64,000 bases of DNA from Enhygromyxa salina (GTDB lineage: Bacteria > Myxococcota_A > Polyangia > Nannocystales > Nannocystaceae). Position numbers and translations under genes: made by a program. Within the stretch, counting starts at the first letter, position 1. The number at the start of each line of letters is the position of its first letter. The stretch lies in assembly GCF_002994635.1 (NCBI RefSeq), contig NZ_PVNL01000139.1, positions 18,055 through 82,054 of the forward strand. Direction: 5' to 3'. Shown here one piece after another: positions 1 through 64,000 of the stretch. The notes under the pieces were generated by a model. The model saw only the letters and a program-made list of their open reading frames with translations. It ran no database searches and was not told the DNA's origin.

Positions 1-283
1 TGTCCGAGCGTTGCTCCTCGCTACAGACCACGGCGACGTCCGCGTAGGTGCTGCGGTTGGTCGCGTCGATGCGAAGTTTGAGGTCACTGCTGTACACCGC
101 GCAGCCCTTGGCGCGGAGCATCACGCGCAGCTCTGCCCCGATCGCCATCGCCAAACGAGCATGCTCGGGTGTCCCGCCCGCCATGGCGTAGACGCACCCG
201 TCGACAAACTCGAGGCGCACCTCGCTGGCAGCCTCGAGCGCGAGGTATTCGGCGTAGGTCGCATGCGTCGCTGGCTCGCCCAT
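1..283 (-). CDS. Uma2-family (DUF820, PD-(D/E)XK) putative endonuclease, 5' part only; gene runs off the left edge
   Basis: Hand translation of the minus strand from the ATG at 283..281 gives MGEPATHATYAEYLALEAASEVRLEFVDGCVYAMAGGTPEHARLAMAIGAELRVMLRAKGCAVYSSDLKLRIDATNRSTYADVAVVCSEEQRSD, a typical Uma2 N-terminus. Absent from the ORF track because it is truncated by the window edge. Confidence 0.55.
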   Translation of the reverse strand, partial: MGEPATHATYAEYLALEAASEVRLEFVDGCVYAMAGGTPEHARLAMAIGAELRVMLRAKGCAVYSSDLKLRIDATNRSTYADVAVVCSEEQRSD

Positions 284-388
284 GCTCCGAGATCATACAT
301 GCAGCGAGAAGGCCCGGCACGCGTCACTCACGCACGACTGATATCGACGAAGTTGGCTCCCAGCCCACGACATGAGCGAGACTGCGCC

Positions 389-784
389 ATGTCCGAAGAC
401 TCCAAGGCACGCAAGATTGGCTACTGGGTCACGACCGGCCTGCTCGGCCTCGTCTTGATCGCCAGCGGGATCATGGACCTGGTCGGCCCGCCGGATCTGG
501 TCGAGGCCATGGCCCGGCTGAGCTTGCCGCTGTATCTGCCGCCGCTGCTGGGCGTCGCCAAGCTGCTGGCGGCGGCCGCGATCCTGGCTCCGAAGTTCGC
601 GCGGCTCAAGGAGTGGGCCTACGCCGGGGTGGTGATCGACTTTGTCGGAGCAGCCTACGCGCACATCATGTCGAACGAAGCCAGTGAGATCGTGGCCCCG
701 CTGGTCCTGGTCGCGCTGACGTTTGCGTCGTGGTTCCTGCGGCCGGCGAACCGGAAGCTGCCCGACCTGCCTGCCTCGGCCTGA
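389..784 (+). CDS. DoxX-family membrane protein
   Basis: ATG at 389 inside ORF 11..784. The 131-aa product (MSEDSKARKIGYWVTTGLLGLVLIASG...) has 3-4 transmembrane helices and a DoxX-like layout. The upstream part of the ORF is antisense to the Uma2 gene. Confidence 0.6.
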   Translation: MSEDSKARKIGYWVTTGLLGLVLIASGIMDLVGPPDLVEAMARLSLPLYLPPLLGVAKLLAAAAILAPKFARLKEWAYAGVVIDFVGAAYAHIMSNEASEIVAPLVLVALTFASWFLRPANRKLPDLPASA

Positions 785-790
785 GCCGAG

Positions 791-2494
791 CTACCACAGG
801 ACCTTGAGCAGCTTCTTGCACTCCTTGGCCATGGCCTCGAAGTGCTGCGGATCGTTCCACTTGGGATCGAGCGGGTGTCGCTTGCCGGGGAGCCCCTGGG
901 GCACGCCGCTGAGCGCGACTTGGATCGGGAACACGTCGGTCCGAGCCCACTTCTGATCGCGCAGCTGCGGGGTCTCGAGGGCCATCCAGGCGCGTGGATC
1001 GTCGCCCCAGACCAGCAGCTGGGGCTCCGGCGGCGCGCCGTCGTAGTCTTCGACGACGCCGGGCCAGACCAGCAATGCTGGACGGGCGGTGCCCGCTTTG
1101 AAGCGCACCATCGCGGGCAGCAAGATCGCGTCGCCGGGCAGGGTGTCTTCGACGCTGCGGCGCTCGGTCGGCCGATCTAGCAGCGTGCCGCTGCCGTGGG
1201 TCAGCCAGTACTCGACCCCTGCGTCGCCCACCTTGCCGACGATGTCGTCGACCGACACGGCGGAGATCTTGGGCCCGCTGAGCTTGTGCTTGGTCGCGAT
1301 GAAGCTGGGCCGCTGCGGCGGCGGTGGCTCGGCGTCTGGGTCGGGTGGCGGCGGCAGCGGCTCGAGCGTGCGCTCGCCGAGCTGCAGCTCGGTCCACTCG
1401 AGCGCGTCTGGATCGACGGTCCACAGCCGACCGAGCCGGGCGTCCGACTTGGGCCCGCCAAGCACCAAGCTGCGCTTGTCGTCGTCGACGAGCAAGGTCA
1501 TGCACTCGGCCAACTTGTCGAGCCGGACCTCTTGCGCCTCGGGCAGCGGCGGCGGCTCGAGCTCGCCGGTCTGTTGACCGGGCAGCGGCTGCTGGGGGTG
1601 ACGCTTCTTGCCCTTGTGCTTGGAGCCGGCCGCGCCGCCGCGGGTTGGGTTGGGCTGGGCGATCAGGAACCGCTGCAAGGTGCCGCGGCTGCGCAGCACA
1701 TATACCCACCGCTCGTCGCCAGCGATCGCCAGCGGAGTCATGTCGCGCTTGCCAGCTGGAACCCGCTCGCCGGCCAGCCGCAGATCTCGTGCGGTCCACC
1801 CGACCGCGCCGTCCTTGGCCGCGAGCAACACCCGACCGCCGCGGGTGCCATCTGTGCGACCAAGGCACACGATCGACTCGGCCTTGACGGGCACCGGGCT
1901 GGTCGCGTTGAGGCGTAGCTGCGCGTAGCCAGCGGGGTGGGCTGGATCGATCACCCACGCGGTCGCGCTGCCATCGCTGAACACCGCGCGGCCGTCGGCG
2001 CTGGCGACCACGGCGATCGCAGCGGGGCCCGGAGACTTGCGCTTGTGGACGGGCGCGCCGCGGTCGATGTCCCACAGCATTTCACCCTGGGTCCCGACGC
2101 CACACAGCAGATCGTCGCGGACCAGCGTCACGTGATCCACGTAGCCGCCGAGCTTGGTGCCGGCCTTGGTCACCGTGGTCGAGCTGAGGCTGCCGCGGAA
2201 CAAATGCTGGCCGCCGATCCACAGCGTGCCCTCCCAGCCTTCGACGACCGACGGTCGGGCCATGCTCAGCGGGATCGTGCGCTGCTCCGCGAGCGTCTTG
2301 GCGTCGATGATCCACAGCTCGTAGGGGAGCGTGACGATCAGGTGGCGCGCGTCTGCGCTGCGCTCGATCGCGAGCGGGCGATCATCGAGCGCGAGCTCGT
2401 CGAGCGGGGCCACGGACGGAGCCATGATCATCCGCCGGGCGCCCCCTTCGCCGCCCACGACCACACGTCGCTGAGGTGCCGTTCGCCGCGCCAT
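791..2494 (-). CDS. hypothetical protein (possible beta-propeller), start uncertain (alternative MIMAPS start near 2431)
   Basis: 567-aa ORF with K/P-rich linkers and no recognisable motif. The opposite-strand ORFs over the same span are low-complexity Arg/Ala-rich artefacts. Confidence 0.4.
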   Translation of the reverse strand: MARRTAPQRRVVVGGEGGARRMIMAPSVAPLDELALDDRPLAIERSADARHLIVTLPYELWIIDAKTLAEQRTIPLSMARPSVVEGWEGTLWIGGQHLFRGSLSSTTVTKAGTKLGGYVDHVTLVRDDLLCGVGTQGEMLWDIDRGAPVHKRKSPGPAAIAVVASADGRAVFSDGSATAWVIDPAHPAGYAQLRLNATSPVPVKAESIVCLGRTDGTRGGRVLLAAKDGAVGWTARDLRLAGERVPAGKRDMTPLAIAGDERWVYVLRSRGTLQRFLIAQPNPTRGGAAGSKHKGKKRHPQQPLPGQQTGELEPPPLPEAQEVRLDKLAECMTLLVDDDKRSLVLGGPKSDARLGRLWTVDPDALEWTELQLGERTLEPLPPPPDPDAEPPPPQRPSFIATKHKLSGPKISAVSVDDIVGKVGDAGVEYWLTHGSGTLLDRPTERRSVEDTLPGDAILLPAMVRFKAGTARPALLVWPGVVEDYDGAPPEPQLLVWGDDPRAWMALETPQLRDQKWARTDVFPIQVALSGVPQGLPGKRHPLDPKWNDPQHFEAMAKECKKLLKVLW

Positions 2495-2654
2495 GTGTGG
2501 TCAGGGTATCACGGAGCGTCGCGAGGATCGTGGGTTGAACCGAAGGTTGCACGCATCGCGGGAGGGTCTGGCCCGAATCGGTTCCGCGAACATCCTGGCC
2601 AGACGCGCAGTCACAGGCCCCGGCGGCCCCCAATCGGCCCGCTCCCGCCAGCGC

Positions 2655-3908
2655 TCACTCGCAGGCGACACCCATCGGCGCCGGGATACACACGAAGCCG
2701 CCGCTCTCCAGCGGGTTGCCGCCGCACCAGCCCCAGGCGCCGACGTTGTTTTGCATGAAGTAGCTGGCCGGGTCGGGCCCCTGCGCGCAGGCGCCGGTAC
2801 TGCATGGATTCGACGCGAACGGGTAGCACCACTTCGAGGTCCCAGACCCCGTGTTCAGCAAGAAGTGCTCGGCGAGCTTCCAGAAGTTGGTGTTGGAGCT
2901 GGTGTTCCAGCCCTGGTTCTTGGTGTGCCACCAGCACGCGTACTGCACGTTGTTCTGCATGAACAAGCCCTTCCAGTGGTAGCCGGGCTCGGAGTCCTGG
3001 CACGGACCGTGGATCGGGTTGCAGGGCAGCTCGCCGACCAGCCAGTCCTGCAGGCAGTTGTTGGCGGTGCAGTCGTTGGCGCAGCCGTCGTCGTCGACGT
3101 TGTTGCCGTCGTCGCACTCCTCGACGTTCGCCTGCACGAACCCGTCGCCGCAGGTGGCCTCGGCGCAGCTCGTGGGGCAGGCGTCCGTGTCATCGTCGTT
3201 GCCGTCGTCACACCCCTCGACGCCCGCGTGGACGTAGCCGTCGCCGCACACGTTGAGCGCACAAACGGTGGTCAGGCAGGCGTCGGTGTCGAGATCATTG
3301 CCGTCGTCGCACTCCTCGACCCCGGCCTGGGTGTAGCCATCTCCGCAGAACGCCAGATCGCAGGCTGGGCACATGTCGGTGGTGTCGACGTTGCCGTCGT
3401 CGCACTGCTCGCCAGCCTGGAGCACCCCGTCGCCGCAGGTGCCGGGCATGCACTGGCTGTTGCACTCGTCGCCGTCGATGTCGTTGCCGTCGTCGCACTC
3501 CTCCACGCCCATGTGCACGAATCCGTCGCCACAGCTGGCGACCATGCAGCCCTCCACGCAGTCGTCGGTGTTGTCGGGGTTGCCGTCGTCGCAGGCCTCG
3601 ATGCCCTCGTACACGTAGCCGTCACCGCACGACGCGATGAAGCAATTCGGCGTGCATTGGCCCTGCTCGGAATTCTGCGGGCCAAGATCACACTGCTCAC
3701 CGGGCTGGACCACGCCATCCCCACAGCTGCCGCCGTCGCTGTCGCCGTCTCCGTCTCCATCGCCGTCTCCGCTGTCGGTCTCGGCGTCGCCATCACCGTC
3801 ACCCGCGCTGAGAAAGGGATTGAGGTTGCGGCCGTCATCGCCACTGCAACCCCACGCGCCCACGCCTGCGAGCGCGCACACGACCACTGAAGTTCGAAAG
3901 ATCTGCAT
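2655..3908 (-). CDS. secreted cysteine-rich repeat protein (Myxococcus cysteine-rich repeat, CGDGxVxxGxEECDDGN x~7) with C-terminal duplicated FMQNNVxxxxW domain
   Basis: Signal peptide MQIFRTSVVVCALAGVGAWGCSG, then a (DG)n linker, then seven repeats of C[GD]DG[FY]VxxGxExCDDGN, then two FMQNNV...W modules. Confidence 0.75.
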   Translation of the reverse strand: MQIFRTSVVVCALAGVGAWGCSGDDGRNLNPFLSAGDGDGDAETDSGDGDGDGDGDSDGGSCGDGVVQPGEQCDLGPQNSEQGQCTPNCFIASCGDGYVYEGIEACDDGNPDNTDDCVEGCMVASCGDGFVHMGVEECDDGNDIDGDECNSQCMPGTCGDGVLQAGEQCDDGNVDTTDMCPACDLAFCGDGYTQAGVEECDDGNDLDTDACLTTVCALNVCGDGYVHAGVEGCDDGNDDDTDACPTSCAEATCGDGFVQANVEECDDGNNVDDDGCANDCTANNCLQDWLVGELPCNPIHGPCQDSEPGYHWKGLFMQNNVQYACWWHTKNQGWNTSSNTNFWKLAEHFLLNTGSGTSKWCYPFASNPCSTGACAQGPDPASYFMQNNVGAWGWCGGNPLESGGFVCIPAPMGVACE

Positions 3909-3945
3909 GGCGGCGGGAAGGCTATCACGGCGGGCCAGCCCGCAC

Positions 3946-5763
<1,818 letters not shown>

Positions 5764-5995
5764 TCAGTCTACGCAGGTACACGCGAGCATGTCGAACAAT
5801 CTGCCAATCGGGCGACCCGCAAACTTGGTCGCGGGTGCGGCCACGTCGGCCGGGTTTGTCGCCCGTGCTGGCGCGACTGACCTGGGGCCCCCCACGCGAA
5901 TGGGGGCCAGAGCCTGGGAGGGGCAACGCTCGCGGTCGTTCGGCGTTGGCGTTTGACCCTGCGCCTTCACGCCCGCCAAGCTTGGAACCGACGCC

Positions 5996-6319
5996 ATGAC
6001 CAGGAACAACAAGCAATTCGTGTCCGCCTTCGCCCTGTCCGCCGCCGCCCTGTTCTTGGGTGGCTGCAAGAAGACCGAGCCAACCGCCGAGCCAACCGCC
6101 GAGCCCACCGCCACCGCGCCAGCCTCGAACGCCGACGAAGACGTCAAGTGCTTCGGGATCAACAGCTGCTCGGGCGAGAGCGTGTGCGCCGTCAACAAGC
6201 CGGACCTGGGGATCGAGCACGCGTGCGCGGGCGAGAACGCGTGCGAGGGCAAGGGCTGGATCAAGGTCAGCCGCAGCGAGTGCGAGACCCAGAGCGGCGA
6301 GGTGCTCGGAACGCTCTAG
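5996..6319 (+). CDS. DUF2282 (bufferin BufA-like) Cys-rich RiPP precursor, lipoprotein-type signal
   Basis: ATG at 5996. Lipobox FLGGC, a TEPTAEPTAEPTA linker, then a six-Cys domain, KCFGINSCSGESVCAV...EHACAGENACEGKGWIKVSRSECETQ, resembling the DUF2282 consensus (KCYGI..C...HSCAG....W..V.KG.CE). Divergent from the MNIO gene across a 247-bp gap. Confidence 0.7.
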   Translation: MTRNNKQFVSAFALSAAALFLGGCKKTEPTAEPTAEPTATAPASNADEDVKCFGINSCSGESVCAVNKPDLGIEHACAGENACEGKGWIKVSRSECETQSGEVLGTL

Positions 6320-6324
6320 GCTTG

Positions 6325-7068
6325 TCAGCGATGGGCCTGGACCTGCTGCAACATCTGGTAGTTGTTGTAGCCGAGCAGGCCGAACATGATCGCGATGAAG
6401 AAGTCGCCGCTGACGAGCAACGCCGTCACAGCCAGCACACCAGCGGTCCCGATCCCGAGCTTGAGCGCGATCGGCCAGGCGTCACGCGGGCGGAACTTTT
6501 CGATGATCGCCTTGGCGATGTGCCCGCCGTCGAGCGGCTGCACGGGCACCAGGTTGATCAGCCCCCAAAAGATGTTCACGTAGAGCAGGAACAGCACGAA
6601 CAGCTCGAGCCGACCGCCACCCGACAGCGGCGGCCCGCTGCCGACCGGGACCCCGATCCCCGGCAGCAAGTTGGCGCTGTGTCCACTCAGCAGCACACCC
6701 GCGAAGATCAGGCCGCCAAAGATGAAGCCGGCGCCGGGGCCCATGAAGTCGATGAGAATCCGCTGCTTGCGGCTCTGGCTGCCGGGGCTGAAGATCGCCA
6801 GGCCGCCCATGCTGTGCAGGACGATCCGCGGCGGCCACCCGTAGGCCTTGGCGGTGACCGCGTGGCCGAGTTCGTGGGTGAGGATCGAGACGAACACCGC
6901 CGCGGTCCACAGCGCCATGCCCACGAAGATGTTGATGCTGGCGCCACGCACGGCGACGGCGCCGAATATGATCGAGATCAACCAGAACATGGGGTGCACC
7001 CGGACGGGGATCTTGCCGACCGAGAAGTGCAGGTCGAACTTGGTGGTCTGGGGCTCGGCGAGGAACAC
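6325..7068 (-). CDS. site-2 protease family (M50) zinc metallopeptidase
   Basis: HELGH zinc motif, multiple transmembrane helices and an LDGG motif (NLVPVQPLDGGHI). Confidence 0.8.
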   Translation of the reverse strand: MFLAEPQTTKFDLHFSVGKIPVRVHPMFWLISIIFGAVAVRGASINIFVGMALWTAAVFVSILTHELGHAVTAKAYGWPPRIVLHSMGGLAIFSPGSQSRKQRILIDFMGPGAGFIFGGLIFAGVLLSGHSANLLPGIGVPVGSGPPLSGGGRLELFVLFLLYVNIFWGLINLVPVQPLDGGHIAKAIIEKFRPRDAWPIALKLGIGTAGVLAVTALLVSGDFFIAIMFGLLGYNNYQMLQQVQAHR

Positions 7069-7139
7069 AATTGCAGCCTAGCAGGGAATCCTCGACCCCC
7101 ACAGGGCGCCTCGGGAGAATGTCGCCTTGGCCTTCGGGA

Positions 7140-7871
7140 TCACGACTTGCCAGCCGCGGCCGCGCGGAGCCTCAGGCTGGCGTCGCGGCGCGCTCGATCG
7201 TTGGTCCGACGCTCGGCGGTGATCCGTTTCTTGCTGGCCGCCCACCCGCAGATCAAGCACCCCTCGAGCTCATGATACTGCGCGGGGCAGTGCTCACGAC
7301 CAAAGTAGATGATCTTCAAGTGCGCGTCGGCCCAGCGTGACTCGGGGAACCACTTTTTGAGGTCGCGCTCGGTCTGCTCGACGTTCTTCGCGCTCGACAG
7401 GCCCCAGCGCGCGGCGAGCCGGTGGATGTGAGTGTCGATCGGGAACGCGGCCACGCCGAACGCCTGGGCCATGACGACGCTGGCGGTCTTGTGGCCGACG
7501 CCGGGCAGCGACTCGAGGCCGGCGAAGTCGCGGGGCACCTCGCCGCCAAACTCGTCGACGAGCTGCTGGGCGAGCGCCTTGACCCGCTTGGCCTTGGTCG
7601 GCGCGAGTCCGAGCGTGCGGATGTGGTGGAGGATCGTCGCGGTGCTGAGCTCGGCCATGGTCGCTGGCGTGGGGCCGTCGTTGAACAGCGCGGGGGTGAC
7701 CTCGTTGACCCGCGCGTCGGTGGTCTGGGCCGAGAGCAGCACGGCGATCAGCAGCGTGAACGGGTCCTGATGACGCAGCGGGATCGGTGGATCAGGGTAG
7801 AGCTCGTCCAAAATGGCGAGGATCTTCTGGGCCTTCTCGGCGCGGGTCACGGGTTGCAGCGTACACAGCAC
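7140..7871 (-). CDS. nth: endonuclease III (DNA glycosylase/AP lyase)
   Basis: HhH-GPD motifs (LLIAVLLSAQTTDARVN, LPGVGHKTASVV) and a C-terminal Cys cluster. Confidence 0.8.
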   Translation of the reverse strand: MLCTLQPVTRAEKAQKILAILDELYPDPPIPLRHQDPFTLLIAVLLSAQTTDARVNEVTPALFNDGPTPATMAELSTATILHHIRTLGLAPTKAKRVKALAQQLVDEFGGEVPRDFAGLESLPGVGHKTASVVMAQAFGVAAFPIDTHIHRLAARWGLSSAKNVEQTERDLKKWFPESRWADAHLKIIYFGREHCPAQYHELEGCLICGWAASKKRITAERRTNDRARRDASLRLRAAAAGKS

Positions 7872-7931
7872 GGCCGCCCCGGCCCAGCGCCTGCCCTTGC
7901 GCCCCGCCCGTAATCAGCGACACTCCGCCCC

Positions 7932-9497
7932 ATGTCCCAAGAGGGCCAGAAGCACAAGCAGGGCCAAAAGCAGGGCCAGAAGCAGGGCAAGCAGCAGGGC
8001 AAGCAGCACGAGCTTGCGATCGCCACGCGCGCTGCCGACTACCCGCAGTGGTACCAGGACGTGATCCGGTTCGGCGAGCTGGCCGAGCCGGCCAAGGTCG
8101 TCAAGGGCTGCATGGTCATCAAGCCGCATGGCTACGCGGTGTGGGAGAAGATCCAGCGCGATCTCGACGGGCGCTTCAAGGACACGGGCCACCGCAACGC
8201 CTACTTCCCGCTGCTGGTGCCGATGTCGTTCATCACCAAGGAGGCCGAGCACGTCGAGGGCTTCGCGCCGGAGCTCGCGGTGGTGACCCGGGCGGGCGGC
8301 GCCGAGCTCGAAGAGCCCTACGCGATCCGGCCCACGTCGGAGACGATCATCGGCCACTTCTTCGCCAAGTGGATCGACTCGCACCGCGACCTGCCGCTGC
8401 TGATCAACCAATGGGCCAACGTGATGCGCTGGGAGCTGCGCACGCGCATGTTCCTGCGGACCACCGAGTTCTTGTGGCAAGAGGGGCACACCGCCCACGC
8501 CAGCCACGACGAGGCCCGCGAGGAGGTCAGGCGCATGCTCGATGTCTACGGCGACTTCGCCGAGCAGGTCCTGGCGATGCCCGTGATCCGCGGGACCAAG
8601 ACGGCGACCGAGCGGTTCGCGGGCGCGCTGGACACGACCTGCATCGAGGCCTACATGCAAGACGGCAAGGCGCTGCAGGCCGGCACCAGCCACGACCTCG
8701 GCCAGAATTTCGGCAAGGCCTTCGACGTCAAATTCCAGAACGAGGCGGGCGAGCTCGAGTACGTGTGGCAGACCTCGTGGGGCGTGAGCACCCGGCTGAT
8801 CGGCGGGCTCGTCATGACCCACAGCGACGACGCCGGCCTGGTGCTGCCGCCGCTGGTCGCCCCGATCCACGTGGCGATCATCCCGATCTTCCGCACCGAC
8901 GAGCAAAAGGCCCAGGTCCTCGAGGCGGCCCAGCGCATCAAGGCCGCGCTGAGCGAGATCGATCTTTCGACCCCGCGGGCCCGGTTCCGCGACTTCTTGG
9001 AGGTCGTGATCGATGACCGCGACCTGCGGCCCGGCGCCAAGTTCTACGACTGGGAGCGCCGCGGCGTGCCCATGCGGATCGAGCTGGGGCCCAAGGATCT
9101 CGAGAAGGGCCAGGTGTGCCTGAAGATGCGCGTGGACACGCCCGCGGTCAGCGGCAAGCAGTTCCTGCCGGAGGCCGACTTCATCGCCAGCGCGCAGCAG
9201 CGCCTGCTCGACTACCAGGCCGCGCTGCTCGAGCAAGCCCGTGAGCGCCGCGAGGCGAACACGGTCACGCTCGACACCTGGGACCAGTTCCTGGCCACGT
9301 TCGCGGGCGAGGACAGCAAGTTTGCGTGGTGTCACTGGGACGGGACCACGCAGACCGAGCTGGCGATCAAAGAAGCGACCAAGGTCACGATCCGCTGCGT
9401 CCCCCTCGAGGGTCAGGGGCCGGCGCCAGAGCCGGGCGTGTGCATCTTCTCGGGCCAGCCGTCCAAGCAGCGCGTGCTGATGGCGAAGGCGTACTAG
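7932..9497 (+). CDS. proS: proline--tRNA ligase (archaeal/eukaryotic type), with K/Q-rich N-terminal extension
   Basis: Class II aaRS motifs and the ProRS anticodon-binding and C-terminal zinc domains (e.g. [39 protein letters not shown]). Confidence 0.9.
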
Positions 9498-9510
9498 GAT
9501 AGGAGCCGCG

Positions 9511-9807
9511 GTGATGGAGTTCGCTGATCCTCGTACGGTCCGGTCGATCACGGCAGCTCGCAAGGCTTGCGCGCGGGCGGCTGGTACGTGGACCTGTGAA
9601 GATCCAGACGATGACCCGGCCGCCGAGGCCGAGCAGCTGGCCCGCGATGCAGTCGAGCACCTCGAGCAGGGCCGCTGGGATGAGGCGTGCGAGTGCGCCG
9701 AGGCGACAGCGAGCTTGGCCGAGGAGCACGGCCAGGGCACGGTGTGGCGCGAGTTCGTGTTGCTCGTCGAGGAGGCGGCCGAGACCGGCCGGGACAGTCA
9801 AAGCTGA
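9511..9807 (+). CDS. hypothetical small acidic protein
   Basis: 98-aa ORF filling the gap between proS and the MBL gene. Its stop overlaps the next start (TGATG). Confidence 0.35.
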   Translation: MMEFADPRTVRSITAARKACARAAGTWTCEDPDDDPAAEAEQLARDAVEHLEQGRWDEACECAEATASLAEEHGQGTVWREFVLLVEEAAETGRDSQS

Positions 9808-10649
9808 TGACACGCCCGCCCGAAGACAAGCTCGAGGTCTGCAACCTGCACCTGGTGGGAATCAGCCAGGGCGGGGTCGAGACCAACATCCGCGTGCCCG
9901 AGCTCAAGCTGATGTTCGACCTGGGCATGGTCCCCCACGGGGCGCTGAACGTGAATCGCGTGCTGGTCTCGCACGGCCACAATGATCACCTGGCCGGGAT
10001 CCACTACTACATCTCGCAGCGCAAGATGATGGGCCTGCGGCCGGCGATCTTGCATGTCCCCGAGGAGATCGTCGCGCCGCTGAACACGGTGCTGGGCGCG
10101 TGGTCGCAGATCGAGGGCTTCGAGTACGAGTACGAGCTGCGCCCGGCCAAGCCCGGCGAGCGGTTCAAGATCGGCCGCGATCTGACGGCGACGGCGATCC
10201 GCACGGTGCACCGGGTCCCGAGCCTGGCGTGGGCGATCGAGCGAACCACCCACCGGCTCGACGACGCCTACCGCGGTCGCCCGCCAGACGAGCTGGCCAA
10301 GCTGCGGGCCCAGGGCGTGCCGATCACCCACGAGGTCGTGACCCCGCTGCTGTGCGTCACCGGCGACACCACGATCGACACCTTCCTGAGCAGCGACCTG
10401 ATGCGCCGCTGCAAGGTGCTGGTCCACGAGGTCACGGCCTGGGATCAGCAGCGCGACGTGGCGTCGACGCGAGGCTACGGCCACACCCACGTCGACGAGA
10501 TGATCGAGCACGTCGAGAAGTTCGAGGGCGAGGCGCTGGTGCTGGTGCACCGCAGCTTGCGTCACTCGCGAGCGTTCGCCGAGCGCGTCGTGCAAGACCG
10601 GTTCCCGGCCAGCGTGCGCGACAAGGTGTTCGTGTTCGGACATGACTGA
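9807..10649 (+). CDS. MBL-fold metallo-hydrolase (RNase Z/BN-like)
   Basis: ATG at 9807 (MTRPPEDKLEVCNLHLVG...). HxHxDH motif in VSHGHNDHLAG. Confidence 0.75.
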   Translation: MTRPPEDKLEVCNLHLVGISQGGVETNIRVPELKLMFDLGMVPHGALNVNRVLVSHGHNDHLAGIHYYISQRKMMGLRPAILHVPEEIVAPLNTVLGAWSQIEGFEYEYELRPAKPGERFKIGRDLTATAIRTVHRVPSLAWAIERTTHRLDDAYRGRPPDELAKLRAQGVPITHEVVTPLLCVTGDTTIDTFLSSDLMRRCKVLVHEVTAWDQQRDVASTRGYGHTHVDEMIEHVEKFEGEALVLVHRSLRHSRAFAERVVQDRFPASVRDKVFVFGHD

Positions 10650-11850
10650 CAACGGGTACGACGCGGACCTGTTGATCCTCGGCGGCAGCTTCTTGGGCGT
10701 CGAGCTGCTGCGGCTGGTTCGCAACCACCGCCGCGGGCGCAAGCTCAGCGTCATCGTCATCGATCGTCAGCGCACGCACCCGTACATTCCGCTCGGCCAC
10801 GAGCTGCTGACCGAGCGCATGACCTACGCCGTCGCGGGCGACACCGAACTCGAGACCGAGCGCTTCGCCATCGCGGCGCCGGGCGTGCGCTGGGTCCAGG
10901 GCGAGCTGGTGGGCTTCGACGCTGCCGCCCACGAGGCCCAGCTCGACGACGGTCGCCGCTTTCGTGCGCGCTTCGTGGTGTTTGGTCTGGGCTCGGAGAT
11001 CCGCGCGCCCGCGAGCTTGCCGGGCGGCGCGCGGATGCTGGCGTACAAGTCCAAGGCGCAGTTCGAGCAGTGTCGCGCGGCGCTGCAGCGGGTGTTGGCC
11101 GGCGAGGGTGAGCCGCCCAGCGTGTTGGTGGTCGGCGGCGGGATCTCGGGGGTCGAGATCACGGGCGAGCTCGCGCACCTGGTGAAGGCGCGGCCGTCGA
11201 CCTGGCGCGCACCGAAGCTCGTCATGGTCCACGGCGGCGACCACCTGCTGCCCGGGCTCACGCCGCGCGCGGGCCAGCGGGCCGAGGCCGCGCTGCGGGC
11301 TCAGGGCGTCGAGCTGCTGCTCGGCACCCGGCTGGTCTCGGTCGGCGCTGACTCGGCGACGGTCCACGGACCTGAGGGCGAGCGCGTGATCCCCTGCGCG
11401 CTCGGGTTTTGGGCTGGCGGACTCCAGCCGCCGCCTGTGCTCGCAGCGATCGATCTACCCCACACCGAAGACGGCTGGCTGCGCGTGGGGCCGACCTTGC
11501 AGTGCGTGTCGAGCTCGACTGAGCGCCCCGAGCTGTTCGCGGGTGGCGACGTCGCCCGGGTCTACGGCGGCGACGGTCGCTGGCCGACCATGCAGCGCGC
11601 GATCGAGGCGATCTTCGCGGCCAAGACGATCGCCGCCAACATCCTCACCCTCGCCCGGCACCCGCCCGACTACCCAGACGGCGTGCCACCGCTCGAGCCG
11701 CACCCGCTGTGGTCCGACTTTCCGCATGGGGTCAGCATCGGGGGGCGATCGTTGATCGTGTATGGCCGGCTGGTGTTCCCGCTCGCGGGCTTCAACATCT
11801 GGTTTCGGCGGTTCTTGATGCGCCAGTACATGCGCCGCTATCGGGCCTGA
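10642..11850 (+). CDS. NAD(P)/FAD-dependent oxidoreductase (type II NADH dehydrogenase-like)
   Basis: Two Rossmann GxGxxG motifs (LILGGSFLGVE and VVGGGISGVE). Overlaps the MBL stop by 8 nt. Confidence 0.75.
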   Translation: MTDNGYDADLLILGGSFLGVELLRLVRNHRRGRKLSVIVIDRQRTHPYIPLGHELLTERMTYAVAGDTELETERFAIAAPGVRWVQGELVGFDAAAHEAQLDDGRRFRARFVVFGLGSEIRAPASLPGGARMLAYKSKAQFEQCRAALQRVLAGEGEPPSVLVVGGGISGVEITGELAHLVKARPSTWRAPKLVMVHGGDHLLPGLTPRAGQRAEAALRAQGVELLLGTRLVSVGADSATVHGPEGERVIPCALGFWAGGLQPPPVLAAIDLPHTEDGWLRVGPTLQCVSSSTERPELFAGGDVARVYGGDGRWPTMQRAIEAIFAAKTIAANILTLARHPPDYPDGVPPLEPHPLWSDFPHGVSIGGRSLIVYGRLVFPLAGFNIWFRRFLMRQYMRRYRA

Positions 11851-11861
11851 GCGGCGCCGCG

Positions 11862-13310
<1,449 letters not shown>

Positions 13311-13362
13311 GTGCCGAATTTATCAGCAACGCGGCAAGATCGGGGCGAACCCGAGAATCTGC

Positions 13363-14601
13363 CTAAGAACCCGTGAATTCGGCCCGCTCGTGCACGTTTA
13401 GCCAGCGCAGCAAGTCACTGCGGCTGACCAGCCCGAGCAGGTGATCGCCATCGCTGACCACGAGCGGATCGACCTCGCCACGCATGAGCTGCTTCAGCGC
13501 GCGCCCGGCCTCGGCGGTGGCCGGCAGCGTGCTCAGCTTCTCGGCCGGGAGCATGATCTCGGCGACCGGCGTGTTCGCCCAGCTGGTCTTGTGGAGGTTG
13601 CCGATCTGCTCGAGGCTGACGAGTCCGAGCAGACGCCCGTCTGTGCTCTCCACCGGGAAGGTCAGCTGCTCGCTCGGCAGCGCGTAGTCGCGGATGAACT
13701 GCTCCACGCTCAGCCCCGGATTGACGCGCGCCAGCGAGGACCGCATCACGCGACTGATCGGCACGTCCTCGAGCCCCTCGCGCACCAGCAGATACTGGTA
13801 GCTGGCTCGCGCGGCGTTGTTGAGGAACCACCCGATCAGCAGCAGCCACAAGCCCGAGATCAAGGCACCCGCGAACAGCTCGATCACCCCGAAGGCCATC
13901 AGCGTCCACGCGAACAGCTGGCCCACGCGCGAGGCCCAGCGCGTCGCCTTGCGCAGGTTCCCGGTGATGGCCCACAGGATCGAGCGCAGGACCCGACCGC
14001 CATCGAGCGGGAACCCGGGGATCACGTTGAACAGCGCGAGCAGGACGTTGATCGGGCCCAGCCACAGCAGCAGCGTGGCGCCGGGTCCGATCAGAGTCAG
14101 GGCCGCATGGGTCGCCTCGAGATCACCGCTGGCGGCCGCCGCACGCAAGGGATCACCCGCGAGCCACAGCGCGGCAAACGTCGCGCTCAGGCCGATCACC
14201 AAGCTGGTGAGCGGCCCGACGATCGCGACCAGGAACTCGGACTTCGGCGAGTCGGGCTCGGCCTCGAGGTGCGCGATGCCACCGAACAAGAACAAGGTGA
14301 TCGCACGCACCGGGATCCCCCGGGCGTTGGCGACGATCGCGTGGGACAGCTCGTGGGCCAAGATCGAGGCGAAGAACGCGAGCGCGGCCGCGAGCGCCGT
14401 GGTCCAGATCAACGCGGGGTGCCAGTCGGCGTGCCAGCGCGGGAACACGGCCAAGCCGAGCTCGCCGGCGATCAGCGCAAAGATGATCAGCAGGCTCCAG
14501 TCCACCCGGATCTCCACGCCGAATGCCCGCCCAAGCCGAAAACCTGCACCCGATACCCGTGGCGCCCGCGTGTGTTTGTGGGGAGTCGATGTCTCGTTCA
14601 T
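13363..14601 (-). CDS. site-2 protease family (M50) metallopeptidase with tandem C-terminal CBS domains
   Basis: Start MNETSTPHK (ATG near 14601). HELSH motif, an LDGG-type motif (GFPLDGGRVL) and two CBS-like repeats. Confidence 0.8.
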   Translation of the reverse strand: MNETSTPHKHTRAPRVSGAGFRLGRAFGVEIRVDWSLLIIFALIAGELGLAVFPRWHADWHPALIWTTALAAALAFFASILAHELSHAIVANARGIPVRAITLFLFGGIAHLEAEPDSPKSEFLVAIVGPLTSLVIGLSATFAALWLAGDPLRAAAASGDLEATHAALTLIGPGATLLLWLGPINVLLALFNVIPGFPLDGGRVLRSILWAITGNLRKATRWASRVGQLFAWTLMAFGVIELFAGALISGLWLLLIGWFLNNAARASYQYLLVREGLEDVPISRVMRSSLARVNPGLSVEQFIRDYALPSEQLTFPVESTDGRLLGLVSLEQIGNLHKTSWANTPVAEIMLPAEKLSTLPATAEAGRALKQLMRGEVDPLVVSDGDHLLGLVSRSDLLRWLNVHERAEFTGS

Positions 14602-14606
14602 ACCTG

Positions 14607-15167
14607 TCAGATCGATCCAGTTCGGCGCGCGCCGTTGCGTTTCATCGCGCGCGCGAGCTTGCGTACCCGCTCGCGCGTGGTCTCGATGGTCAGCAGGACG
14701 CTGCCGGTCGCCACCGCGTTCTCGAGCCGCCGAAACTCGGCGCGGTTCTCGGCCGAGCCGCCAAGGCCGGACACCACCCCGCCGAACACGCCGGCGACGA
14801 GCGACACGACAAGGACGCCACCCAGGCTGACACCGAGGAGCGCGTCGGGTCCACCGACCCCAGCGAACGCCCCACTCCGCAGCAGGCCGAGCACCAGGGC
14901 GACGCACAGCGCGACGAACACACCGCCGATCAACCCCGCCTCTCGCACGGAGCGGCCCGCCGGCGGCAGATCCTCGGGGCGGATCTCGTGCTCATGAATC
15001 GCGGCGGTCGCGACTTCGTGCTCGCGATCGCGGTGCGTGGCCGCTGTCTGCAAGGTGCGCTTGGCGGCTTCGGCTGCCTCGCGGTTCGGATAGATTCCGT
15101 AGACGATCCGTGACACGGCGTGATCCCTGTTCGCGTGGGCACACGCGAACATCTCCAAACGTCCCAC
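14607..15167 (-). CDS. hypothetical membrane protein (start uncertain), immediately upstream of the M50/CBS gene
   Basis: Gly-rich transmembrane segments. Ends 6 nt before the M50 start. Confidence 0.3.
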   Translation of the reverse strand: MGRLEMFACAHANRDHAVSRIVYGIYPNREAAEAAKRTLQTAATHRDREHEVATAAIHEHEIRPEDLPPAGRSVREAGLIGGVFVALCVALVLGLLRSGAFAGVGGPDALLGVSLGGVLVVSLVAGVFGGVVSGLGGSAENRAEFRRLENAVATGSVLLTIETTRERVRKLARAMKRNGARRTGSI

Positions 15168-15192
15168 CGCATTCGCGCCAGGCCAGCGAGAT

Positions 15193-15743
15193 TTACGCGG
15201 GCTCAGGCCGCTCGATCGTGCAAATCTTCCGCGTCTGCACTATGGCCCACGGTCTCGACCTGCACTCGCAGCTGTCGCTCGAACGTGAACGCGTCGTTGA
15301 GCATGAATCCTCGAGCCGGCCTGCGTTGAGGCTCACAAGCGCCCGCTCGTAGCACACGGCCTCGAGCTGGCTCAGCGCGTCCTCGATCTCGCCCTGTGAC
15401 TCGGCGTTGCGGTCGAGGTTGCTGAGCACGACCGCGAGGTTCGCCCGGACTCGGGCCTCCTGGACCACGTGCGGGCCGTCGAGCGCGAGCAGTGTGGCGA
15501 GCGCCTGACGTGAGCTGGACTCAGCGCGCTCGGGCTCGCCGGCCAGGTCCAGCGCGGTCGAGACGTGGTCGAGCAGCTCGACCTCGAGCAACGCGGCGCG
15601 CTCTGGATCGCCGAGCTGCCTCGCGTAGCCGAGGCCGAGGAGCCCGACCTCGACGCGCGCCTGGACATGCTGCCAAAGTACCTTGGCGAGTGAAGGCAAG
15701 GTTACTTTGGCACACCAGCCGCCCCTGCCTCCCGCTCGGCAGC
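15193..15743 (-). pseudogene. remnant region: TPR-like ORF fragment plus a 66-bp duplicated fragment of the DUF2961 gene 3' end
   Basis: The ORF only becomes free after the stop of the upstream gene and lacks an N-terminus. It contains 15245..15310, which is 64/66 identical to the true C-terminal coding end of the DUF2961 gene at 17429..17494, here out of a long frame. Confidence 0.25.
15245..15310. repeat. 66-bp duplicated segment (copy A; partner 17429..17494)
   Basis: gcccacggtctcgacctgcac[t/c]cgcagctgtcgctcgaacgtgaacgcgtcgttgagcatgaa[t/c]cc appears twice. Confidence 0.8.
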
Positions 15744-16997
15744 TCAGCGGACGAGCATCTCGAACCACACCGTGCCGTCGCTGGCGGGTTCGATCGGGTT
15801 GAGGCCGAGTACGTAGCCGAAGCCGCGGCCGTTGACCTCGATGTCGGGGGAGCCCGTCGTCGGCCCGATGCCCGAGCCGGCGGTATCGTCGAGCGGGCAG
15901 CCGTTGTTGCCCTCGCGGCTCCAGCATGGGCCGTAGGTGGGCCGCATCAGCAGCGGATCAGCCAGCGCCTCGCACTGCGCGACGCTGAAGCCGTCACGAT
16001 CGCCGCAGTGAAAGTAGAGGTCGGTGCTGCATAGCTCGTCCTGGACCATGACGGTCCCCTGATCCATCGGATAGCCGGCAGTTTCGTCACACTGCGGCGA
16101 GGGCAGGCTGGCCATGAACTCGCCGATGTCGACGCTGCCGTCGCCGATGTCCTTGTAGACCGCCCACTCCCCGGACGGGATGTGGCGGAACATCAGGTCC
16201 GTGAATGGAAGGTCGTGATAGGCGGGGCTCTTGTAGTCCGCGCCGTTGGGCCCGGGGATGTTGCCGACCGTGGTGGTATCGGTGGTCAGTAACTCGCGGC
16301 CGTTCCAGGTCCAGGTGTCGACACCGTCGTCGGCCGAGATCAGGACCAAGGTCCAGCCGCCGCCGTCGTAGTCGAACTGCTGATTCCCAAACTCGCACCA
16401 GACCACGTAGGGCTCGCCCGAGCCGTCGTCGCCGTCGGGATCGATCGTGTAATTGAACGTGTCGGAGTCTGGCAGCCGGGCTCCAAGATCGGCGCAGCTC
16501 AGCGCGGTCACGCAGGTCCCGTCGGCGCAGCCGGACACGCAGTCGTCGGACTGGTTGCACATTTGTCCGTCATCGCACAGCGCGTCACAAATGCCGCCGC
16601 AGTCGAGATCGGTCTCGCCGGTGCTGAAGATCCCGTCGTCGCAGGTCGGCTCCTGGCACAGCTCGGTGCAGCTGTCGAAGTTGCTGTCGTTGCCGTCGTC
16701 GCAGCTCTCGCCCGGATCGAGCGTCCCGTTGCCGCACAAATCTGGCTCGTCGGTTTCGGTTTCGGTTTCGGTTTCGGTTTCGGTTTCGGTGTCGGCGTCG
16801 GTTTCGGTGTCGGTGTCGGCGTCGGTTTCGGTGTCGGTGGTGTCGGTGGTGTCGGTGGTGTCGGTGGTCGAGGCAGTCCCGCTTGGAGAACCGGAGCCCG
16901 GGCAGCCGCCGAGGAGGACCACGCCCACCGCGGCCAGGCCCGCCACACAGGCGAGTCGAGCGATGGTGGGCACGGGAGGAAGAAGAGAATGGTTCAT
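15744..16997 (-). CDS. secreted lipoprotein with (TD/TE)n linker, cysteine-rich repeat and C-terminal fibrinogen-related (FReD-like) domain
   Basis: Lipobox LLGGCPG. The TDTTDTTDTTDTETDADTDTETE linker is encoded by the hexamer tandem repeat at 16750..16870. CGNGTLDPGESCDDGND repeat. A GGGWTLV...W motif as in fibrinogen C-domains. Confidence 0.6.
   Translation of the reverse strand: MNHSLLPPVPTIARLACVAGLAAVGVVLLGGCPGSGSPSGTASTTDTTDTTDTTDTETDADTDTETDADTETETETETETETDEPDLCGNGTLDPGESCDDGNDSNFDSCTELCQEPTCDDGIFSTGETDLDCGGICDALCDDGQMCNQSDDCVSGCADGTCVTALSCADLGARLPDSDTFNYTIDPDGDDGSGEPYVVWCEFGNQQFDYDGGGWTLVLISADDGVDTWTWNGRELLTTDTTTVGNIPGPNGADYKSPAYHDLPFTDLMFRHIPSGEWAVYKDIGDGSVDIGEFMASLPSPQCDETAGYPMDQGTVMVQDELCSTDLYFHCGDRDGFSVAQCEALADPLLMRPTYGPCWSREGNNGCPLDDTAGSGIGPTTGSPDIEVNGRGFGYVLGLNPIEPASDGTVWFEMLVR
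16750..16870. repeat. hexanucleotide tandem repeat (tcggtt/gtcggt)n encoding the T-E/T-D linker
   Basis: About 20 consecutive hexamer units visible in the sequence. Confidence 0.85.
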
Positions 16998-17347
16998 GGC
17001 TCATGGGTGCTGGTGCGCCGAAGATTGGATCCGTATTTTTCGGATTCGGATTGCGCCGTCTCCCACATAGGAGTTTATGAAGGCGACTCACACACCGTCG
17101 ATCCCCTGCTCGATTCCGCTCGGCCTCACGGCTTGCCCAACCAAGACCCCGCCCACCGGAACCGAAACTGACACCTCGACCACCGGCGATGGAGATGGAG
17201 ATGGAGATGGAGACGGCCCCGGGGGTCAGGAGCCCAGCGCGATCTGGTGCGACGGGAGATGTTTCCTGGTGGGAGATGTTACCTGCTGGGAGAGATCCTC
17301 TGCGAAAAGGTCAAGCGAGGCGACGCGAGGCATTGCACCACGGTCCG

Positions 17348-18922
17348 CTATGGCTGCTCGTCGTACCAATAGACGGTGCTGCTCCACGTTGGATGGAGTT
17401 CGGTGATCACCAGGTCACCGAGCCACAGGCCCACGGTCTCGACCTGCACCCGCAGCTGTCGCTCGAACGTGAACGCGTCGTTGAGCATGAACCCGTAGAC
17501 ACTGACCAGCCCCGGCCGCGCCTTGATCGCCCCGGCCAGGGCCTTGCGATCGAAGTGCGTCCAACCGGCGTCGAAAAATTCTTCGGTGCCCGTGCCGTGA
17601 TAGCGGGGCGGCCACGCGTCGATCGGCTGATCAGTCCAGATCTGCCAGTCGCCCTCGCCCCACCACAGATCCTCGAACGGCCACTCGACCCGCAGCAGCA
17701 CCCCCACGAGCTTGCCGCGGCCGCGGTGATCGAACAGGCGGTGCACGGGCACCTGCGCGGGTCCAGAGCGGGGGCTGGCTGGCGTGGCGGCCGGGGCCGA
17801 GGTCACGTGCGCGTGGAGGTAGCCGAAGTCTGGATCTTGCTCGACGCAGCGGCGGATCCACAGCCCGAGCTCGACGCCCACGCGCGCGTCACCGTCGTTG
17901 TGGAGCTCGATGCGCGCGGCTTCGCGGTAGGGCATCGGCAGGCGCAGGTACGCGCGGTGTTGGGTGGCGCCCATGACCAGGCTGTCAAACTCAGCCTCGG
18001 GCTCGTCGGCGTTGTCACCCGCGCCCATGAACTCGGCCAGCGGCAGCTCGATCGCGGGCTGGTCTGCGCGATCCCAGATCACCCGCAGCCGCAGCGCTCG
18101 CCAGGCGGTGGCGGCCTGGCTCGGGTCGAGCTCGACGCTGAGTCGCTCGATCGTCCCGCACCCGCTGTCCTCCCAGCGCAGGCTGGCGCCGGGCTCGAGC
18201 GACTCGGTCACGCGAACGCTCGGCGCTTGCGGCCGCCGGGCACCCGCGACCGCGTCGCTCCACGCTTGCCCGGCCTCGTCGAGCGCTCGCGCGGCGCCGG
18301 GATCGAGCGGCAGCGTGAGGGTCTCGATCGGGGTGTCGGCGTCGTAGCGGGTGTAGCCGATCTGCCAGAACACGCCCCAGCGCTGGTCCGCGTCGATCAG
18401 CCGGATCTCGGCGTGCTCGGCGAACGGGATCGGCATCCGCACGGTTGGGTAGTGGATATCCGGATAGGGCCCCGAGTGGACCAAGCCGCCCGCGAACGGA
18501 CCCGTGACCGGATCGAACAGCTCGCCGACCGTCATCGACAGCAGCTCGCCGTAGTCGAGCATGATCTCGACGCGGGTGTCGGCGACCGCCGCGATGTCCC
18601 CGGTCGAGATCCGGTGGATGCAGCCGGGCCCATCGACGGACAGCAACACGTTGCGGTGGCCGTCCGCCCACGGGTAGGTCGCGCCGTCGAGCGCGTTGAG
18701 GCCGTCGCGGTCGTACGTGCTCGCCAGCTCCGCGTGCCCGGGCTCGAGCAGCGGGAGCGCGTCGAGCCTGTGGAGGCGCTCGAGAAAGTAGCTCACGTCA
18801 CGCGCTGGCGCCGGGCCCTCGCAGGCCAGCGCCGACGCCAGCGCCGTTCCGACGAGCAACCGTCGAGCGCCCGAGCGACGCGCCGCGTTGATCGAACACG
18901 GCCGCGCGCCGGGCAGCTCGAG
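17348..18922 (-). CDS. DUF2961 domain protein (secreted; start uncertain, must lie below 18934)
   Basis: YHGTGTEEFFDAGW matches the DUF2961 GTEDYF-type motif. RR-containing signal-like segment AARRSGARRLLVGTALASALA. The ORF track over-extends the N-terminus into the neighbouring gene. Confidence 0.55.
   Translation of the reverse strand, partial: LELPGARPCSINAARRSGARRLLVGTALASALACEGPAPARDVSYFLERLHRLDALPLLEPGHAELASTYDRDGLNALDGATYPWADGHRNVLLSVDGPGCIHRISTGDIAAVADTRVEIMLDYGELLSMTVGELFDPVTGPFAGGLVHSGPYPDIHYPTVRMPIPFAEHAEIRLIDADQRWGVFWQIGYTRYDADTPIETLTLPLDPGAARALDEAGQAWSDAVAGARRPQAPSVRVTESLEPGASLRWEDSGCGTIERLSVELDPSQAATAWRALRLRVIWDRADQPAIELPLAEFMGAGDNADEPEAEFDSLVMGATQHRAYLRLPMPYREAARIELHNDGDARVGVELGLWIRRCVEQDPDFGYLHAHVTSAPAATPASPRSGPAQVPVHRLFDHRGRGKLVGVLLRVEWPFEDLWWGEGDWQIWTDQPIDAWPPRYHGTGTEEFFDAGWTHFDRKALAGAIKARPGLVSVYGFMLNDAFTFERQLRVQVETVGLWLGDLVITELHPTWSSTVYWYDEQP
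17429..17494. repeat. 66-bp duplicated segment (copy B, inside the DUF2961 C-terminal coding region)
   Basis: See copy A at 15245..15310. Confidence 0.8.
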
Positions 18923-18933
18923 CCCCCGCGGAC

Positions 18934-19596
18934 TCAGGGGATGCACTCGTTGGCGCAGCTGGACTGACCGCAGATGAGCAACGCCGTGGTCGCGGGGGTG
19001 TTCGCGTTGCACATGGCCTGACACTGCAGCGGATCGCCGCCCATCAGTACGCAGTCGTACGCGCAGGTGCACGCCGCGTCGTTGAAGCACGCTTCGGCTT
19101 CATCACAGCAGTTGGCCTTGATGCACGTGGAACAGGGGGTGTCCTGCAGGTCCGGATCGCAGACGCCGCCGTCGCCGTCACCATCCCCGTCACCATCTCC
19201 GTCACCGTCGCCGTCACCATCGCCATCCCCGTCGCCGTCACCATCTCCATCCCCGTCTCCATCTCCATCTCCATCCCCGTCTCCATCGCCGTCGCCGTCT
19301 CCATCTCCGTCGCCGTCTCCATCTCCGTCGCCGTCTCCATCTCCGTCGCCCGGATCACCGTCACCATCGCCCGGATCGCCGTCACCATCGCCCGGGTCGC
19401 CGTCGCCGTCTCCGTCTCCGTCTCCGTCGCCCCCTTCCTGCTCAGCCCCCTCCTGACTGTCGGTCCCGGTGCCGGTCGTGTCGCCGTTGGTCTCGTTGCC
19501 GCCGCTCCCGGTGATCCCCACGTCGTCGCCGCCGCAGCCGAACGCCAACAAGACAGTGAACAAGCTCGCTCCTGAAACTCGGAAAATCGTCTTCAT
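18934..19596 (-). CDS. lipoprotein with very long (DG)n linker and C-terminal Cys-rich domain
   Basis: Lipobox LLAFGCGG. About 60 DG dipeptides encoded by the microsatellite at 19165..19430. C-terminal CSTCIKANCCDEAEACFNDAACTCAYDCV. Confidence 0.6.
   Translation of the reverse strand: MKTIFRVSGASLFTVLLAFGCGGDDVGITGSGGNETNGDTTGTGTDSQEGAEQEGGDGDGDGDGDGDPGDGDGDPGDGDGDPGDGDGDGDGDGDGDGDGDGDGDGDGDGDGDGDGDGDGDGDGDGDGDGDGDGDGDGDGDGDGGVCDPDLQDTPCSTCIKANCCDEAEACFNDAACTCAYDCVLMGGDPLQCQAMCNANTPATTALLICGQSSCANECIP
19165..19430. repeat. (ccgtcg/ccatct)n hexamer microsatellite encoding (DG)n
   Basis: Direct tandem hexamers across about 265 bp. Confidence 0.85.
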
Positions 19597-19653
19597 GTCA
19601 GTTCCTCACGCAAGTGTAGCTTGTCACGCGCAGGCCCCCCAGATTGTAGCGGA

Positions 19654-20577
19654 TCAAGACGGGATGAAGCCCGCCAACAGTCGCAGCGCTGGCTCCACGA
19701 ACAACGGCGACGGCACGGCGATCCAGGCGGCCGTCCACGCTCGACGGGCGCCGATCCCCCAACGAGCCACGCCCACGTGTCGCTCGAGCAGCAACCCCGC
19801 GCCATGAACGACGAAGAAGCTGGCCATCAGCGCCCCGGCGACGAGATCGAGTGGCACCCACGCAAACCAAAAATGCAGCGCGGTGCTGGCCGCAAACGCG
19901 GCACAGATCCCCAGCGTGGCGCGACGGCGACGCGCCAGCGGCAAGAACAAATTGTCGTGGAGCCAGCCCGACACCGCCCGGTTCCAGCGACGCCCCCAGA
20001 ACTCGCTGAGCGTGGTCGAGAGGATCGGCCGGTCGTTGATCCGCGGAAATTCGAGGCCAAAGCCACGGTAGATCATCAGCACCAGCGCGTGCACGGTCTC
20101 GATGCTGGCGTAGCAGAGCACCAGGCCAACGCCCCACCGCAGCGCCCAGCGACCGACCCCGCGCAGACCCGGCGCGAGCTCGAAGACGGCGACCCAGGTC
20201 ACGAGCACGAGCGCGAGGTGGCCGACAAACCACGCGAGCTCGGCCCGGTCGTAGCGCGACGAACGGCGCCGGAGCGCGCGTACGTCAAACAGCGCCGTCA
20301 ACATCCACACGCGCCCCCAGAACGACAACCCCGCGGGGCGCCGGGCGAGATCCAGCGCCCGACCCAGGCTGACCGTGACCAGCATCGCGAGGATCGTCCG
20401 ACCCACGATCCACCCAGACGGCAGCAGCAGCGGCGCCACGCTGGCGATCGCTGCGATCCCGACGCCGAGGTAGCGCGACCGCTCGCGCGGCTCGTCGCGC
20501 CCGCTGACGCGCGCACAGGCCAGCACCGCCAACATCCACACGGCGAGGGCAACGAACAGGCGAGCAACGTCAGACAT
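19654..20577 (-). CDS. membrane-bound O-acyltransferase-like (MBOAT_2/wax-synthase-like) protein
   Basis: Multi-pass membrane protein with SEFWGRRWNRAVSGWLHDNLFLPL, resembling the MBOAT FW.RWH...W....Y.PL motif. Confidence 0.5.
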   Translation of the reverse strand: MSDVARLFVALAVWMLAVLACARVSGRDEPRERSRYLGVGIAAIASVAPLLLPSGWIVGRTILAMLVTVSLGRALDLARRPAGLSFWGRVWMLTALFDVRALRRRSSRYDRAELAWFVGHLALVLVTWVAVFELAPGLRGVGRWALRWGVGLVLCYASIETVHALVLMIYRGFGLEFPRINDRPILSTTLSEFWGRRWNRAVSGWLHDNLFLPLARRRRATLGICAAFAASTALHFWFAWVPLDLVAGALMASFFVVHGAGLLLERHVGVARWGIGARRAWTAAWIAVPSPLFVEPALRLLAGFIPS

Positions 20578-20587
20578 CTAGAGACAT

Positions 20588-21400
20588 CTAGAACCGCAGC
20601 GCGAAGCCTACCTCGCCGCCACCACGCGCGAACGCGAGTATTGGCGTCAGCTCCATGCGCCGCGCGAGCGGGATCCCCCAGGCCTGGCGAAACGCCTGAT
20701 TGCGCTGCTTGGACCGCTTGAGCGCGATCGACCCGCCCGTGACCAGCGCGATACCTGGCAACAACAGCGGCAGGTGAATGTGGAGGCAGGACAGACAGAG
20801 CCCGAGCATGACCGTACCCGCCAGACTGAACGGCACACCAACCGAGAGCAGCGCGACGCCACCACCATGCAGCTTGCGCCCCGAGTCGAGCGGCCGGTTC
20901 CCCACCGGGAGGTCGCCGCGACTGTCGCTGGTCACCCGAGGTCGCGCCCGAACCCCAGCGACCTCGGCCTTGGGCACCGACACCACCGCGCCGTCCGAGG
21001 CCCGAGCGATCGCGAGGTCGGCGCCGCTGTGTGCCACGATCGTGCCCGCGAGCTGGGCCCCGTTGACCAGCTGCAGGATCACGCGCTGATCCTGCAACCC
21101 GTCCCACAGCGCGCGGCCCGTGAGCGACAGCTGGTCGTCGACCCGCGGCGCTGGGACGGCGGCCCCGGGTTCCGTGCCGACCGCCACGCCGGGTGCCGAG
21201 GTCGGGCTGGCGACCGGAGGCGTGGGTTGCGGCGCGTCCGGCTGGCCGGCCTCAGCACGCAGCGGCCCCGCGAACAACGCAGCCATCGCGCAGCCGACCA
21301 CCGCTACCTGTCGGGCCCGCCCACGCAGCTCCGAGCTCGGGTAGAGGGCGAAGTGCGGGCGGCGTGTGGGCGCTGGGGATCGGTTGGGGTCTTGGATCAC
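20588..21400 (-). CDS. hypothetical secreted/membrane protein (start uncertain)
   Basis: Signal-like MAALFAGPLRAEA, a Pro/Ala-rich segment and C-terminal transmembrane helices. Confidence 0.3.
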   Translation of the reverse strand: MIQDPNRSPAPTRRPHFALYPSSELRGRARQVAVVGCAMAALFAGPLRAEAGQPDAPQPTPPVASPTSAPGVAVGTEPGAAVPAPRVDDQLSLTGRALWDGLQDQRVILQLVNGAQLAGTIVAHSGADLAIARASDGAVVSVPKAEVAGVRARPRVTSDSRGDLPVGNRPLDSGRKLHGGGVALLSVGVPFSLAGTVMLGLCLSCLHIHLPLLLPGIALVTGGSIALKRSKQRNQAFRQAWGIPLARRMELTPILAFARGGGEVGFALRF

Positions 21401-21583
21401 GGTGGTTGGCTCCTGTTGTCGGTGGTCCGCGCCGCCGTCGATCGGTTCACTGGGTTATGATCACCAACTGTACAGATTCTCAGACCGCACGTGGCAACAA
21501 ATCGCCGAACTCGAGGGCACCGCGGTCGAGACCCCGAAGTTGGGCAGATGCCCGCGAGTCGCGGTAGATCCCAGGACAGACGG

Positions 21584-23740
21584 ATGACGAGCCTACCGCT
21601 GGCCAGCACGGCCCCGCGTGCGAGCAAGATCCCCCTGCGTTCGGCCCTTCAGCTGCGCAGCGATCCCTACACGTGGTGGCCCAAGAAGTACCTGGAGCTC
21701 GGCCCCGTCTACCGGGTCGCGATCCCGACCGACCGCAAGCCGTGGATCGTGATCGCCGGTCGCGAAGCCAACGAGCTGGTCGCAAAAGAGGGCGCGCACC
21801 TGTTCAACCAAAAGGCGACCTACCCCAAGGCGCCCAAGGTCCTGCGCACGGAGCTACACCCGAGCTTCACCGAGGGCGCGCTGCAGCGTCACCTTCGTCG
21901 GCAGGTCGCGCCGGGGTTCTCACGCCAAGCCGCGGACCCGCACCTCCCGGCCATGATGTCGTGGGTGCGCGAGTACGTGGATCGCTGGAGCCCGGGGCAG
22001 GTGATCCGCGTGACCGAGGAGACCTCGCGGATCGGGCTCAACTGCATCTCGCTGTTCGCTACCGGTCGCGAGCTCGACGGCGACAGCGAGGACATCCGCA
22101 AGTACGCGATCTCGTTCACGCAGGTGCTCGCGCTGGGGTGGCCGCTGGCTGCGCTGAACTTCGGCCGCACCAAGCGGGCCCGCGAGGCGCTCGACGGCAT
22201 GATCGAGCAGCGCCTCGCCGAGCACGAGCAGACCCCGCCCGGTCGCGACCGCGCTCCCGACTACTTCGACTTCTTGCTGCGCGGCACCTTGCCCGACGGC
22301 TCGCCCCTGCCCGCGCGCGAGCGCGTGGTGTTTGGCCAGATCCCGTTCAAGAACATGGGCGTCTACGCCGGGCGGGTCATCAACCACGTGCTGATGCAGC
22401 TGGTCCAGCGCCCCGAGGTGCTCGAGCAGGTCCTGCCCGAGATCGATCGGGTGATGGCCGACGACGAGCTCACGCTCGAAGAGATCGCCTCGATGGAGGC
22501 GACCCAGGCCGCCGTCAAGGAGACCCTGCGGATCCTCCCGACCGCCGTCACCTTGCAGCGCACGGTCGGCGAGCCGTTCGAGTTTGGTGGGTATCAATTC
22601 GAGGTCGGGGATCGGCTGTTCACCCCGCTGTCGGCCACGCACTTCCTGCCCGAGTTCTTTCCTGACCCCGAGCGCTTCGACATCGATCGCTACTCGCCCG
22701 AGCGCGGCGAGGATCGCCAGCGCTACGTCTACAACCCGTTCGGCCTGGGCCACCACGCGTGCGTCGCCCAGGGGGTGTTCGAGGCGCTGACCATGGTCGT
22801 GGTCGGCAGCGTGCTGTACCGCTGGAAGCTCGAGGCACCGTACAAGCTCAACACGATCTTCGACGCGCTGCCGGGGCCCGACCCCAAACACCAGATGCGG
22901 GTCATCGAGCGGCGCACGGTCGCGCCGCCGCCCGGCGTGCGTCGTCGCAGCCCGACCCAGCGCTACTCGCTGTCGGCCGCGATGCTCGACGCGATCGACG
23001 GGGCCCCCGAGGTCACGCTCGCCGACGACGAGCTGCTGTTCGCCCAGGGTGATCAGCCCGACTGCCTGTACTTCATCCTGGACGGCAAGCTGCGGGTCTC
23101 CACCGATCGTGGCGACGGTGAGGTGGTCGAGCTCGCAACCCTGGGGCCGGGCGAGGTCGTCGGCGAGATCGGGATCCTGCATGGGCTGCCGCGGGTCGCC
23201 ACGGTCCGCGCCGAGGGGCCGGTCACGCTGCTGAGCGTCGACGAAGAGACCTTCGCCCGCGCGGTCGTCGAGAGTGACATCACCGCCCGCGAGCTCGGTG
23301 ACCTGGCCGTGCGTCGCCACGCGGGCGCCCTGATCGCCCAGCTGTTCGACACGGGTCGGCGCATGCCTCGGCTCGGTCGCCACGGGCACGTGCTCGAGCT
23401 CGAGCTCGAGGCCGGCACGACCTTGTTCCGGCATGGCGACCCAGCAGAGAATTACTTCCTGGTCGCGTCGGGGTCGCTCGAGGAGCTGGCCGAGAGCCTG
23501 ATGGGCGAGCCGCGGGTGCTGCGGGTGATCCAGGCGCCCGACTGTATCGGCGAGATCGGGCTGATCGACGGCCGCCCGCGACCGACGACCGTTCGCGCCG
23601 GGCCCAACGGCGCGAAGCTGCTGAGCCTCGACCGCGACGCGTTCGTGCGGGTGTCGCAGGGTGACGAGTCGCAGGCTGCTGTCAGCTTGGTCGCCAAGAT
23701 CCGCTTCGATGACTCCGACGACGACGCGGACGATTACTGA
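21584..23740 (+). CDS. cytochrome P450 fused to two C-terminal cyclic-nucleotide-binding (cNMP/CAP-type) domains
   Basis: ATG at 21584. Heme-binding loop FGLGHHACVAQG. ETLR (EXXR) motif. Two cNMP-type modules (FILDGKLRV...GEVVGEIGIL and LFRHGDPAENYFLVASG...IGEIGLIDGRPR). Confidence 0.8.
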   Translation: MTSLPLASTAPRASKIPLRSALQLRSDPYTWWPKKYLELGPVYRVAIPTDRKPWIVIAGREANELVAKEGAHLFNQKATYPKAPKVLRTELHPSFTEGALQRHLRRQVAPGFSRQAADPHLPAMMSWVREYVDRWSPGQVIRVTEETSRIGLNCISLFATGRELDGDSEDIRKYAISFTQVLALGWPLAALNFGRTKRAREALDGMIEQRLAEHEQTPPGRDRAPDYFDFLLRGTLPDGSPLPARERVVFGQIPFKNMGVYAGRVINHVLMQLVQRPEVLEQVLPEIDRVMADDELTLEEIASMEATQAAVKETLRILPTAVTLQRTVGEPFEFGGYQFEVGDRLFTPLSATHFLPEFFPDPERFDIDRYSPERGEDRQRYVYNPFGLGHHACVAQGVFEALTMVVVGSVLYRWKLEAPYKLNTIFDALPGPDPKHQMRVIERRTVAPPPGVRRRSPTQRYSLSAAMLDAIDGAPEVTLADDELLFAQGDQPDCLYFILDGKLRVSTDRGDGEVVELATLGPGEVVGEIGILHGLPRVATVRAEGPVTLLSVDEETFARAVVESDITARELGDLAVRRHAGALIAQLFDTGRRMPRLGRHGHVLELELEAGTTLFRHGDPAENYFLVASGSLEELAESLMGEPRVLRVIQAPDCIGEIGLIDGRPRPTTVRAGPNGAKLLSLDRDAFVRVSQGDESQAAVSLVAKIRFDDSDDDADDY

Positions 23741-23857
23741 GTCAACCCCACAGGTCGATCGCCGAATGAGGGATTCACCCCCACGGCCACGGCGGCTTCA
23801 CCTCATCGCACCGATCACCGACCGGGCCCAGAGTGAAGCATGCGCAACCAACACCAG

Positions 23858-25852
23858 ATGTTTCCCCGGGGGCGAGGCCAGCGGGCGGCGATGCTCGTTG
23901 CCCTCTCCGCTGCCGCACCGCTCGCGACCAGCTGCGACAGCGACGAGCCCAATACCCACGACGCAATCCGATCCGGGCTGTCGGGCGACAGCGAGGTGAT
24001 CATTGAAGTCGATGTCGAGGGCTGCTACTCGCTCGCGAACAGCGGCACGGTCTCGCAGAGCTTCTTGCTCTCACACGCGACCTCGCTCGACGCGATCGAG
24101 CTGTGGATTATCCCCCATCTACACGACCCCACCCACCTGCGCGTCGAGCTGTCCACAGGCGACGGCCCCGGGGGCTCGCTGATCGCGACGTCGGAGCGCG
24201 TCAACCTGCTGCCCCGGGACAACGGCGAGCTCCCCGGTGAGGTCCCGGACTGGCAGACATTCACCTTCCTCGACGCGCCTCTGCTCCAGCCCGGCGCCTA
24301 TACGATGCGCCTGTATCATGAATGGGGCGAGTCGGGCGCCCACGGCTCATGCCTGGACCCGTACCCCGACGGCATGTCGTACTCGCTTGGGTACCAGCCC
24401 ACTCCGGACCGCGACATGGCCTTTCGTGTACTCGGGAACATCTGCGGCCCGGTCGAGCGGCTCGGCGACGACCCGCTCGACTGCGGGCCCGACCTGCTGC
24501 TGTGGCTCGATGGGGCCGACCGCGCCCAGACCTTGGCCAACTCGGAGCCCGCGGTCGACGGCCAAGAGATCGACGAGTGGCGCGACAAGAGCGGCCACGA
24601 TCACCACGCGATCGCCTACGCACCAAGCAAGAAGGCCGAGCTCGACACCAGCGCGTTCGGCGGCCGGCCGGCCGTTCGCTTCGAGCAGGACTTCATGGAG
24701 ATCCGCGATCTCGACCTGCGGCCTTCGACACACCAAGCGATCACCGCGTTCGCCGTGGTCCGTCGGCTCGGCGGCTATCCCAACATCTGGGTCGCCCAGG
24801 AGAACGGGTTCAACAAGCGCTCGCACACCCCGACTGGGGCCGCGCTCGGCACGCGCGTCGTGTCGTCGCTGGTGCTGGAGGGGACCCCCGACGACCGCCG
24901 ACGCCACTGGCTCGCTGGCGGTCAGATGACCGACGAGAGCAAGGTCTACACAGAGGGCTCCGACGGAGTCGGGCTCGGCATGCTGCTGTACGCTTGGGAC
25001 GGCTACGCGGGCGCGTACGCGGTCGACTACGAGCTCGCCGAGCTGGTGATCTTTGCTGGCGTCCTGCCCGAGAGCGACCGCGCGGAGATCGAGCAGCACC
25101 TGGTCGATAAGTGGGCGACGGACATCGAAGAGTGCCCGAACCCCGCCCCGTGGCCGCTGCCAGACCCACCCGCCGACGACTGGCCGCACTTTGTCGACAC
25201 CAGCTACATCGACCTCGACGACATCGGCTGGATCAGCAAGTACCGGTCGACGATCGGCTTCGACTACTCCGACGACTTCGAGTACTGCCGAGCGATGAAG
25301 CACTACCACCACCCCTTGGATGAGGTGGACTGGGCGACCGTGGAGATCCGCTCGCCGATCGCCGGCGAGGTCATCGCGGTCGAAGAGGAGATGTTCGGCA
25401 CGCGCGTGCAGATCCGCTCGACGGAGCACCCCGAGTTCGACTTCTTGCTGTGGCATATCGAGCTCGAGTCACCGCTGGCCGTGGGCGCGATGCTGCTCGA
25501 AGGCGAGGTCCTCGGCACCCACTATGGCAGCGACACCTACTCGGGCATCGCCGTGAGCACCGAGATCGACGGTCAGCGCCGGCTGTTGTCATGGTTTGAT
25601 TTCATCTCCGACGATCTGCTCGCCGAGTTCCAGGCCCGTGGTGGCATCACCTCGCGCGCGGACGCCATCATCAGCCAGGCCGAGCGCGACCAGAACCTGC
25701 TGTGTTGCACGAACGGTGAGTTCGATGGTGATGAGGATCTCACGGACTGGGTCGAGCTCGACGGAGAGGCCAACGCTGGCGCGCCAGCGCCACCCGTGTC
25801 TGGGCTCGCCGCACCGCTCGAGGGGCCGCCCGCCCAGCTGGGCTTTCGCTGA
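23858..25852 (+). CDS. hypothetical lipoprotein
   Basis: Start MFPRGRGQRAAMLVALSAAAPLATSCDS with lipobox LATSC. No recognisable domain. Confidence 0.5.
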   Translation: MFPRGRGQRAAMLVALSAAAPLATSCDSDEPNTHDAIRSGLSGDSEVIIEVDVEGCYSLANSGTVSQSFLLSHATSLDAIELWIIPHLHDPTHLRVELSTGDGPGGSLIATSERVNLLPRDNGELPGEVPDWQTFTFLDAPLLQPGAYTMRLYHEWGESGAHGSCLDPYPDGMSYSLGYQPTPDRDMAFRVLGNICGPVERLGDDPLDCGPDLLLWLDGADRAQTLANSEPAVDGQEIDEWRDKSGHDHHAIAYAPSKKAELDTSAFGGRPAVRFEQDFMEIRDLDLRPSTHQAITAFAVVRRLGGYPNIWVAQENGFNKRSHTPTGAALGTRVVSSLVLEGTPDDRRRHWLAGGQMTDESKVYTEGSDGVGLGMLLYAWDGYAGAYAVDYELAELVIFAGVLPESDRAEIEQHLVDKWATDIEECPNPAPWPLPDPPADDWPHFVDTSYIDLDDIGWISKYRSTIGFDYSDDFEYCRAMKHYHHPLDEVDWATVEIRSPIAGEVIAVEEEMFGTRVQIRSTEHPEFDFLLWHIELESPLAVGAMLLEGEVLGTHYGSDTYSGIAVSTEIDGQRRLLSWFDFISDDLLAEFQARGGITSRADAIISQAERDQNLLCCTNGEFDGDEDLTDWVELDGEANAGAPAPPVSGLAAPLEGPPAQLGFR

Positions 25853-25869
25853 CTTCACCAGGTTGGCTG

Positions 25870-25902
25870 CCGCGGTCGGTCCCTCACCGGGGTCGACCGC
25901 GG
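25870..25902. terminator. candidate bidirectional stem-loop between convergent genes
   Basis: ccgcggtcg-(14 nt)-cgaccgcgg perfect 9-bp inverted repeat, between the stop at 25852 (+) and the stop at 25912 (-). Confidence 0.35.
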
Positions 25903-25911
25903 ATGGCTGAC

Positions 25912-27240
25912 CTACACATAGGAAGCGTCGGCAGAGGCCGGAGGCAGCCGCACGCGGATCCGTGTGCCCTGACCCGGCTTCGACTCAATCGAGATCTGCC
26001 CGCCCAGGGCCTCGACGCGCTCGCCGATCCCGAGCAGCCCGAAGTGGCCCTCCGGCACCTTCGCTGGGTCGAAGCCGACGCCGTCGTCGCGAAGCTCGAG
26101 CTCCACGAACACGTCGACTTGGCGCACGCTGATCTGCACGCGTTGGGCCTTCGCGTGACGTGCGACGTTGCTGAGCGCCTCTTGCAAGATCCGACAGATC
26201 GCAATCGTGATGACCTCTGATGGCAGCGGCTCACCAAGCTGGAGCTGCAGCTCGACCTGCAGCTGCGAGCGCTCACGCAACTCGTCGGCGTATTGACGCA
26301 GCGCTCCGGCGAAGCCGAGCTCTTCGAACGCGAGCGGCTTGAGCGAACGAACCAGCCGCTCTTTCGCGTCGAACAGGCGGGCGACGATCCCGTCGATGGT
26401 GTCGAGCGCCTTGGCCGTGTGGGGGGGAGCCTCGCGCCGGGTCAAGTTGAGCTCGAGGCGCATCGCCGTGAGCAGCTGCGCGAGCTCGTCGTGGAGGTTG
26501 CGTCCGAGACGCTGCCGCTCTTGGTCGCGGCTGTGCTGCAGGTGCGCCGCGAGCTGACGCAGACGACGGGTCCGCTCGAAGACGCGACGCTCGAGATCTT
26601 CGTTGGTCCTGGCGAGCAGGACTTGCTGATCATAGGAGCGCCCGAGCAACTGGAACTGCAGGTGCCCGAGCACGCAGGCGATCACGGTCGTCAACACCAT
26701 CACGATCGCCACGGTCCCGAGGCCGTCGACCCCGAGGTACGCCGGCTCCGCGACGAAGTACGCGCCGGTGAGCGCCGCGCTGACCATGACCGTGATCAGG
26801 ACGCGGGCGCCGAGCGGCAGGCTCAGGGGCAGGATCGCCAGCGGCGCGATGTAGGAGGTGTGAAACCATGGCCGATCGGGCCCACCCGCGGCCGCGAGCA
26901 TCACCCCCGTCGACACGGCGAGGGCGACCCCGATCAGGCCGATTACCGTCGAGGTCAGCGATGGCTGGCGCGCGACCACACGCGGCGCAACCATCGCAAG
27001 CGCCGTGATGATCAGGATCTGGATGCGCCAGCGAGTGAACGCGTCGACGAGCTCCGGGCGATCGGGGAACAGCAGCAGATCCGAAGGCCAGCCGAGCAAC
27101 GTGGCGATGAAGAATGCCCCGCACAAGACCACGCCGTTGCGCTGGGCGAGGCGCTGGGCGTAGCGCTCGAAACCCACGTGCAGCCCATCTGACTTGGGGA
27201 CGATGGCGTCGAAGATCCGCGCCAGCAGGCTCGCGCTCAA
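25912..27240 (-). CDS. sensor histidine kinase (HisKA_3/NarX-type)
   Basis: TTG start in a 4-nt TTGA overlap with the response-regulator stop. Transmembrane N-terminus. H-box LHDELAQLLTAM. ATPase G-boxes (DDGVGFD, GLLGIGERVEALGG). Confidence 0.8.
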   Translation of the reverse strand: MSASLLARIFDAIVPKSDGLHVGFERYAQRLAQRNGVVLCGAFFIATLLGWPSDLLLFPDRPELVDAFTRWRIQILIITALAMVAPRVVARQPSLTSTVIGLIGVALAVSTGVMLAAAGGPDRPWFHTSYIAPLAILPLSLPLGARVLITVMVSAALTGAYFVAEPAYLGVDGLGTVAIVMVLTTVIACVLGHLQFQLLGRSYDQQVLLARTNEDLERRVFERTRRLRQLAAHLQHSRDQERQRLGRNLHDELAQLLTAMRLELNLTRREAPPHTAKALDTIDGIVARLFDAKERLVRSLKPLAFEELGFAGALRQYADELRERSQLQVELQLQLGEPLPSEVITIAICRILQEALSNVARHAKAQRVQISVRQVDVFVELELRDDGVGFDPAKVPEGHFGLLGIGERVEALGGQISIESKPGQGTRIRVRLPPASADASYV

Positions 27241-27884
27241 GCCTCGACCAACCCGATCTGGATCGCATGACGGACCAGATCCGCGACCGCGTGAGCGTCG
27301 AGCTTTCGCATCATTCGTGTGCGGTGGTTGTCGACCGTCTTGGCGCTGATCGACAGCGCCACCCCGATCTGCCTGTTGGTCAGGCCCTGGCCGATCAGTC
27401 GCAGGACCTCGAGCTCGCGCGCGCTGAGCAAGACGCGACCCGTGGCCTCGGCCTCGAGCACCGCCCCTCCGAGCGCGCTGCTGACGAACGCCTGCCCGAT
27501 CACGGCCGAGCGAATCGCCTCGGTCAGATCCGCGAACGCGTCGTCCTTGAGCACGATCGCCTGGGCCCCATGCTCGAACGCCCGACGGGCCAGCTCCGGG
27601 GCCCGCAGCGCGGTCAAGATGACGATTCGGAGCTCCGCAGGCACGGCGTCGGACTCGGTGAGGAGCTCCGCGACCTCCAGCCCCGTCCGCCGCGGCATCG
27701 AAACGTCGAGCACGACCACGTCCGGGCGCTCGCGCACGACCGCGGTGAAGGCCTCGTCTCCATCGGCGCATGTAGCCACGACCTCGATGTCGGGCTCGCT
27801 GTCGAGCAAGCGCGCGAGCGCCTCGCGGACCAGCTGGTGATCATCCGCGAGCACCACACGGATGCGCTGCGATGTCGGTGGCAC
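27237..27884 (-). CDS. response regulator, NarL/LuxR family
   Basis: REC domain (VVLADDHQLVRE...DVVVLDVSMP) plus a LuxR helix-turn-helix (LSARELEVLRLIGQGLTNRQIG). Confidence 0.85.
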   Translation of the reverse strand: MPPTSQRIRVVLADDHQLVREALARLLDSEPDIEVVATCADGDEAFTAVVRERPDVVVLDVSMPRRTGLEVAELLTESDAVPAELRIVILTALRAPELARRAFEHGAQAIVLKDDAFADLTEAIRSAVIGQAFVSSALGGAVLEAEATGRVLLSARELEVLRLIGQGLTNRQIGVALSISAKTVDNHRTRMMRKLDAHAVADLVRHAIQIGLVEA

Positions 27885-28015
27885 GCCCCGATTGTGCCGT
27901 GGTCTGACACGCGGTGCAAAGCGACTCGGCGTTTGTGATTGGGGTGAACACCCCAGCCGAGGGGCCTTGACCCGCCCTTGTCACAGCCACTGAAGTGACG
28001 GCCCGGCCCCTGGAG

Positions 28016-29134
28016 TCATTGGCTGACCGCAGCGATCGCGGCCCCAGCCCTCGCGGCCCCCGTGTCGCTGAAGTGCCACTGATCATAAAAACAATCCGCG
28101 CACCCCTCGAGCTCGACCGCCAGATCCACGAGCACGACCTCATGCTCGCGCGCAAACCCTCGCGTCTGCGCGTTGAAGGCCTCGACCAGCTGCCGGGTCA
28201 GGTCCGGTGAAGGCAAGAACCCCTCCCCTTGCCCCGCATACATGAACGGCGCCCAACCCCGACCCGCGCTCGGCTCCGCCCACGGTGCGACCGGCTGGGT
28301 CACGAGCACCAGACGCGCGCCCCGACCCCGAGCGAGCTCGTCGAGCGCGACCAGGCTCTGCACATAGTCAGCCAGCGCAGTCCGAAGCATCGCAACGTGC
28401 CCAGGGTGCAGCTCGACGACCCACCCGCGCGGATCGGCATAGGCCGCGCGCGGAGCCGCCAGGAACTGGCCGTGATTTCCCGGCCGATACCAACCACGAT
28501 AGGTCTGCGCTCGACCCTCGACACCAAACGGCGAGGCCGGATCCAGCCACACGTCCCACGCCGCGCCCGGTGCCGAGCCGACCCACGGCGCATGGTTGAA
28601 GAACGCCTGGGCCTCGTTGGCGCCAAACATGCCCACGAACAGCTCGGGCCGCCGCCCGCCCTCGGTGAACACCTCGAGCTCGGGCAACAGCTCGCTCAGC
28701 GGTAGCCCGGCCTGAGCCAGCGCCGCCGCCCGCACGCCTGGATCGCTCTGGGACCTGCCCGCGCTTGCGATCTGGGCCGTGAGCGTGTCGGGCTCGTCGA
28801 GCAAGCTGCACTCGACCGTGCTGCCCCCAAGCACCAGCACCTCGAACCCTCGACCCACGATCACGTCACCGCGCAGCCCCTGACCATTGCTGGCGTGGCG
28901 AGATCGCGGCCCCGCGTCCGCGACCCAGGCTGGATCGAGCTCGTAGATCTCATGCCGATACGCGACGCGAGCACCCGCGAGGTTGTGCGTGAGCGGCTCG
29001 AGCGGGATCAAGCTCGTCCCCGCGAGCACCGCGAGCGTGACCAGAGCTGCCAGCCCCGCGCGGGTCCGGGCCGACTCGGGCCCAGGGCTGGACTCGGAGC
29101 TGGGCTCAGAACTGGAAGTAGATGAAGGGGGCAT
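28016..29134 (-). CDS. SGNH/AlgJ-AlgX-like hydrolase/acyltransferase partner of the MBOAT
   Basis: Signal/transmembrane N-terminus. Overlaps the MBOAT stop, a gene pairing typical of alginate-type O-acetylation systems. Confidence 0.5.
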   Translation of the reverse strand: MPPSSTSSSEPSSESSPGPESARTRAGLAALVTLAVLAGTSLIPLEPLTHNLAGARVAYRHEIYELDPAWVADAGPRSRHASNGQGLRGDVIVGRGFEVLVLGGSTVECSLLDEPDTLTAQIASAGRSQSDPGVRAAALAQAGLPLSELLPELEVFTEGGRRPELFVGMFGANEAQAFFNHAPWVGSAPGAAWDVWLDPASPFGVEGRAQTYRGWYRPGNHGQFLAAPRAAYADPRGWVVELHPGHVAMLRTALADYVQSLVALDELARGRGARLVLVTQPVAPWAEPSAGRGWAPFMYAGQGEGFLPSPDLTRQLVEAFNAQTRGFAREHEVVLVDLAVELEGCADCFYDQWHFSDTGAARAGAAIAAVSQ

Positions 29135-30552
29135 CAGGCCTCGCGTGTGGTTCGGTGAACAGAGCGAGCAGGGCGTACGCGGCGAGCACCCAGCCGACGT
29201 AGGCGCGCGTGCGCTCGCTCGTTGCGGATCCGTCGTCGGCCCGCATCGCCCGGCGCATGATCTGGACGATCACCACGGGCGCGAAGAAGTGCAGCACGTA
29301 CAGTCCGTCGACCCAGGCCGCCGGATCGCGCCAGCTCGCCGCTTGGCCCAGACCCTGGACGGCGACCCCAGCAAACCCCCACGCGACCCCCAAGCTCGGC
29401 GCTCGAAACAACAGCCAGCCGACACAGACCGCGACAAAGGTCAACGCGACACCCAGCGACGCCCGCACGAGCCCGGTTGCCTCGCGCTCGGCGGCCCCGC
29501 GCAACCGCGACACCCCGCGCTCGAGCGCCAGCCACAACCCATGAAAGGCCCCCCAGGCCACGAAGGTCCAGGCGGCGCCGTGCCACAGACCGCCCAACAC
29601 CATCGTGACCGCGAGGTTGATCTGCGTGCGCACGGGCCCGCGCCGATTGCCACCCAGCGGAATGTACAGATAGTCGCGCAGCCAGGTCGACAAGCTGATA
29701 TGCCAGCGCCGCCAAAAATCGCGGGGTCCCCGAGCCAGGTAGGGCGCGTCAAAGTTCTCGGCCAGGCGAATACCGAGCATTCGCGCCACGCCCAGCGCCA
29801 TGTCCGTGTAACCAGAGAAGTCGGCCCAGATCTGACCTGCGAAGGCGAGGACACCCAGCCAGACCTGATGCGGCGCGACCTGATCGGCTGGGATCACAAA
29901 CACCCAATCAACATACGCGCCGAGGTTGTCGGCGATGATCATCTTCTTCCACAGCCCGACCACGAACCGGCGCGCGCCCTCGAGCTGATCCGCGGCGCCT
30001 AGCCGCGGCGTGCTCACGAGCTGAGGCAGCAGCGAAGACGCGCGCTCGATCGGACCCGCGACCAGCTGAGGGAAGAACGCCACATAGGCCGCGAACTGCC
30101 ACGGGTCGTCGGTTGCCTGGGTGCGACCGCGGTAGACGTCGATCGTGTAGCCCAGGGTTTGAAACGTGTAGAAGCTGATGCCCACGGGCAACACGATGTG
30201 AAGCGAGACCCAGTCCGCCTCCAGCCCCACCGACTGCAGCACCGCGGCCGTCGACGCCGCGAAGAAGTCCAGGTACTTGAACGTTGCGAGGACCCCGAGG
30301 TTGACCACGAGGCTCAGCCACAACCAGCGACGGCGCGACCCCTCGCTGCGCGCGAGCTGCCTGCCGCACAGGTAGTCGACGCCCGTCGACAGCAGCAACA
30401 GACCCGTGAAGCGCCAGTCCCAGGCCGAGTAGAACCCCCAGCTGGCCAGCGTCAGCAGGATCAGTCTTGCCCGCGCGTGGTTGCGCAGCGCCCAGTAAAG
30501 CGCCCACGTGACGGCGAAGAAGACCGCAAAGGTCGCGGAGTGGAACAGCACT
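29106..30552 (-). CDS. MBOAT-family O-acyltransferase (AlgI/DltB-like)
   Basis: GTG start giving (M)LFHSATFAVFF... Conserved MBOAT core (FFPQLVAGPIER, WRRWHISLSTWLRDYLYIPLGGNR, GLWHGAAW). Confidence 0.8.
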
Positions 30553-30758
30553 GCAAAGACTGTACTCCGGCGCGAGCGGTTCGGCACGCTCGCGTTCGCT
30601 CGCTCGGCTGCGGGCGCGTGACCGCGTCGCGAACCTCGTCCCAAGCCCGGCCGAGCGGCCAAGCGGCTCTCGACCAAGGCCGAGTGGAACCAGGCCAAGC
30701 GTGGTCGCACCCCGGGGACTGGATCGGATCTCACGAGCAGCCGGCACCCCCCGCGAGT

Positions 30759-40611: not shown

Positions 40612-41863
40612 GAACACCAAAGTACACCACGTTCTGTTCGCCACCACTCTCCTGGTCGGGTTCGCCGCTTGCGGCGACTCGGGACCGACGCTCGAAGGTG
40701 ACGCGGGTCTCGCTGAAACGGGCGAGACGGGCAAGGAGCTATACGCGGGCTGTCGGCCGGTCGATGAGGTCGAGCAGACCACATCGTTCACCTGCCAAGG
40801 TGAGGGGGCGGGCTGGCTCGTCACGGACGTCTACGGCGCCGGCAAGCACAACCCGATCACCAGCTGCCTCGCCTACGCCGACGGCACCATCCCCGAGGAC
40901 GCGACGGCCGAGGACTGCGCCGCGATCCCCCTCGAGCTCATTCCATTTGGCATCCCGCGCCCAAGCGCGTGCTGTGGGGAAGGCACGCAGGACGACAGCA
41001 TCAACAATATCTGTGAACTCGACTGCGGCTACGCGGCCTGCAAGACCGCGATCGCGGCGATCCGAGCCACCGCTGACGCGCTCGCGCCGACCGACGGTGT
41101 TCCCCAAGGCGTGATCGACACCTCCAAGGCCGACCTCAACGCTTACGCCGACCTCCTCGATGCGCCGGCCTCGCTGCAATACTGCGCCAAGAAGGTCAGC
41201 ATCCACGCCGGAGAGGTCACCTCGATCGCCCTTGGGTCCGGGGTGAGCAGCCCCGCCGCATTTGGACACATCAACGAGGCCACGATCTTCTTGGGCTGCA
41301 GCCTCGACCCCGACGAACCCTTTGTCATCGATCCCGACGGTGGCGAGTGCACCGAGCCGACCAACATCCCCGAGGCGATGCAAGAGCAACATAGCGGCGG
41401 CACCGTCAACGGTGGTGCGGTCACGGTCGTCGGTCCAGGCGTCGCCACTGTAGCGACGATCGCCGACGCGTCCTTCGAGGTTCACGAGGTGCTCAACCGC
41501 GATCTCTCGATCGACTTCACCCTCTCGAGCTTCGACGCGACCGTCACCGATACCAGCGCTGGCTCCTTCGATCTGCGTGACGTGCAGGTCTCTCTCGCGA
41601 GGCCTGCCAGCGGGAGGCTCGAGGGCGATCAGGTGACCTTCGCACCAGGCACGCTGCGATTCATTGTATCGGCCGTCGTCAGCGTCGACGGCGAGCCGTT
41701 GTTCGGCGGTCTGCCCTCGCGCGCCGAGTACTCGAACAGCGCTCCGGCCACCGCGACGCGCAGCCTCGATGGTTCGTTCGCGTTCGTGGACGCGCCCTTC
41801 GAGGCGGGGGCGTATACGGCGGTGCTCAACACCGAGCCGAGCACCCTCGCCGCGATTCAGTAG
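40610..41863 (+). CDS. hypothetical lipoprotein
   Basis: MNTKVHHVLFATTLLVGFAACGDSG lipobox. Its start shares the CATG with the divergent gene. Confidence 0.5.
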   Translation: MNTKVHHVLFATTLLVGFAACGDSGPTLEGDAGLAETGETGKELYAGCRPVDEVEQTTSFTCQGEGAGWLVTDVYGAGKHNPITSCLAYADGTIPEDATAEDCAAIPLELIPFGIPRPSACCGEGTQDDSINNICELDCGYAACKTAIAAIRATADALAPTDGVPQGVIDTSKADLNAYADLLDAPASLQYCAKKVSIHAGEVTSIALGSGVSSPAAFGHINEATIFLGCSLDPDEPFVIDPDGGECTEPTNIPEAMQEQHSGGTVNGGAVTVVGPGVATVATIADASFEVHEVLNRDLSIDFTLSSFDATVTDTSAGSFDLRDVQVSLARPASGRLEGDQVTFAPGTLRFIVSAVVSVDGEPLFGGLPSRAEYSNSAPATATRSLDGSFAFVDAPFEAGAYTAVLNTEPSTLAAIQ

Positions 41864-42168
41864 ATCGGTGCCCAGCAACGGCGACCATGGTCTCGCTCGG
41901 GCCCTCGCCATGGTGCTGCTCGACTGGGAGTAGGCGCCGCTGGCGGCGGTGTTCTTGGGCAGCGGCGTCGACGACGAGTACGAGCTCGAGCTCGACGACG
42001 AGCGCAGCGTCGAAGGCATCGTGCTGGCCCGCTCGCTGCTGCGCTGCGAGGGACGGAAGCTGCGCGATCTCGACGACGGGCAGACCTGCCTGCGCCGGGA
42101 CCCGGCCGACGGCCAATGGACCATGGAGTCCAGAGAGCGAGCTGCCCGTGATCCACGTCTGAACCAGT

Positions 42169-43080
42169 TCAAGGCTCGATCACCGCGGTCTGAGCGAAGC
42201 GCACCTGGGCGACGGCGCCGATCCGCGAGCGCGGGGCATCACCGTCAAACCGCGCCTCCGCGATGATCAGACCCGTCCCCGCGTCGATCTCGGGCGCGAT
42301 CGCGCTGACGCTCGCCGCAAACTCCAGCTCGGAGTCGGCGAATCGCACGACCAGCGCGGCGCCGAGCTCGAGCGCCGCGGCCTCGGTATTGGGGACGGCA
42401 AAGCGGACCAGCCGATCCTCGGAGATCAGCGAGACTACCGGGTCGCCGAGCGTGAGCGTGGCGCCAGGGTCCGCGTAGCGATCACCCACGAACGCAGCGA
42501 ACGGGGCCCGGAGCTCGGCTTCGGTCAGTCGCTCGGAGGCCGCGTTCATGCGGCTGCGCTCGCGCGCCAGCGAGGCGTCGGCGCTGCGCTTGCGCGCGTC
42601 GGCCAGCTGCTCGGCGACGCGTCGCTCGCGAACTTCGGCGCGCGAGACGAAGTCTTCGAGATCCTCGACCTCGGCTCGGTTCGCGCGGGCCTCGGCGAGC
42701 TCGAGCTCGAGCCGATCGAGCTCGGCTCGGGCGCTTCGCCAGGTCGCCGTGGCGCCCGCTAGCTCGCTGCGTTGGCCCAGCAACTCCACGATCGCGACAA
42801 CCGCGTCGGCGTCGATGCGATCCCCGACGTGGAGGTCGAGACGCTCGAGCCGCGCGATGCCGGGGGCGACCAGCACGACCTCGGCCGCAGGGACCAGGAC
42901 GCCGAGCATCGCGACATCGGCGACCTTCGTCGTGCTCGTCGCCTCCAGCTCCAACTCGAGCGCGCGCTCCGACGGCGGTGAACCCTCAGCTGCCGAGTCG
43001 ACGATCGCGGACGCGTCGGCCCCGACACAAGCGAGCGCCAGCGCGGTCACCCCGACCGGGACCCACGCCCACGCGCTCAT
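42169..43080 (-). CDS. HlyD-family periplasmic adaptor (second, short)
   Basis: Signal/transmembrane then coiled coil. ATGA overlap with the ABC transporter stop. Confidence 0.6.
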   Translation of the reverse strand: MSAWAWVPVGVTALALACVGADASAIVDSAAEGSPPSERALELELEATSTTKVADVAMLGVLVPAAEVVLVAPGIARLERLDLHVGDRIDADAVVAIVELLGQRSELAGATATWRSARAELDRLELELAEARANRAEVEDLEDFVSRAEVRERRVAEQLADARKRSADASLARERSRMNAASERLTEAELRAPFAAFVGDRYADPGATLTLGDPVVSLISEDRLVRFAVPNTEAAALELGAALVVRFADSELEFAASVSAIAPEIDAGTGLIIAEARFDGDAPRSRIGAVAQVRFAQTAVIEP

Positions 43081-45257
43081 GGGGCCTCCCGCTGGTAGAG
43101 CCGGCGGTACACGTCACCGCGGGCGAGCAGGTCGCGGTGGGTCCCGGACTCGATCACGCGACCGCGGTCCATGACCAAGATGAGGTCTGCCTCGACGACG
43201 GTGCTGAGCCGGTGGGCGATCACGATCCGCGTACAGCGAAGACTTGCGAGCGAGCGCTGGATCGCGGCCTCGGTCACGCGGTCGAGGCTGCTCGTCGCCT
43301 CGTCGAGCAAGACGATCGCGGGCTCGGCCGCGAGCGCCCGGGCGAGCGCCAGCCGCTGGCGTTGGCCCCCGGACATCGAGGCGCCGCCGTCGGCCAGGAT
43401 CGTCTCGTAGCCCATGGGCAGCTGAACGATCTCGTCGTGGATCGCCGCGCGCTTGGCCGCCTCGACGACCGCCTCGAGCGACATCTGGGGCTGACCCATC
43501 GCGATGTTCTCGCGGACCGACACGCCAAACAGCTCACCACCTTGGGTCACGACGCCGAGCTGTTCGCGGACGCTGCGAAGGTCCAAGCCGGCGAGGTCCA
43601 CACCGTCATAGCGGATCTGCCCCTGCTGGGGCCGATAGAGCCCGACGAGCAGCTTGGCGAGGGTCGACTTCCCGGCCCCGGACGACCCGACCACAGCGAC
43701 GAATTGGCCCGGGGCAATGCTGACGCTGACATCGGTGACGGCCGCTGGCGAGGACTCGGAGTAGCGGAAGCTGATCGCGTCGGCGTCGATCTGCCCGCGC
43801 AGCCGCGGCGCCCGAGTGACCGCGCTGCGGTCTTGTTCGGGCTCGGCCCCCATCACGTCGTCGATCCGCTCGAGGTAGCTACCGAGCACTTGAAACTCGA
43901 GCGCGACCCCAACTAGGGTACCGAGCGGGCCGAGCACGCCAGCGCCGAGAGCCGAGAGCCCCAGCATCGCGCCAAGTCCGATGTCGCCGCGCAGGACCAA
44001 GAACGTCCCGGTCGCAAGGACGACGAGCGGCGCCGCGACGGTGAAGGCCCGCAGCAGCGAGCTGATCAGCGCGTCGAGGCGAGCCCGGCGAAGCGAGACG
44101 TTGAGCGCGTCGACGAACAAGTTCGACCAGCGCTCGAGGGCGCGGTACTCGGCGCCCATGCTCTTGAGCGCCTCGATCCCGCCGAGCATCTCGACCTCGT
44201 AGCTCGAGGTCTTGGCCTGCGCCGCGAGGCTCTCGCTCATCAGCTCGCGCTGGACTCGGCGCGTCGCCCAGTACAGCGACAGCTGTACGCCAGCGAGCCC
44301 GAGCACGACGGCGCTCATCAGCGGGCTGGCCCACATGATCAGGACCAAATACAGACTCACCAGCGAGCCGTCGAGCAGAGCCGAGAGCGCGCCCGAGGTG
44401 AGGATCTCCCGGACCGTCGTGTTGCTGCCCAGGCGCATGAGCAGGTCGCCAGTCGAGCGGCGCTGGAAGAACGAGTAGGGCAGATCAACGAGGTGGTCGA
44501 GGAACCCGACGGTCAGCTTGGCGTCAAGCAGCGTGCGCAGCGAGACCAACACGTTGGCCCGGACCAGCGAGGCGACAAAGGTAAACAGCACCATCATCGC
44601 AAGGCCGGCGAGCAGGACCGTGAGCAGATCGAGGTCGCGCCGCGGGATGATCCGGTCGACGAGCAAAGTCGTGAGCAAGGGCAGCCCCAGCGCGAGCAGC
44701 TGCACGAGCACCGACATCATCACGACCCGGCTCCACAGCCCCGGATAGCTGAGGATCTGGGCGAAGTAGCGGCGCACGAGCGGACGGCTGCGCTGCTCGG
44801 GGGCGAACGCCTCGCTTGGCTCGAGCAGCAGCGCGACCCCGGTGCAGGCGCGGTCGAACTCGCCCGGGCTGACGCGGCGGCGACCGTAGGCGGGATCGAG
44901 GATCACCACCCCCCGACGGTCGACGCCGTCGAACACGACGAAGTGGTTGAACTCCCAGTGCAAGATGGCGCCGCGCGGCACCAGCTCGAGGTCGTCGAGC
45001 GACTCGATCTGAACGCCGCGGCCGCGCAGCCCGTAGCCGCGCGCGGCACGAAGGATCGCCAGCGCGCTGACGCCGTCACGATCGGCCGCGGTCGCCTCAC
45101 GCAGCTCCTCGAGCGGCCGGTCGCGGCCGTAGTAGCGCAAGACCATGGCCAGGCAGGCGGCGCCACAGTCCGCCGCGGTCAACTGGGCGATGTGCTCGAG
45201 TCGGCGGCGGCCCGAGGCCCCGAGACGACGCAGCGCGGGGAGTCGTTGAGCGGTCAC
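43077..45257 (-). CDS. peptidase-C39-domain ABC transporter (bacteriocin/RiPP leader-cleaving exporter)
   Basis: N-terminal C39 Cys motif QLTAADCGAACLAMVLRYYG. Six-TM transmembrane domain. Walker A GSSGAGKST. ABC signature LSGGQRQR. Walker B ILLDEATSSLD. Confidence 0.9.
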   Translation of the reverse strand: MTAQRLPALRRLGASGRRRLEHIAQLTAADCGAACLAMVLRYYGRDRPLEELREATAADRDGVSALAILRAARGYGLRGRGVQIESLDDLELVPRGAILHWEFNHFVVFDGVDRRGVVILDPAYGRRRVSPGEFDRACTGVALLLEPSEAFAPEQRSRPLVRRYFAQILSYPGLWSRVVMMSVLVQLLALGLPLLTTLLVDRIIPRRDLDLLTVLLAGLAMMVLFTFVASLVRANVLVSLRTLLDAKLTVGFLDHLVDLPYSFFQRRSTGDLLMRLGSNTTVREILTSGALSALLDGSLVSLYLVLIMWASPLMSAVVLGLAGVQLSLYWATRRVQRELMSESLAAQAKTSSYEVEMLGGIEALKSMGAEYRALERWSNLFVDALNVSLRRARLDALISSLLRAFTVAAPLVVLATGTFLVLRGDIGLGAMLGLSALGAGVLGPLGTLVGVALEFQVLGSYLERIDDVMGAEPEQDRSAVTRAPRLRGQIDADAISFRYSESSPAAVTDVSVSIAPGQFVAVVGSSGAGKSTLAKLLVGLYRPQQGQIRYDGVDLAGLDLRSVREQLGVVTQGGELFGVSVRENIAMGQPQMSLEAVVEAAKRAAIHDEIVQLPMGYETILADGGASMSGGQRQRLALARALAAEPAIVLLDEATSSLDRVTEAAIQRSLASLRCTRIVIAHRLSTVVEADLILVMDRGRVIESGTHRDLLARGDVYRRLYQREAP

Positions 45258-46228
45258 GGGGCCTTTGAAGTGGAGTGGGATGGGTCGCCCGGTACCAGGG
45301 TCTCGAGCAAGGTCTCGAGCAGCGTCACCGAGCGCAGCTTGGCCTCGAGCGTGCCCTGCATGCCGTCGAAGATCCGGTAGTGGGTGTCGTTGGCCGCGAA
45401 CGAGTCTGAGCGCAGCTCGGTCTCGACCACGACGATCGGCCCGCGCAGCTCGACGCTGCCTTGGCGATCGCGTCCGAGGTAGCGCATCGCCTCGGCCGGA
45501 CCGATGACCTCGTCGGCGACGGAGCGAACGACCACCTCGCTGCGGCTGTCGGAGAAGCCCTCGAGTTCGAGGTAGACCTGGGTGTCGGCAGCGCTGAGCA
45601 GCGGTCGGTAGTGCCCGGGGAACAGGCCGACGACGACGGTCCGCGCGTCGTCCTGCTCGAGCGAGACCAGCGCGTCGCCGAGCACGACCGGCTGGCCCCG
45701 ACGCACGCGCACGTCGGACACCACGCCGGACTCTGGGGCGACGATCGTGCGTCCGCGCAGCTTGGCCCGGGCCAGCTCGACGGCCGCGTCAAAGCTGGCG
45801 AGTCGCTGCCGCTTGCCCTCGCTGTCGCGCTGCGGGGCGCGAAGCAGCTCGAGCAGCTGGCGTGTGTAGGCCTGCTCGGCACGCTCGAGCTCGGCGCGCT
45901 CGCTCGCGTCATCGAGGCGAACCAGCACCGCCCCGGTCGCGACCCGCTGCCCCGACCGAACCTCGATCTGCTGGACGGTCCCGGACACGGCCGAGGTCAC
46001 CAGAACTCGACCCTCGCGGCGAACCGTGGCGATCCCTTGGGCGTACTCGCCGATCTCTGCAGTCGCCGCGAAGATCGTCGCGCTCACGAACACGGCGAGC
46101 AGCACGAGCTCGGCCAGGCGGGTCCACCCCGAGACCGCGCCGAGCGGTCGCCCCGGTCGATCACCGCAACCGTGCGCGTTTAATGCCGCAGGCCGGAAGA
46201 TCGAGCGCGCGGGCGCCGTCGCGTTCAT
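45254..46228 (-). CDS. HlyD-family secretion adaptor
   Basis: Transmembrane anchor LVLLAVFVSATIFA, coiled-coil and beta-barrel regions. ATGA coupling on both sides. Confidence 0.7.
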   Translation of the reverse strand: MNATAPARSIFRPAALNAHGCGDRPGRPLGAVSGWTRLAELVLLAVFVSATIFAATAEIGEYAQGIATVRREGRVLVTSAVSGTVQQIEVRSGQRVATGAVLVRLDDASERAELERAEQAYTRQLLELLRAPQRDSEGKRQRLASFDAAVELARAKLRGRTIVAPESGVVSDVRVRRGQPVVLGDALVSLEQDDARTVVVGLFPGHYRPLLSAADTQVYLELEGFSDSRSEVVVRSVADEVIGPAEAMRYLGRDRQGSVELRGPIVVVETELRSDSFAANDTHYRIFDGMQGTLEAKLRSVTLLETLLETLVPGDPSHSTSKAP

Positions 46229-47238
46229 GAGGCCGTCCGCGTCGCCCGAGCGTGAGCGCTGGCGTGGCCGACCAGCGCGTCGCACAGCGGCCCGCAGATG
46301 TCGACGCCTGCGCGCTGCTCGAACCCGATGAACATCGCCGAAGGGTTGAGCTCGAGGATCTTGTAGCGCCCGTGACGGTCGGCCTTGATGTCCATGCCCG
46401 TGTACGGAAGCCCGATGATCGCGGCCGCGCGCACACAGCTGGCCGCGACCTCGGGCGCGAGCTCGATCGCCTCAATCCGCTGTTCGTGCTGGCGAAAGTC
46501 GATCGCGTCCGTCACGATTCGCAGCGCGCAGACGACCTGGCCGTCGATCACATAGACGCGGACGTCGTCGCCAGGCAGCAGCTCCTGAAAGCAGACTGGG
46601 GCCGCGCCGAGCTTGGCGAGGCGCTCGGGGGACAGGTCGGCGGCTTCGACCTTGCGGGTCGCGGCCCCGCCAGCGACGGGCTTGAAGATCGCGTCGCGGC
46701 CCTCACAAAATCGCAGCACCGCCGCGGGGTCGTTGGTCCACAAGCTGTCGGGCGTCGGCAGCCCCGCCGCACGCAGCAGCGCGAGTTGGTACGGCTTGGT
46801 GATGTTGTTGCCGACCGTCGGGGGGTTGTAGAGCGGCACGCCGAGGTGCTCCCAGCGCAGCAGGATCGCCGACAGCAGCGTCGATCGCTCCCGAAACGCG
46901 AGCACCGTGCGACGCCAGTCCTCGCGCATGGCCTCGTCGGCCTCCACGCCGAACCCCGCCGGGCTCTGGTAGAGGCTGCGCACGTAGACGGCGGCCGGCC
47001 GCGCGATGCGGTGGCCCGCGATGTCGATCTGCTCGGGCCCGCCGCCCAGGCTGACCGCGAGCTGCTCGGGGAACTCGCGGGCGTCGAGGACCGTGGGCTC
47101 GTGACCGCGGGCGCGGACACCTTCGTAGACGGCGCGGGCGTGGGCATCCTCGAGGGCGCCGACGATGACGATGGGAGATACGGACACGGCTGGCTGCTCC
47201 GGGGAAGCGAGGGTTGAAGGTGCCCGCCGGGGCCGCAC
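46225..47238 (-). CDS. ATP-grasp macrocyclase (RimK-like; graspetide omega-ester ligase)
   Basis: ATP-grasp fold motifs (AIFKPVAGGAATRKV, ILELNPSAMF). Immediately downstream of the precursor. Confidence 0.75.
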   Translation of the reverse strand: MRPRRAPSTLASPEQPAVSVSPIVIVGALEDAHARAVYEGVRARGHEPTVLDAREFPEQLAVSLGGGPEQIDIAGHRIARPAAVYVRSLYQSPAGFGVEADEAMREDWRRTVLAFRERSTLLSAILLRWEHLGVPLYNPPTVGNNITKPYQLALLRAAGLPTPDSLWTNDPAAVLRFCEGRDAIFKPVAGGAATRKVEAADLSPERLAKLGAAPVCFQELLPGDDVRVYVIDGQVVCALRIVTDAIDFRQHEQRIEAIELAPEVAASCVRAAAIIGLPYTGMDIKADRHGRYKILELNPSAMFIGFEQRAGVDICGPLCDALVGHASAHARATRTAS

Positions 47239-47265
47239 GAGCGGGCCCCGGCGAGCGAGGGTCGC

Positions 47266-47502
47266 CTAGCTGAGGGCGTCTTCTTCGCCGAGGGCGAGGG
47301 TGGTCGGGCCATCCTCCTCACCGATCGCGAGGGTGGTCATCACGTCTTCCTCGCCGAGCGCCTTGGTCGTCGGGTTGCAGTGGTCTTCCTCGCCGATCGC
47401 GAGGGTGGTCGCGATGGGGCCACCCTTGCCGCCGGTCACCTGACCGAGGTCCTCGATGTAGAGATCCTTCAGCTGCTTCTTGTCAGTCTTATTGTTGCTC
47501 AT
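47266..47502 (-). CDS. graspetide (plesiocin-like, group 2) precursor peptide with four TTxxxxEE core repeats
   Basis: MSNNKTDKKQLKDLYIEDLGQVTGGKGGPIATTLAIGEEDHCNPTTKALGEEDVMTTLAIGEEDGPTTLALGEEDALS. Leader with a LxIEDL-like motif. Four T(T/K)xxxGEED cores. AAGGA ribosome-binding site 7 nt upstream. Confidence 0.8.
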   Translation of the reverse strand: MSNNKTDKKQLKDLYIEDLGQVTGGKGGPIATTLAIGEEDHCNPTTKALGEEDVMTTLAIGEEDGPTTLALGEEDALS

Positions 47503-47953
47503 GTTGTCCTTGGATGTGTTGTGTCCAAACAAGGCGCCCGTCGAAACGCGGTTCACACCCGGTAAGATGCGTGAATGCGGGCTTCCGCGGGCGCCGATGC
47601 GGCCCAATCAATCACCGGTCCGGTGACCGTGCAAGCGCGCTCTCGGCCGCGTATGCCTCGTCTCCAACCGGATGTTGGGGACGAGCCGGGGTCCCGTCTC
47701 GGAGTTGTGGTCGATACATTCGACCCGGATTGATCATCGAATATCGATGATGGTGATCGTAAGAATGACCCACATGTCACTCAGGCTCCCAACCCAGGGT
47801 ATTGTGCGAATCCTCCGATGACCGAGCTGCGCGAGCTTCGAACAATGCACGAGTCGCGCCGAGCACGCGCTCGGCGAGACACTCAGCTCCGCGGGCGTGA
47901 CCAACGGCTGAGGCGTCGCGTCGAGTCGCTGAAGGCCACCCGGGCCGCCGCCG

Positions 47954-48607
47954 TCACGGCGAGTCGGGGCACGCCGCGTCGCCGCACACGAGGCTCAGCC
48001 CGTCGGGGCACAGCGTCGGCTCGCCCGCCGCACAGGTGTCGAACCGGCAGCCCTGCGTGCCCGGGTCGCCGTCGGGGCAGGTCAGCACGCAGCTCGAGCC
48101 ACTCTCGCAGTTAGCCGCACAGTTGTGGTCCGAGCACCGAAACGCGCACGCCGAGCCGGGGCCGCAGGTGCAGGTTCCGTTGGCGCAGGTCCCCGCGCAG
48201 TCGGGATTGTCGCCGGCGCAGGTGATGTGGCACGGGCTCGCGTCGCACAAGAACACGCAGCTGCTCCCGATGTCGCAGGTGCACTCGCCGTTGGCGCAGG
48301 TCCCCACGCAGTTGGAGCCGGGCTCGCAATCCACGTGGCACGGCGGCGCCGCACACTCGAACCCGCACGAGCTCCCGGGCCCGCAGGTGCACTCACCGTT
48401 GGCGCACTGGCCCACGCAGTCCGGGTTGTCGCCTTCGCAGTCGACGTGGCAGGGCGGCGCGGCGCATTCGAACTCGCAGGAGCTGCCTGCTCGACACACG
48501 CATGTGCCGTCGCTGCAGTCCACGGCGAGGGTACAGCCCGCGGCGACGCCGAGGGCGAAGCTGACGACGGCCGCCAGGGCCAGGTGCATGCGCTCAAACA
48601 TGATCAT
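47954..48607 (-). CDS. secreted Cys-rich protein with four roughly 38-aa repeats
   Basis: Signal MIMFERMHLALAAVVSFALGVAAGC. Repeats of C.CGPGSSC.FECAAPPCHVDCEGDNPDC.G.CANGEC. Confidence 0.55.
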   Translation of the reverse strand: MIMFERMHLALAAVVSFALGVAAGCTLAVDCSDGTCVCRAGSSCEFECAAPPCHVDCEGDNPDCVGQCANGECTCGPGSSCGFECAAPPCHVDCEPGSNCVGTCANGECTCDIGSSCVFLCDASPCHITCAGDNPDCAGTCANGTCTCGPGSACAFRCSDHNCAANCESGSSCVLTCPDGDPGTQGCRFDTCAAGEPTLCPDGLSLVCGDAACPDSP

Positions 48608-48844
48608 GGGTCCTCCAGTCTGGACTCGGGGACTGTCTTGTTCGGGGGGCGATCGAAGCCCCCACGCTCGACTCACCGGCCAACCTCGACTCACCGGCGA
48701 ACGAAGTCGACCTGCGCTCAATACACCTCGATGGGCGGCGCGAAGTTGGCCTGCTCCGTGCGGACGCGCACGGCCTCGCTGCGCTCAGCACCGACCACCG
48801 CCGGAAGCCCAAGCTAGCGCCGCCATTGGCTACGATGTCGATCG

Positions 48845-49996
48845 ATGAGCCGGCTGGTCTTCCACAGCATGTACCCGGACATGAAGCTGCCGGTGTCCGG
48901 AGAGCAGGTCCTGGGTCCGACCACGCTGCCCAAGCGGGCGCGCTCGTTCTGCAAGCCGATGACCGACGAGGTCCGCTCCGGCGTCTATCTTCACGCGCCG
49001 ATCGAGTTCGAATTTCGCCACAACCGCCAGACCATGTGGCTGCGGACCACGGTCGGCGATCTCCGTCACACGTCGATCCGCCACTTCGGCGTCACGGCCC
49101 GCGCCGACCTGCTGGTCAGCGATCTGTTCCCCGAGCGCTCGCGCGAGCTCCAGGCCAGGTTCCGCGCGGTCGCGATGGGCGCGGAGTTCCCCGACGATCT
49201 CACCGACGACCCCTGCTACCGCATCAATGACCGGCTGCTATCGGCGATCTCCGAGCCCGACGCTCCCGGCGGGATGGTCATCGTCTGGCTGGGCGGGACG
49301 CTCTACACCGAGGGCGACGACAAGCTGCTGATCAAGGGCGTGCCCAACCTCTACCAGCGCAACCGCTACGAGGTCCTCGACGCGATCATCGAGAGCTCGC
49401 GCTGGCACGGCTGGGTCGGCGCCGTGATCCGCAGCTACGACGAGAACACGTGGATCCCAGTCTCGGCCGCCGAGCCGTTCACCAAGGCGATGATCCTCGG
49501 CCCACGAACCGAGCTCGAGATCGTCCCCTTCGATCAGCTGCAGCGCGAGGTGCTCGTCGATCCGCTGCGCTGGAGCGACTTCGACGCGACCTACGCCCGG
49601 CCGCCGGGCAAGTACCTGCGGGACCTTCGACAGGGCGGAAGCTGGGACACCGAGTGGAAGAGCAAGCTCGACCTGCGCCCGCCCGCGCGGCTACCCTCGC
49701 CGCAGCTCGGCGCCCCCTCGACGCGGATCGCCGACGAGACCGAGCTGAGCTTCTTCGAGACGCGGCTGCGGCTGGTCGAGGATCTGCGCGCCGCGGACCG
49801 AGCGATCGAGATCCACCACAACGGCCGAGTCGCGCGCTTTGGTGGCGCCGACGCGTGCGAAGTCGTCGACGAGCTGTGCGCGTGGCCGCGGCTGTCGGCG
49901 GCCGAGCTGGCGACCCGGACCCCGTTCGAGATCGGCGAGCTGCGCGAGTTCTTGCAGCGCCTGGTCGAGGCCAGCGTCCTCAACCCTGTCGCGTGA
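48845..49996 (+). CDS. hypothetical protein
   Basis: 383-aa ORF with plausible composition. Convergent with the JmjC gene. Confidence 0.4.
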   Translation: MSRLVFHSMYPDMKLPVSGEQVLGPTTLPKRARSFCKPMTDEVRSGVYLHAPIEFEFRHNRQTMWLRTTVGDLRHTSIRHFGVTARADLLVSDLFPERSRELQARFRAVAMGAEFPDDLTDDPCYRINDRLLSAISEPDAPGGMVIVWLGGTLYTEGDDKLLIKGVPNLYQRNRYEVLDAIIESSRWHGWVGAVIRSYDENTWIPVSAAEPFTKAMILGPRTELEIVPFDQLQREVLVDPLRWSDFDATYARPPGKYLRDLRQGGSWDTEWKSKLDLRPPARLPSPQLGAPSTRIADETELSFFETRLRLVEDLRAADRAIEIHHNGRVARFGGADACEVVDELCAWPRLSAAELATRTPFEIGELREFLQRLVEASVLNPVA

Positions 49997-51353
49997 TCCG
50001 CAGCAGGCCATGCTCGACCATGACCCGCAGCAACGGCTCGACATCGGTCCAGGCGAAGCGCTCGTCTGCGTCGGTCCACGCGAGGGCGTCGGCGGCGACG
50101 AAGCGCTCGCGGGCGAGCAGCTCGCGGACCAGAGGTAGGGCCGCGACGGGCAGCGACAGCGACTTGGCCCCGGCGTGGAGCTCGATCGTGGGCGCGCGCT
50201 CGCGAGCCGGGCGCAGTCGGATCGGACAGCGACGATCAACCTCGAGCAGCTCGTCGCGCATGAGCTCGGGCACGGCGCCACGCGGTTGCGGCGGTTGGGG
50301 TGACGCGCAGGTCGAGGCCGACCACAGCTGCGTCAGCGTGTCCTCGTGGCGGTCCGGATCGGCGAGCAGCTCGGCGAGCGCCCCGAGTCGCCCGCGCATG
50401 TAGGCCCACAGCTCGTCGGTGGTCGTCACCCCTGCCCCCGCGGGCACCAACGGCGGCGGCCGACGCCACTCGAGCTCGCTACGCAGCTCACGCTCGAGCC
50501 ACACGTGCAGGAGATCGAGCACGCTGCGATCCTCGAGGAACAGGTTGAGCGCCAGCGAGTATCCGTGCGCCTCCGCGCGGTGCCAGGTCCCGGGCGGGAG
50601 GCACAGGAGGTCCCCAGGCTCGAGCGTGACCGACACGAACGCGCGCTCGTCGGGCGCCGCGGGTTGCTCCCACGCCTCCGGGGTCCGGCCGTGAGCGCGG
50701 CGCAACACCCGGACGCCGTCGCCGTCGATGTTGCAGTTGGCCCGCGGGTGCTCGACCGCCGGCGCTCGCCCGTACCGCCAGGTCTTGCTGCCCTCGAGCT
50801 GGATCGAGATCGCCGCGCGGGCGTCGAAGTGAGTCCCGAACCCGCAGCCATCGTGCGACAGGTAGCAGTTGACGCCGACGACCCCGGTGTAGCCGAGCTG
50901 CGCCCGGGTCACCCGCGCGAGCTCGGCCAGCTGGGCGTCGCGTCGCTCGACCCGGCTGACGCAGATCGTGGCGCCCGCGTCGAGGATCGGACCAATCGCC
51001 TCGTGGTTGACGCGAACCATCGGGATCGAGCGAGGCTCGGCGGCGCGATCGAAGCTCGCCTCGATCAGCAGCCCTTCGTCGGCGGCCGCGGCCTCGCGAT
51101 CGGCGAGCAGCGCGGCGCGCAAGTCCTCGAGCGAGAACAACCCCTCGACCTTGGCCGCCGCGCCGGGGATGTGTAGCGGCGCCCGGCCAAAGGCGCGGGC
51201 GAAGTCCTCGAGGCCGACGGGCTCGATCAACCGCGCGAACGCGTCCGGTCCGATCTCGCGGCGCATCGTCGAACGCGGCGCCGGGGTCGACGCGCCGCGC
51301 TCGCTGGCGAGCGCAGCGAACAGGGCCGAGAAGTCGATCGCTCGCGTGCGCAT
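49980..51353 (-). CDS. JmjC/cupin_4 family Fe(II)/2OG oxygenase-like protein
   Basis: Starts MRTRAIDFS (TGATG overlap with the upstream stop). Facial triad context GFGTHFDARAAISIQLEGSKTWRY ... PPGTWHRAEA. Confidence 0.7.
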   Translation of the reverse strand: MRTRAIDFSALFAALASERGASTPAPRSTMRREIGPDAFARLIEPVGLEDFARAFGRAPLHIPGAAAKVEGLFSLEDLRAALLADREAAAADEGLLIEASFDRAAEPRSIPMVRVNHEAIGPILDAGATICVSRVERRDAQLAELARVTRAQLGYTGVVGVNCYLSHDGCGFGTHFDARAAISIQLEGSKTWRYGRAPAVEHPRANCNIDGDGVRVLRRAHGRTPEAWEQPAAPDERAFVSVTLEPGDLLCLPPGTWHRAEAHGYSLALNLFLEDRSVLDLLHVWLERELRSELEWRRPPPLVPAGAGVTTTDELWAYMRGRLGALAELLADPDRHEDTLTQLWSASTCASPQPPQPRGAVPELMRDELLEVDRRCPIRLRPARERAPTIELHAGAKSLSLPVAALPLVRELLARERFVAADALAWTDADERFAWTDVEPLLRVMVEHGLLRITRQG

Positions 51354-52075
51354 CAGTCGACCGCCGCGAGCGGATCGGGGTTGGGGTGCTCGAGCCAGCC
51401 CCGCTCGGGCCGTGACCAGCCCCGCTCGGCGCCGCCGAGGGGCTTCGCCGCCAGCGCTGGCGTGGTGAACAGGCCCGTCCACGAGATGCGTTCGGCGCCG
51501 CTGCGGTTGGGCATCACGCAGTGCTCGACCCACGAGGGAAACAGCGCGAGGTCTCCGGCGGCCGGCTGGAGCTCAAACCACCTGGGCACGCTAAACGGCT
51601 CGAGGTCGAGCACGCACTCGCGCTCGACCCGGGTCAGGTAGGCGTCGGGGTTCTCGACCCGAAACCCGCCCGAACCCGGAGGCGCCTGAGCGTAGTAGGT
51701 CCCGCTGAAGGTCGAGCCCCCGTGGCCCCAGTGCTCGTGGGTGTGCGTCGCGCAGCCGGGCCCGCTGATGTTGACCCACAGCCCCACGTGCTCCCACGGG
51801 TGCGCCTGTGCTCGCCACCCGACTCGCGCCCACAGCGCTTCGATCGCGAGGTCGAACGCCGAGCGGAGGTCGGCGTAGTCCGGGGCGCGGTGCAGCTCGT
51901 CCTGGCTGTGCCAGGTGCTCTCGCCCTGGTAGTTGCGCCCTCGCGGATCGGCCCGACGTTCGGCCTCGGCCTGGGCCACGAGCGCCGCCGTGAGCGGCTC
52001 GTGCCCGTGCATGCGGACCAAGAAGCAGGGGATGCCGAAGGTGTCGAGTTCGATCAGCTCGGGGCGCAGGGACAT
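51353..52075 (-). CDS. putative 2OG-Fe(II) oxygenase-like protein (TIGR02466/PF13759-like)
   Basis: Starts MSLRPELIELD. Motif HTHEHWGHGGSTFSGTYYAQ resembles the HxH...SGVYY of that family. Confidence 0.4.
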   Translation of the reverse strand: MSLRPELIELDTFGIPCFLVRMHGHEPLTAALVAQAEAERRADPRGRNYQGESTWHSQDELHRAPDYADLRSAFDLAIEALWARVGWRAQAHPWEHVGLWVNISGPGCATHTHEHWGHGGSTFSGTYYAQAPPGSGGFRVENPDAYLTRVERECVLDLEPFSVPRWFELQPAAGDLALFPSWVEHCVMPNRSGAERISWTGLFTTPALAAKPLGGAERGWSRPERGWLEHPNPDPLAAVD

Positions 52076-52080
52076 GACGT

Positions 52081-53334
52081 TCACCGGCTTGCAGACGACG
52101 GGGACGCGACGACCTCGAGGATCTCGGCGGTCCACAGCACGCGCAAGATCGCACACAGCTCGCTGTCGCTGCGATCCAAGAAGCGCGCTCGCAGCTGCGC
52201 GAGGTCGAAGGCCGAGGCGCGCGCGCCGATCCAAGCGAGGACCTCGCGCGGGGCCGAGGACGAGGCGCGGATCGACAGCAGCACCGCGTCCTGCTCGTAG
52301 ACGACGAGCGTCACCCCGTCCCCGTCGTCGCGCCACTCGAAGCGAACGCCCGGGCGGAGCTCGAAGGCCGCGACGTCGGCGAGCAGCCCGGCGTCGCGGC
52401 CGAGCCCGCCGAGTAGGAGATCGATCGGCCGCAGCCCGGCGAGCTCGGCCTCGAGCGAGCGACGGTGGGCCGCGAGCTCGGCGAGCAGCGTCGCGCTGGT
52501 CAGTGACCCGGTCTCAATCGGTGCGCGCAGCTGCGGCTGCTCGAGCGACACGCGCTCGACGATCGCGCGCAGCAGCCCGCCCCAGGTCGGCGCCTCGAGC
52601 ATGATGTCGAGGTGGACCGAGTCGCTCAGCGGCGTCGTCGTGTGCCAGTAGCCCCGCGGCAAGAACAGGACCGATCCGGGCTCGAGCACCACGCTGTCGA
52701 GCGCCTCTGGCTCCCGCGCGTGGTCGAACAGCAAGACCTGCTCGAGGCTCGGGCTGGCGCCACCGAAGTGGTTGAAGGGCGGGTTCGGCACACAGGTGTT
52801 GGGCGCGTACTGCCAGCGCTTGCGGCCCGCGAGCTGCACGACCAGGCCCTCGCTGTTGTCCCAGTGCAGCGGCGGGGTGTGGGGCGAGCCCTCGCGGACC
52901 GCGAACAGGTTGCACGCGACCCGGGTCCGGGCGATCCCAAGCTCGTCGGCGAGGCGGCGGAGCGTCGTGGTCAGGCGCGGGAACCCGACGACCTTTTCGA
53001 GGTAGAGCTGCATCCCGGCCTGATACAGGGACAGCGCGCCGCTGACCTGGCGCTCGCTCAGCCGCCGCCCGCCGCCAACGCGCTCGGGGGTGAACGTGAC
53101 CTCGTCGCGGCCGAGCTGCAGGCGCGCGAGCTCGGCCTCGCCTGTGGTCAGCGCCGCGCTCGGGTCGACGAGCTGCTCGAGCTCGAACAGCGCGGCCCAG
53201 TCCGCGAGCGCGCCTTCGGCCACGAACGGACGGCCCGGCCAGTGCTCGCGCACGAAGCTCTCGCTGCGCGTGGGCGAGCCCAGCAGGGCCCCGAGGATCG
53301 ATGGCGGATCGAGCGCTTCGGCCATGGCGAGCAC
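52081..53334 (-). CDS. JmjC/cupin_4 family oxygenase-like protein
   Basis: PPLHWDNSEGLVVQLAGRKRWQY ... LPRGYWHTTT. Confidence 0.7.
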   Translation of the reverse strand: MLAMAEALDPPSILGALLGSPTRSESFVREHWPGRPFVAEGALADWAALFELEQLVDPSAALTTGEAELARLQLGRDEVTFTPERVGGGRRLSERQVSGALSLYQAGMQLYLEKVVGFPRLTTTLRRLADELGIARTRVACNLFAVREGSPHTPPLHWDNSEGLVVQLAGRKRWQYAPNTCVPNPPFNHFGGASPSLEQVLLFDHAREPEALDSVVLEPGSVLFLPRGYWHTTTPLSDSVHLDIMLEAPTWGGLLRAIVERVSLEQPQLRAPIETGSLTSATLLAELAAHRRSLEAELAGLRPIDLLLGGLGRDAGLLADVAAFELRPGVRFEWRDDGDGVTLVVYEQDAVLLSIRASSSAPREVLAWIGARASAFDLAQLRARFLDRSDSELCAILRVLWTAEILEVVASPSSASR

Positions 53335-53337
53335 CGG

Positions 53338-55650
53338 TCAGGGGGGCATCCGCCCGAGGCGGAGATCAGCGATTGTGAACGGTTCGCCGGCGCGACCGAG
53401 GCGCGCGCGGTAGTCGAGCACCCGATCCGGGACGTGGACTGGATGCGGGAGCGCGTCGAACATGCCCGTGACGACGACGCTGACCACGTGGACGCCGAGC
53501 TCCGGCGGCACCGGATAGGCGAACGCGCAGGCCTGCGTGCGCGGGCTGGCGGCGAGGATCCGCTGGACCACGACGTCGATGCAGCGGTCGATCGTGTCCC
53601 CGGGCGCGGCCGCGTCGGGCAGCGAGCTGGGGAGCTCGGCGAGCCTGCATGACCCCTCGATCCGCCCCCAGACCCGCGCGCGGTGCTCGTAGCTGTTGAG
53701 CACGCTCCCGCGGCTGCGGAGCGGGTCGCCGCGGTCGACGATCGCGTCGTAGCACAGGCCCTGGAACGCCTCGGTCAAGGCGCGACGCAGGGCGAGCACC
53801 GGCGAGAGGTGACAGCCGAGCCCGGTCGCCCAGTAGTTCACGTGGTCGTCGCGCGCACGCACGGCGGCCTCGACCACAGGGACACCGATGTCGTTGGTCA
53901 GGTCGCGCAGCTGGATCTCGTAGCCAGCCGCGTCGAGGGCCTCGATCACGGCGCGCGCGTGGACGTCGTCGACGCTGTCGAGCTCGACGGCGGCGAAGCC
54001 CAGCCCGGTCGCCGCCGCGGCGAAGCTCGCGTCGTGCTCGACGACCTCGAGCAACCCCTCGAGCACGGCCTCGTTCCAGGCGGTGCCGGCGGCGATGCCC
54101 GACGAACCACGCTCGGGCAGCACGAATTCGCTGCCGGCGAAGTCCGCACGCGCGAGCCCGTGGGCGCTGGCGGCGGGCAGCCAGAGCGGCCGGCGAGCAG
54201 CGAGGTCCGCGAGGTCGACGGCCTCGACCCAGTCGAGCATCGCGTCGGCCGGCCGGGGCACGCGGCCGCGCGGCTGGACCTGCGGCACCTGACCCGCGCA
54301 AAAAAAGTCGAGATCGAGGGTCGGAACGCCAAGCGCGTCAGCGGGCCCGCGGATGAGATCGAGGGGACCCACGCGACGGGCGAAGGTCTCCTCGAACCAC
54401 TCGTAGACCGCCGAGCACCACGCCTGGGCGGCGCTCAGGCCCTTGCCGAGCCCGCGCGCCTCATCGCCCGAGCACAGCCTGGGGTCACGGCGAAAGGGCA
54501 GCGTCGCGGAGACCTTCACGAACTCGATCTCCGCGAGCGCCGGGTGGCGGGCGATCAAGTCCGCCGGCCCGCGGGCGTGACGAATGTCGAGCTCGGCTCC
54601 GAGCTTGGCCAGCGCGCGCTCGCCGAGCGCTCGCGCGACGCTCGGCGGGACGCTGCGCAGGCCCGTGAGGACATCGACGACCTCTATCGAGCGCGAGCCT
54701 CCGTCGCGCTCGGGCTCGCTGGTGGTCGCCGTGGTCGAGCCTGCGATCGTCGAGATCGTGCGGACGAGCCCGCGACAGTGGGGGCAGCGGGTCATCGGTC
54801 CGATCGGTTGCCGACGCACGCGCCCGCCCCGGTCGACGACCGTCAGCGCCGTCGCGGGCTCCGGCGCGCGGTCGTCTGCGTAGGCGTCGAGGGCCGCCGC
54901 GATCGCGCCGACGAGGGTCAGGCGCTGGGCGAGCGCCCCCTCGACGGCCCCATCGACGGGCCAGACCGGGAGCGTGAGCTGGTCGAGCACGCCCACGGCC
55001 TCATGTGGTCGCTCGGGGAAGTAGTAGCGAGCCAGCCCGCACATCAGGCAGGGGGTGCGCGCGGGGATCATCAGCGGGCCGAGCACGACCTCGTCACCGG
55101 TACAGCTGACGAACAGCGCCTCGCGATCGGCAGCCAGCAGCGCGTCGGTCAGCGCGAGGGCGTCGCGCAGCGGACAACCGTCGAGGACCACCAGGCTCAG
55201 CTCCGGGCAATCTCCAGCGCGAACGGGCAACGCGAACTCCGTGGTCTCGCGCACGAGCCTGAGGTGGGCGCCGAGGTCCGCGAACAGCTCCGCGCCGAGC
55301 CGGCCCGAGCGGACCCCCGCGACCCGCAGCGATCCCAGCCCCGGCGAGCTCCTTGGCCGCTCGTTCGCGAGCCGGTCGACTAGCCGGTCGAGCACCACCT
55401 CGACGTCGCCCCGCTCGTAGCGGTGGGCCAGCGCCTCGACGGCGGCGTCTCGCGAGCCCGCGCTGTTCAGCGCGGCGAGCAGCTCGATGACGACCTCGGC
55501 GGGCATCCCCTCGATCTGGTGGAGGCGGCCGCCAGCGTGGAGCAGCACGCGACCAGCGTCGTCGGCCAGGACTTCGGCGAACTCGGGCGCGAGCGTCTGC
55601 AACGGCGCGCTCACCCGTCCCCCGATCGCGGCGCCGACAGGATCGGCCAC
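53338..55650 (-). CDS. fused cyclodehydratase: N-terminal E1/ThiF-like domain with CxxC pairs, plus C-terminal YcaO domain
   Basis: YcaO signature SSGIAAGTAWNEAVLEGLLEVVEHDA (compare SNGLAAGNTLEEAILQGLLELVERDA). N-terminal CLMCGLARYYF and CPHCRG zinc-ribbon-like pairs. 770 aa. Confidence 0.8.
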   Translation of the reverse strand: MADPVGAAIGGRVSAPLQTLAPEFAEVLADDAGRVLLHAGGRLHQIEGMPAEVVIELLAALNSAGSRDAAVEALAHRYERGDVEVVLDRLVDRLANERPRSSPGLGSLRVAGVRSGRLGAELFADLGAHLRLVRETTEFALPVRAGDCPELSLVVLDGCPLRDALALTDALLAADREALFVSCTGDEVVLGPLMIPARTPCLMCGLARYYFPERPHEAVGVLDQLTLPVWPVDGAVEGALAQRLTLVGAIAAALDAYADDRAPEPATALTVVDRGGRVRRQPIGPMTRCPHCRGLVRTISTIAGSTTATTSEPERDGGSRSIEVVDVLTGLRSVPPSVARALGERALAKLGAELDIRHARGPADLIARHPALAEIEFVKVSATLPFRRDPRLCSGDEARGLGKGLSAAQAWCSAVYEWFEETFARRVGPLDLIRGPADALGVPTLDLDFFCAGQVPQVQPRGRVPRPADAMLDWVEAVDLADLAARRPLWLPAASAHGLARADFAGSEFVLPERGSSGIAAGTAWNEAVLEGLLEVVEHDASFAAAATGLGFAAVELDSVDDVHARAVIEALDAAGYEIQLRDLTNDIGVPVVEAAVRARDDHVNYWATGLGCHLSPVLALRRALTEAFQGLCYDAIVDRGDPLRSRGSVLNSYEHRARVWGRIEGSCRLAELPSSLPDAAAPGDTIDRCIDVVVQRILAASPRTQACAFAYPVPPELGVHVVSVVVTGMFDALPHPVHVPDRVLDYRARLGRAGEPFTIADLRLGRMPP

Positions 55651-56759
55651 GGCGGCTCGGGCGTCGCCGCCGGATCCAGCCCACCGAGGCCGAACTCACC
55701 GACGATCGGCTCGCTGAGCGGATCGACGCCGGTGAGCCCGGCGAGCAGCTCGGTCTCAAACCCACCGCCGTAGGCACACGGGGCCAGGCCCAGCGCCGTC
55801 GCTACCAGATAGAAATACGCGTAGAGGCAGCCGACATCCTTGAGCTGGCTGACGTAGGCGATGTGATCGTACTTGTAGGCGACCCGCGCGATCCGGCTGG
55901 TCACGAGCAACACGATCAGCGGCAGCTTGGCGCCGCCCTTTGCGGCCGAGACCGAGGCACCGCGCTCGACGAGCTCGGCGATCAGCGAGGCCTCGGCCCG
56001 GAGGGGCTCGAGCGCGTGGCGCTGGGGGCAGTAGTGATAGACGTCGGGCGCGAGCCCCTCGACCGCGGCCGGTGACACGACCGGATAGATCTCGTGAGCG
56101 TAGAGCCCGCCCGCCGAGGGGTAGAGGCGGTGCTGGAGGACGCGACCGTCGTCGAGCTCGCGCGCGTCCCAGCTGCGCGCCGTCCAGTGAAAGAACTCGC
56201 CGAGCTGGTCCAGGCTGATGGTCGCGGTCGGCGGACTGAACGACCGGCGGCGCACCAGCACCTGCCAAAAATCGACGGCCGCGGGCTCGGGCTCCGGGAG
56301 CGCGATCGCCGTCGCGCTCATCGGTGGCTTGGCGTGCGGCTCGGAGCGCGTCAGGCCCTCGAAGCGATAGCGCGCGAGGGTCTGGGGCCGACACTCGCGA
56401 CTGTGTCGCTGCAGCGCGAGCTCGGGCGCGGCCCAGTAGCTCGACGGATCGAGGGCGCCGTCGACATCGGGCGGCCGTGACTCCTGCTCGGGTCGGACCA
56501 GGATCCCCGCCGCCTTCAGCGTCCGACAGGCCGCGATCACGTCGACCCCGAGCTCACGCGCGCCGCCGCTCGCCTCGACCTGTGCGGGGCTCGTGGGCAC
56601 GCGAAACCAATGCAGCACTTGCACGAGCGCGGCGTCGTCACAGACCAGCGCCTTGCCCGTGCGAAGGTTGCGGACGACCAGCTCACCCACCTCCCATGTC
56701 ACCGTGGTGAAGCGAGAGATCCGCAGCGGCTCGGTCGGATCAAGTTCCATCTCGCTCAT
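55611..56759 (-). CDS. SagB/McbC-type FMN-dependent dehydrogenase (nitroreductase fold)
   Basis: Starts MSEMELDPTEPL in an ATGA overlap with the upstream stop. YPSAGGLYAHEIYPVV matches the SagB-type dehydrogenase signature. Confidence 0.65.
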   Translation of the reverse strand: MSEMELDPTEPLRISRFTTVTWEVGELVVRNLRTGKALVCDDAALVQVLHWFRVPTSPAQVEASGGARELGVDVIAACRTLKAAGILVRPEQESRPPDVDGALDPSSYWAAPELALQRHSRECRPQTLARYRFEGLTRSEPHAKPPMSATAIALPEPEPAAVDFWQVLVRRRSFSPPTATISLDQLGEFFHWTARSWDARELDDGRVLQHRLYPSAGGLYAHEIYPVVSPAAVEGLAPDVYHYCPQRHALEPLRAEASLIAELVERGASVSAAKGGAKLPLIVLLVTSRIARVAYKYDHIAYVSQLKDVGCLYAYFYLVATALGLAPCAYGGGFETELLAGLTGVDPLSEPIVGEFGLGGLDPAATPEPPWPILSAPRSGDG

Positions 56760-57598
56760 TCGGGCAGCCCGAGCTCGGCGGCCTTGGGGTAGACCTCGCG
56801 CCGATAGCTGGGTTTGTTGGCGAACGCGAAGGGGACCGACATGAAGGTGCCGAGCGACAGGCGCAGTTGCTCTCGACGGCTCGGCGCTGGCACCACCGCG
56901 CGACTGATCGCCGAGTGGAACTGCCAGCCGGGGTACACGACCGTCCGATTGCAGCGTTGGCGCACGAGAGCCAGCCGCTCCCACGCGTCGGCAGCAACCT
57001 CGCCGCCGACCCGCTGCCGCCAGATCTCCGCCTGCAGCTGCTGAAGGTCGGGTCGCGGCAAGGCCTCGATCGCGGCCGGCAGCTGCGCGAGGAACTCCAA
57101 CCCGAGCAGCTCCTGCAACCACAGCAGCTCGACCGGATCCTTGTCGCTCATCCAGCAGGTGAGCCCGGTCGCTCGGTGGCGCCAAAACGCTGTGCCCTCG
57201 TCATCGTGGTCGGTGTCTGACAGGTAGGTGACCGCCGCCAACCACACGTCGTGATCCGCGTGCTGATCAATCAGATCTGAAGGACGCTCGCGCAGCCCGA
57301 GCGCCGACGCGTAGAAGTCCGCAGCGATCACGTCGAGGTCGATCGCCTTCGGGTAGCCCTCGGGCCACAGCTGGTCGAGGATCACCCGCGCGAGCAGCTC
57401 GACGAACGCCCGCCCCCCTATCGGAGACACGCGCGCGCGCAACCCGGGGTAGCCCGAGTCCGGGATCGCGTAGCCCTGCTCGAGCGCGGCCTCGCGGACC
57501 TGCTCGATATCGACGAAGGTGTCGTCGATGACGGCGATCACGGACCCCGCTAGGCGGAGGACTTCGACGCGACGCTGAGAATTAAGCTCGAGCCTCAT
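56756..57598 (-). CDS. hypothetical protein in RiPP-like operon (ATG at 57598 proposed; the ORF track begins at a TTG at 57610)
   Basis: Translationally coupled to the SagB-like gene. Its start codon lies in the 3' arm of a 12-bp hairpin. Confidence 0.4.
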   Translation of the reverse strand: MRLELNSQRRVEVLRLAGSVIAVIDDTFVDIEQVREAALEQGYAIPDSGYPGLRARVSPIGGRAFVELLARVILDQLWPEGYPKAIDLDVIAADFYASALGLRERPSDLIDQHADHDVWLAAVTYLSDTDHDDEGTAFWRHRATGLTCWMSDKDPVELLWLQELLGLEFLAQLPAAIEALPRPDLQQLQAEIWRQRVGGEVAADAWERLALVRQRCNRTVVYPGWQFHSAISRAVVPAPSRREQLRLSLGTFMSVPFAFANKPSYRREVYPKAAELGLPE

Positions 57599-57628
57599 CC
57601 GAATACCCAATGGATTGGATGAGGCTCG
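57589..57628 (-). promoter_or_regulatory. perfect 12-bp stem hairpin between the precursor and downstream genes, sequestering the downstream ATG
   Basis: cgagcctcatcc-(16 nt)-ggatgaggctcg. The ATG of the next gene is inside the stem. Confidence 0.35.
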
Positions 57629-57718
57629 TCAGCCTAGGCCGAGCACCAGCGCGAGAGCCCGTGGGAGCACCCATTCGGCTCATTTGGTTCCCCGGCGGCG
57701 CAGCCCTCGGCAAATTGC

Positions 57719-57874
57719 CTAGCGGTCGACGCCCACGGAGCCGTGGTTGCCGGAGCGCGACCAGCCGGCCTCGACCTTGCCGCCCTTGATCTTCTCCGTG
57801 GTCTCGCGATCGAGCTCGCGGATCTCGAGGTCTTTGATGTTCAGCTTGCGTTTGGGCTTGTTCTCGTCTGTCAT
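57719..57874 (-). CDS. candidate RiPP precursor peptide (51 aa): Lys-rich leader, GG motif, short Gly/Ser-rich core
   Basis: MTDENKPKRKLNIKDLEIRELDRETTEKIKGGKVEAGWSRSGNHGSVGVDR. AGAGGGAAC ribosome-binding site 7 nt upstream. AT-rich codon use against the GC-rich background. Located between the YcaO/SagB/JmjC genes. Confidence 0.6.
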   Translation of the reverse strand: MTDENKPKRKLNIKDLEIRELDRETTEKIKGGKVEAGWSRSGNHGSVGVDR

Positions 57875-57969
57875 TTTCGTTCCCTCTATTCTCGTGCTGC
57901 TATCTGGGCAACTTCGACCTCCGCAGGCTACTCGACCGCCAAACTTGCGCGCAAGGGTTTTCGCTCGCC

Positions 57970-59154
57970 TCAGGCCTCGCCTCGGACCCGCTGGAGAACC
58001 CCAGCCGCGGACAGGGCCGCGAACAAGTCCTCGAGCCAGGGCCAGAGCGAATCGGGGCAGTCCCAGAGCAGCGCACCGACCGGGGCCGGGCCTGACGACT
58101 GGGTCTGTGTCAGGCGCTCGAGCAAGCGATCGAACCACGGCAACTCCTCAATGGAGGCACCGATTGAATAGCTCATATGATCGCCGCAACTACGGATGTG
58201 GAAACGACCATCCGAGTCTACGCTCAATGTTACGTCTTCGTGAAGTGCCCACGACCCCGCCAACGTGTCGGGGAACGGCCCATATACCAGTTGGTCCACC
58301 GAGAGACAAGTGATCAGTTGTGTGATCGTTGGGCCGAGGGCGCGGAGATCGGCGAGCGAAGCGTGCGCAAGGTTCGCAAAGGACAGCTCTCGCAATCGCG
58401 GGTCGCGAACGATCTCCCACTCGATCAGCGACGAGAGCCGGGCGGCCAAGCTCGCCGGGCTGATCACGAACACGAGCGCGAGGCTGCGCGCCGAGCTGAC
58501 CTGCGTGGTGTGCCACAGGCCGCGCGGGAGCCACAGGGACTGGCCAGCGGCTACGGTCTCGACGGCGTCAAACGGACCGAGCGTGGGGCTCGGCTCGACC
58601 TGGGGATCCCGCGCGGTCCCGTCGGGTCGCCGCGCGAACCGCTGCCAGACAGGGTCGCGCCACTCGATCACGTTGGTGTTCGTCGGCGGGTGGATCTGCC
58701 AGCGCTTCTCGCCGTGCAGCTGCACGTTGAGACCGCAGTCGCGATCAAAGTGTAGATGTGCCCCGGAGCCTCGCGCACCCGCGAAGATCTCGACTCGCGA
58801 CGCCGAGGGCATGAAGTCCCCAACGGCCTCGCGGACGCGGTTGAGATAGCGCCCGAGCGCGGGAATGACTCGATGACATTCGTGGAAATACAGCGTCGCG
58901 CCAGCGCGGTGGGCGGCGAGGGCGGCCCGCGGCTCGAGCTTTTGTGCGCCCCGCATCCGCTGGCCGTCGGTGTGCCACACGGACACGCGCGCAGCGGGAG
59001 CTTGGCGCTCGAACAACGCACACACGGCCTCGACGTCGGGCAGCAGCACGACGAGCTCGGCGAACATGGGGTCGTCGTGGCAGTCGGCGCGGACGACCTG
59101 TGTCGGCCAGTCCGGGGCGGCGGGATCGACCCCGAACACGGCGCGAGTGCTCAT
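57970..59154 (-). CDS. JmjC/cupin_4 family oxygenase-like protein
   Basis: Starts MSTRAVFG (ATGA overlap). AHLHFDRDCGLNVQLHGEKRWQI ... LPRGLWHTTQ. Confidence 0.7.
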   Translation of the reverse strand: MSTRAVFGVDPAAPDWPTQVVRADCHDDPMFAELVVLLPDVEAVCALFERQAPAARVSVWHTDGQRMRGAQKLEPRAALAAHRAGATLYFHECHRVIPALGRYLNRVREAVGDFMPSASRVEIFAGARGSGAHLHFDRDCGLNVQLHGEKRWQIHPPTNTNVIEWRDPVWQRFARRPDGTARDPQVEPSPTLGPFDAVETVAAGQSLWLPRGLWHTTQVSSARSLALVFVISPASLAARLSSLIEWEIVRDPRLRELSFANLAHASLADLRALGPTITQLITCLSVDQLVYGPFPDTLAGSWALHEDVTLSVDSDGRFHIRSCGDHMSYSIGASIEELPWFDRLLERLTQTQSSGPAPVGALLWDCPDSLWPWLEDLFAALSAAGVLQRVRGEA

Positions 59155-60065
59155 CGCAGCGATCCGAGGTAGTCGCGCTCGAAGATCGCCAGGACCGCGG
59201 CGCGCTGCGGCGCCGACAGCTGACGCAGGTACGCCTCGTCCCCAAACGCATACTCGATGCTCCGCCACGTCGCCGCCAGCGCGGGCGCCCGCTGCTTGAG
59301 CGTGAGGCTGAGCGAGGCCTCGACGCTCTCGACCCAGTGCCAGATCGGGTTGGGCATGAACAGCGCCTGCCCGGGCTCGAGCTCGACCTCCCAGCAGTGC
59401 GAGCCCGCGAAGTTGGGATACTGCTCGAGGTCGACGCCCGGGAGATCGATGACCTGGGAGCTGCGCGTGCGCCAGTCAGTGACCGGGAAGGGGTAGAGAT
59501 CGGCGGTGATCGGCGCGAGCACGACCCGCTTGCGACCCTGGAGCTGGACCAGGAAGCCCGGGGTCTGGTCGTAGTGCAGCGTCGTGATCGCGCCGGCTTG
59601 CGACAGCCAAGCGCCCTGATCTTCGCAGCCGTCCATTGGCGCGGGCAGTGATCCGAGCTGAGCGCGGAGCTCGGCGTGGACCCGACCGCAATACCAATAG
59701 ACGACCTCACCGGGCGCGACGAGGGGCGGGCGCGCGCCCGGGTTGGTGATCCGGTCGATGATCTCGGGCAGCGGGAGCACGAACGAGTGGTAGCGACCCT
59801 CGGGCTGCGAGCGCTCCGACGGCGCGCGGTGGGGATCGAGGCGTGCGTCGTTGAGGTACAAGAAGGCGCCGCTCGGGCTGACCCAGCACTCTTCTCGCCA
59901 GTCACGCAGCCAGGCCTCGAGGTGGGTGAATTCCAGCGCCACGTTGTCGCGGCGCGAGACCTCTACCACGTAGGGCTCGCCGGCGACGGCGAACGCTTCG
60001 TGTCGCTCGCCAGCTTGCTCGACGTCGAGGATCGAGACCGCGCGGGTTTCACCAAACGCTCGCAT
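59151..60065 (-). CDS. JmjC/cupin_8-like hydroxylase
   Basis: Starts MRAFGETRAV. TLHYDQTPGFLVQLQGRKRVVL ... MPNPIWHWVES. Confidence 0.65.
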   Translation of the reverse strand: MRAFGETRAVSILDVEQAGERHEAFAVAGEPYVVEVSRRDNVALEFTHLEAWLRDWREECWVSPSGAFLYLNDARLDPHRAPSERSQPEGRYHSFVLPLPEIIDRITNPGARPPLVAPGEVVYWYCGRVHAELRAQLGSLPAPMDGCEDQGAWLSQAGAITTLHYDQTPGFLVQLQGRKRVVLAPITADLYPFPVTDWRTRSSQVIDLPGVDLEQYPNFAGSHCWEVELEPGQALFMPNPIWHWVESVEASLSLTLKQRAPALAATWRSIEYAFGDEAYLRQLSAPQRAAVLAIFERDYLGSLR

Positions 60066-60166
60066 GCCAGCGATTCGAATGATCGAGCATCGAGTCGGCA
60101 GAGTCAAACTCGACGACGACGATCGCCGCTTCTCCGCTACTCTCGGTCGACTCTCGCCGTCGGCAC

Positions 60167-61945
60167 ATGCTCGATCCCACCTTACAAGTCTGCTCCATTG
60201 ACGGGGTCTGCTACCTCGTCTTCGACGATCGCGTGCTCGTCGTCGAAGGGGTATCGGCTGACGCGCTGCGGCGAGCGCTACGACGACCCGAAGCCGAGCT
60301 CGACACCGACCTGCGAGCGGTGCTCGAGGTGTCGGCCGAGCAGCACGCCGAGGGCAGCGCACCCTGGGCTGGGGCTTGGGTTGGGACTCGCCGCGGGCCC
60401 GTGCTCGCCGCTCGCGTCACCGTGCTCGGTGACGGACGGCTCGCCCGCTGCGTGGCTGACGAGCTCACCCGCGCGGGCGCTCGGGTGCTGACCAGGCCCG
60501 ACGCGGGGCCCGAAGCAGCGGGCCTCGAGCTCGACGTCGACCTGGTGTTTTGCTGCCTCGAGGGCGCGTCGTACGAGCGCCTGCTCGCGCTCGAGCGGGC
60601 GGCCGCCCGCGCGACCTCGCCACTGGTGTTCATCACCGTCGGCGCCCAGGCGCTGAGCTTCGGCCCACGCGTTGGTGCTCGCTCGCGCGGGTGCCTGGCG
60701 TGCAGTCGCGGCGCGCTGCTGCCGATCCCCGCGCAGCTCGCCCAGAAGCTGCTTTCGCAGCTGCACACCCACACCCTCGACGACGGCGCCGCCGCGCAGA
60801 TGGTCGCCTGCGCCGCTGCGGCGCTCGCCGTGCGCGAGCTCGAGGGCCGGGCCCGCGAGTCCGACGAGACCGTCGTCGAGCTCGCGTGGACGGGTGAGCG
60901 CCAGCGTCACCACATCGCCTGCAGCTGCCACCCGACCCGCGCGGCGACCGATCCAACGACTCACACCGCACCCACCCGGTGCGCGACCGTCGAGCCGAGC
61001 CTGGCCTGGGCCGAACTCTCGCCGCGGCTGCAGGCGCTCGAGCTCGCGCTCGCGGGCCCCGATGACCGAGATCCGCTCGAGCTCCTCGACCCGGACGTGC
61101 CCGCGATGCTGCGCGAGCTCGTCGTCCGCCACGCCGACGATCTCGACCACGCGACTGGAAGCTTCCGCGCCCACCTCGAGGGCACCTGGCGCGCGCTCGT
61201 TGGATGGCGACAGCCGCGGATCGTCTGTCGCGCGGGCCTGTTTCACAGCTGCCTCGCGACCAGCTACTACGAGCGCGCGCTCTACCGCCCGTGGGAGCAG
61301 CGCGCCCTCGCCCGCGCCATCGGCCCCGAGGCGACGACGCTGGTCCACTTGTTCTGCACGATCGACCGCCCCGCCCTCCACGACGAGCTCGACGCGGTCG
61401 ACGAGCTGCCCGCTGCCGCCACGCCAGTTCGCAACCGCCACACGGGCGAGCGGGCGTTCGTCCCGGCCCGAGTCGTCGCCGCGCTGCTGCTGATCGAGAT
61501 CGCCAACGTCGCCGAGCAGTCCGGGGGCGACGACGGCATGCCGAGCGCGTGGATGGCCCGGGCCTCGCGCTGGACTCAATTGGCGACGCCGTGGCTCAGC
61601 CCCGCGCTGCCGATCTTCGATCGCGGCACGGCGCGGTTGTCCGAGACCGACGAGCGCGCGGCGATCGAGGCCTACCACGTAGCGATCGAAGTCCTCGAGC
61701 GTGACGCCGACGCGGCCCAGTCCGCGCTGACTCGCTGCGCCGCGCACAACCCCTGGGTCGCCGAGCCGTGGCTGCTCCAGGCCCTGCTCGCCGAGCGCCG
61801 CGCTGACCTGAGCGCGCGCACGCAGCTGCTCGACGCCGCCGAGTCGCGGCTCGCGAGCTGGCCGCTCGCGTGGGACAAGCGTTACCCCGGGACCCAGTGG
61901 CGGGCGCTGGCCCACGCGCTGCGGCGAGGTCCTACTCGGTCGTGA
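60167..61945 (+). CDS. putative RRE (PqqD-like) + E1/ThiF-like Rossmann domain protein with C-terminal helical domain
   Basis: N-terminus SIDGVCYLVFDDRVLVVEGVSADALRRAL is RRE-like. VTVLGDGRLARCVADELTRAGARV matches a Rossmann fold. CLACS. Confidence 0.45.
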   Translation: MLDPTLQVCSIDGVCYLVFDDRVLVVEGVSADALRRALRRPEAELDTDLRAVLEVSAEQHAEGSAPWAGAWVGTRRGPVLAARVTVLGDGRLARCVADELTRAGARVLTRPDAGPEAAGLELDVDLVFCCLEGASYERLLALERAAARATSPLVFITVGAQALSFGPRVGARSRGCLACSRGALLPIPAQLAQKLLSQLHTHTLDDGAAAQMVACAAAALAVRELEGRARESDETVVELAWTGERQRHHIACSCHPTRAATDPTTHTAPTRCATVEPSLAWAELSPRLQALELALAGPDDRDPLELLDPDVPAMLRELVVRHADDLDHATGSFRAHLEGTWRALVGWRQPRIVCRAGLFHSCLATSYYERALYRPWEQRALARAIGPEATTLVHLFCTIDRPALHDELDAVDELPAAATPVRNRHTGERAFVPARVVAALLLIEIANVAEQSGGDDGMPSAWMARASRWTQLATPWLSPALPIFDRGTARLSETDERAAIEAYHVAIEVLERDADAAQSALTRCAAHNPWVAEPWLLQALLAERRADLSARTQLLDAAESRLASWPLAWDKRYPGTQWRALAHALRRGPTRS

Positions 61946-62783
61946 CGAACTCGGGGTGGACGAGATCGAGCCAGTCGCGGTGGTCCTCCTCGACCCACAG
62001 CCTCAGGCCCTTCTTGTTGAGCTGGCGACCGGGGATCTCGCGACCGAAATTCGACAGGCAGTAGCGACACGCCTGCAGCGGCTTGGACGAGCGCAGGTAG
62101 GCCTCGAGCTGCTCGCGCAGCTCCGGGTTGGCGTGGAGCGCGATCGAGTCGGCCTCGCGATTGTCGAACTCGACGCCACATCGACGCAGGCGCGGCTGCA
62201 TCCACGGCGCGGGCGAGCACTTATAGTAGCGCCCCGCGTAGACCGTGTGGCACGACCACTCGTGGGTCTGGGGGCAATTGTCGTAGATCATCTGTACGCT
62301 CGCGTCGTCCTCGATCGCGTGATTGAGCACCGTGACCCGCATGTTCGGTGTGTCCTTGACGAACAGCTCGAAGCCGTGGGCCTCGGCCCGGGCCTCCACC
62401 TGCGCCCGGCTCATTCGATACTTGACGCCCGGATACACGCTCCACCACAGCCGATCGATCGAGGCCCAAAACGGCTCCGGGACGCGGTCGAGCAGCACGC
62501 CATTGGTCACTACCGTCACGCACTCCGCGATCGGCGAGGCCTTGGCGGTGGCGATGAACTCGAGCAGGTCGGGGTGCAGCAGTGGCTCGCCACCGAGCAG
62601 CTTGAGCTCGTGGGTCCGCATGACCCCGGCGAGCGCGTCGAGATCGCGGCAGAAGCTGGCGTGGTCCAGGAACGCCTTGGCCATCAGCGGCGAGGCGTGA
62701 TCGCAGCCGTAGCAGCTGAGGTTGCAGTGCTCGGTGAGGTTGAACTCGACCGAGGCGACGCGGAGGAGGGGCGCTGAAGTCAT
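61932..62783 (-). CDS. radical SAM enzyme
   Basis: CNLSCYGC (CxxxCxxC) 4Fe-4S binding motif plus additional Cys (CRYC). Confidence 0.75.
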   Translation of the reverse strand: MTSAPLLRVASVEFNLTEHCNLSCYGCDHASPLMAKAFLDHASFCRDLDALAGVMRTHELKLLGGEPLLHPDLLEFIATAKASPIAECVTVVTNGVLLDRVPEPFWASIDRLWWSVYPGVKYRMSRAQVEARAEAHGFELFVKDTPNMRVTVLNHAIEDDASVQMIYDNCPQTHEWSCHTVYAGRYYKCSPAPWMQPRLRRCGVEFDNREADSIALHANPELREQLEAYLRSSKPLQACRYCLSNFGREIPGRQLNKKGLRLWVEEDHRDWLDLVHPEFVTTE

Positions 62784-62795
62784 GACGGCTCGCGC

Positions 62796-64000
62796 TCAGG
62801 CAGGGGGGTGAGGCTCTTCGTTGCGTCCGAGAAAGATCGTCGTGTCGACGCTGCCCTCGACGCTGGCGACGAGACCCGCGTGGCAGCATCGCTGGATGAC
62901 CCCGAGGGCGTCGACGCTGTCGTCGACGAGCTCCGCGAGCGCGGCGTCGAGCTCGGTCAAGCTCAGCTCGCGCCCAGCGAGCGCGGCGTAGAGCGCCGCG
63001 AATCCTTCACTGACCTGCTTGGCGCTGGCCTGACCGCGGATCCACAGCAGGCAGCCGGGCCCGACCGACGCGGGCAGCGGGTGGACCTCGTAGGCCTCGC
63101 GGGGATGAAAGCGCACCCGGGCGCTCGCGGGCACATCGCCCGCGAGGATCCGGCCGTACCAGCCGCCGAGCTGCCGACGACGGCGGATCTCGTCGTTGAG
63201 CTGGCCGTATCCGCGGGTCAGGCGAGCCCGGTCCTCGGCTCCGAAGCCCCCGGCCGCCGTGAACGCGACGGTGTTGACCTGCTGGTGGGAGGCCGAGTCG
63301 TTGTCGCTGGTCGGACTGCGGTCGTAGAGAATCGTGAGCCCGAAGCGCTCTGGCTCGCGGCCCATCTCGGACGAGCTCGTCAGCGTGAAGTACGAGACAT
63401 TGAAGTAGCTGACCACGTCGGTGTAGCGGCTACAGAACGCGAGCACCTCCTCGGCCTCGGCAAGCGTCGTCGTGGGGATGTCGATGATGACGTTGACCAC
63501 GAGCTGCAGGCGATCACCCGCGTCGAGCTCGCGCACGGTCGCAAAGAAGCGCTCGATGTCGGCGCGCCGATAGCCCTTGGCGATGTAGTCGAGCAGGCGA
63601 TCGTTGGCGCTCTCCATCCCGATCGTCAGCGCCCACCTGGCGCTGCGAGTCATCGTGCGCAGGACCTCGAGGGTAAAGCGCGCGTCGATGTAGGCGTAGC
63701 ACCAGATCGAGATGTCTTCGATCCCCCGCTCACCCAGCGCGGCGCCGAGCTCGGCCGCGTGGCGGGGCGGGAGCGCGTCGGTGATCAGGTCGAACTGGCG
63801 AAAGCCCCGGCTACGAAAGTACGCGAGGTCGTCTGCGACGTCATCGCTGCTGCGCGGGCGATAGCGCGGATCGTCGCTGAGGTTGATATAGTCGCAAAAC
63901 GTGCACTTTCCCCAGTAGCAGCCCTTGCTGTGCAGGACCGAGAGCACCGTCGACTCACGCTGGTCGGCGGGCAGCTCGTAGCGAAAGTGGTCCTCCTTGC
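62796..64000 (-). CDS. B12-binding radical SAM enzyme (class B-like), N-terminus beyond the right edge
   Basis: CYWGKCTFCDY radical SAM motif. The reading frame stays open upstream through the window end. The M shown in the ORF track is an internal GTG. Confidence 0.7.
   Translation of the reverse strand, partial: KEDHFRYELPADQRESTVLSVLHSKGCYWGKCTFCDYINLSDDPRYRPRSSDDVADDLAYFRSRGFRQFDLITDALPPRHAAELGAALGERGIEDISIWCYAYIDARFTLEVLRTMTRSARWALTIGMESANDRLLDYIAKGYRRADIERFFATVRELDAGDRLQLVVNVIIDIPTTTLAEAEEVLAFCSRYTDVVSYFNVSYFTLTSSSEMGREPERFGLTILYDRSPTSDNDSASHQQVNTVAFTAAGGFGAEDRARLTRGYGQLNDEIRRRRQLGGWYGRILAGDVPASARVRFHPREAYEVHPLPASVGPGCLLWIRGQASAKQVSEGFAALYAALAGRELSLTELDAALAELVDDSVDALGVIQRCCHAGLVASVEGSVDTTIFLGRNEEPHPPA

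Follow-up and report, generated by a model that had tools for sequence, protein, structure and literature searches.

The window, a 64,000-nucleotide stretch of Enhygromyxa salina DNA, carries on its forward strand an open reading frame (21491..23740) whose ATG at 21584 is the start of an identical 718-residue NCBI protein. From this ATG the frame runs unbroken to 23740, and its product is 100% identical to a database protein of E. salina (P0001). Alignments of homologues, which begin at residue 1–3, back the same start. The protein consists of a cytochrome P450 domain, a linker, two cNMP-binding (CNB) domains joined by a long helix, and a C-terminal tail (Table 1). Both domain types match Pfam far above threshold: PF00067 (p450) covers aa 34-418 with 130.6 bits (E 9e-38; cutoff 22.8), and PF00027 (cNMP_binding) falls in two stretches with 134 bits (E 2e-39; cutoff 27.5). 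This bears out an earlier sequence-only reading of the locus, which had proposed a P450 fused to tandem cNMP-binding domains, and the acidic tail that it placed after the CNB modules is likewise present. Neither of the two weaknesses it had cautioned against, a second half failing the cNMP HMM and a frameshift or assembly artefact, is seen. GC3 lies between 0.86 and 0.96 per 150-nt block throughout the frame, also where the two domain types meet at about 22.9 kb, and such steady GC3 and codon bias across the junction argues that there is no frameshift. Moreover, the same fusion occurs in the independent isolates E. salina DSM 15201, SWB005 and Nannocystaceae ST9, and in many metagenomes and MAGs. 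The sole CNB-only match (P0121), which we considered as a naturally split gene, turned out to be a truncated call whose first residue lies within the C-terminal part of the P450, at P450 residue 411. That a sequencing, assembly or frameshift error merged two separate genes is thus refuted by the uniform GC3 and the recurrence of the fusion, and we give this explanation virtually no credence. A scan for promoters and terminators around the gene gave nothing informative.

Table 1. Positions of the fusion gene, its domains and motifs, and the adjacent acyltransferase gene within the window.
Feature	Position	Strand	Evidence
Whole gene, P450-linker-CNB-A-CNB-B-acidic tail, 718 aa + stop	21584..23740	+	ORF, Pfam, identical protein, GC3
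Cytochrome P450 domain, aa 1-445	21584..22918	+	Pfam, PDB sequence search, AF2 pLDDT ~90, Foldseek
I-helix motif F255-KNMGVYAG-R264	22346..22375	+	BM3 alignment, family alignment
K-helix EXXR, E313-T-L-R316, invariant	22520..22531	+	alignment
Haem-binding loop FGLGHHACVAQG, thiolate ligand Cys393, invariant	22739..22774	+	alignment
Interdomain linker, aa 446-470, ~25 aa, predicted disordered	22919..22993	+	AF2, alignment
Linker motif R453-R-R-S456-PTQRY, conserved	22940-22966	+	alignment
CNB-A beta-barrel, aa 471-565	22994..23278	+	Pfam, PDB sequence search, alignment
CNB-A phosphate-binding cassette G527-EIGILHGLPRVATVR-A543	23162-23212	+	alignment
Long connecting helix, aa 566-598, DITARELGDLAVRRHAGALIAQLF..., conserved	23279..23377	+	AF2, alignment
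CNB-B beta-barrel, aa 599-691	23378..23656	+	Pfam, PDB sequence search, alignment
CNB-B phosphate-binding cassette G656-EIGLIDGRPRPTTVR-A672	23549-23599	+	alignment
C-terminal helix + acidic tail …RFDDSDDDADDY, predicted disordered	23657..23737	+	AF2, alignment
MBOAT_2 membrane O-acyltransferase gene, divergent, upstream	19654..20577	-	neighbourhood comparison

Across the window and 12 homologous loci there is no conserved gene neighbourhood, and operon-based assignment of function was dropped. The surroundings of the fusion gene, in the window as in about 12 homologous loci, contain no gene for a cyclase (adenylate or guanylate), a ferredoxin or a reductase. The MBOAT_2 gene adjoins it in four Enhygromyxa loci only, and a functional link between the two is possible. 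In three genomes (L002/L017, L023 and L008), the P450 gene directly adjoins or overlaps a gene of steroid-type Rieske+KshA_C composition; in NCBIfam the encoded oxygenases come closest to SdmA, a sterol enzyme, far below cutoff. An aldo-keto reductase lies near three loci. Together with kinship to the CYP51/CYP120 clan, these neighbours offer weak hints of a sterol- or lipid-like substrate, weak because the neighbourhoods are not conserved. Enhygromyxa is a cholesterol-producing marine myxobacterium (PMC10202945), and the fusion family is absent from the scanned representative genomes of other sterol-producing Nannocystaceae genera.

The P450 core as a whole is strongly conserved. Cys393, Glu313 and Arg316 are invariant in 39 close and 47 distant fusions, in keeping with a predicted haem-thiolate protein, and the FxxGxxxCxG-type haem loop (F386-GLGHHAC393VAQG-397) is the one quoted in the sequence-only reading. 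By sequence and by Foldseek, the fold is nearest to CYP51fx, BM3 and CYP120A1. Membership of a P450 family requires more than 40% identity, and neither CYP51 nor CYP120 applies. CYP51 sterol 14-alpha-demethylase was rejected at 22% identity in the structural alignment, with the HMMER alignment limited to aa 164-410; the His-Thr signature of the CYP51 I-helix is also missing, CYP51 FAGHHTS pairing with FKNMGVY of the fusion protein. CYP120 was rejected as well, since its match to 2ve3 (E 1.6e-26) has only 22% identity in the Foldseek alignment. A separate, genuine CYP51 is present in E. salina (PMC7947880). Pfam and NCBIfam detect p450 and cNMP_binding only, with no fused FMN/FAD, flavodoxin or Fe-S domain, which sets the protein apart from the self-sufficient P450-redox-partner class (CYP102, CYP116B, CYP51fx).

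The I-helix is where the P450 half departs from expectation. A gap-free alignment to P450 BM3 places V260 at the acid site (E267) and Y261 at the Thr site (T268), so the canonical (A/G)Gx(D/E)T(T/S) motif of O2-activating P450 monooxygenases is missing. Tyr261, Gly263 and Arg264 are invariant among close fusions. Tyr in place of Thr, with Arg at +3, is found in 107 of 112 CNB-fused P450s; Tyr occupies the Thr position in 28/130 stand-alone relatives and in 3/72 GPP34-fused relatives. The Val-Tyr plus Arg signature accompanies CNB fusion throughout the clan. Because Tyr stands for the catalytic Thr, the P450 half does not read as a canonical monooxygenase core, and standard O2-activating monooxygenase activity seems unlikely. 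The description of the domain as a complete P450 therefore holds for the EXXR and haem loop, but not for the acid/alcohol pair of the I-helix. CYP74 allene oxide synthases and the CYP8A and CYP5A isomerases are also without this pair. An unrooted bipartition unites 128 of 129 Tyr-type sequences but takes in about 22 divergent canonical ones too (F1 0.91; 0.72-0.96 in six bootstraps), which is suggestive of a common origin for the Tyr-type sequences; when rooted on BM3, the NJ tree was unstable.

Turning to the C-terminal half, the best PDB matches come from PKA RI-alpha, over its tandem CNB-A/B (1ne4/1rgs, E ~2e-20, in two stretches), and from PKG, with further matches to the cNMP-regulated EAL enzyme Bd1971 and the cAMP-acetyltransferase Pat. 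AlphaFold (AF2) predicts two barrels, each followed by helices. The cNMP-contacting residues, whose conservation the sequence-only reading had left to be checked, are retained among the 39 close members in phosphate-binding cassette (PBC) A (E528 38/39, R537 38/39) and PBC-B (E657 as 28 Glu and 9 Asp, R666 38/39), and the Glu and Arg are near-invariant in the 47 distant fusions as well. After the PBC Arg, most homologues have Thr, Ser or Ala; the window protein has Val in CNB-A (R-V-A) and Pro in CNB-B (R-P-T), odd residues that may mean altered affinity or specificity. R-T-A at this site is found in cAMP binders and cGMP binders alike, and the sequence cannot tell the two preferences apart. 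A CRP/FNR transcription factor was rejected: Pfam finds no HTH domain, and NCBIfam matches to CRP, FtrB and NtcA cover the CNB barrel only, far under cutoff.

Other myxobacteria, and organisms outside that group, carry the fusion too. An exhaustive profile search returned some 55-60 further full-length, collinear P450-CNB-CNB cluster representatives, and so many full-length members at only 20-34% identity imply a large, old clan. About 110 cluster representatives were collected overall; the architecture is unstudied, but with so many representatives the earlier word uncommon fits it only in part. In the majority of distant members with both motifs, the haem loop lies 140-159 aa from PBC-A, and PBC-A 125-131 aa from PBC-B. 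For the window protein, AF2 gives a pTM of 0.74; a distant member (P0239), modelled from an independent alignment, reaches pTM 0.88 with mean pLDDT 91.5. The P450 domain makes up 62% of the chain and could not by itself account for such values, and a defined packing is therefore predicted. These models point to a fixed three-domain arrangement, whose CNB-P450 interface may lie at the substrate channel or on the side of the redox partner. Some Tyr-type homologues with 57-66% identity stand alone and carry no CNB, which implies that the P450 can work unregulated. The extra N-terminal domain of one longer member (P0275), considered as a cyclase or reductase, proved to be a degenerate, Cys-less P450-like domain.

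We propose that the gene encodes a cNMP-gated P450 with non-standard chemistry, in which a soluble P450 of the haem-thiolate type is permanently attached to a PKA-R-like CNB pair, and put the probability of this reading at roughly 0.6. The architecture, the conservation of the motifs, the breadth of the clan and the rigid packing of the models are the directly observed parts; control of the P450 by cAMP or cGMP, as the sequence-only reading had suggested, is what we infer from sequence and predicted structure. In such a protein, cAMP or cGMP would occupy both canonical phosphate-binding cassettes, and binding would rearrange both barrels together with the long helix between them. The fixed interdomain interface would relay this rearrangement to the P450, whose catalysis would be toggled on or off at the protein level. 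Ligand binding, the direction of regulation, the chemistry and the substrate are conjectural parts of the model. The nearest worked examples are the cAMP relief of autoinhibition in PKA, in Epac and in the mycobacterial cAMP-GNAT acetyltransferase.

It is also conceivable, though we think it unlikely, that the CNB domains no longer sense cAMP or cGMP and instead recognise some other small molecule, or act purely in dimerisation or as a structural module. Precedents include the binding of nucleosides by trypanosomatid PKA and of haem or other effectors by CooA/CRP-FNR-type domains. Re-use of CNB folds for other ligands is on record (PMC2246266, PMC10959531). The unusual R-V-A and R-P-T of the window protein and the lack of a cyclase gene nearby would fit such a loss. 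The Gly-Glu...Arg signature of both cassettes speaks against it, being kept in at least 37 of 39 close members and near-invariant in the 47 distant ones. So do the canonical clan consensus (FGExGLLxxxPRTATVRA in CNB-A, FGEIGLLxxxPRxATVRA in CNB-B), the fact that the top PDB relatives are true cAMP/cGMP binders, and the confinement of degenerate cassettes to single members such as P0044. Alternatively, the cyclic nucleotide may govern partner docking or localisation rather than the active site. For example, the CNB tandem and the acidic tail may mask the basic proximal face on which ferredoxin docks, or the module may tether the enzyme to another protein. Localisation had already been raised in the sequence-only reading, and no redox partner is fused to the protein or encoded next to it. 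A tail that is ferredoxin-like in charge and the predicted fixed packing of the CNB domains on the P450 point the same way. However, the tail is kept only among close Enhygromyxa relatives, and the absent acid/alcohol pair casts doubt on the need for a redox partner; we give this alternative a low probability.

A more radical view is that the P450-like domain is a haem-thiolate gas or redox sensor, and that the PKA-R-like module, with RRxS on the N-terminal side of CNB-A, sequesters or releases a Ser/Thr kinase. The clan-wide loss of the catalytic Thr and acid would suit a sensor, as would orphan genes with no pathway context. Furthermore, the disordered linker has a conserved RR[R/H]S (R453 33/39, R454 30/39 and S456 32/39 in close members) where PKA R-subunits carry their inhibitor site. 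Yet this motif is restricted to the Nannocystaceae-type subfamily and missing from the distant clan, and a Pro at +1 is unlike PKA. Tyr-type P450s also exist on their own, in some cases in translational coupling with the gene of a Rieske oxygenase, which looks metabolic, and the entire P450 core is strongly conserved. We regard this view as very improbable. A bolder extension of cNMP gating is still tentative, and on balance we doubt it: the fusions may form an ancient, distinct clan of second-messenger-gated haem-thiolate proteins in which the distal Tyr and the +3 Arg make for new P450 chemistry or a ligand switch. The cyclic nucleotide would then bring the I-helix Tyr onto the haem iron or take it off, and so toggle a peroxide- or substrate-driven, non-monooxygenase reaction, which could make or modify a lipid or sterol signal in Enhygromyxa. 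On this extended reading, the protein would be the first P450 known to be under allosteric cAMP/cGMP control, and cyclic-nucleotide signals in bacteria would act directly on the oxidative chemistry of lipids.

P450s are usually controlled through gene expression, substrate supply or redox-partner availability, and we know of no P450 that is switched by a second messenger. No published description of a P450-CNB fusion was found in full-text literature searches on P450 with cNMP, myxobacteria or Enhygromyxa, nor is one described in the available part of a census of CNB architectures (PMC2246266). The clan is a testable family whose members have a fixed P450-CNB-CNB layout in common, along with canonical cNMP pockets and an active-site signature of their own, Tyr for Thr plus Arg. 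If gating is true, this may be the first P450 that a second messenger switches directly. It would give bacterial cAMP/cGMP signalling an additional class of output, and Enhygromyxa may regulate sterol or lipid modification in this way. Such a protein would also provide a natural ligand-switchable P450 scaffold for biocatalysis and a model for the coupling of the I-helix to remote allosteric sites. Even if gating is false, the database names "Putative cytochrome P450 120" (UniRef) and "CRP-like cAMP-binding protein" (JGI) are wrong by those families' own criteria.

How does the protein compare with known systems? Among solved P450s, the nearest is CYP51fx, the CYP51-ferredoxin of Methylococcus capsulatus (6mi0/6mcw, E 2e-29, TM 0.82), with CYP120A1 (2ve3, E 2e-26) also among the nearest; identity to either is only ~22%. 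CYP51fx is likewise a natural C-terminal fusion, but its partner is a redox protein rather than a sensor, and CYP51 and CYP120 retain the His/Glu-Thr pair of the I-helix that the fusion P450 has lost. What the acid/alcohol pair does, and how it is replaced in peroxygenase P450s, has been described; CYP152 enzymes have Arg-Pro instead, with the Arg as the residue that holds the carboxylate of the substrate (PMC5818669). The conserved Asp/Glu-Thr is thus replaced in both cases, by Arg-Pro in CYP152 and by Val-Tyr with Arg at +3 here. Apart from the general fold there is no significant sequence kinship to CYP152, the NCBIfam match having E 0.011 and covering the C-terminal part alone.

On the sensor side, the non-fused proteins that come closest to the CNB half are CNB-only proteins of ~324 aa. 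CbpB of Myxococcus xanthus has two cAMP-binding domains (Kimura et al. 2005, cited in PMC10313047); CbpB and the stand-alone tandem-CNB proteins share only ~30% identity with the CNB half and are without a catalytic domain. The mycobacterial MtPat/MsPat cAMP-GNAT and the cNMP-EAL phosphodiesterase Bd1971 of Bdellovibrio are, like the protein here, covalent fusions of a CNB sensor with a catalytic domain, and in MsPat/MtPat autoinhibition is relieved by cAMP (PMC8556138). Those enzymes have a single N-terminal CNB, whereas the fusion protein has a C-terminal tandem and a P450 as output. There is also a parallel in layout with PKA RI-alpha and PKG, in which two successive CNB domains are joined by a long B/C-type helix, the counterpart of aa 566-598. 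The cassettes of the fusion protein and of PKA RI-alpha CNB-A are identical at 11/17 positions (GELALIYGTPRAATVKA vs GEIGILHGLPRVATVRA). The basic RRxS on the N-terminal side of CNB-A may be a counterpart of the R-subunit inhibitor site, but it is subfamily-specific in the fusion clan. Where the R-subunit has its dimerisation/docking domain, the fusion protein has a P450 and no other Pfam domain, which excludes it from the PKA regulatory subunits. Its regulated partner would lie in cis, as a haem enzyme and not a kinase.

The uninterrupted reading frame at 21491-23740 (+) encodes, from the ATG at 21584, a 718-aa product as annotated in databases, in which a cytochrome P450 domain (Pfam p450, aa 34-418, 130.6 bits, E 9e-38) is followed by two cyclic-nucleotide-binding (CNB) domains (cNMP_binding, two stretches, 134 bits, E 2e-39), both families scoring far above their curated cutoffs. 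The product is 100% identical to an Enhygromyxa salina NCBI/UniRef entry and 95% identical to the DSM 15201 orthologue, and alignments with homologues begin at residue 1-3. The P450-CNB-CNB architecture proposed in the sequence-only reading is certain and lies at the coordinates named there; the EXXR motif (E313-TL-R316) and haem loop (F386-GLGHHAC393VAQG) are found as quoted, and the acidic C-terminus closes with FDDSDDDADDY. In this window of about 69% G+C, GC3 stays at 0.86-0.96 in every 150-nt block of the ORF, domain junction included, so a single frame runs from start to stop. Since the fusion also occurs in independent isolates and MAGs, a sequencing, assembly or frameshift artefact is excluded.

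A word-indexed search recovered the P450 and CNB Pfam pair in about 45 cluster representatives at 49-83% identity, from Enhygromyxa isolates and MAGs, Nannocystaceae bacterium ST9 and 'Myxococcales' MAGs. Two MAGs listed as 'Alphaproteobacteria' also carry it; their isolate names contain MYXO. A 28% identical Vicinamibacterales protein has the same architecture. A HMMER profile search, exhaustive over 1.84 billion representatives clustered at 50% identity, added about 55-60 proteins of 700-790 aa (350-616 bits), nearly all metagenomic, each matching in one collinear stretch (profile positions ~6-710) at 20-34% identity to the window protein. With 116 CNB-fused P450 sequences gathered, these distant members included, the architecture represents a large, old, unstudied clan and not an Enhygromyxa-only oddity; it had been called uncommon, and although unstudied it is not rare. 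One 1239-aa metagenomic member, P0275, has an additional N-terminal P450-like domain which has lost the haem Cys (…PFGVGPQSGFG…); it precedes a P450 with Tyr at the I-helix Thr position and the CNB pair. The sole CNB-only match, P0121, was rejected as a split gene, being a truncated gene call. Stand-alone P450s of about 460 aa, 57-66% identical to the window protein, have no CNB within the protein or nearby.

P450 families are usually delimited at 40% identity. The closest P450 sequences and structures, CYP51fx of Methylococcus (E 2e-29; TM 0.82), CYP120A1, CYP184A1 and BM3, are about 18-23% identical to the window P450, and membership of CYP51 or CYP120 is rejected under this rule. A separate CYP51 is present in E. 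salina (PMC7947880). The sequence-only reading took the P450 to be complete, which holds for the domain, EXXR motif and haem Cys393 but not for the I-helix, where the acid/alcohol pair is missing. This unexpected I-helix (GQIPF255-KNMGVYAGR264-V.N) is near-invariant in fused and stand-alone family members, and a gap-free BM3 alignment pairs N257 with A264, V260 with E267 and Y261 with T268 of BM3; the HMMER alignment to CYP51 lies one register off, and still places no acid/alcohol residue. In most P450s this pair serves as a proton relay in O2 activation, and it is replaced in peroxide-using enzymes (PMC5818669). When all gathered relatives were placed on one core HMM, in counts that are not phylogenetically independent, the Thr position was Tyr in 107 of the 112 CNB-fused P450s with the region present (Arg at +3 in 101 of these 107) and a normal Asp-Thr was found in only 3/112; Thr or Ser occupied it in 96/130 stand-alone and 69/72 GPP34-fused relatives. 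This Tyr-for-Thr, Arg+3 signature points to a chemistry that differs from classical O2-dependent hydroxylation; Tyr261 may relay protons, be redox-active or serve as a distal ligand that can be switched. The GPP34-fused proteins (P0060-P0105, loci L024-L035; 29-35% identity), from Dehalococcoidia, where they are common, and other MAGs, are the next-closest P450 relatives; about 665 aa long, they join an N-terminal GPP34 domain (Golgi phosphoprotein 3 family, PF05719) to a P450 with a normal Asp-Thr I-helix, apparently another unusual, unstudied P450 fusion.

In unrooted NJ trees, built after taking out the motif columns, 128 of 129 P450s with this Tyr (Tyr-type) group together with about 22 divergent canonical sequences (F1 0.91, bootstraps 0.72-0.96); the BM3-rooted NJ tree gives no stable Tyr-type clade. 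A single origin is plausible, though not established. Three to four subclades of stand-alone Tyr-type P450s are nested inside the fused Nannocystaceae-type family, a pattern suggesting that these proteins lost the CNB module secondarily.

In the window, the fusion gene has no cyclase, ferredoxin or reductase gene beside it, a Pyr_redox_2 gene lying about 10 kb upstream, and no neighbourhood is conserved across 12 other homologous loci. MBOAT_2 adjoins the fusion gene in four Enhygromyxa loci, and an aldo-keto reductase gene lies near three loci. In three genomes, one with a stand-alone P450, a Rieske + KshA_C oxygenase gene overlaps or abuts the P450 gene; as both P450 forms are involved, translational coupling and a shared pathway are suggested. 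Among NCBIfam models, these oxygenases best match SdmA, a bacterial sterol C-4 enzyme, with a score far under the cutoff. Cholesterol is produced by E. salina, which is suspected of modifying sterols further (PMC10202945). From these neighbours and the cholesterol, a sterol- or lipid-like substrate is a reasonable lead and nothing more; a representative-genome scan turned up no family member in other sterol-producing Nannocystaceae genera. In the ST9-type loci the BipA gene is syntenic except that an MmeI-family gene has been inserted between it and the fusion gene. Elsewhere in the window, the 1027-aa ORF with matches to major-vault-protein domains is a vault-protein-like gene in a myxobacterium, and DUF4215-repeat protein genes adjoin the DUF692-DUF2063 fusion gene.

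Genes around the fusion gene, at homologous loci (L numbers) and elsewhere in the window
Feature	Position	Strand	Remarks
Unknown 270-aa membrane protein			upstream of fusion gene, divergent
MBOAT_2 acyltransferase			upstream of fusion gene, divergent
Unknown 670-aa protein			downstream of fusion gene
HisKA_3 kinase / LuxR-type response-regulator pair			downstream, beyond 670-aa protein gene
Rieske + KshA_C (steroid-type)	L008 9404-10408		4-nt overlap with P450 gene
Rieske + KshA_C (steroid-type)	L002 8964-10010		10-nt overlap with P450 gene
Rieske + KshA_C (steroid-type)	L023 ~8940-9902		immediately upstream of P450 gene
MmeI-family restriction-modification	L001 12248-15034; L007 10178-11869		between fusion gene and BipA (Nannocystaceae ST9-type)
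MbnB/TglH/ChrH-type (DUF692) RiPP-modification enzyme fused to DUF2063	3946-5748	-	324.6 bits
Copper type II ascorbate-dependent monooxygenase N- and C-domains	11862-13310	-	weak matches; cytochrome-c-like motif
DUF2961 gene	17348-19090		annotated start overlapped by lipoprotein gene
Predicted lipoprotein	18934-19596	-	very long Gly-Asp (GD)n / DGDP repeat, then Cys-rich C-terminus
MVP_shoulder, weak Vault_3	30159-33242	+	93.5 bits, E 1e-26 (MVP_shoulder)
RiPP-like gene cluster	~42169-55650	-	
C39-peptidase ABC exporter	43077-45257	-	RiPP-like cluster
ATP-grasp	46225-47238	-	RiPP-like cluster
Two JmjC/cupin oxygenases	49980-51533, 52081-53334	-	RiPP-like cluster
YcaO cyclodehydratase	53338-55650	-	RiPP-like cluster
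Two HlyD proteins	within ~42169-55650	-	RiPP-like cluster

Among solved proteins, the CNB half is closest to the CNB-A/CNB-B tandem of PKA RI-alpha (E ~2e-20, alignment over both domains), a Euglena PKA-R and PKG; Bd1971 (a cNMP-regulated EAL enzyme), the SthK channel, CRP proteins and the mycobacterial cAMP-acetyltransferase are among the weaker matches. The JGI label 'CRP-like' describes the fold only, since Pfam shows no HTH domain in the window protein. Its phosphate-binding cassettes (PBCs) are G527-EIGILHGLPRVATVR-A543 in CNB-A, 11/17 identical to RI-alpha CNB-A, and G656-EIGLIDGRPRPTTVR-A672 in CNB-B. The phosphate-contacting residues are conserved across 39 close fusions (E528, R537 and R666 in 38/39 each; E657 as Glu in 28 and Asp in 9), and the consensus PBCs of 47 distant fusions, FGExGLLxxxPRTATVRA and FGEIGLLxxxPRxATVRA, with near-invariant Glu and Arg, read as textbook cassettes. 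A less probable reading gives the tandem a non-cNMP ligand or a purely structural role; the residue after the PBC Arg, Thr in most homologues, is unusual in the window protein (Val in A, Pro in B). Alternatively, the tandem may control partner docking, or the protein may be a sensor or scaffold using the motif RR[R/H]S-PTQRY of its disordered linker (window 22940-22966, aa 453-461). This motif occurs in about 30/39 Nannocystaceae-type fusions (alignment A2), at the position matching the RRxS/A inhibitor site of PKA R-subunits, and is absent among distant clan members.

A P450 gated by cAMP or cGMP through the CNB tandem is the best-supported model (probability about 0.6); sequence alone does not separate the two ligands. 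Both cassettes would bind cAMP or cGMP, the CNB barrels and a conserved connecting helix (DITARELG.LA.RRHA) would rearrange, and the change would reach the P450 across a fixed interface and so gate its catalysis. The P450-CNB linker is short, and in most distant members with both motifs, at 20-30% identity, 140-159 aa separate the haem loop from PBC-A and 125-131 aa separate PBC-A from PBC-B. AlphaFold2 gives a mean pLDDT of 82 and pTM of 0.74 for the window protein, with linker aa 448-465 and tail 692-718 disordered, and 91.5 and 0.88 for the distant member P0239 from an independent alignment. Because the P450 makes up only 62% of the chain, pTM values this high suggest that one fixed arrangement of all three domains is predicted with confidence. 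Foldseek against the PDB returned only P450s (TMq <= 0.54), and no listed match spans both halves.

The window protein belongs to the P450 and CNB superfamilies and falls outside CYP51, CYP120, PKA R-subunits proper, CRP/FNR regulators, self-sufficient redox fusions and canonical monooxygenase P450s. Full-text literature searches and the CNB-architecture census gave no description of a P450-CNB fusion, and databases annotate it only automatically. To a P450 specialist, the active-site signature shared across the clan is both new and surprising. All statements about the protein's function are ones that we infer, and the gating hypothesis is directly testable. As a CNB-regulated enzyme, the protein would be of a known kind: PKA, Epac and cAMP-GNAT enzymes offer the analogy, in that cAMP lifts autoinhibition there, as described for the cAMP-GNAT enzymes (PMC8556138).

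Follow-up and report, generated by a model that had tools for sequence, protein, structure and literature searches.

A predicted plesiocin-family graspetide cassette with a peptidase-containing ABC transporter and two dissimilar HlyD-family adaptors in Enhygromyxa salina

What peptide would five adjoining genes of the marine myxobacterium Enhygromyxa salina make, and what would two adaptor proteins contribute to its export? The genes lie co-directionally on the minus strand at 42169-47502 in the ORF list of the window, the 64-kb stretch of DNA analyzed here, and a preliminary description had proposed that they form a plesiocin-like graspetide operon. Both the five-gene arrangement and the protein families named at that time (ATP-grasp, HlyD, C39-ABC, and HlyD) were recovered in our analysis. 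We consider it probable (roughly 80%) that the locus represents a complete plesiocin-family (group 2a) graspetide cassette, self-contained for making and exporting a cross-linked peptide, with each functional step assigned by homology. The locus is an added member of an already characterized graspetide family and not a novel type of system. All five genes carry the coding signature of a 69% GC genome (GC3 0.86-0.90, GC2 0.41-0.52), and their products have been deposited for E. salina under generic names, with exactly the same starts, as PRP94805 to PRP94801. The genes that flank the cassette were found in none of 74 related loci (0/74), and therefore the five genes form the unit.

The first gene (47266..47502, minus strand) has the sequence AAGGA 4 nt before its ATG at 47502 and encodes a PsnA2-like precursor of 78 residues (MSNNKTDKKQLKDLYIEDLGQVTGG/KGGPIATTLAIGEEDHCNPTTKALGEEDVMTTLAIGEEDGPTTLALGEEDALS) identical to PRP94805. 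Aligned with full-length PsnA2 (PPSIR1_14310), the precursor shows 72% identity and has its four cores in the same order, and it also matches the PsnA2(14-38) chain of crystal structure 7DRM (E=3e-7). Translation of this ORF, which the preliminary description had treated as a point to be checked, is indicated by its coding signature (GC3 0.86, GC2 0.41), its Shine-Dalgarno sequence and about 170 homologues (173 at E<=1e-3), most of which have three or four cores. The leader peptide, residues 1-25 (47428..47502, minus strand), ends in the double-glycine site VTGG. PsnB binding needs the leader motif LFIEDL, which in E. salina reads LYIEDL (Phe15 to Tyr) and is also part of the double-glycine consensus; the longer motif L-x-IEDLG-x-VTGG is common to the precursor and PsnA2. 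The consensus of 125 unique family leaders is L(-15) K D L(-12) F I E D(-8) L(-7) G Q V(-4) T G G, and the E. salina leader fits the double-glycine pattern with G-G at -2/-1, V(-4), L(-7), L(-12), and L(-15). The VTGG/K site proposed earlier is present, with hydrophobic residues at -4, -7, -12, and -15.

Four cores were located by motif scan, all on the minus strand: core 1, TTLAIGEE (47386..47409), the commonest core of the family with 176 occurrences; core 2, TTKALGEE (47347..47370), with Lys as its third residue, of which the family has 15 occurrences, among them the last core in Nannocystis; core 3, TTLAIGEE (47314..47337); and core 4, TTLALGEE (47281..47304). The original count of four cores agrees with our scan for TTxxxxE[ED] in six frames of the window, which found exactly four motifs in the precursor and one other, isolated match at 63470, and no second multi-core TTxxxxEE ORF in the window. 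TTxxxxEE cores like these dominate the precursor family, in which variation concentrates at core position 3 (L, M, Q, K, H).

The second gene (46225..47187, minus strand) begins at a GTG with GGAG 10 nt upstream, exactly the start of PRP94804, and encodes a 320-residue ATP-grasp protein, the putative PsnB-type macrocyclase. It aligns with PsnB (PDB 7DRM) at 65.9% identity over 311 residues (E=7e-134). The PsnB residues that experiments have linked to leader, core, or ATP binding are all kept or conservatively changed: R72, R101, R213, the D233-F234-R235 loop, K172/T180, R181/R192, and the pocket residues V201/F203/L196 are identical in the E. salina protein, and Y171 to F, I193 to L, and R195 to K are conservative changes. 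Arg72, Arg213, and the D(F/W)R loop are conserved among graspetide enzymes, and Arg101 is specific to group 2a; the E. salina residues aligned to these (R70, R99, R210, and D230-F231-R232) are invariant across a 17-sequence alignment. Alignment to PsnB also predicts a leader pocket made up of F168, L190, L193, V198, and F200, plus R189 and R178. The protein is RimK-type by Pfam, does not reach the thresholds set for the SAV_5884, MvdC, or MvdD models, and has 249 homologues at E<=1e-20; a 96%-identical copy is present in an independent assembly. Because the ATP-grasp keeps the leader-, core-, and ATP-binding residues, and the precursor keeps the PsnA2 leader and four TTxxxGEE cores, assignment of the locus to the plesiocin-family (group 2) graspetide clusters is supported at the level of sequence. 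The comparison with psnA2 and psnB thus bears out the original reading, and places the enzyme well inside the graspetide macrocyclases.

The claim that every gene junction is a 4-nt ATGA overlap requires correction. Overlaps of 4 nt occur at three of the four junctions, and two of these are ATGA (ATP-grasp/HlyD1 and PCAT/HlyD2, with PCAT denoting the peptidase-containing ABC transporter), while the HlyD1/PCAT overlap is GTGA and includes the GTG start of the transporter gene. Between the stop of the precursor gene at 47266 and the GTG start of the ATP-grasp gene at 47187 lies a 78-nt spacer, in which RNA folding identified a GC-rich hairpin of 35 nt (47222..47256, minus strand) that lacks a U-tract. 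The best 46-nt window at this hairpin folds at -35.3 kcal/mol and the spacer as folded (96 nt) at -45.8 kcal/mol (z = -2.25). In 18 of 18 related loci a hairpin is found 0-30 nt from the precursor stop, with folding energies of -27 to -41 kcal/mol and with sequences that differ. The element is likely a partial terminator or mRNA stabilizer, and would most likely keep the precursor mRNA above that of the enzyme and transporter.

Some C39-like domains are inactive, as exemplified by HlyB. The transporter gene of E. salina (43077..45257, minus strand; GTG start) encodes a PCAT of 726 residues, identical to PRP94802, whose Pfam matches are Peptidase_C39 (PF03412, 107 bits) and, in the same chain, ABC_membrane (179-444) and ABC_tran (508-656). 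The match to PCAT1 (4RY2) is full-length (E=5e-103), with residues 19-722 aligning with PCAT1 12-722. Alignment to LahT150, PCAT1, and ComA delimits the C39 double-glycine peptidase domain to residues 21-149 (44811..45197, minus strand) and reveals the positions of the oxyanion Gln and of the catalytic Cys (AADCGAAC), His (FNHFVV), and Asp (ILDPA) to be present; the domain matches LahT150 (6MPZ) at E=1e-29. In the published literature, graspetide ATP-grasp genes are associated most frequently with C39-ABC and HlyD proteins.

The two adaptors are barely related to one another (28% identity over 182 residues, E=0.004). HlyD1 (45254..46228, minus strand; 324 residues; Pfam HlyD_D23, Biotin_lipoyl_2, and HlyD_3) is a membrane-anchored HlyD-family adaptor that matches the NCBIfam models type_I_hlyD and NHLM_micro_HlyD, both below cut-off. 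Its layout is a cytoplasmic N-terminus, a hydrophobic segment at approximately residues 35-57, a lipoyl domain, a short hairpin (2 x ~23 residues) and a beta-barrel, and in its homologues a hydrophobic helix comes after a conserved motif at the N-terminus. The single-sequence model of HlyD1 had a pLDDT of 38 and its secondary structure alone was used, as a rough guide, and on this weak prediction the hairpin appears to be short. HlyD1-type adaptors also occur with PCATs in monoderm relatives. HlyD2 (42169..43080, minus strand; 303 residues; Pfam HlyD_3; identical to PRP94801) is a MacA-like lipoprotein adaptor with a signal peptide bearing a lipobox-like ALAC, a disordered linker of ~40 residues, a lipoyl domain, hairpin helices at 103-140 and 147-186, and a beta-barrel; the lipobox-like Cys is present in 18 of 19 homologues. 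Its AlphaFold model is confident (pLDDT 87); in it an alpha-helical hairpin interrupts the lipoyl domain, a beta-barrel comes next, and there is no membrane-proximal domain. The best fold match in the PDB was E. coli MacA (3FPP, E=1e-16, TM 0.73), and MacA within MacAB-TolC (5NIK) was also matched.

The preliminary description had regarded two adaptors as unusual, and relative to other exporters this holds. Within the cassette family, however, two adaptors are the conserved rule: at least 16 Nannocystaceae loci have the complete set of precursor, ATP-grasp, HlyD1, PCAT, and HlyD2 genes, four more loci are cut by contig ends, and HlyD2 was found only in Nannocystaceae cassettes.

In the PsnA2/PsnB system two lactones are formed per TTxxxxEE core. 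For the four E. salina cores the predicted loss is 8 H2O (-144 Da), giving a computed monoisotopic mass of 5236.49 for the GG-cleaved product and a change from 8156.98 to 8012.89 for the full-length peptide. Characterized graspetides are all protease inhibitors. Plesiocin inhibits chymotrypsin (Ki 7.5 nM) and elastase (Ki 16 nM) but not trypsin; an engineered variant, Psn-LLLR, acquires trypsin inhibition as summarized in a review. The Lys of core 2 resembles that variant, and core position 3 is expected, from the review's summary of it rather than from a structure, to be the specificity-determining residue.

We infer from homology to the characterized system that the PsnB-type ATP-grasp would bind the LYIEDL leader motif of the 78-residue precursor and, in each TTxxxGEE core, would phosphorylate both Glu side chains with ATP, with the two Thr hydroxyls then displacing phosphate to produce one inner and one outer lactone ring, or eight esters in all. 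To judge from its domains and synteny, the C39 domain would cut after Gly25 and the PCAT would export the 53-residue, four-hairpin product, which the membrane-anchored, short-hairpin HlyD1 and the long-hairpin MacA-like lipoprotein HlyD2 would carry across the diderm envelope. Passage through the outer membrane would presumably depend on a channel encoded elsewhere; a Pfam scan of 43 ORFs of the window, those of the operon among them, found no gene of TolC/OEP type. The product would be expected to act as a multivalent serine-protease inhibitor, its three Leu cores conferring chymotrypsin/elastase-type inhibition, as in plesiocin, and its Lys core adding trypsin-type inhibition. More tentatively, HlyD1 and HlyD2 may co-assemble around one PCAT as a hetero-oligomeric conduit, HlyD2 being an addition made in diderm myxobacteria as a bridge toward an outer-membrane channel, and the product may be a naturally bifunctional L-K-L-L plesiocin (chymotrypsin/elastase plus trypsin); we offer this combined proposal as a possibility rather than as an expectation. 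If true, a RiPP would here have its own secretion machine, type-I-like and with two adaptors, and the peptide would be a natural counterpart of the engineered Psn-LLLR.

It is also feasible, though rather unlikely, that biosynthesis proceeds as proposed with HlyD1 alone serving as the PCAT adaptor, and that HlyD2 recruits another pump or outer-membrane channel, or acts in the periplasm by binding the inhibitor or conferring immunity to it. The slight relatedness of the two adaptors is consistent with such a division, as are the NCBI name of HlyD2 (RND adaptor), the psnB locus of Plesiocystis pacifica, which carries HlyD1 alone, and more distant PsnB-like loci in Actinomycetota, in which an HlyD1-like gene adjoins a PCAT gene without HlyD2. 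However, no complete Nannocystaceae cassette has the PCAT without HlyD2, the 4-nt overlap of HlyD2 with the PCAT stop is kept in 18 of 19 cassettes, and in one locus (L012) the HlyD1-PCAT-HlyD2 triad has been duplicated as a unit. Its fold is that of a standard adaptor, closest to MacA of an ABC pump, and no RND pump gene was found near the operon among the Pfam-scanned ORFs of the window.

As to the role of the product, we think it improbable that the modified peptide is not a secreted protease inhibitor at all, and is instead a signal or regulator (e.g., in development or predation control) or acts on a non-protease target. PCATs with double-glycine leaders also export signaling peptides, such as ComC via ComA; against this, the inhibition common to characterized graspetides, the nanomolar Ki values of plesiocin, and the concentration of family variation at core position 3, as expected for a specificity-determining residue, all argue for inhibition. 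Least probable is a silent or decaying cassette with an unexpressed precursor, as although a scan for sigma-70-like promoter sites upstream of the operon found none and the flanks are unrelated to those in other genomes (consistent with horizontal arrival), none of the five ORFs is disrupted, the catalytic residues and the translational coupling are conserved, the codon signature is normal, a Shine-Dalgarno sequence is present, and the ATP-grasp is 96% identical to the copy in an independent assembly.

Among known systems, that of plesiocin (P. pacifica SIR-1, PsnA2/PsnB; group 2; PDB 7DRM-7DRP) shares with the E. salina cassette the leader motif, the GG site, four TTxxxGEE cores and the KGGP linker after GG, and in P. 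pacifica an HlyD1 orthologue follows psnB just as HlyD1 follows the ATP-grasp gene in E. salina. The differences lie in a leader Tyr in place of PsnA2 Phe15, a pocket Phe in place of PsnB Tyr171, and a Lys in core 2 at the position that is Leu in all four natural plesiocin cores. Moreover, whereas the E. salina parts are in one cassette, in P. pacifica a separate contig carries psnA2 as an orphan without biosynthetic neighbors, and psnB adjoins a different precursor with TTLSLQAEE cores and has no PCAT or second adaptor within 10 kb. The characterized P. pacifica system works with psnA2 in trans and without these export genes near psnB, and therefore a dedicated exporter is not obligatory for the family.

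With regard to export, PCAT1 (Clostridium thermocellum), LahT, and ComA have the same three-domain architecture as the E. salina PCAT and are homologous to it over the full length, LahT150 being closest in the C39 domain; however these studied examples are from monoderms and have no adaptor pair, whereas in the diderm E. salina translational coupling links the PCAT to a pair of unlike periplasmic adaptors. The best-scoring NCBIfam model for the PCAT is that of the NHLP bacteriocin export ABC transporter (TIGR03796 equivalog), and its score (602.5 bits against a cut-off of 853.3) marks it as a relative and not a member. HlyD1 likewise matches TIGR03794 of the NHLP/Nif11 system (TIGR03796, TIGR03797, and TIGR03794) weakly. 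Neither protein reaches its curated threshold (853 and 156 bits), and the models that define that system describe two ABC subunits and one HlyD protein, in contrast to one ABC gene and two adaptors in E. salina. MacA of MacAB-TolC superposes on the HlyD2 model with a TM of 0.73 and an rmsd of 3.5 A over ~250 columns, lipoyl, hairpin, and beta-barrel domains being found in both. However sequence identity is ~20%, and HlyD2 differs in its lipoprotein-type N-terminus, long disordered linker, lack of a membrane-proximal domain and in its partner, which is a PCAT and not a MacB-type transporter. A precedent for one transporter served by two non-identical adaptors is TriABC-OpmH of Pseudomonas aeruginosa. 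HlyD1 weakly matches the fused TriA-TriB adaptor chain of PDB 6VEJ, at a marginal E=0.0016, although TriC is an RND pump and the E. salina transporter is an ABC protein.

ORF calling identified five consecutive open reading frames on the minus strand at 42169-47502, all with the codon signature expected of genuine genes (GC3 0.86-0.90 and GC2 0.41-0.52, in a window of 64-73% GC). The first, the precursor gene (minus strand, 78 codons, ATG 47502 to TAG 47266), has AAGGA 4 nt 5' of its ATG and encodes MSNNKTDKKQLKDLYIEDLGQVTGG-KGGPIATTLAIGEEDHCNPTTKALGEEDVMTTLAIGEEDGPTTLALGEEDALS. The Pfam assignments of the genes that follow on the same strand are a RimK-type ATP-grasp (gene 2, 47187-46225), an HlyD-family adaptor (gene 3, HlyD1, 46228-45254; HlyD_D23, Biotin_lipoyl_2, and HlyD_3), a C39-peptidase ABC transporter (gene 4, PCAT, 45257-43077; Peptidase_C39, ABC_membrane, and ABC_tran) and a second adaptor (gene 5, HlyD2, 43080-42169; HlyD_3). 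A six-frame scan of the window for TTxxxxE[ED] returned the four cores of this precursor and, apart from them, a lone chance match at 63470, and no second precursor. The downstream end of the operon faces a convergent plus-strand gene. The five proteins correspond, with identical starts, to PRP94805 to PRP94801 of Enhygromyxa salina, which carry the generic names 'hypothetical protein,' 'ATP-grasp domain-containing protein,' 'efflux RND transporter periplasmic adaptor subunit,' and 'peptidase domain-containing ABC transporter'; the genes are therefore public already, without annotation as a graspetide cluster. These exact matches identify the window as E. salina DNA and, with PsnB of Plesiocystis pacifica only 66% identical, rule out P. 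pacifica as its source. The ATP-grasp product from GTG 47187, which has GGAG upstream, is PRP94804. Two alternative starts were rejected, GTG 47238 for the ATP-grasp gene, which lies within the loop of a hairpin, and GTG 46285 for HlyD1, as the exact product of each is absent from the public collection.

The preliminary description proposed a plesiocin-like graspetide system, and comparison with plesiocin of Plesiocystis pacifica SIR-1 shows the finding to be real and its interpretation right. The ATP-grasp matches the plesiocin macrocyclase PsnB (PDB 7DRM-7DRP) with E=7e-134, and it shares 65.9% global identity over 311 positions with PsnB (PPSIR1_03893, P0076), which agrees with the 7DRM chain at 100% identity. 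In the structural study of PsnB, Arg72, Arg213, and the D233-F234-R235 loop were described as conserved across graspetide macrocyclases and Arg101 as group 2a-specific; the counterparts here are R70, R210, D230-F231-R232, and R99. The same study assigned the leader pocket for Phe15/Asp18 to Tyr171/Ile193/Leu196/Val201/Phe203 together with Arg192 and Arg181, and placed Lys172/Thr180 at the nucleotide, for which the window enzyme has F168/L190/L193/V198/F200, R189 and R178, and K169/T177, respectively. The precursor matches the crystallized PsnA2(14-38) peptide, LFIEDLGKVTGGKGGPYTTLAIGEE, and has 72% identity to full-length PsnA2 (PPSIR1_14310, P0129), likewise a four-core precursor. Consequently, the possibility that this ATP-grasp falls outside the graspetide macrocyclases is not borne out. 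We also observed that leader Phe15 is paired with pocket Tyr171 in 20 loci, whereas the pairing is Tyr/Phe in the window (leader Tyr15 codon at 47458-47460, minus strand, paired with F168 of the ATP-grasp) and in one related locus (L069), and Tyr/Tyr in another (L001). This is only a hint of co-variation between leader and pocket, and the cases are not independent, because all of the Tyr leaders come from Enhygromyxa.

In full-length alignment the transporter matches PCAT1 (4RY2, E=5e-103), and the closest match to its first 160 residues is the double-glycine protease domain LahT150 (6MPZ, E=1e-29). With LahT, PCAT1, and ComA the window domain shares the positions of Gln (IAQ), Cys (AADCGAAC), His (FNHFVV), and Asp (ILDPA), and it is therefore a C39 domain of the active type and not an inactive C39-like domain. 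The nearest NCBIfam model is TIGR03796 (NHLP bacteriocin exporter), whose score of 602 bits is under the 853-bit cut-off. The leader consensus of the family, L(-15)KDL(-12)FIED(-8)L(-7)GQV(-4)TG(-2)G(-1), is a classic double-glycine pattern with which the window leader agrees at every numbered position. LFIEDL, the stretch reported to be required for binding by PsnB, overlaps positions -12 to -7 of this pattern, so that a single short leader appears to serve both the enzyme and the peptidase. In the literature, C39-ABC transporters and HlyD proteins are the top two export-related associations of graspetide ATP-grasp genes, and PCATs are named among the graspetide leader peptidases.

Cleavage after Gly25 would release an acidic peptide of 53 residues with a predicted monoisotopic mass of 5236.49 with eight esters; that predicted for the modified precursor before cleavage is 8012.89. 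According to a review, plesiocin is an inhibitor of chymotrypsin (7.5 nM) and elastase (16 nM) but not of trypsin; the review also summarizes an engineered variant, Psn-LLLR, that inhibits both chymotrypsin and trypsin. At the third residue of the TTxxxGEE core, which is L in plesiocin, the series in E. salina is L-K-L-L and that in Nannocystis is L-L-L-K. By analogy with the engineered variant as summarized in that review, this suggests that the E. salina and Nannocystis peptides may be natural bifunctional inhibitors, the Lys core mixing inhibitor specificities within one multivalent peptide.

To place the cassette in its family, homologs were collected for the ATP-grasp (249 at E<=1e-20, mainly from the Nannocystaceae Enhygromyxa, Nannocystis, Pseudenhygromyxa, and Plesiocystis, and from metagenomes) and for the precursor (173 at E<=1e-3). 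The number of cores per precursor ranges from 1 to 6, with three in 77 of 149 sequences and four in 53; the commonest are TTLAIGEE and TTLALGEE, and the residues at core position 3 in these 149 sequences are L (366), M (49), Q (20), K (19), and H (11). A scan with one genome per species gave 74 related loci, whose gene content was assessed by tblastn with the five window proteins. The complete five-gene set is found in 16 loci (L001-L005, L007, L009, L012-L015, L019, L020, L065, L068, and L069), all of which share the order and direction of ATP-grasp, HlyD1, PCAT, and HlyD2; in three of the 16 the precursor is not upstream but follows the ATP-grasp or HlyD2. The loci L006, L008, L010, and L011 are cut by contig ends and are otherwise consistent with this layout. 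Some relatives have a second precursor gene or a precursor after the ATP-grasp (L007 10968-11216, L009 7284-7499, and L061 5608 and 6029). For eight genes flanking the cassette in the window, no counterpart was found in the 74 loci, and the five genes therefore form a self-contained cassette. Neighbors considered as additional members, namely a Cys-rich protein, a 383-aa protein, the JmjC/YcaO genes, a LysR and two lipoprotein-like ORFs, were rejected on the same count (0/74).

A Nannocystales MAG (L012) has a second HlyD1-PCAT-HlyD2 triad at 3817-7801, 2 kb upstream of its graspetide cassette and with no second ATP-grasp match nearby, and the triad may be a duplicable export module. In three more distant PsnB-like loci of about 50% identity from Archangium, Actinomycetota, and Acidobacteriota (L038 7941-9980, L064 8220-9992, and L066 8028-9992), a C39-peptidase::VKOR fusion gene lies directly 5' of the ATP-grasp, that of L038 also including a thioredoxin domain, which may point to a form of graspetide maturation that includes disulfide formation.

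The two adaptors have marginal similarity to one another (28% over 182 residues, E=0.004). In HlyD1 (324 aa), a hydrophobic helix at ~35-57 comes after a conserved N-terminal motif on the cytoplasmic side, and Pfam matches cover lipoyl and beta-barrel domains. HlyD1 may have a short hairpin of 2 x about 23 residues, a weak suggestion, as the single-sequence AlphaFold model has a pLDDT of 38. The N-terminal signal peptide of HlyD2 (303 aa) ends in the lipobox-like sequence ALAC; a lipobox-like Cys precedes the conserved fold by ~30-40 residues in 18 of 19 homologs, none of which has Lys at +2, and the HlyD2 start overlaps the PCAT stop by 4 nt in 18 of 19. A confident model of HlyD2 (pLDDT 87, from 38 sequences) consists of a disordered linker, a lipoyl domain, a two-helix hairpin (38 + 40 residues), and a beta-barrel, without a membrane-proximal domain. 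Its best match among solved structures is Escherichia coli MacA, both alone and in MacAB-TolC (E=1e-16, TM 0.73). Profile searches of all loci revealed that in distant Actinomycetota-type loci an HlyD1-like gene adjoins PCAT without HlyD2. We interpret HlyD1-PCAT as the more ancient pairing, to which HlyD2 was added in the Nannocystaceae, where it helps to bridge the diderm envelope. HlyD1 and HlyD2 might co-assemble, as the two adaptors of TriABC do. No TolC-type gene was found among the 43 ORFs of the window that were scanned with Pfam.

The claim that every junction in the operon is an ATGA overlap has to be amended: those of ATP-grasp/HlyD1 and PCAT/HlyD2 are ATGA, but that of HlyD1/PCAT is GTGA, and the precursor and ATP-grasp do not overlap. 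The latter are separated by a 78 nt gap (TAG 47266 to GTG 47187) carrying a GC-rich stem-loop of 35 nt (47256-47222); the best 46-nt window folds with -35.3 kcal/mol and the 96-nt spacer with -45.8 kcal/mol (z = -2.25). All 18 related loci examined have a hairpin 0-30 nt from the precursor stop, with folding energies from -27 to -41 kcal/mol, and the hairpin sequences differ between loci, which argues for selection on structure. A scan for canonical intrinsic terminators made no call at the window hairpin because no T-run follows it; among the 18 loci, only the P. pacifica copy has a T-run 3' of the hairpin. Read-through terminators and mRNA-stabilizing elements are common 3' of RiPP precursor genes, and we infer that the hairpin is one or the other. 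Upstream of the precursor, a sigma-70 scan found no promoter, and alignment of 18 upstream regions revealed no promoter or operator conserved across genera.

Several other features of the window deserve mention. Just upstream of the cassette is a RiPP-type gene run (49980-63947, minus strand) of JmjC/cupin proteins (49980-51533, 52081-53334, 57970-59268, and 59151-60362), a YcaO (53338-55650), a nitroreductase/SagB-like protein (55611-57185), a DUF6445 protein (56756-57610), and two radical-SAM proteins (61932-62783 and 62796-63947), all on the minus strand, which may be a separate YcaO-type RiPP cluster. Immediately 5' of the precursor (47954-48721, minus strand) is a gene for a 255-aa Cys-rich protein with CxxGxCxCxxGSSCxFxCxxxPCH-type repeats, which has no Pfam family and is missing from all 74 of the related loci. 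A fusion of DUF2063 with an RiPP-modifying enzyme of the MbnB/TglH/ChrH family (3946-5748, minus strand) adjoins a DUF4215 Cys-rich protein (2655-3908, minus strand) and is near an M50 peptidase (6325-7077). On the plus strand are a cytochrome P450 fused with cyclic-nucleotide-binding domains (21491-23740) and a 1027-aa protein (30159-33242) with a major-vault-protein shoulder domain, unusual for a bacterium, and a weaker vault repeat-domain match (E=6e-06).

Plesiocin is a model for graspetide enzymology, and its in vitro reconstitution used parts that are dispersed in P. pacifica. At the psnB locus (L016 9637-11911, ABCS01000021) the adjacent upstream precursor is a different one, with the same leader but TTLSLQAEE-type cores, and psnB is followed by an HlyD1 ortholog only, whereas the window cassette also has PCAT and HlyD2. 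The 9 kb after this HlyD1 contains unrelated CobW, HAD phosphatase, and kinase-WD40 genes and no ABC transporter match at all, and neither a PCAT nor a second adaptor lies within 10 kb of the locus. The psnA2 gene is an orphan on another contig (L075 10001-10216, ABCS01000114), among xanthine-dehydrogenase-type and unrelated genes and without biosynthetic neighbors. The characterized system is thus the dispersed version and the E. salina cassette the complete one, and in E. salina and roughly 20 relatives all of the parts are in one translationally coupled unit. Leader removal and the route out of the cell were found to be unaddressed in the plesiocin literature that we examined. The cassette offers a compact template for the heterologous production of mature leaderless plesiocins, for studies of C39 processing of a graspetide, and for exploring why a diderm PCAT has two unlike adaptors. 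The E. salina system adds a complete new member to a characterized family, and accessory genes of this type have been described for graspetides before. These results extend that family and overturn nothing, their modest added value being the precursor-proximal hairpin, the conserved unlike adaptor pair, the Lys core, and the contrast with the dispersed type locus.

Follow-up and report, generated by a model that had tools for sequence, protein, structure and literature searches.

Two double-glycine leaders in a graspetide operon and a nearby YcaO cluster of Enhygromyxa salina

A 64,000-nucleotide stretch of Enhygromyxa salina DNA (GCF_002994635.1, NZ_PVNL01000139.1:18055-82054; hereafter the window) contains two precursor genes, A in a graspetide operon and B in a YcaO cluster, the leaders of which both carry KDLxIxxL and GGK. 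A sequence-only reading had taken this as a hint of shared leader recognition or processing, by means of either one C39 exporter serving both or a pathway without ATP-grasp that had taken over a graspetide-type leader. Here we ask what the two leaders have in common. Both precursors and both motifs were recovered where they had been reported (Table 1): A starts with MSNNKTDKKQLKDLYIEDLGQVTGGKGG and B with MTDENKPKRKLNIKDLEIRELDRETTEKIKGGKVEAG, identical to the earlier quotation, and a six-frame translation of the 64 kb contains just two instances of KDL.I..L, one in A and one in B. Most probably A and B are independent double-glycine members, each in its own biosynthetic cluster.

Table 1. Features of the window, with positions counted from its first nucleotide and, for motifs, residues counted from the double glycine.
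Feature	Position	Strand	Basis or remark
Second HlyD_3-like protein, downstream of PCAT1	42169..43080	-	314-aa gene at equivalent position in Nannocystis pusilla locus L085
PCAT1, C39 peptidase-ABC exporter, graspetide operon	43077..45257	-	Pfam Peptidase_C39, ABC_membrane, ABC_tran; TIGR03796 at 1e-180
HlyD-type membrane-fusion protein, graspetide operon	45254..46285	-	Pfam HlyD_D23 + HlyD_3; equivalent position in N. pusilla locus L085
PsnB-orthologous ATP-grasp macrocyclase	46225..47238	-	PDB 7DRM_A E = 7e-134; TIGR04187 and RimK matches
Precursor A, 78 aa, plesiocin-family (group 2) graspetide precursor	47266..47502	-	228 homologues, incl. Plesiocystis pacifica PPSIR1_14310
GGK of A (G24, G25, K26)	47425..47433	-	Sequence
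A leader M1-G25, double glycine at its end	47428..47502	-	Family consensus MSKKTKKKQLKDLFIEDLGQVTGGK
KDLYIEDL of A (-14..-7)	47446..47469	-	Includes LYIEDL and C39 determinants L-12, D-8, L-7
383-aa gene, function unassigned, convergent with YcaO cluster end	48845..49996	+	Sits between both transcription units
Three oxygenase genes: JmjC_2, 2OG-FeII_Oxy_5, JmjC_2	49980..53334	-	Domain matches
Fused cyclodehydratase, 770 aa: N-terminal TOMM leader-binding / E1-like region and YcaO domain	53338..55650	-	Pfam YcaO 8.7e-45; TIGR03604
SagB-type dehydrogenase	55611..56786	-	TIGR03605 at 1.9e-38; ORF reaches 57185, start taken from 391-aa DB30 gene call
DUF6445 protein, directly downstream of B	56756..57610	-	Profile match
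Precursor B, 51 aa, orphan family	57719..57874	-	Three known members; core KVEAGWSRSGNHGSVGVDR
GGK of B (G31, G32, K33)	57776..57784	-	GGKV invariant in three family members
B leader M1-G32, double glycine at its end	57779..57874	-	Sub-threshold matches to GG-leader families
KDLEIREL of B (-19..-12)	57812..57835	-	5 residues further upstream than A's copy
Two more JmjC/Cupin_8 genes, upstream of B	57970..60362	-	Profile match
DUF6817-containing protein, 592 aa	60167..61945	+	Profile match
283-aa Cys-rich gene and 3' part of B12-binding radical-SAM gene running off the window	61932..64000	-	

Precursor A is a plesiocin-family graspetide. It matches PsnA2(14-38) of PDB 7DRM (E = 3e-7), and it resembles group 2 plesiocin PsnA2 of Plesiocystis pacifica in its motif (LFIEDL to LYIEDL), its GGKGGP linker and its TTLAIGEE core repeats, the core containing four TTxxxGEED repeats that follow the TTxxxxEE pattern. 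Binding by PsnB requires LFIEDL, chiefly via the aromatic Phe15 (bioRxiv 10.1101/2021.03.09.434688). This position is F or Y in 114/114 A-family members and Tyr in precursor A, the LYIEDL of which is, judged by its sequence, the known ATP-grasp (PsnB) binding motif. The ATP-grasp of the window is a PsnB orthologue in which the leader pocket is conserved (Y171F, R181, R192, I193L, L196, V201 and F203). PCAT1, encoded 2 kb from A, has visible Q/C/H/D catalytic motifs, and the operon order precursor / ATP-grasp / HlyD / PCAT is identical in Nannocystis pusilla; PCAT1 is an integral member of this conserved plesiocin-type operon. The A leader ends in VTGG followed by K, with GG or GA kept in 114/114 family members and K at +1 in 73/114.

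Precursor B has a TOMM/LAP-type neighbourhood, with the YcaO cyclodehydratase, its leader-binding domain (TIGR03882, 42.4 bits with a cutoff of 36.9) and the SagB dehydrogenase adjoining. The 19-residue core contains three Ser and no Cys, and shares with P0124, the only distant homologue (49% identical), a single conserved Ser/Thr position ([ST]-x-G-V-D-R). The family has three members, one of them divergent, which means that conservation arguments come from a single sequence, P0124, on a 509-bp contig without context. The B leader ends in IKGG followed by K, with GG in all three members, and has hydrophobics at -22, -20, -17, -15, -12 and -4 and Thr at -7. These are quasi-periodic with period 5, Leu occurring at -22, -17 and -12 and Ile at -20 and -15.

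The C39 consensus consists of hydrophobics at -4, -7, -12 (and -15) and an acidic residue at -8, with L-12, E-8 and L-7 spaced L-x3-E-L (PMC6363468), and the generic double-glycine consensus is ELSxEELxxVxGG (Haft 2010, PMC2887384). The A leader shows the full C39 pattern (L-15, L-12, D-8, L-7, V-4), as does P0124 (I-15, L-12, E-8, L-7, V-4). B of the window has I-15, L-12 and I-4, yet T-8 and T-7, with M-7 in B of E. salina DB30. The Thr-Thr speaks against the class for window B; at -7 LahT150 accepted no charged residue (PMC6363468), Thr being polar. The pattern h(-15)xxh(-12)xxxx[h/T](-7)xxh(-4)xGG was found in the window only in the ORFs of A and B. In a profile-profile comparison by hhalign, 111 plesiocin leaders and three B leaders aligned GG-anchored and ungapped over -17..+1 (P = 1.6e-5), a score reached by none of 300 column shuffles, even with GGK fixed. 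The plesiocin PSSM also gives 11-16 bits to the generic 13-mers of Haft (2010, Table 3, PMC2887384) and 8.3 bits to window B in the same register; of 13 residues, B members have 4-9 in common with the generic motifs and 4-7 with the plesiocin consensus.

At the level of library models the matches stay below threshold. The B family matches unrelated GG-leader families, namely TIGR04149 (3e-4), PF14406 (0.0038), TIGR04497 (0.017), TIGR03949 (0.02), PF10439 (0.022) and TIGR01847 (0.12), but no curated GG-leader model above its cut-off, the best matches of B scoring 17.9 bits for PF14406 and 20.6 for TIGR04149, each with a cut-off of 25. Precursor A had no match at E <= 10 to the curated models (TIGR01847, PF10439 and others). 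Compared with the double-glycine/C39 class of class II bacteriocins, class II lanthipeptides and NHLP/Nif11 precursors, the leaders share the GG end, the adjoining PCAT and HlyD and, completely in A and partly in window B, the hydrophobics at -4, -7, -12 and -15 and the acidic -8. They differ in being short (25 and 32 aa) and below every library model's curated cut-off, in the Thr-Thr at -8 and -7 of window B, and in their maturases, here an ATP-grasp and a YcaO/SagB/JmjC set. We consider it highly probable that A and B both have leaders of the double-glycine class, an ordinary one, and that this explains most of the shared motif. The use of one leader class for different maturases has been called 'mix-and-match', and leader likeness tells the modification class only indirectly (Haft 2010, PMC2887384). 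The common class of A and B is this known RiPP logic, and membership is no evidence for a common exporter or a borrowed graspetide leader.

In both precursors a PCAT would cleave off the leader behind GG through its C39 domain. In A the segment LKDLYIEDLGQVTGG would be used doubly, the Tyr of LYIEDL docking in the hydrophobic pocket of the PsnB-like ATP-grasp and the same segment offering L-12, D-8, L-7, V-4 and GG to PCAT1 of its own operon. B belongs to the LynD-like YcaO/SagB/multi-oxygenase cluster. The last 13 residues of its leader (ELDRETTEKIKGG) are probably a degenerate ELSxEELxxVxGG, of which P0124 retains the canonical form ELSTEELGKVSGG; the upstream LxIxxLxIxxL segment is probably specific to the B family, and a domain binding the B leader is presumed.

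What then of the KDLxIxxL identity itself? By Smith-Waterman the two leaders score 35, and composition-preserving shuffles give p = 0.004-0.0065. The KDLEIREL 8-mer scores 11.8 bits on the plesiocin-leader PSSM with a full-shuffle p of 0.003, but once residues are permuted within their own hydrophobic or polar positions p becomes marginal, 0.036 for the PSSM and 0.06 for identities. Aligning the 8-mers requires a five-residue gap (-14..-7 in A, -19..-12 in B), and since Leu and Ile of the B leader have period 5, such a shifted match to A is expected: the L-12...L-7 motif of A matches one period upstream in B. The identity arises from the five-residue Leu repeat of the B leader and its high content of K, D and E. 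Moreover, P0124 has EEIEIKEL at the place of KDLEIREL. The common motif claimed from sequence stands as far as both leaders carry KDLxIxxL and GGK, and alignment of homologous leaders upholds the GG-anchored match but not KDL. Of the shared logic, the generic C39-cleaved class remains and a specific common element does not; the KDLxIxxL resemblance is very probably class-level and largely coincidental, with no shared specific recognition element.

That PCAT1 would also cleave and export B, the motif being selected for recognition by its C39 domain, is unlikely. Both leaders do end in GG with hydrophobics at -4, -12 and -15, PCAT1, 12.5 kb away from precursor B, has an intact C39 domain, and a C39 domain can tolerate a wide range of substrates, as LahT150 does (PMC6363468). 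The window shows no PCAT2; its end falls within the B12 radical-SAM gene, some 3.5 kb before the expected PCAT2 position. However, the YcaO cluster of DB30, syntenic between 48750 and 64000, where the window ends, with 94-96% nucleotide identity, carries its own HlyD and PCAT2, the latter 35% identical to PCAT1 and 9.6 kb from B (locus L002). There the Cys-rich gene, called as a weak Radical_SAM match, and the B12 radical-SAM gene are followed by a glycosyltransferase, HlyD and PCAT2, an aldehyde dehydrogenase gene bounds the cluster, and no other GG-type precursor was found near it. Synteny with DB30 suggests that PCAT2 lies beyond the window end in the present genome too, so that each precursor would have a co-located C39-ABC transporter, PCAT1 for A in the window and PCAT2 for B in DB30. 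The synteny breaks at about 48750, directly beside the convergent 383-aa gene that separates the two transcription units, and some 700 bp past the break at the homologous DB30 junction matched neither the Cys-rich gene nor the graspetide operon. PCAT1 is kept within plesiocin-type operons elsewhere, and because of their unequal distance to GG the 8-mers of A and B cannot fill the same C39 sub-sites. The single-exporter proposal is thus not supported.

In the window strain the upstream KDLEIREL is a better plesiocin look-alike than the GG-anchored segment, with 11.8 bits in the 8-mer register and 2.5 bits GG-anchored over the same columns; for P0124 these are 6.9 and 16.8 bits, the latter reached by none of 20000 shuffles. 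It is conceivable, though quite improbable, that the -8/-7 determinants of B decayed to Thr-Thr while KDLEIREL came to mimic the plesiocin LFIEDL/PCAT motif, with cross-talk to a plesiocin operon inserted 10 kb away. If so, B might be a shifted-register substrate or ligand of PCAT1, or its leader might be a ligand of the ATP-grasp.

We regard it as very improbable that the B leader descends from a plesiocin-type or other graspetide leader and that the ATP-grasp, or some leader-binding protein common to A and B, still recognises it. The full-shuffle value of the 8-mer and the weak matches to two ATP-grasp-target families (PF14406 and TIGR04497) would fit such a recruitment, but rSAM-target and class II bacteriocin families match B equally weakly and the pattern-preserving p is the marginal 0.036 given above. 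An HMM of the 111 plesiocin leaders gives A 58.6 bits, whereas B, at -1.9 bits (1.6 for its best domain), does not stand out from the noise of the 983 ORFs of the window. Where PsnB needs an aromatic residue, B has Glu in the 8-mer register (LEIREL) and Asp when GG-anchored (LDRETT), KDL is not kept in P0124, and the B core has no TTxxxxEE repeat. B was hence rejected as a member of the plesiocin-leader family: unlike A, it has only L..I..L and GGK in common with PsnA2, and has neither the aromatic nor the core motif nor the partner enzyme. The recruitment suggested earlier finds no support either.

The opposite extreme, leaders that are functionally unrelated in any way, is very unlikely as well, since an 8-mer that was spotted after the fact and is marginal under the structured null stands against a GG-anchored family-level similarity far beyond shuffles, a canonical pattern confined to these two ORFs in 64 kb and PCAT genes associated with both clusters.

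Among known systems other than plesiocin, two resemble B and its cluster in part. The window YcaO protein matches the LynD, TruD and MusD structures in the PDB and is collinear with the fused RRE-E1-YcaO architecture of LynD/TruD (775-781 aa); its sequence similarity to LynD is significant in the YcaO domain alone. Near GG the B family has a motif (KELSTEELGKVSGG in P0124) similar to LAELSEEALGDAG in the PatE leader (PDB 4V1T chain C), a segment reportedly bound by the N-terminal domain of LynD (Koehnke et al. 2015). Unlike cyanobactin clusters, this one has no cyanobactin proteases, its B core lacks Cys and has one conserved Ser/Thr position, and many oxygenase and radical-SAM genes lie beside it. 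The Bacteroidota families PF14406 (Bacteroid_pep) and TIGR04149 (GG_sam_targ_CFB) share with B a Lys-rich N-terminus, a K-L-x-I-x-x-L segment and a terminal I/V-x-GG, but occur in other taxa with other partner enzymes. The YcaO/JmjC cluster itself is a more unusual object than the similarity of the leaders.

The leaders of two precursors in the window, a plesiocin-type graspetide precursor (A) and the precursor of a YcaO cluster (B), had been read from sequence alone as sharing a motif, KDLxIxxL, with a GGK downstream. This observation is real but over-read: the similarity is class-level, and what the two leaders share is that both are double-glycine leaders. The window is from Enhygromyxa salina (Nannocystaceae, Myxococcota), and precursor A and the YcaO protein are 100% identical to proteins of this species. 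The sequences and coordinates of both precursors match those quoted exactly, and in a six-frame translation of the entire window each precursor supplies one of the only two copies of KDL.I..L. The double-glycine pattern h-15/h-12/[h,T]-7/h-4/GG was found in the window only in these two ORFs. Alignment of the two leaders gave a Smith-Waterman score of 35 (p = 0.004-0.0065, shuffles). The features are listed below; the G+C content of the window is ~69-70%.

Features of the two biosynthetic units and the region between them
Feature	Position	Strand	Content
Unit A	47502 down to 42169	-	precursor A, ATP-grasp, HlyD, PCAT1, second HlyD-like gene
Precursor A	47266-47502	-	78 aa
PCAT1	43077-45257	-	C39 peptidase-ABC exporter
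Between units A and B			convergent 383-aa gene (+) and Cys-rich repeat protein
Cys-rich ORF	47954-48721	-	255 aa, TTG start
Unit B	64000 or beyond down to 49980	mostly -, DUF6817 gene +	cluster of precursor B
Unit B gene order, first part			B12 radical-SAM (partial), 283-aa Cys-rich gene, DUF6817 gene (+), two JmjC, precursor B
Unit B gene order, remainder			DUF6445, SagB, fused leader-binding/YcaO protein, JmjC, 2OG oxygenase, JmjC
Precursor B	57719-57874	-	51 aa
DUF6817 protein, N-terminus	60167-61066	+	
YcaO fusion, E1-like/TIGR03882 region	54271-55650	-	
Overshooting longest-ORF calls	55611-57185, 51353-52336, 57970-60362, 53338-55650		overlap neighbours by hundreds of bases

Precursor A is a plesiocin-family (group 2) graspetide precursor, with 228 homologues, Plesiocystis pacifica PPSIR1_14310 among them, and a match to the crystallised PsnA2(14-38) peptide LFIEDLGKVTGGKGGPYTTLAIGEE (E = 3e-7). 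The ATP-grasp of unit A is an orthologue of PsnB (E = 7e-134). Its leader pocket, mapped by hand on the ATP-grasp/PsnB alignment using the residue list of the PsnB literature, is kept or conservatively replaced (Y171F, R181, R192, I193L, L196, V201, F203). Among 114 members the A-family leader is extremely conserved, with, counted from GG, L at -15 (95%), K at -14 (73%), D or E at -13 (96%), L at -12 (100%), F or Y at -11 (100%), I at -10 (100%), E at -9 (96%), D or E at -8 (99%), L at -7 (99%), G at -6 (99%), V at -4 (94%), GG at -2 and -1 (96%; GA in 5 members) and K at +1 (64%). PsnB binding needs LFIEDL, with Phe15 as main determinant (bioRxiv 10.1101/2021.03.09.434688). The A leader is a canonical double-glycine leader that also bears the ATP-grasp motif; in plesiocin-type precursors this recognition motif (LFIEDL) and the C39 positions (L-12, D/E-8, L-7, V-4) overlap on one short segment. 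Nannocystis pusilla has the identical order precursor, ATP-grasp, HlyD, PCAT and a gene of about 310 aa, therefore PCAT1 belongs to unit A. The operon-encoded PCAT suggests itself, in Nannocystaceae, as a candidate for the long-unidentified leader peptidase of this graspetide group.

Plesiocin-family precursors of N. pusilla and E. salina lie in complete operons, unlike PPSIR1_14310 of P. pacifica SIR-1 (L083 8001-8216, ABCS01000114.1), a stand-alone gene with no ATP-grasp or PCAT within 8 kb. Six further peptides (P0062, P0088, P0106, P0110, P0118 and P0119) carry TTLAIGEE core repeats entirely without the LFIEDL...GG leader. In several of these the C-terminus is a conserved ..PFG[GAS]F tail, pointing to another kind of recognition or follower arrangement.

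Precursor B is an orphan, and B-type precursors form a very rare family, with three members found among ~15 billion proteins. Of 5.8 billion clusters searched with a word index, only the orthologue from E. salina strain DB30 (92% identical) was retrieved; a full HMMER scan covering 1.84 billion representatives yielded one additional, distant homologue, P0124 (MKNSTTNPAPKKKLEIEEIEIKELSTEELGKVSGGKVSQWERAGNGQTAGVDR; 49% identical, E = 3.5e-5), encoded on a 509-bp contig of 53% G+C without gene context. Scanning metagenomes with the B alignment yielded no further members, a degenerate DNA pattern for W-x-R-x-G-N-x4-G-V-D-R-stop gave six chance matches in metagenomes, all without leader, and PDB sequence searches with P0124 returned chance matches only. 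Conserved in the three leaders is K-K-L-x-I-x-x-h-E-I-x-E-L...K-h-x-G-G-K-V, and in the cores K-V...W-x-R-x-G-N-x3-[ST]-x-G-V-D-R. 'KDL' itself is not conserved, being EEI in P0124 in the three-sequence alignment. The final 13 leader residues of P0124, ELSTEELGKVSGG, form a textbook double-glycine motif; motifs for comparison are ELSDEELEAVAGG (Nif11), ELSDEELESITGG (lichenicidin) and ELSEKELAQIIGG (class II bacteriocins) (Haft 2010, Table 3, PMC2887384). The E. salina B leaders ELDRETTEKIKGG and ELDRETMEKLKGG are degenerate forms of this double-glycine motif.

Pairing KDLxIxxL between the leaders, as in the sequence-only reading, requires a five-residue gap. Profile-profile alignment of 111 plesiocin leaders with the three B leaders instead paired QLKDLYIEDLGQVTGGK with EIRELDRETTEKIKGGK, ungapped and anchored at GG with the extra residues of B upstream (P = 1.6e-5). 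None of 300 column shuffles, even with GGK held fixed, reached this score (observed 22.1, null 9.3 +/- 1.7, maximum 16.1). On the plesiocin PSSM, P0124 scored 16.8 bits when anchored at GG over -17..-3 (0/20000 shuffles reach the score), and over the eight motif columns of A (-14..-7) 11.5 bits in this register versus 6.9 bits in the gapped one. The corresponding values for window B are 1.7 bits (p = 0.028), 2.5 bits and 11.8 bits. In the B leader Leu recurs at -22, -17 and -12 and Ile recurs at -20 and -15, a period of 5, and therefore A's L-12...I-10...L-7 motif also fits one period upstream. For the B 8-mer in the gapped register the p value varies with the null: 0.003 under a full shuffle, but 0.036 by PSSM and 0.06 by identities when the hydrophobic positions of B were kept in the shuffle. 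The gapped motif thus arises largely from the periodic spacing of hydrophobic residues and a composition rich in K, D and E.

Recruitment of a graspetide-type leader by a non-ATP-grasp pathway is not supported. The plesiocin-leader HMM does not recognise B (-1.9 bits, in the noise), and B lacks the aromatic residue on which PsnB binding depends; B was accordingly rejected as a plesiocin-type leader. On the plesiocin PSSM the four generic consensus 13-mers taken from the literature reach 11.4-15.9 bits, against 8.3 bits for window B in the same register. Of 13 residues, B members have 4-9 in common with these generic motifs and 4-7 in common with the plesiocin consensus. All profile matches of B members are sub-threshold, namely TIGR04149 (rSAM targets; 3e-4), PF14406 (ATP-grasp targets of Bacteroidota; 0.0038), TIGR04497 (0.017), TIGR03949 (0.02), PF10439 (class II bacteriocins; 0.022) and TIGR01847 (0.12), and the GG-leader families weakly matched are scattered over different chemistries. 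The double-glycine leader class is reused in a 'mix-and-match' fashion across modification classes (PMC2887384), so leader similarity predicts neither modification chemistry nor a shared exporter. The shared motif is explicable without a new mechanism, as an example of this known reuse across RiPP classes. Of the proposed shared processing logic there remains that both leaders are of the double-glycine class; neither a common exporter nor a recruited leader is supported. Two other readings were also rejected: recent DNA-level motif transfer (the coding 24 nt of the two 8-mers are, by eye, identical at only 16 positions) and an alternative cleavage site five residues upstream in B, where there is no GG, GA or GS.

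Window 48750-64000 is syntenic with DB30 at 94-95% nucleotide identity. In DB30 the region upstream of the radical-SAM genes encodes a glycosyltransferase, a HlyD and PCAT2, a complete C39-ABC transporter (732 aa, 35% identical to PCAT1); at this end an aldehyde dehydrogenase gene bounds the cluster. B is the sole GG-pattern ORF of the 21-kb DB30 locus, so PCAT2 would most simply be its own exporter. We infer from DB30 that PCAT2 is also present in the window genome, the window stopping ~3.5 kb short of it. The suggestion that one C39 exporter serves both precursors is thus not supported, as the DB30 YcaO cluster has its own PCAT2 and PCAT1 belongs to unit A. When genome contigs were scanned with the B12 radical-SAM fragment, only the DB30 locus was close; 79 more loci hold distant radical-SAM relatives, none with a GG-type precursor, and were unsuitable as an empirical null. 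The 283-aa Cys-rich gene has a weak Radical_SAM match in DB30.

Synteny breaks at window ~48750 (L001 19453, L001 being part of DB30), with DB30 diverging to the left, and the ~700 bp of DB30 past the break lack both the Cys-rich gene and unit A. The graspetide operon and the Cys-rich gene therefore represent an insertion, deletion or rearrangement relative to DB30, and units A and B are separable modules that merely happen to adjoin in the window strain. The Cys-rich ORF, on the side of the break missing from the DB30 locus, has a lipoprotein-like signal (..LGVAAGC) followed by ~31-aa Cys-rich repeats (CxxGSSCxFxCxxxPCHVDC) and no Pfam or NCBIfam match.

The YcaO protein is collinear with the fused heterocyclases LynD, TruD and MusD and carries the TOMM leader-binding domain TIGR03882 above the curated cut-off; no close homologues were found outside E. 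salina at E <= 1e-20. LynD was crystallised with the PatE leader, which contains LAELSEEALGDAG, a motif much like KELSTEELGKVSGG of P0124. The YcaO N-terminal domain could bind the B leader either at its GG-proximal motif or further upstream, at the LxIxxLxIxxL segment, and PCAT cleavage after GG would release KVEAGWSRSGNHGSVGVDR. The YcaO/SagB/JmjC gene combination is unusual, and no paper on this E. salina cluster was found in the literature; together with its rare precursor family, the cluster is more promising for discovery than the shared motif.

Combined with DB30 loci L001 and L002, the RiPP cluster comprises the LynD-like fused YcaO, SagB, four JmjC/cupin genes, 2OG-FeII_Oxy_5, DUF6445, DUF6817, a B12 radical-SAM, a second radical-SAM-like gene, a glycosyltransferase and PCAT/HlyD. 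At its N-terminus (...LVFITVGAQALSFGP...CLAC) the DUF6817 protein bears a faint, non-significant resemblance (E = 10) to the E1-like/TIGR03882 region of the YcaO fusion (...LFVSCTGDEVVLGP...CLMC), and BLASTP of this N-terminus against that of YcaO was likewise not significant (E = 7); the DUF6817 protein might act as a second leader-docking protein. Gene lengths vary with the call: SagB is 524 aa as longest ORF in the window versus 391 aa in DB30, and YcaO has 617, 770 or 846 aa depending on the record.

Follow-up and report, generated by a model that had tools for sequence, protein, structure and literature searches.

Organization of the locus

The window was the whole stretch of Enhygromyxa salina DNA analysed (64,000 nucleotides), and the locus occupied its positions 49980-64000 (Table 1). 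Nine minus-strand genes, mostly overlapping, spanned 60065 down to 49980 and encoded four JmjC Fe/2OG oxygenases, a TIGR02466 protein, a DUF6445 protein, a fused E1-like/YcaO protein, a SagB-type dehydrogenase and a 51-aa precursor; two radical SAM genes formed a second minus-strand block. Gene junctions were ATGA overlaps at JmjC4/JmjC3 and DUF6445/SagB, TGATG at the TIGR02466 oxygenase/JmjC1, and possibly GTGA at SagB/YcaO, where an alternative GTG start of YcaO (55614) overlapped the SagB stop codon. These ATGA and TGATG couplings had been described in a sequence-only reading of this DNA, and its gene calls and family assignments (YcaO, SagB, four JmjC, a further 2OG oxygenase, radical SAM) were borne out by Pfam and NCBIfam profiles, with scores that reached curated cut-offs for YcaO, TIGR03882, SagB, TIGR02466 and, in each of the four JmjC proteins, JmjC_2 and/or Cupin_8. 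It had counted nine or more co-oriented genes, and nine did share the minus strand, but the E1-like gene was on the plus strand; both radical SAM enzymes that it saw were present, but the B12-binding domain lay outside the window.

Table 1. Coordinates and supporting evidence of the features of the E. salina locus
Feature	Positions	Strand	Evidence and remarks
383-aa protein	48845..49996	+	GC3 0.91; convergent with JmjC1, 17-nt overlap
JmjC1, 457 aa, YxbC-like, C-terminal extension, group A	49980..51353	-	JmjC_2 55.8 bits; YxbC 8.7e-11
TIGR02466/2OG-FeII_Oxy_5 protein, 240 aa	51353..52075	-	81.2 bits (cut-off 62.5); PF13759 64.9 bits
JmjC2	52081..53334	-	JmjC_2/Cupin_8
Fused E1-like leader-binding domain and YcaO, 770 aa	53338..55650	-	PF02624 153.9 bits
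SagB-type FMN dehydrogenase (azoline oxidase), N-terminal extension	55611..56759	-	TIGR03605 132.5 bits (cut-off 78.4)
DUF6445 protein, 280 aa from ATG 57598 (284 aa from TTG 57610)	56756..57598	-	PF20043 62 bits
Structured intergenic region	57585..57718	-	3' of precursor; 11-bp-stem hairpin GAGCCUCAUCC...GGAUGAGGCUC
Precursor gene, 51 aa	57719..57874	-	Leader MTDENKPKRKLNIKDLEIRELDRETTEKIKGG, predicted core KVEAGWSRSGNHGSVGVDR
JmjC3, 394 aa, YxbC-like, C-terminal extension, group D	57970..59154	-	JmjC_2 29.9 bits; YxbC 6.7e-15
JmjC4, 304 aa, FIH/JMJD5-like, no C-terminal extension	59151..60065	-	Cupin_8 73.7 bits; JMJD5/FIH about 3e-14
Sigma-70-like promoter match	60079..60107	-	TTGACT-17-GATCAT, 9/12 consensus matches; upstream of JmjC4, 100-bp divergent region
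592-aa protein, N-terminal E1-like (TOMM docking-type) and DUF6817	60167..61945	+	PF20680 66.7 bits
Small radical SAM, 283 aa, Cys-rich C-terminus	61932..62783	-	PF04055 32.9 bits (cut-off 29.5)
Class-B-like (B12) radical SAM, C-terminal 400 of 704 residues	62796..64000	-	PF04055 32.9 bits; runs off window

The sigma-70-like match upstream of JmjC4 was a consensus match only (1 found, 0.3 expected). Membership of the 383-aa protein in the cluster was uncertain; it had no Pfam, NCBIfam or PDB match and no homolog in the related clusters of a Haliangium MAG (L003) and a metagenome contig (L006). By eye only, its C-terminus was RRE-like in appearance. In the sister strain DSM 15201, the cluster extended about 5.7 kb past the equivalent of the window edge and carried a glycosyltransferase and, at the far end, an HlyD protein and a C39-ABC exporter.

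The plesiocin-like graspetide cluster at 42169-47607 was a distinct pathway that encoded HlyD and C39-ABC transporter proteins of its own. Its precursor (47266-47502) combined the leader motif LYIEDL with four copies of TTLAIGEED (TTxxxxEE), and the ATP-grasp enzyme encoded after it scored 82.3 bits against TIGR04187, below the cut-off of 350. In plesiocin, a Group 2 graspetide, the corresponding features of the precursor PsnA2 are the motif LFIEDL and four cores of the type TTxxxxEE (bioRxiv 10.1101/2021.03.09.434688).

Precursor peptide

The precursor gene, annotated by NCBI as a hypothetical protein only, had the strong ribosome-binding site already noted for the 51-aa ORF (GAGGGA-N7-ATG) and encoded a double-glycine leader with the motif KLNIKDLEIRELD...KIKGG, to which the Haliangium leader was homologous. 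Gly-Gly was followed by a core of 18-19 residues in all three lineages (19 in E. salina, with three Ser). In DSM 15201 the core was identical, with 2 synonymous changes, and all 4 amino-acid changes fell in the leader; judged from these substitutions, the core is under purifying selection between E. salina strains.

Trp occupied core position 5-6 in all three lineages, three cores being too few to call it conserved with confidence, and the cores also contained Arg, Lys or His. None was particularly Cys-, Ser- or Thr-rich (a single Thr in the 18 residues of L006), which may restrict azole formation or point to a non-canonical route; every core had at least one Ser or Thr, however, and ordinary azole formation would therefore suffice. 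Were the JmjC enzymes to beta-hydroxylate a residue other than Ser or Thr, for example the core Trp, YcaO and SagB could turn it into a 5-substituted oxazole such as an indolyl-oxazole. Consistent with such a route are the scarcity of Ser and Thr, the shared position of Trp and the tight coupling of YcaO and SagB to the JmjC genes in all three clusters, and the phenyloxazole of the curacozole and YM-216391 family has been proposed to arise through Phe beta-hydroxylation followed by cyclodehydration. The curacozole phenyloxazole moiety has been described, the steps forming it being called not well understood (PMC11575548). Known JmjC targets in RiPPs are, however, an aromatic ring (CzlI) or the Orn side chain (BipG/PbsQ) and do not include a C-beta whose hydroxylation serves a YcaO (PMC11575548, PMC12707348, PMC12257519), and with Ser or Thr in every core and only three cores bearing the Trp, such a route is unlikely.

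The hairpin 3' of the precursor spanned the DUF6445 start codon, and the intergenic region folded as RNA at -67.8 kcal/mol (z = -2.6 vs. shuffles). It may act as an attenuator or as a control of stoichiometry.

E1-like/YcaO and SagB proteins

The E1-like domain of the YcaO fusion matched TIGR03882 (42.4 bits, cut-off 36.9), and columns S413, E417, E420, E535, E538 and D540, which we take to be nucleotide- and Mg-binding residues, were invariant in the alignment. Identity by BLASTP was 45% to the Haliangium ortholog and 39% to that of L006. The nearest solved structures included the fused E1-like/YcaO heterocyclases TruD, LynD and MusD, and the best by E-value was Methanocaldococcus jannaschii MJ1094 (6pe3; 1.9e-14). 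In DSM 15201 the YcaO gene contained a 234-bp palindromic insertion, and the pathway may therefore be impaired in that strain. The nearest structures to SagB were 8pz5, a SagB-type dehydrogenase domain protein, and CyaGox (5lq4), each at about 2e-32, with McbC a weaker match (5.5e-6).

Formation of a backbone amidine or thioamide by the YcaO in place of azoles, with another role for the SagB homolog, would agree with the MJ1094 match, the Ser- and Thr-poor cores, a score below the cut-off of the curated SagD family (98.7 vs. 219.25 bits) and a hit to TIGR03266, the source of the family link to thioamidation. It is nevertheless very unlikely: the cluster had no TfuA or sulfur-delivery gene, SagB was conserved and translationally coupled and kept its Lys-Tyr motif (KYD) in all three JmjC-linked clusters, and the fused architecture was that of the azoline-forming LynD and TruD.

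As in LynD, TruD and MusD of the cyanobactins, an N-terminal E1-like and a C-terminal YcaO domain shared one polypeptide of about 770 residues, and it adjoined a SagB-type FMN oxidase like ThcOx/CyaGox; a leader/core precursor was likewise shared with cyanobactin-type, TOMM and LAP systems. Unlike cyanobactin clusters, the E. salina cluster had neither PatA/PatG-type proteases nor a macrocyclase and combined its double-glycine leader with C39-ABC export; its core was not Cys/Ser/Thr-rich, its YcaO was only distantly related, and four JmjC and one DUF6445 oxygenase were an integral, conserved part of this type of operon.

Fe/2OG oxygenases

The HxD...H facial triad reported for the four E. salina JmjC proteins was found in the alignment together with the 2OG-binding Lys, and both were invariant in 8 of 8 JmjC proteins of two clusters. 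The nearest folds were YxbC, the top structural homolog of JmjC1-3, and the ribosomal oxygenases NO66, MINA53 and YcfD. Likeness to YcfD/RoxA, NO66, MINA53 and YxbC comprised the double-stranded beta-helix, HxD...H plus Lys, and a helical linker leading into a small C-terminal domain, but identity was about 20% and the genes formed part of a peptide natural-product operon and did not stand alone. JmjC1 had full-length orthologs in L006 (37%) and Haliangium (30%), and the JmjC3 gene adjoined the precursor, as did its 43% ortholog in Haliangium. RRE domains were assigned to cluster proteins tentatively, from predicted topology (pLDDT about 70-78) with no profile match; JmjC-RRE fusions have been noted (PMC12710340). 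The DUF6445 protein kept HxD...H...R(L)S/T, matched the TIGR02466 oxygenase weakly by hhalign and is probably an additional Fe/2OG oxygenase.

JmjC hydroxylases in RiPP pathways are not unprecedented, given CzlI and BipG/BpmG/PbsQ (PMC11575548, PMC12707348, PMC12257519). CzlI converts precursor Phe18 to Tyr in a manner dependent on the flanking sequence, and its top structural neighbour is Bacillus subtilis YxbC (1VRB; PMC11575548), a neighbour that it shares with JmjC1-3. Curacozole biosynthesis resembled the E. salina locus in its YcaO/dehydrogenase azole pathway and in a YxbC-like JmjC adjoining the precursor gene, but has one non-essential JmjC against four that are conserved and translationally coupled, comes from Streptomyces and not from myxobacteria, and differs in precursor type and export. 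The biphenomycin clusters (bip/bpm/pbs) encode both a B12 radical SAM and BipG/BpmG/PbsQ, a JmjC/cupin enzyme that hydroxylates Orn (PMC12707348, PMC12257519), a combination of JmjC side-chain hydroxylase, B12-type radical SAM and several other metalloenzymes that recalls E. salina. They differ from it in having MNIO, arginase and a TldD protease, no YcaO/SagB, and one JmjC vs. four, and the radical SAM enzymes of E. salina were not conserved across the three clusters.

Five conserved oxygenases for a core of 18-19 residues exceed the usual needs of decoration, and Trp lies in the cores alongside Arg, Lys or His. Both observations would suit JmjC and DUF6445 enzymes that mainly cross-link, macrocyclise or desaturate, giving a constrained macrocycle and not a polyhydroxylated linear peptide. 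Such a product is rather unlikely, as all characterised close structural relatives (CzlI, BipG/PbsQ, YcfD, NO66, MINA53) hydroxylate (PMC11575548, PMC12707348), and HxD in all JmjC proteins here means that they are not halogenases.

Radical SAM enzymes and other accessory genes

The small radical SAM had the cluster motif CX3CX2C (CNLSCYGC), and each of its NCBIfam matches was below cut-off; that of the class-B-like enzyme was CX4CX2C (CYWGKCTFC). The full-length ortholog of the latter (L002:12618-14732) matched the B12-binding domain at 26.4 bits (cut-off 32.1) and, as best family, the RiPP radical SAM C-methyltransferases of TIGR03975 (61.8 bits), also below cut-off. Residues 1-280 of the DUF6817 protein aligned by hhalign with the E1-like region of the YcaO fusions (probability 86.8%, E 4.3e-6, 257 columns); its gene had a GC3 of 0.87 on the plus strand and a 90% ortholog in DSM 15201. 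A minus-strand ORF at 60278-61915, overlapping this gene, was rejected.

In the visible parts of the L003 and L006 clusters, the radical SAM enzymes, the E1-like/DUF6817 protein and the glycosyltransferase were not found, nor was an ortholog of the TIGR02466 oxygenase or a clear ortholog of JmjC4, these two being restricted to the E. salina lineage in this comparison. By this comparison the radical SAM, TIGR02466, JmjC4 and E1-like/DUF6817 proteins look like E. salina-lineage accessories and not family-defining members, and absence from the related clusters leaves the radical SAM enzymes, the glycosyltransferase and the TIGR02466 oxygenase tied to the peptide by position only.

Distribution of the gene set

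The Haliangium MAG and the metagenome contig both carried four JmjC genes along with those for a precursor, DUF6445, SagB and E1-YcaO; stop and start codons overlapped by 4 nt, and the arrangement is therefore more than chance. Of the JmjC groups, A and B were represented in each of the three lineages, whereas C and D were each limited to two. A HMMER search of all 1.84 billion representatives returned only two YcaO relatives more than 40% identical, and relatives at 35-37% identity had SagB but no JmjC; by these searches the gene set is carried by only two other public sequences. No YcaO cluster containing multiple JmjC genes was described in the literature searched, which agrees with the sequence-only reading of the cluster as apparently undescribed.

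The co-occurrence search that the same reading had called for found JmjC and YcaO together in three independent lineages and not in ribosomal contexts, which supports its interpretation. It bears on whether the JmjC proteins are housekeeping (e.g. ribosomal) hydroxylases beside a small YcaO/SagB cluster, the 51-aa ORF not being their substrate. Their fold and sequence neighbours include YcfD, NO66 and MINA53, and two distant homologs, P0009 and P0010, carry the annotation L16 Arg81 hydroxylase. Against this, JmjC orthologs of groups A-D recurred with YcaO, SagB, DUF6445 and precursor genes through overlapping stop/start codons, no ribosomal genes were near the JmjC genes in the E. salina, Haliangium or L006 neighbourhoods, and the closest homologs outside the three clusters numbered 7 in 5.8 billion proteins. 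The recurrent synteny largely refutes a housekeeping role, which is most improbable.

Proposed pathway

The locus is probably a RiPP cluster whose peptide product contains azoles, is hydroxylated at several positions and is cleaved after Gly-Gly on export. The analysis established the gene content, the catalytic motifs, the conserved synteny and the rarity of the cluster; every chemical step, the step order and the modified sites we infer, as we do the azol(in)e and hydroxyl chemistry that the sequence-only reading had suggested for the product. Peptide-binding domains fused to the enzymes would bind the precursor leader (KLNIKDLEIRELD...KIKGG), and the E1-like/YcaO protein would use ATP to cyclodehydrate at least one of the three core Ser, the resulting oxazolines being oxidised to oxazoles by the SagB flavoprotein. 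The four JmjC oxygenases would act on side chains of the core KVEAGWSRSGNHGSVGVDR, hydroxylation being the likeliest oxidation, and DUF6445, together with the TIGR02466 oxygenase in E. salina, would probably act likewise. Further decorations may be added in E. salina by the B12-type and small radical SAM enzymes and the glycosyltransferase, and the C39-peptidase ABC transporter with HlyD would cut after Gly-Gly and export the product. By the E. salina pathway, a precursor of 51 residues is probably converted into a natural product that contains oxazole and is oxidised at several sites.

Gene organization and borders

The cluster probably encodes an azole RiPP pathway of the YcaO/SagB kind, has a conserved and unprecedentedly large JmjC complement, and belongs to a very rare family. 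GC of the window was high (64-73% per 2-kb bin), and real reading frames were chosen by third-position GC (GC3). Stop and start codons overlapped as ATGA at the JmjC4/JmjC3 and DUF6445/SagB junctions, as TGATG at the Oxy5/JmjC1 junction, and possibly as GTGA at the SagB/YcaO junction. The family calls of the sequence-only reading were each confirmed by Pfam and NCBIfam, most of them above curated cut-offs. That reading had also placed an E1-like protein within a co-oriented gene set; the E1-like part held for the 592-aa DUF6817 protein, residues 1-280 of which aligned to the E1-like part of YcaO fusions (hhalign, probability 86.8%, E 4.3e-6), and the co-orientation did not, as the gene lies on the plus strand. 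A minus-strand ORF at 60278-61915 was ruled out as a gene, because the GC3 signal, the Pfam match and the conserved ortholog all belong to the plus-strand ORF.

Coordinates of the features (window positions unless a contig is named; L002, Enhygromyxa salina DSM 15201; L003, Haliangium MAG; L005, E. salina GCA_002994615.1, contig PVNK01000160; L006, metagenome contig)
Feature	Coordinates	Strand	Frame or remark
JmjC4	59151-60065	-	GC3 frame
JmjC3	57970-59154	-	GC3 frame
51-aa ORF (precursor)	57719-57874	-	GC3 frame
Structured RNA 3' of precursor	57585-57718	-	
DUF6445	56756-57598 or 57610	-	GC3 frame
SagB	55611-56759	-	GC3 frame
E1-like/YcaO	53338-55650	-	GC3 frame
JmjC2	52081-53334	-	GC3 frame
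TIGR02466 / 2OG-FeII_Oxy_5 protein (Oxy5)	51353-52075	-	GC3 frame
JmjC1	49980-51353	-	GC3 frame
592-aa gene (DUF6817 protein)	60167-61945	+	
Small radical SAM gene	61932-62783	-	
Large radical SAM gene	62796 past 64000	-	
Cys motif of large radical SAM	63900-63950	-	CYWGKCTFC
HlyD and C39-ABC transporter	L002:16001-19523		~2-5.7 kb beyond window edge
Insertion in DSM 15201 YcaO gene	L002 ~3155-3387		~234 bp, in frame
Piece related to insertion	17297-17343		47 bp
Sulfotransferase-like gene	L003 3025-4095	-	
Sulfotransferase-like gene	L006 1-714	-	
SCP2-fused JmjC	L005 10001-11338		
Second RiPP cluster	42169-47607	-	all minus strand
Graspetide precursor	47266-47502	-	leader MSNNKTDKKQLKDLYIEDLGQVTGG
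Graspetide ATP-grasp enzyme	46225-47238	-	
Graspetide HlyD genes	45254-46285 and 42169-43113	-	
Graspetide C39-ABC transporter	43077-45257	-	
Cys-rich repetitive ORF	47954-48721	-	
Major Vault Protein-like protein	30003-33242	+	1079 aa
P450 fusion	21461-23740	+	759 aa

The contig of the sister strain DSM 15201 was collinear with the window at 94-96% nucleotide identity. Past the gene for a 704-aa radical SAM protein it carried a glycosyltransferase gene (+), HlyD, a C39-peptidase ABC transporter, and then an aldehyde dehydrogenase gene, which is the likely border of the cluster. Because of this gene content, the E. salina cluster probably extends ~5.7 kb past the window edge.

The YcaO protein was 100% identical to an E. 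salina protein at NCBI, in keeping with a marine myxobacterial source, and 91% identical to that of DSM 15201. The YcaO gene of the latter had an in-frame insertion, absent from the window, of palindromic DNA with arms 92% complementary that looks like a MITE/REP-type element; a short related piece occurred in the window. The insertion may impair the pathway in DSM 15201.

Relatives and rarity

Word-indexed searches returned few homologs. When HMMER compared the YcaO protein with all 1.84 billion representative proteins, 26 matched at E <= 1e-30; besides the query's own, two representatives only exceeded 40% identity, from a Haliangium MAG and a metagenome contig. The contigs of these non-Enhygromyxa matches each held a cluster that shared the core genes, the decisive evidence here, so that the proposed co-occurrence and synteny of JmjC and YcaO neighborhoods was borne out, and the overlapping stop and start codons were retained in both. 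Within the visible stretches of the Haliangium and metagenome contigs, nothing corresponded to JmjC4, the TIGR02466 oxygenase, the DUF6817 protein or the radical SAM genes.

Comparison of the three clusters (identities to E. salina proteins, BLASTP)
Feature	E. salina	Haliangium sp. MAG GCA_050303215.1 (L003, contig JBNLBH010000160; near-copy L004)	L006 (13-kb metagenome contig, 56% GC)
Gene order		precursor, JmjC, sulfotransferase-like (opposite strand), DUF6445, SagB, JmjC, YcaO, JmjC, JmjC, multicopper oxidase	sulfotransferase-like, SagB, JmjC, YcaO, JmjC, JmjC, unknown gene (opposite strand), 70-aa peptide, DUF6445, Cupin_8/JmjC
YcaO identity		45%	39%
SagB identity		50%	48%
DUF6445 identity		49%	32%
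JmjC group A	JmjC1	gene at 11218	gene at 6721
JmjC group B	JmjC2	gene at 10001	gene at 5451
JmjC group C	absent	gene at 6418	gene at 1937
JmjC group D (beside precursor)	JmjC3	gene at 1831	absent
Precursor leader	...KLNIKDLEIRELDRETTEKIKGG	...RIKIKEIEIKELDPSEIEHAKGG	longer, different leader ending VVNGG
Precursor core	KVEAGWSRSGNHGSVGVDR	LEYEWRRAQSGQTSSVVR	NAFTDWLGKGDWYFNGRG
Residues before core	KGG	KGG	NGG

The next YcaO relatives (P0018, P0019 and P0020; 35-37% identity) lay beside SagB and without any JmjC, and no family member emerged when metagenomes were scanned twice, using alignments of DUF6445 and YcaO. Four further contexts proved unrelated: a YcaO of Polyangium accompanied by an NHLP-type precursor and an amidohydrolase, a stand-alone DUF6445 (contig L008), a JmjC homolog adjoining methionine sulfoxide reductase genes (contig L011), and a JmjC fused to SCP2 in an E. 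salina NRPS cluster (contig L005).

A sulfotransferase-like protein, with a weak Sulfotransfer_3 match (E 0.0014), was common to the Haliangium and L006 clusters (41% mutual identity), a hint that hydroxyl groups are O-sulfated in those lineages. No such gene was present in the part of the E. salina cluster that is visible.

Predicted azole-forming enzymes and E1-like domains

The YcaO protein matched PF02624 with 153.9 bits (cut-off 25.7) and, over residues 178-324, the TOMM leader-binding E1-like family TIGR03882 with 42.4 bits (cut-off 36.9). Its TIGR03604 score, 98.7 bits where the cut-off is 219.25, leaves it outside the curated family of SagD-type cyclodehydratases, and it is therefore a divergent YcaO; its solved-structure relatives included the fused heterocyclases TruD, LynD and MusD. 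Alignment columns S413, E417, E420, E535, E538 and D540, which we take to be the nucleotide-binding residues, were invariant across relatives. The SagB protein matched TIGR03605 (132.5 bits, cut-off 78.4) and kept in alignment the Lys-Tyr motif (KYD), presumably the catalytic motif of SagB-type FMN dehydrogenases; its top structural matches were 8pz5, which has a SagB-type dehydrogenase domain, and the azoline oxidase CyaGox, with McbC weaker. Judged by sequence, the predicted azole-forming pair, of LynD/ThcOx type, is intact in the E. salina cluster. Amidine or thioamide chemistry is a rival but improbable use of a YcaO here; thioamidation was rejected, as TfuA is absent and SagB conserved.

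A contig search with the DUF6817 protein returned the sister strain alone. Against PDB sequences, the DUF6817 protein and a 383-aa protein each had one match, neither significant (E 0.035 and 0.022). Predicted leader-binding domains are borne by several enzymes of the cluster, an RRE on JmjC being a candidate.

JmjC and other 2-oxoglutarate oxygenases

The JmjC proteins had the double-stranded beta-helix fold, and HxD...H with the 2OG-binding Lys (H135, D137, K150 and H215 in JmjC3 numbering) was invariant in eight JmjC proteins from two clusters. Halogenase activity was ruled out by the HxD in all JmjC proteins. The top structure match of JmjC1-3 was YxbC of Bacillus subtilis, JmjC1 and JmjC2 also matched the ribosomal oxygenases NO66 and MINA53, and JmjC4 was closest to JMJD5/FIH. 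Matches of this kind would fit housekeeping hydroxylases unrelated to the peptide, an explanation that synteny essentially excludes; a ribosomal-protein substrate, as for the YcfD/NO66/MINA53 subgroup, is made less likely by context, since three lineages have these genes within peptide operons. JmjC3 adjoined the precursor in both E. salina and Haliangium, and in having a JmjC gene beside the precursor the E. salina cluster resembles those of RiPP-tailoring JmjC hydroxylases.

DUF6445 conserved HxD...H...R-x-S/T in alignment and is probably a further 2OG oxygenase. It aligned with the TIGR02466 oxygenase at the distal His/RxS motif only (hhalign, probability 5.9%), and a PDB sequence search with it gave no match. 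Altogether, five or six Fe/2OG oxygenases of the E. salina cluster are apparently active.

An RRE was defined by PqqD-like three strands then three helices, together with an RRE/PqqD profile match. The C-terminal part of the JmjC2 model ran E330-336, E341-347 and E350-357, then H361-371, H378-384 and H390-402 (pLDDT ~70-78); no PqqD/RRE profile in Pfam or NCBIfam matched the cluster proteins. Fusions of JmjC with RRE have been noted in RiPP-like contexts (PMC12710340).

The SCP2-fused E. salina JmjC was 33% identical to JmjC2, and its NRPS cluster included MbtH, HpaB, a B12-type radical SAM protein and a methyltransferase. Because of this second occurrence, JmjC oxygenases seem to have been recruited repeatedly to secondary metabolism in E. 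salina.

Precursor peptides

Cores were 18-19 residues long in the three lineages, with Trp at core position 5 or 6 in each, followed by a basic residue two or three positions later. The unmodified E. salina core has a calculated monoisotopic mass of 1996.983 Da. Ser/Thr made up 3/19, 4/18 and 1/18 of the residues and Cys was absent from all three, a Ser/Thr content that suffices for at least one azole, yet is atypical for a LAP core. Between the E. salina strains the core had two synonymous and zero amino-acid changes, and the leader had four amino-acid changes. NCBI labels the E. salina and Haliangium peptides as hypothetical proteins only, and the L006 peptide is nameless.

The ribosome-binding site of the 51-aa ORF was GAGGGA. 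RNA 3' of the gene was strongly structured (-67.8 kcal/mol, z = -2.6), and in RNA folding a hairpin with an 11-bp stem, at 57590-57630, sequestered the DUF6445 start codon; such an arrangement would be consistent with precursor being made in excess over the enzymes.

Radical SAM enzymes and export

The large radical SAM protein matched Radical_SAM above the cut-off, with a CX4CX2C motif where the canonical one is CX3CX2C. Its best family, from the 704-aa DSM 15201 ortholog, was the RiPP radical SAM C-methyltransferase TIGR03975 (61.8 bits, cut-off 281.85); a weak B12-binding domain (26.4 bits, cut-off 32.1) was seen in that ortholog only. Gly-Gly separated leader from core and the cluster included a C39-ABC transporter with HlyD; cleavage after Gly-Gly is predicted. 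From its gene neighborhood in the sister strain, this exporter appears dedicated to the YcaO/JmjC cluster. The C39-ABC transporter within the window was rejected for that role, being part of the neighboring graspetide cluster; the YcaO/JmjC cluster has its own exporter beyond the window edge.

Neighboring loci

Left of the YcaO/JmjC cluster lay a separate RiPP cluster encoding a plesiocin-like Group 2 graspetide. Its precursor had the leader motif LYIEDL and four TTLAIGEED (TTxxxxEE) repeats, and matches plesiocin, in which LFIEDL is the leader motif and TTxxxxEE cores likewise number four. In the interval separating this cluster from the YcaO/JmjC cluster, a Cys-rich repetitive ORF had a lipoprotein-like signal, repeats of the type C..GSSC.FEC.APPCHVDC and no Pfam match. 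Elsewhere in the window, one gene encodes a bacterial homolog of the protein found in eukaryotic vault particles, with Vault_3 repeats and the shoulder domain of Major Vault Protein (93.4 bits), and a cytochrome P450 was fused to two cyclic-nucleotide-binding domains.

Proposed pathway and significance

The YcaO/SagB pair would form one or more oxazoles from core Ser/Thr, and the JmjC proteins and DUF6445 would hydroxylate side chains, for which Trp, Arg/Lys, His, Asn and Asp are candidates. Oxidative cross-linking instead of hydroxylation is a rival outcome of the same oxygenases. The additional E. salina enzymes may methylate or cross-link (radical SAM) and glycosylate, and export would free the core after Gly-Gly. 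A bolder reading, which we regard as improbable, makes the cluster the first of a new RiPP family in which a conserved set of RRE-fused JmjC oxygenases and DUF6445 acts together with YcaO/SagB. At its boldest, the oxygenases would beta-hydroxylate residues other than Ser/Thr, such as the Trp at core position 5-6, and YcaO and SagB would convert them into 5-substituted oxazoles, e.g., an indolyl-oxazole; if true, aryl-oxazole peptides would be accessible by a general enzymatic route. The cluster is a solid genome-mining lead and not a mechanistic surprise.

JmjC enzymes are known chiefly from histone demethylation and from the hydroxylation of proteins of the ribosome or the hypoxia pathway. 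To our knowledge, JmjC tailoring in peptide natural-product pathways has been shown only since 2024-2025 and for single enzymes only. In the curacozole pathway, which has a YcaO, the YxbC-like JmjC CzlI hydroxylates a precursor Phe, and YxbC is stated as its nearest structure, as found here for JmjC1-3, a likeness of nearest structure and context (PMC11575548). BipG, BpmG and PbsQ are JmjC/cupin Orn hydroxylases that act alongside B12-type radical SAM enzymes (PMC12707348, PMC12257519). The E. salina genome paper mentions only a "thiopeptide" cluster of strain SWB007, left unexamined there (PMC6226438). Searches of the open literature on YcaO, JmjC, cupin, DUF6445 and Enhygromyxa RiPPs turned up single JmjC tailoring enzymes and no cluster with the same architecture.

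Four JmjC proteins and one or two further 2OG oxygenases acting with YcaO/SagB on an 18-19-residue peptide would yield several new leader-guided, site-selective C-H oxidation catalysts. Because the family is very rare, with three lineages in public data, it would be missed by frequency-based genome mining. For DUF6445 and DUF6817, two Pfam families that have no assigned function, its gene context provides the first testable function prediction. Marine myxobacteria are a poorly mined source, and a new scaffold from them would probably follow.

Follow-up and report, generated by a model that had tools for sequence, protein, structure and literature searches.

An open reading frame (ORF) of 51 codons on the minus strand of Enhygromyxa salina DNA, at 57719..57874, is probably the gene for the precursor (A) peptide of a hitherto uncharacterised RiPP operon; all positions refer to the 64,000-nt stretch that was analysed, which we call the window. 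What the operon makes would most likely be a natural product with heavy modifications, whose chemistry we infer entirely. We favour the precursor reading because of the ribosome-binding site, the GC content at third codon positions (GC3), the location of the ORF in a gap of the operon, its synteny with a second strain, a distant homologue designated P0004, and the leader-binding domain carried by the YcaO protein of the same operon. To our knowledge, E. salina is a marine myxobacterium without a known ribosomal natural product. No description of this cluster was found in the literature searched, and a genome-mining paper on E. salina lists no RiPP gene cluster for any strain but SWB007 and does not describe the one considered here.

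If correct, the assignment identifies the peptide on which a very rare biosynthetic operon acts, an operon in which enzymes for azole formation occur together with unusually many JmjC and 2OG peptide oxygenases; it would also provide several new peptide-side-chain hydroxylases with defined substrates. Knowledge of the 19-residue core and of a probable cleavage site would allow the product to be predicted well enough for a search by targeted mass spectrometry and for heterologous expression. The value is a practical one, for natural-product and enzyme discovery, and not one of conceptual surprise.

The reading frame and its conservation

The minus-strand translation of 57719..57874 consists of 51 residues, MTDENKPKRKLNIKDLEIRELDRETTEKIKGGKVEAGWSRSGNHGSVGVDR, followed by TAG, and exactly reproduces the translation quoted in the first-pass annotation of this DNA; the plus-strand frame of the same interval is meaningless. 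The gene extends from an ATG at 57874 to the TAG at 57719-57721. Residues 1-32 form the leader (57779..57874, minus strand), which has GG at its C-terminus, and residues 33-51 form the core, KVEAGWSRSGNHGSVGVDR (57722..57778, minus strand); the core had been given as 18 residues long, a count that we correct to 19 residues after Gly32. The ribosome-binding site that had been pointed out can be read in the sequence as a Shine-Dalgarno-like GAGGG, 7 nt 5' of the ATG (57882..57886, minus strand), and is the same in E. salina DSM 15201. The frame is open 5' of the ATG as far as a GTG at 58138. When the two strains are aligned, indels are present in both flanks and none within the ORF; those upstream of the ATG (2, 2 and 1 nt) break the frame, and their presence there, with none inside the ORF, supports the ATG as the start. 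The peptide has already been called as "hypothetical protein [Enhygromyxa salina]" under GenBank PRP94814.1/WP_181234522.1, an identical sequence from the 200-kb contig that also carries the YcaO protein PRP94811.1. The counterpart at the syntenic position in the second E. salina strain is a hypothetical protein in GenBank too.

An ORF of 51 aa is by its size alone uninformative in a genome of 69% GC, and 184 ORFs of at least 40 aa are present in 24 kb of the window. The codon-position periodicity of the GC content, in contrast to size, is evidence of coding. The values for the three codon positions (GC1/GC2/GC3) are 0.58/0.385/0.92, G or C occupies 48 of the 52 third positions (binomial P ~1e-6 against the ORF's own GC), and of the 82 ORFs of 40-70 aa that start with ATG in the window, none but this one combines a GC3 of at least 0.92 with a GC2 of at most 0.40. 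The codons had been described as atypically AT-rich, which is not borne out. The overall GC of the ORF, 0.628, is below the 0.68-0.73 of the neighbouring genes as a composition effect only: the deficit resides in codon positions 1 and 2 and is due to the leader, which is rich in Lys, Glu, Asn and Ile (GC2 is 0.28 in the leader part, and GC3 is 1.00 in the core part). With a GC3 of 0.92, the choice of synonymous codons is fully typical of the genome.

A search for homologous short ORFs next to YcaO and JmjC genes in related genomes had been suggested, and one such ORF was found, in E. salina DSM 15201. The DSM 15201 peptide (P0001 / DB30_04622) also has 51 aa, is 92% identical to the window peptide and occupies the same position in the syntenic cluster. 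The two cores are identical as proteins, with 0 non-synonymous and 2 synonymous changes. Since the strains are 94-95% identical in nucleotide sequence across the block that they have in common (48750..64000), synteny with DSM 15201 is on its own weak and has little discriminating power.

The third homologue, P0004 (MKNSTTNPAPKKKLEIEEIEIKELSTEELGKVSGGKVSQWERAGNGQTAGVDR), is 49% identical to the window peptide and was the only sequence added by a full phmmer search of 1.84 billion representative proteins (E = 3.5e-5). The comparison with P0004 is the decisive one. Over the aligned codons, the window ORF and that of P0004 are 52% identical in nucleotide sequence, with 55/67/33% identity at codon positions 1/2/3, and of the 26 positions with the same residue, counting the start and stop codons, 12 use different codons. 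This pattern is one of constraint at the level of the protein and not of nucleotide-level conservation. The first-pass annotation had set two outcomes against its own proposal, absence of the ORF from syntenic clusters and conservation at the nucleotide level only; as the ORF is present in the syntenic cluster of DSM 15201 and is under coding constraint, the precursor reading is supported. We therefore regard 57719..57874 as a real gene of translated type that, judging from these alignments, is under protein-level selection.

P0004 originates from a 509-bp, 53%-GC contig (JAOPTP010186254.1) of a deep-sea metagenome, tPB_BHT04 (SRR21695763), that belongs to a study of marine paperboard degradation (PMC11980830). 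The flanks of P0004 on this contig encode nothing related to the genes of the window, and the shortness of the contig, with its lack of neighbour genes, counts against the precursor reading.

The invariant positions among the three homologues are found in both leader and core. In the leader these are P7, K8, K10, L11, I13, E17, I18, E20, L21, E24 and K28, as well as the glycines G31 and G32. The two residues that follow, K33 and V34, are likewise invariant, as are W38, R40, G42, N43, G48, V49, D50 and R51 of the core, so that the C-terminal GVDR and the stop codon directly after it are kept in all three. The core contains three Ser among its 19 residues, and neither Cys nor Thr. These three Ser had been put forward as candidates for oxazol(in)e formation; all are present in the window peptide, but only position 46 is conserved as Ser/Thr, Ser46 being aligned with a Thr in P0004, whereas Ser39 and Ser41 are not kept. 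A core this poor in heterocyclisable residues, unlike those of typical azole peptides, counts against the precursor reading.

The peptide family appears to be extremely rare in current databases, with three related peptides in total among ~15 billion predicted proteins. In a word-indexed search that covered 5.8 billion proteins, the peptide as query retrieved the DSM 15201 peptide alone, and a profile of the three sequences retrieved the DSM 15201 peptide and P0004. Only DSM 15201 was found when a collection of genomes was scanned for the peptide, and neither a metagenome scan with leader patterns nor a tblastn search of plasmids with the peptide gave a match. Six metagenome matches to the back-translated core pattern W-x-R-x-GN-x4-GVDR-stop were rejected as chance matches, none of them having a GG leader or an ORF; a candidate second copy in the window was likewise rejected, since its 9 matching residues (28469..28495) are part of a 372-aa protein. 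For the YcaO protein, a word-filtered search at a stringent E <= 1e-20, which scored only the 8000 candidates that had the most words in common with the query, gave two matches, the window's own protein and its orthologue in DSM 15201.

The leader and candidate exporters

Double-glycine leaders follow the consensus LSxxELxxIxGG, with hydrophobic residues at positions -4, -7, -12 and -15 relative to the cleavage site. The window leader has Ile at -4, Thr at -7, Leu at -12 and Ile at -15 in front of the invariant GG, and the DSM 15201 leader has Met at -7. The leader of P0004, ELSTEELGKVSGG, fits the consensus fully and, read as L(-12)S-T-E-E(-8)-L(-7)-G-K-V(-4)-S-G-G, is of the textbook double-glycine type. 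That the leader ends in GG, as had been noted, is reinforced by the invariance of GG31-32 in the three homologues. Its predicted helicity fared less well: an AlphaFold2 (AF2) model has a helix at residues 23-30, which weakly agrees with the prediction, but pLDDT is ~74 for residues 11-30 and averages 62 overall.

No curated precursor family model in Pfam or NCBIfam reaches its threshold on the peptide, in keeping with the earlier remark that it is not obviously similar to any known precursor family. The three peptides match only families with GG leaders (PF14406, TIGR04149, PF10439, ComC and TIGR01847), all below threshold: the window peptide scores 17.9 bits against PF14406 (E = 0.0038; cut-off 25), the DSM 15201 peptide 20.6 bits against TIGR04149 (cut-off 25) and P0004 13.1 bits against TIGR01847 (cut-off 15.7). 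The resemblance to double-glycine RiPP and bacteriocin precursors (PF10439, PF14406, TIGR04149, TIGR01847; NHLP/Nif11-type TOMM) extends to the length of the leader, ~30 residues with a GG end, to the hydrophobic residues at -4, -12 and -15 (and at -7 in the DSM 15201 peptide and P0004) and to the presence of C39-ABC and HlyD genes nearby, whereas the core is unrelated to theirs. From these sequence features, the peptide would work as one with a double-glycine leader that stands outside the curated families, and cleavage after the GG by a PCAT is plausible.

There is no protease or transporter gene within the operon (49980..60065). The C39 peptidase-ABC transporter at 43077..45257 (minus strand; Pfam), which had been proposed to cleave the leader, has an intact catalytic Cys (DCGAAC) and His (NHFVV), and its closest match is the NHLP bacteriocin exporter TIGR03796, but it is part of an adjacent graspetide operon that the syntenic block 48750..64000 does not include. 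In DSM 15201, a different C39-ABC gene and an HlyD gene are located ~8.3 kb upstream of the peptide, in a region whose equivalent is beyond window position 64000; the transporter of that cluster is 42% identical to the one at 43077..45257 over the C-terminal 123 aligned residues. Because it lies in the non-syntenic graspetide operon and DSM 15201 has another C39-ABC, the transporter at 43077..45257 is unlikely to be the cognate one, and as a candidate for cleavage of the peptide it is secondary at best. An operon that has neither protease nor transporter, in a window whose C39 transporter is in another operon, counts against the precursor reading.

The graspetide operon itself encodes HlyD, C39-ABC, HlyD, an ATP-grasp maturase (46225..47238) and a second precursor (47266..47502). 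This graspetide-type precursor has its own canonical GG leader and consists of MSNNKTDKKQLKDLYIEDLGQVTGG followed by four TTxxxxEE cores (TTLAIGEED and variants). TTxxxxEE is the motif of plesiocin, a group 2 graspetide of Plesiocystis pacifica (bioRxiv 10.1101/2021.03.09.434688), and the likeness to plesiocin, in TTxxxxEE cores, GG leader and ATP-grasp ligase, is confined to this neighbouring operon. The 51-aa peptide, in contrast, belongs to a different, separately conserved operon and has no repeated TTxxxxEE-type motif in its core that would mark it as a graspetide precursor. Its leader resembles the graspetide leader by eye only, and BLASTP gave no alignment between the two.

The operon and its enzymes

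The peptide gene is the third of a compact nine-gene operon on the minus strand, from 60065 down to 49980, as annotated with Pfam and NCBIfam, after the gene starts had been adjusted by comparison with the genes called in DSM 15201. The order from 5' to 3' is JmjC, JmjC, peptide, DUF6445, SagB dehydrogenase, E1-like/YcaO, JmjC, 2OG oxygenase and JmjC. The other genes abut or overlap; the peptide gene fills the only sizeable gap, with 95 nt on its upstream side and 120 nt on its downstream side, and is co-oriented with the E1-like/YcaO gene ~2 kb further down the operon. No other conserved candidate small ORF was found in the operon, and a 43-aa call at 60055..60180 overlaps the divergent start region. 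The operon is bounded by two genes on the opposite strand, one for a DUF6817 protein (60167..61945) and one for an uncharacterised 383-aa protein (48845..49996).

The 770-aa YcaO protein (53338..55650, minus strand) is a fusion of an E1-like leader-binding domain and a YcaO cyclodehydratase (Pfam YcaO, 8.7e-45). Its residues 178-324 match TIGR03882, "TOMM precursor leader peptide-binding protein", with 42.4 bits against a cut-off of 36.9. Its top relative of solved structure is MJ1094, and close behind are TruD and LynD, fused cyanobactin heterocyclases of equal length and architecture. The next gene upstream (55611..56750, minus strand; start mapped from DSM 15201) encodes a SagB-type FMN dehydrogenase, an oxidase of azolines to azoles, which matches TIGR03605 with E = 1.9e-38 and 131.7 bits against a cut-off of 78.4.

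Four genes, all on the minus strand, encode JmjC oxygenases, and the HxD...H iron triad is intact in 4/4 of the proteins. The first gene of the operon (59151..60065; start mapped from the DSM 15201 gene call) encodes a JmjC/Cupin_8 protein of 304 aa (Pfam Cupin_8, 5e-20), and the gene directly upstream of the peptide (57970..59154) a JmjC_2 protein of 394 aa whose closest solved relative is Bacillus subtilis YxbC/1VRB (E 6.7e-15). The other two are JmjC_2 proteins of 417 aa (52081..53334; 2.7e-15) and 457 aa (49980..51353; 5.7e-15), the latter from the last gene of the operon. Between these two genes is that of a 2OG-Fe(II) oxygenase of the PF13759/TIGR02466 type (51353..52084, minus strand; 243 aa; Pfam 1.8e-17), with 80 bits against a TIGR02466 cut-off of 62.5. 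The YcaO, SagB and JmjC enzymes that had been guessed from the sequence are thus confirmed by Pfam and NCBIfam matches, which for the YcaO-linked TIGR03882 and for SagB TIGR03605 exceed the cut-offs. The DUF6445 protein (56756..57598, minus strand; 280 aa; PF20043, 1e-16) has no relative that we could find among solved (PDB) structures and no detectable relation to the PF13759 oxygenase (hhalign probability 0.1); because DUF6445 is not tied to any oxygenase, we count five predicted Fe/2OG oxygenases and one unknown. In a low-confidence AF2 model of the 52081..53334 JmjC protein (pLDDT 49), the C-terminus has beta strands and then three helices, an RRE-like order, but Pfam finds nothing there, and we therefore treat the resemblance as a hint only.

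Two radical-SAM genes are located upstream of the operon on the minus strand (61932..62783, and 62796..>64000, which runs off the window; Pfam Radical_SAM for both). They form a separate transcription unit, are syntenic in both E. salina strains and give weak TIGR03975/HpnJ-type matches; the DSM 15201 counterpart of the truncated gene encodes 704 aa and has features like those of B12-rSAM methyltransferases. The pair may supply further tailoring enzymes. Among the neighbours that could be annotated, we saw neither a TfuA nor a sulphur-transfer gene.

Between the peptide gene and DUF6445 is a hairpin with an 11-bp stem, GAGCCTCATCC ... GGATGAGGCTC (57590..57627, minus strand), the 3' arm of which contains the DUF6445 start codon (57598). 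The RNA of 57570..57722 on the minus strand (153 nt) folds with -70.5 kcal/mol (z = -2.97), and both arms are identical in DSM 15201 over the aligned part. Speculatively, the hairpin may attenuate or stabilise transcripts and in this way set the ratio of precursor to enzymes. No sigma-70 promoter or T-tract terminator was found near the peptide ORF, nor any Rfam family in the window.

Proposed pathway, alternatives and known systems

In the pathway that we propose, the leader would dock on the YcaO protein, at its E1-like/RRE domain, and perhaps also on C-terminal domains of the JmjC enzymes. JmjC enzymes hydroxylate Lys, His, Asn, Asp and Arg in proteins, and here the JmjC and 2OG oxygenases would hydroxylate side chains of the 19-residue core, the likeliest targets being the invariant Lys33, Trp38, Arg40, Asn43, Asp50 and Arg51. 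YcaO and SagB would convert Ser46, at the sole conserved Ser/Thr position, into an oxazol(in)e, and in Enhygromyxa they perhaps act on Ser39 and Ser41 too; the upstream radical-SAM enzymes might add more modifications. A C39 peptidase-ABC exporter would then cut after Gly32 and secrete the product, the likeliest candidate being the C39-ABC found ~8 kb upstream in DSM 15201, in a region that is past the end of this window.

The alternative closest to this pathway keeps the peptide as the precursor of the operon and changes the YcaO chemistry: beta-hydroxylation of Asn, Asp, His, Trp, Arg or Lys by JmjC enzymes would be followed by YcaO/SagB cyclisation to 5-substituted oxazoles, or the backbone would be activated in another way (amidine, thioamide). 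The single conserved Ser/Thr position, set against invariant K, W, R, N, D and R, speaks for it, as does the presence of at least five oxygenases for one 19-residue core. The top solved relative of the YcaO protein, MJ1094, also fits, in that we take it to be a YcaO of the thioamidation type, although its PDB entry is named only "Uncharacterized protein MJ1094". The lack of a TfuA or sulphur-transfer gene among the annotated neighbours argues the other way, the SagB dehydrogenase indicates ordinary azoline oxidation, and in the one YcaO+JmjC cluster that has been studied, CzlI made Tyr from Phe and not a beta-hydroxy residue (PMC11575548); on balance we consider this chemistry unlikely. A new RiPP class, in which five or six Fe(II)/2OG oxygenases oxidise the core near-exhaustively at the invariant Lys, Trp, Arg, Asn, Asp and Arg and YcaO/SagB then use the installed beta-hydroxyls, and not only Ser/Thr, for 5-substituted oxazoles, is a similarly doubtful proposition. 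If true, hydroxylase-enabled heterocyclisation would be a general route to new azoles.

The remaining alternatives deny that the peptide is a substrate at all. It could be a secreted peptide with a GG leader, class II bacteriocin-like or a signal, that is exported by a C39 transporter and ignored by the operon enzymes; the sub-threshold resemblance to bacteriocin/ComC-type leaders and the C39 transporters nearby would suit such a role, but the gene sits inside an enzyme operon, on the same strand and between JmjC and DUF6445/SagB/YcaO, the leader-peptide-binding domain of the YcaO protein needs a peptide substrate, and the operon offers no other conserved candidate small ORF, so that we think this improbable. 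The stable hairpin that contains the DUF6445 start codon and lies 3' of the ORF speaks for a short upstream regulatory ORF, or leader, that controls translation or transcription of DUF6445, SagB and YcaO through this hairpin. However, between organisms that differ greatly in GC content the protein sequence is kept as far as GVDR-stop and the DNA is not, conservation of a 50-residue sequence is rare among regulatory uORFs, and we know of no role for a GG leader motif in attenuation; a purely regulatory ORF is accordingly very improbable. Random ORFs of similar size are abundant in the window, and for this reason a chance reading frame in the intergenic DNA of a GC-rich genome has to be considered, but a GC3 of 0.92 with a GC2 of 0.385 is unique among the 82 comparable ORFs, indels between the strains spare the ORF, and the coding-type substitution pattern relative to P0004 (E = 3.5e-5) effectively refutes this explanation, to which we give almost no credence.

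With the peptide as the operon's precursor, the system can be placed provisionally among the azole-type RiPPs, as one that has a PCAT-type leader and an exceptional degree of oxidative tailoring. It resembles the LAPs/TOMMs (microcin B17, streptolysin S, plantazolicin) in combining YcaO, an E1-like/RRE component, SagB and a small precursor that bears a leader. LAP cores are dominated by Cys, Ser and Thr, whereas the E. salina core has three Ser in 19 residues, one of them conserved, and the dominant enzymology of its operon, with at least five oxygenases, is apparently oxidative.

The closest system described in the literature searched is the czl cluster of curacozole (PMC11575548), which is cyanobactin-like, of the curacozole/YM-216391 type, and comprises the precursor CzlA, the YcaO CzlD, the oxidase/E1 CzlBC and the JmjC protein CzlI. 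Common to it and to the E. salina operon is a small precursor gene beside genes for YcaO, an FMN oxidase, an E1-like component and a JmjC peptide hydroxylase; the top structural homologue of CzlI is also YxbC/1VRB (PMC11575548). The E. salina operon differs from czl, with its one JmjC, in having four JmjC and at least one more 2OG oxygenase, a core without a run of Cys, Ser or Thr, a double-glycine leader, and no macrocyclase or protease that we could see. The host of czl is a Streptomyces and that of this operon a myxobacterium.

JmjC peptide hydroxylases thus have precedents in RiPP pathways, in CzlI, which acts on Phe (PMC11575548), and in BipG of the biphenomycin pathway, a JmjC ornithine hydroxylase that acts on a ribosomal precursor peptide (PMC12707348). 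The scaffold enzymes of the biphenomycin pathway (MNIO, B12-rSAM and arginase-like, with no YcaO) differ from those of E. salina (PMC12707348). The likeness to BipG lies in the basic side chain that it hydroxylates, as the E. salina core has invariant Lys and Arg.

A graspetide operon beside the YcaO cluster

The window holds a second RiPP operon, separate from the YcaO cluster, at about 42169..47502. Its plesiocin-like graspetide precursor (47266..47502, minus strand), in which a GG leader, MSNNKTDKKQLKDLYIEDLGQVTGG, is joined to four TTxxxxEE cores (e.g. TTLAIGEED), is followed by an ATP-grasp maturase (46225..47238), an HlyD protein (45254..46285), a C39-ABC transporter (43077..45257) and a second HlyD protein (42169..43080). 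It was this transporter that the first-pass annotation had proposed for cleavage of the 51-aa candidate precursor of the YcaO cluster. For the graspetide precursor, the start given in the mechanical ORF list (TTG 47607; 113 aa) was rejected as too early.

In a second strain, E. salina DSM 15201, the graspetide operon does not adjoin the syntenic YcaO cluster. Upstream of that cluster (locus L001, 1..2907) lie a distinct C39-ABC transporter, an HlyD-type adaptor and a UDP-glycosyltransferase, of which the first two may serve as cognate exporter and the last may glycosylate the product; the window counterpart of this segment falls past the window end.

Features within the YcaO cluster

Downstream of the peptide gene there is a minus-strand hairpin with an 11-bp stem (57590..57627), and the ATG of the DUF6445 gene falls within its 3' arm. 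As far as the alignment reaches, both arms are identical to the DSM 15201 sequence. There is no T-tract at the hairpin, which may attenuate transcription, mark a processing site or mask translation.

The fused E1-like/YcaO protein (53338..55650, minus strand) is 770 aa long in the window versus 858 aa in DSM 15201, where the gene carries an insertion of ~230 nt (L001 14325..14558, against window position ~53627). Its start in the window is uncertain, since RefSeq also has a 617-aa version.

For the C-terminal part (52084..52437, minus strand) of the JmjC protein encoded at 52081..53334, a low-confidence AF2 model (pLDDT of about 50-60) places three to four beta strands ahead of three helices. 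The same strand-then-helix order is reported for JmjC-fused RiPP recognition elements (PMC12710340); at the sequence level, nothing supports such an element in this C-terminus.

Other genes in the window

Between the two operons, a Cys-rich 255-aa ORF (47954..48721, minus strand; GC2 unusually high at 0.67) contains a unit resembling C..G..C.F.C...PCH..C...CANGxCTC, repeated approximately four times; the ORF has no match in Pfam and no synteny in DSM 15201. The 1079-aa product of 30003..33242 (plus strand) is a bacterial MVP-like protein, matching the shoulder domain of Major Vault Protein above the cut-off (PF11978, E 1.3e-26) and the Vault_3 repeat weakly. Finally, 21461..23740 (plus strand; 759 aa) encodes a fusion of a cytochrome P450 with two cyclic-nucleotide-binding domains.
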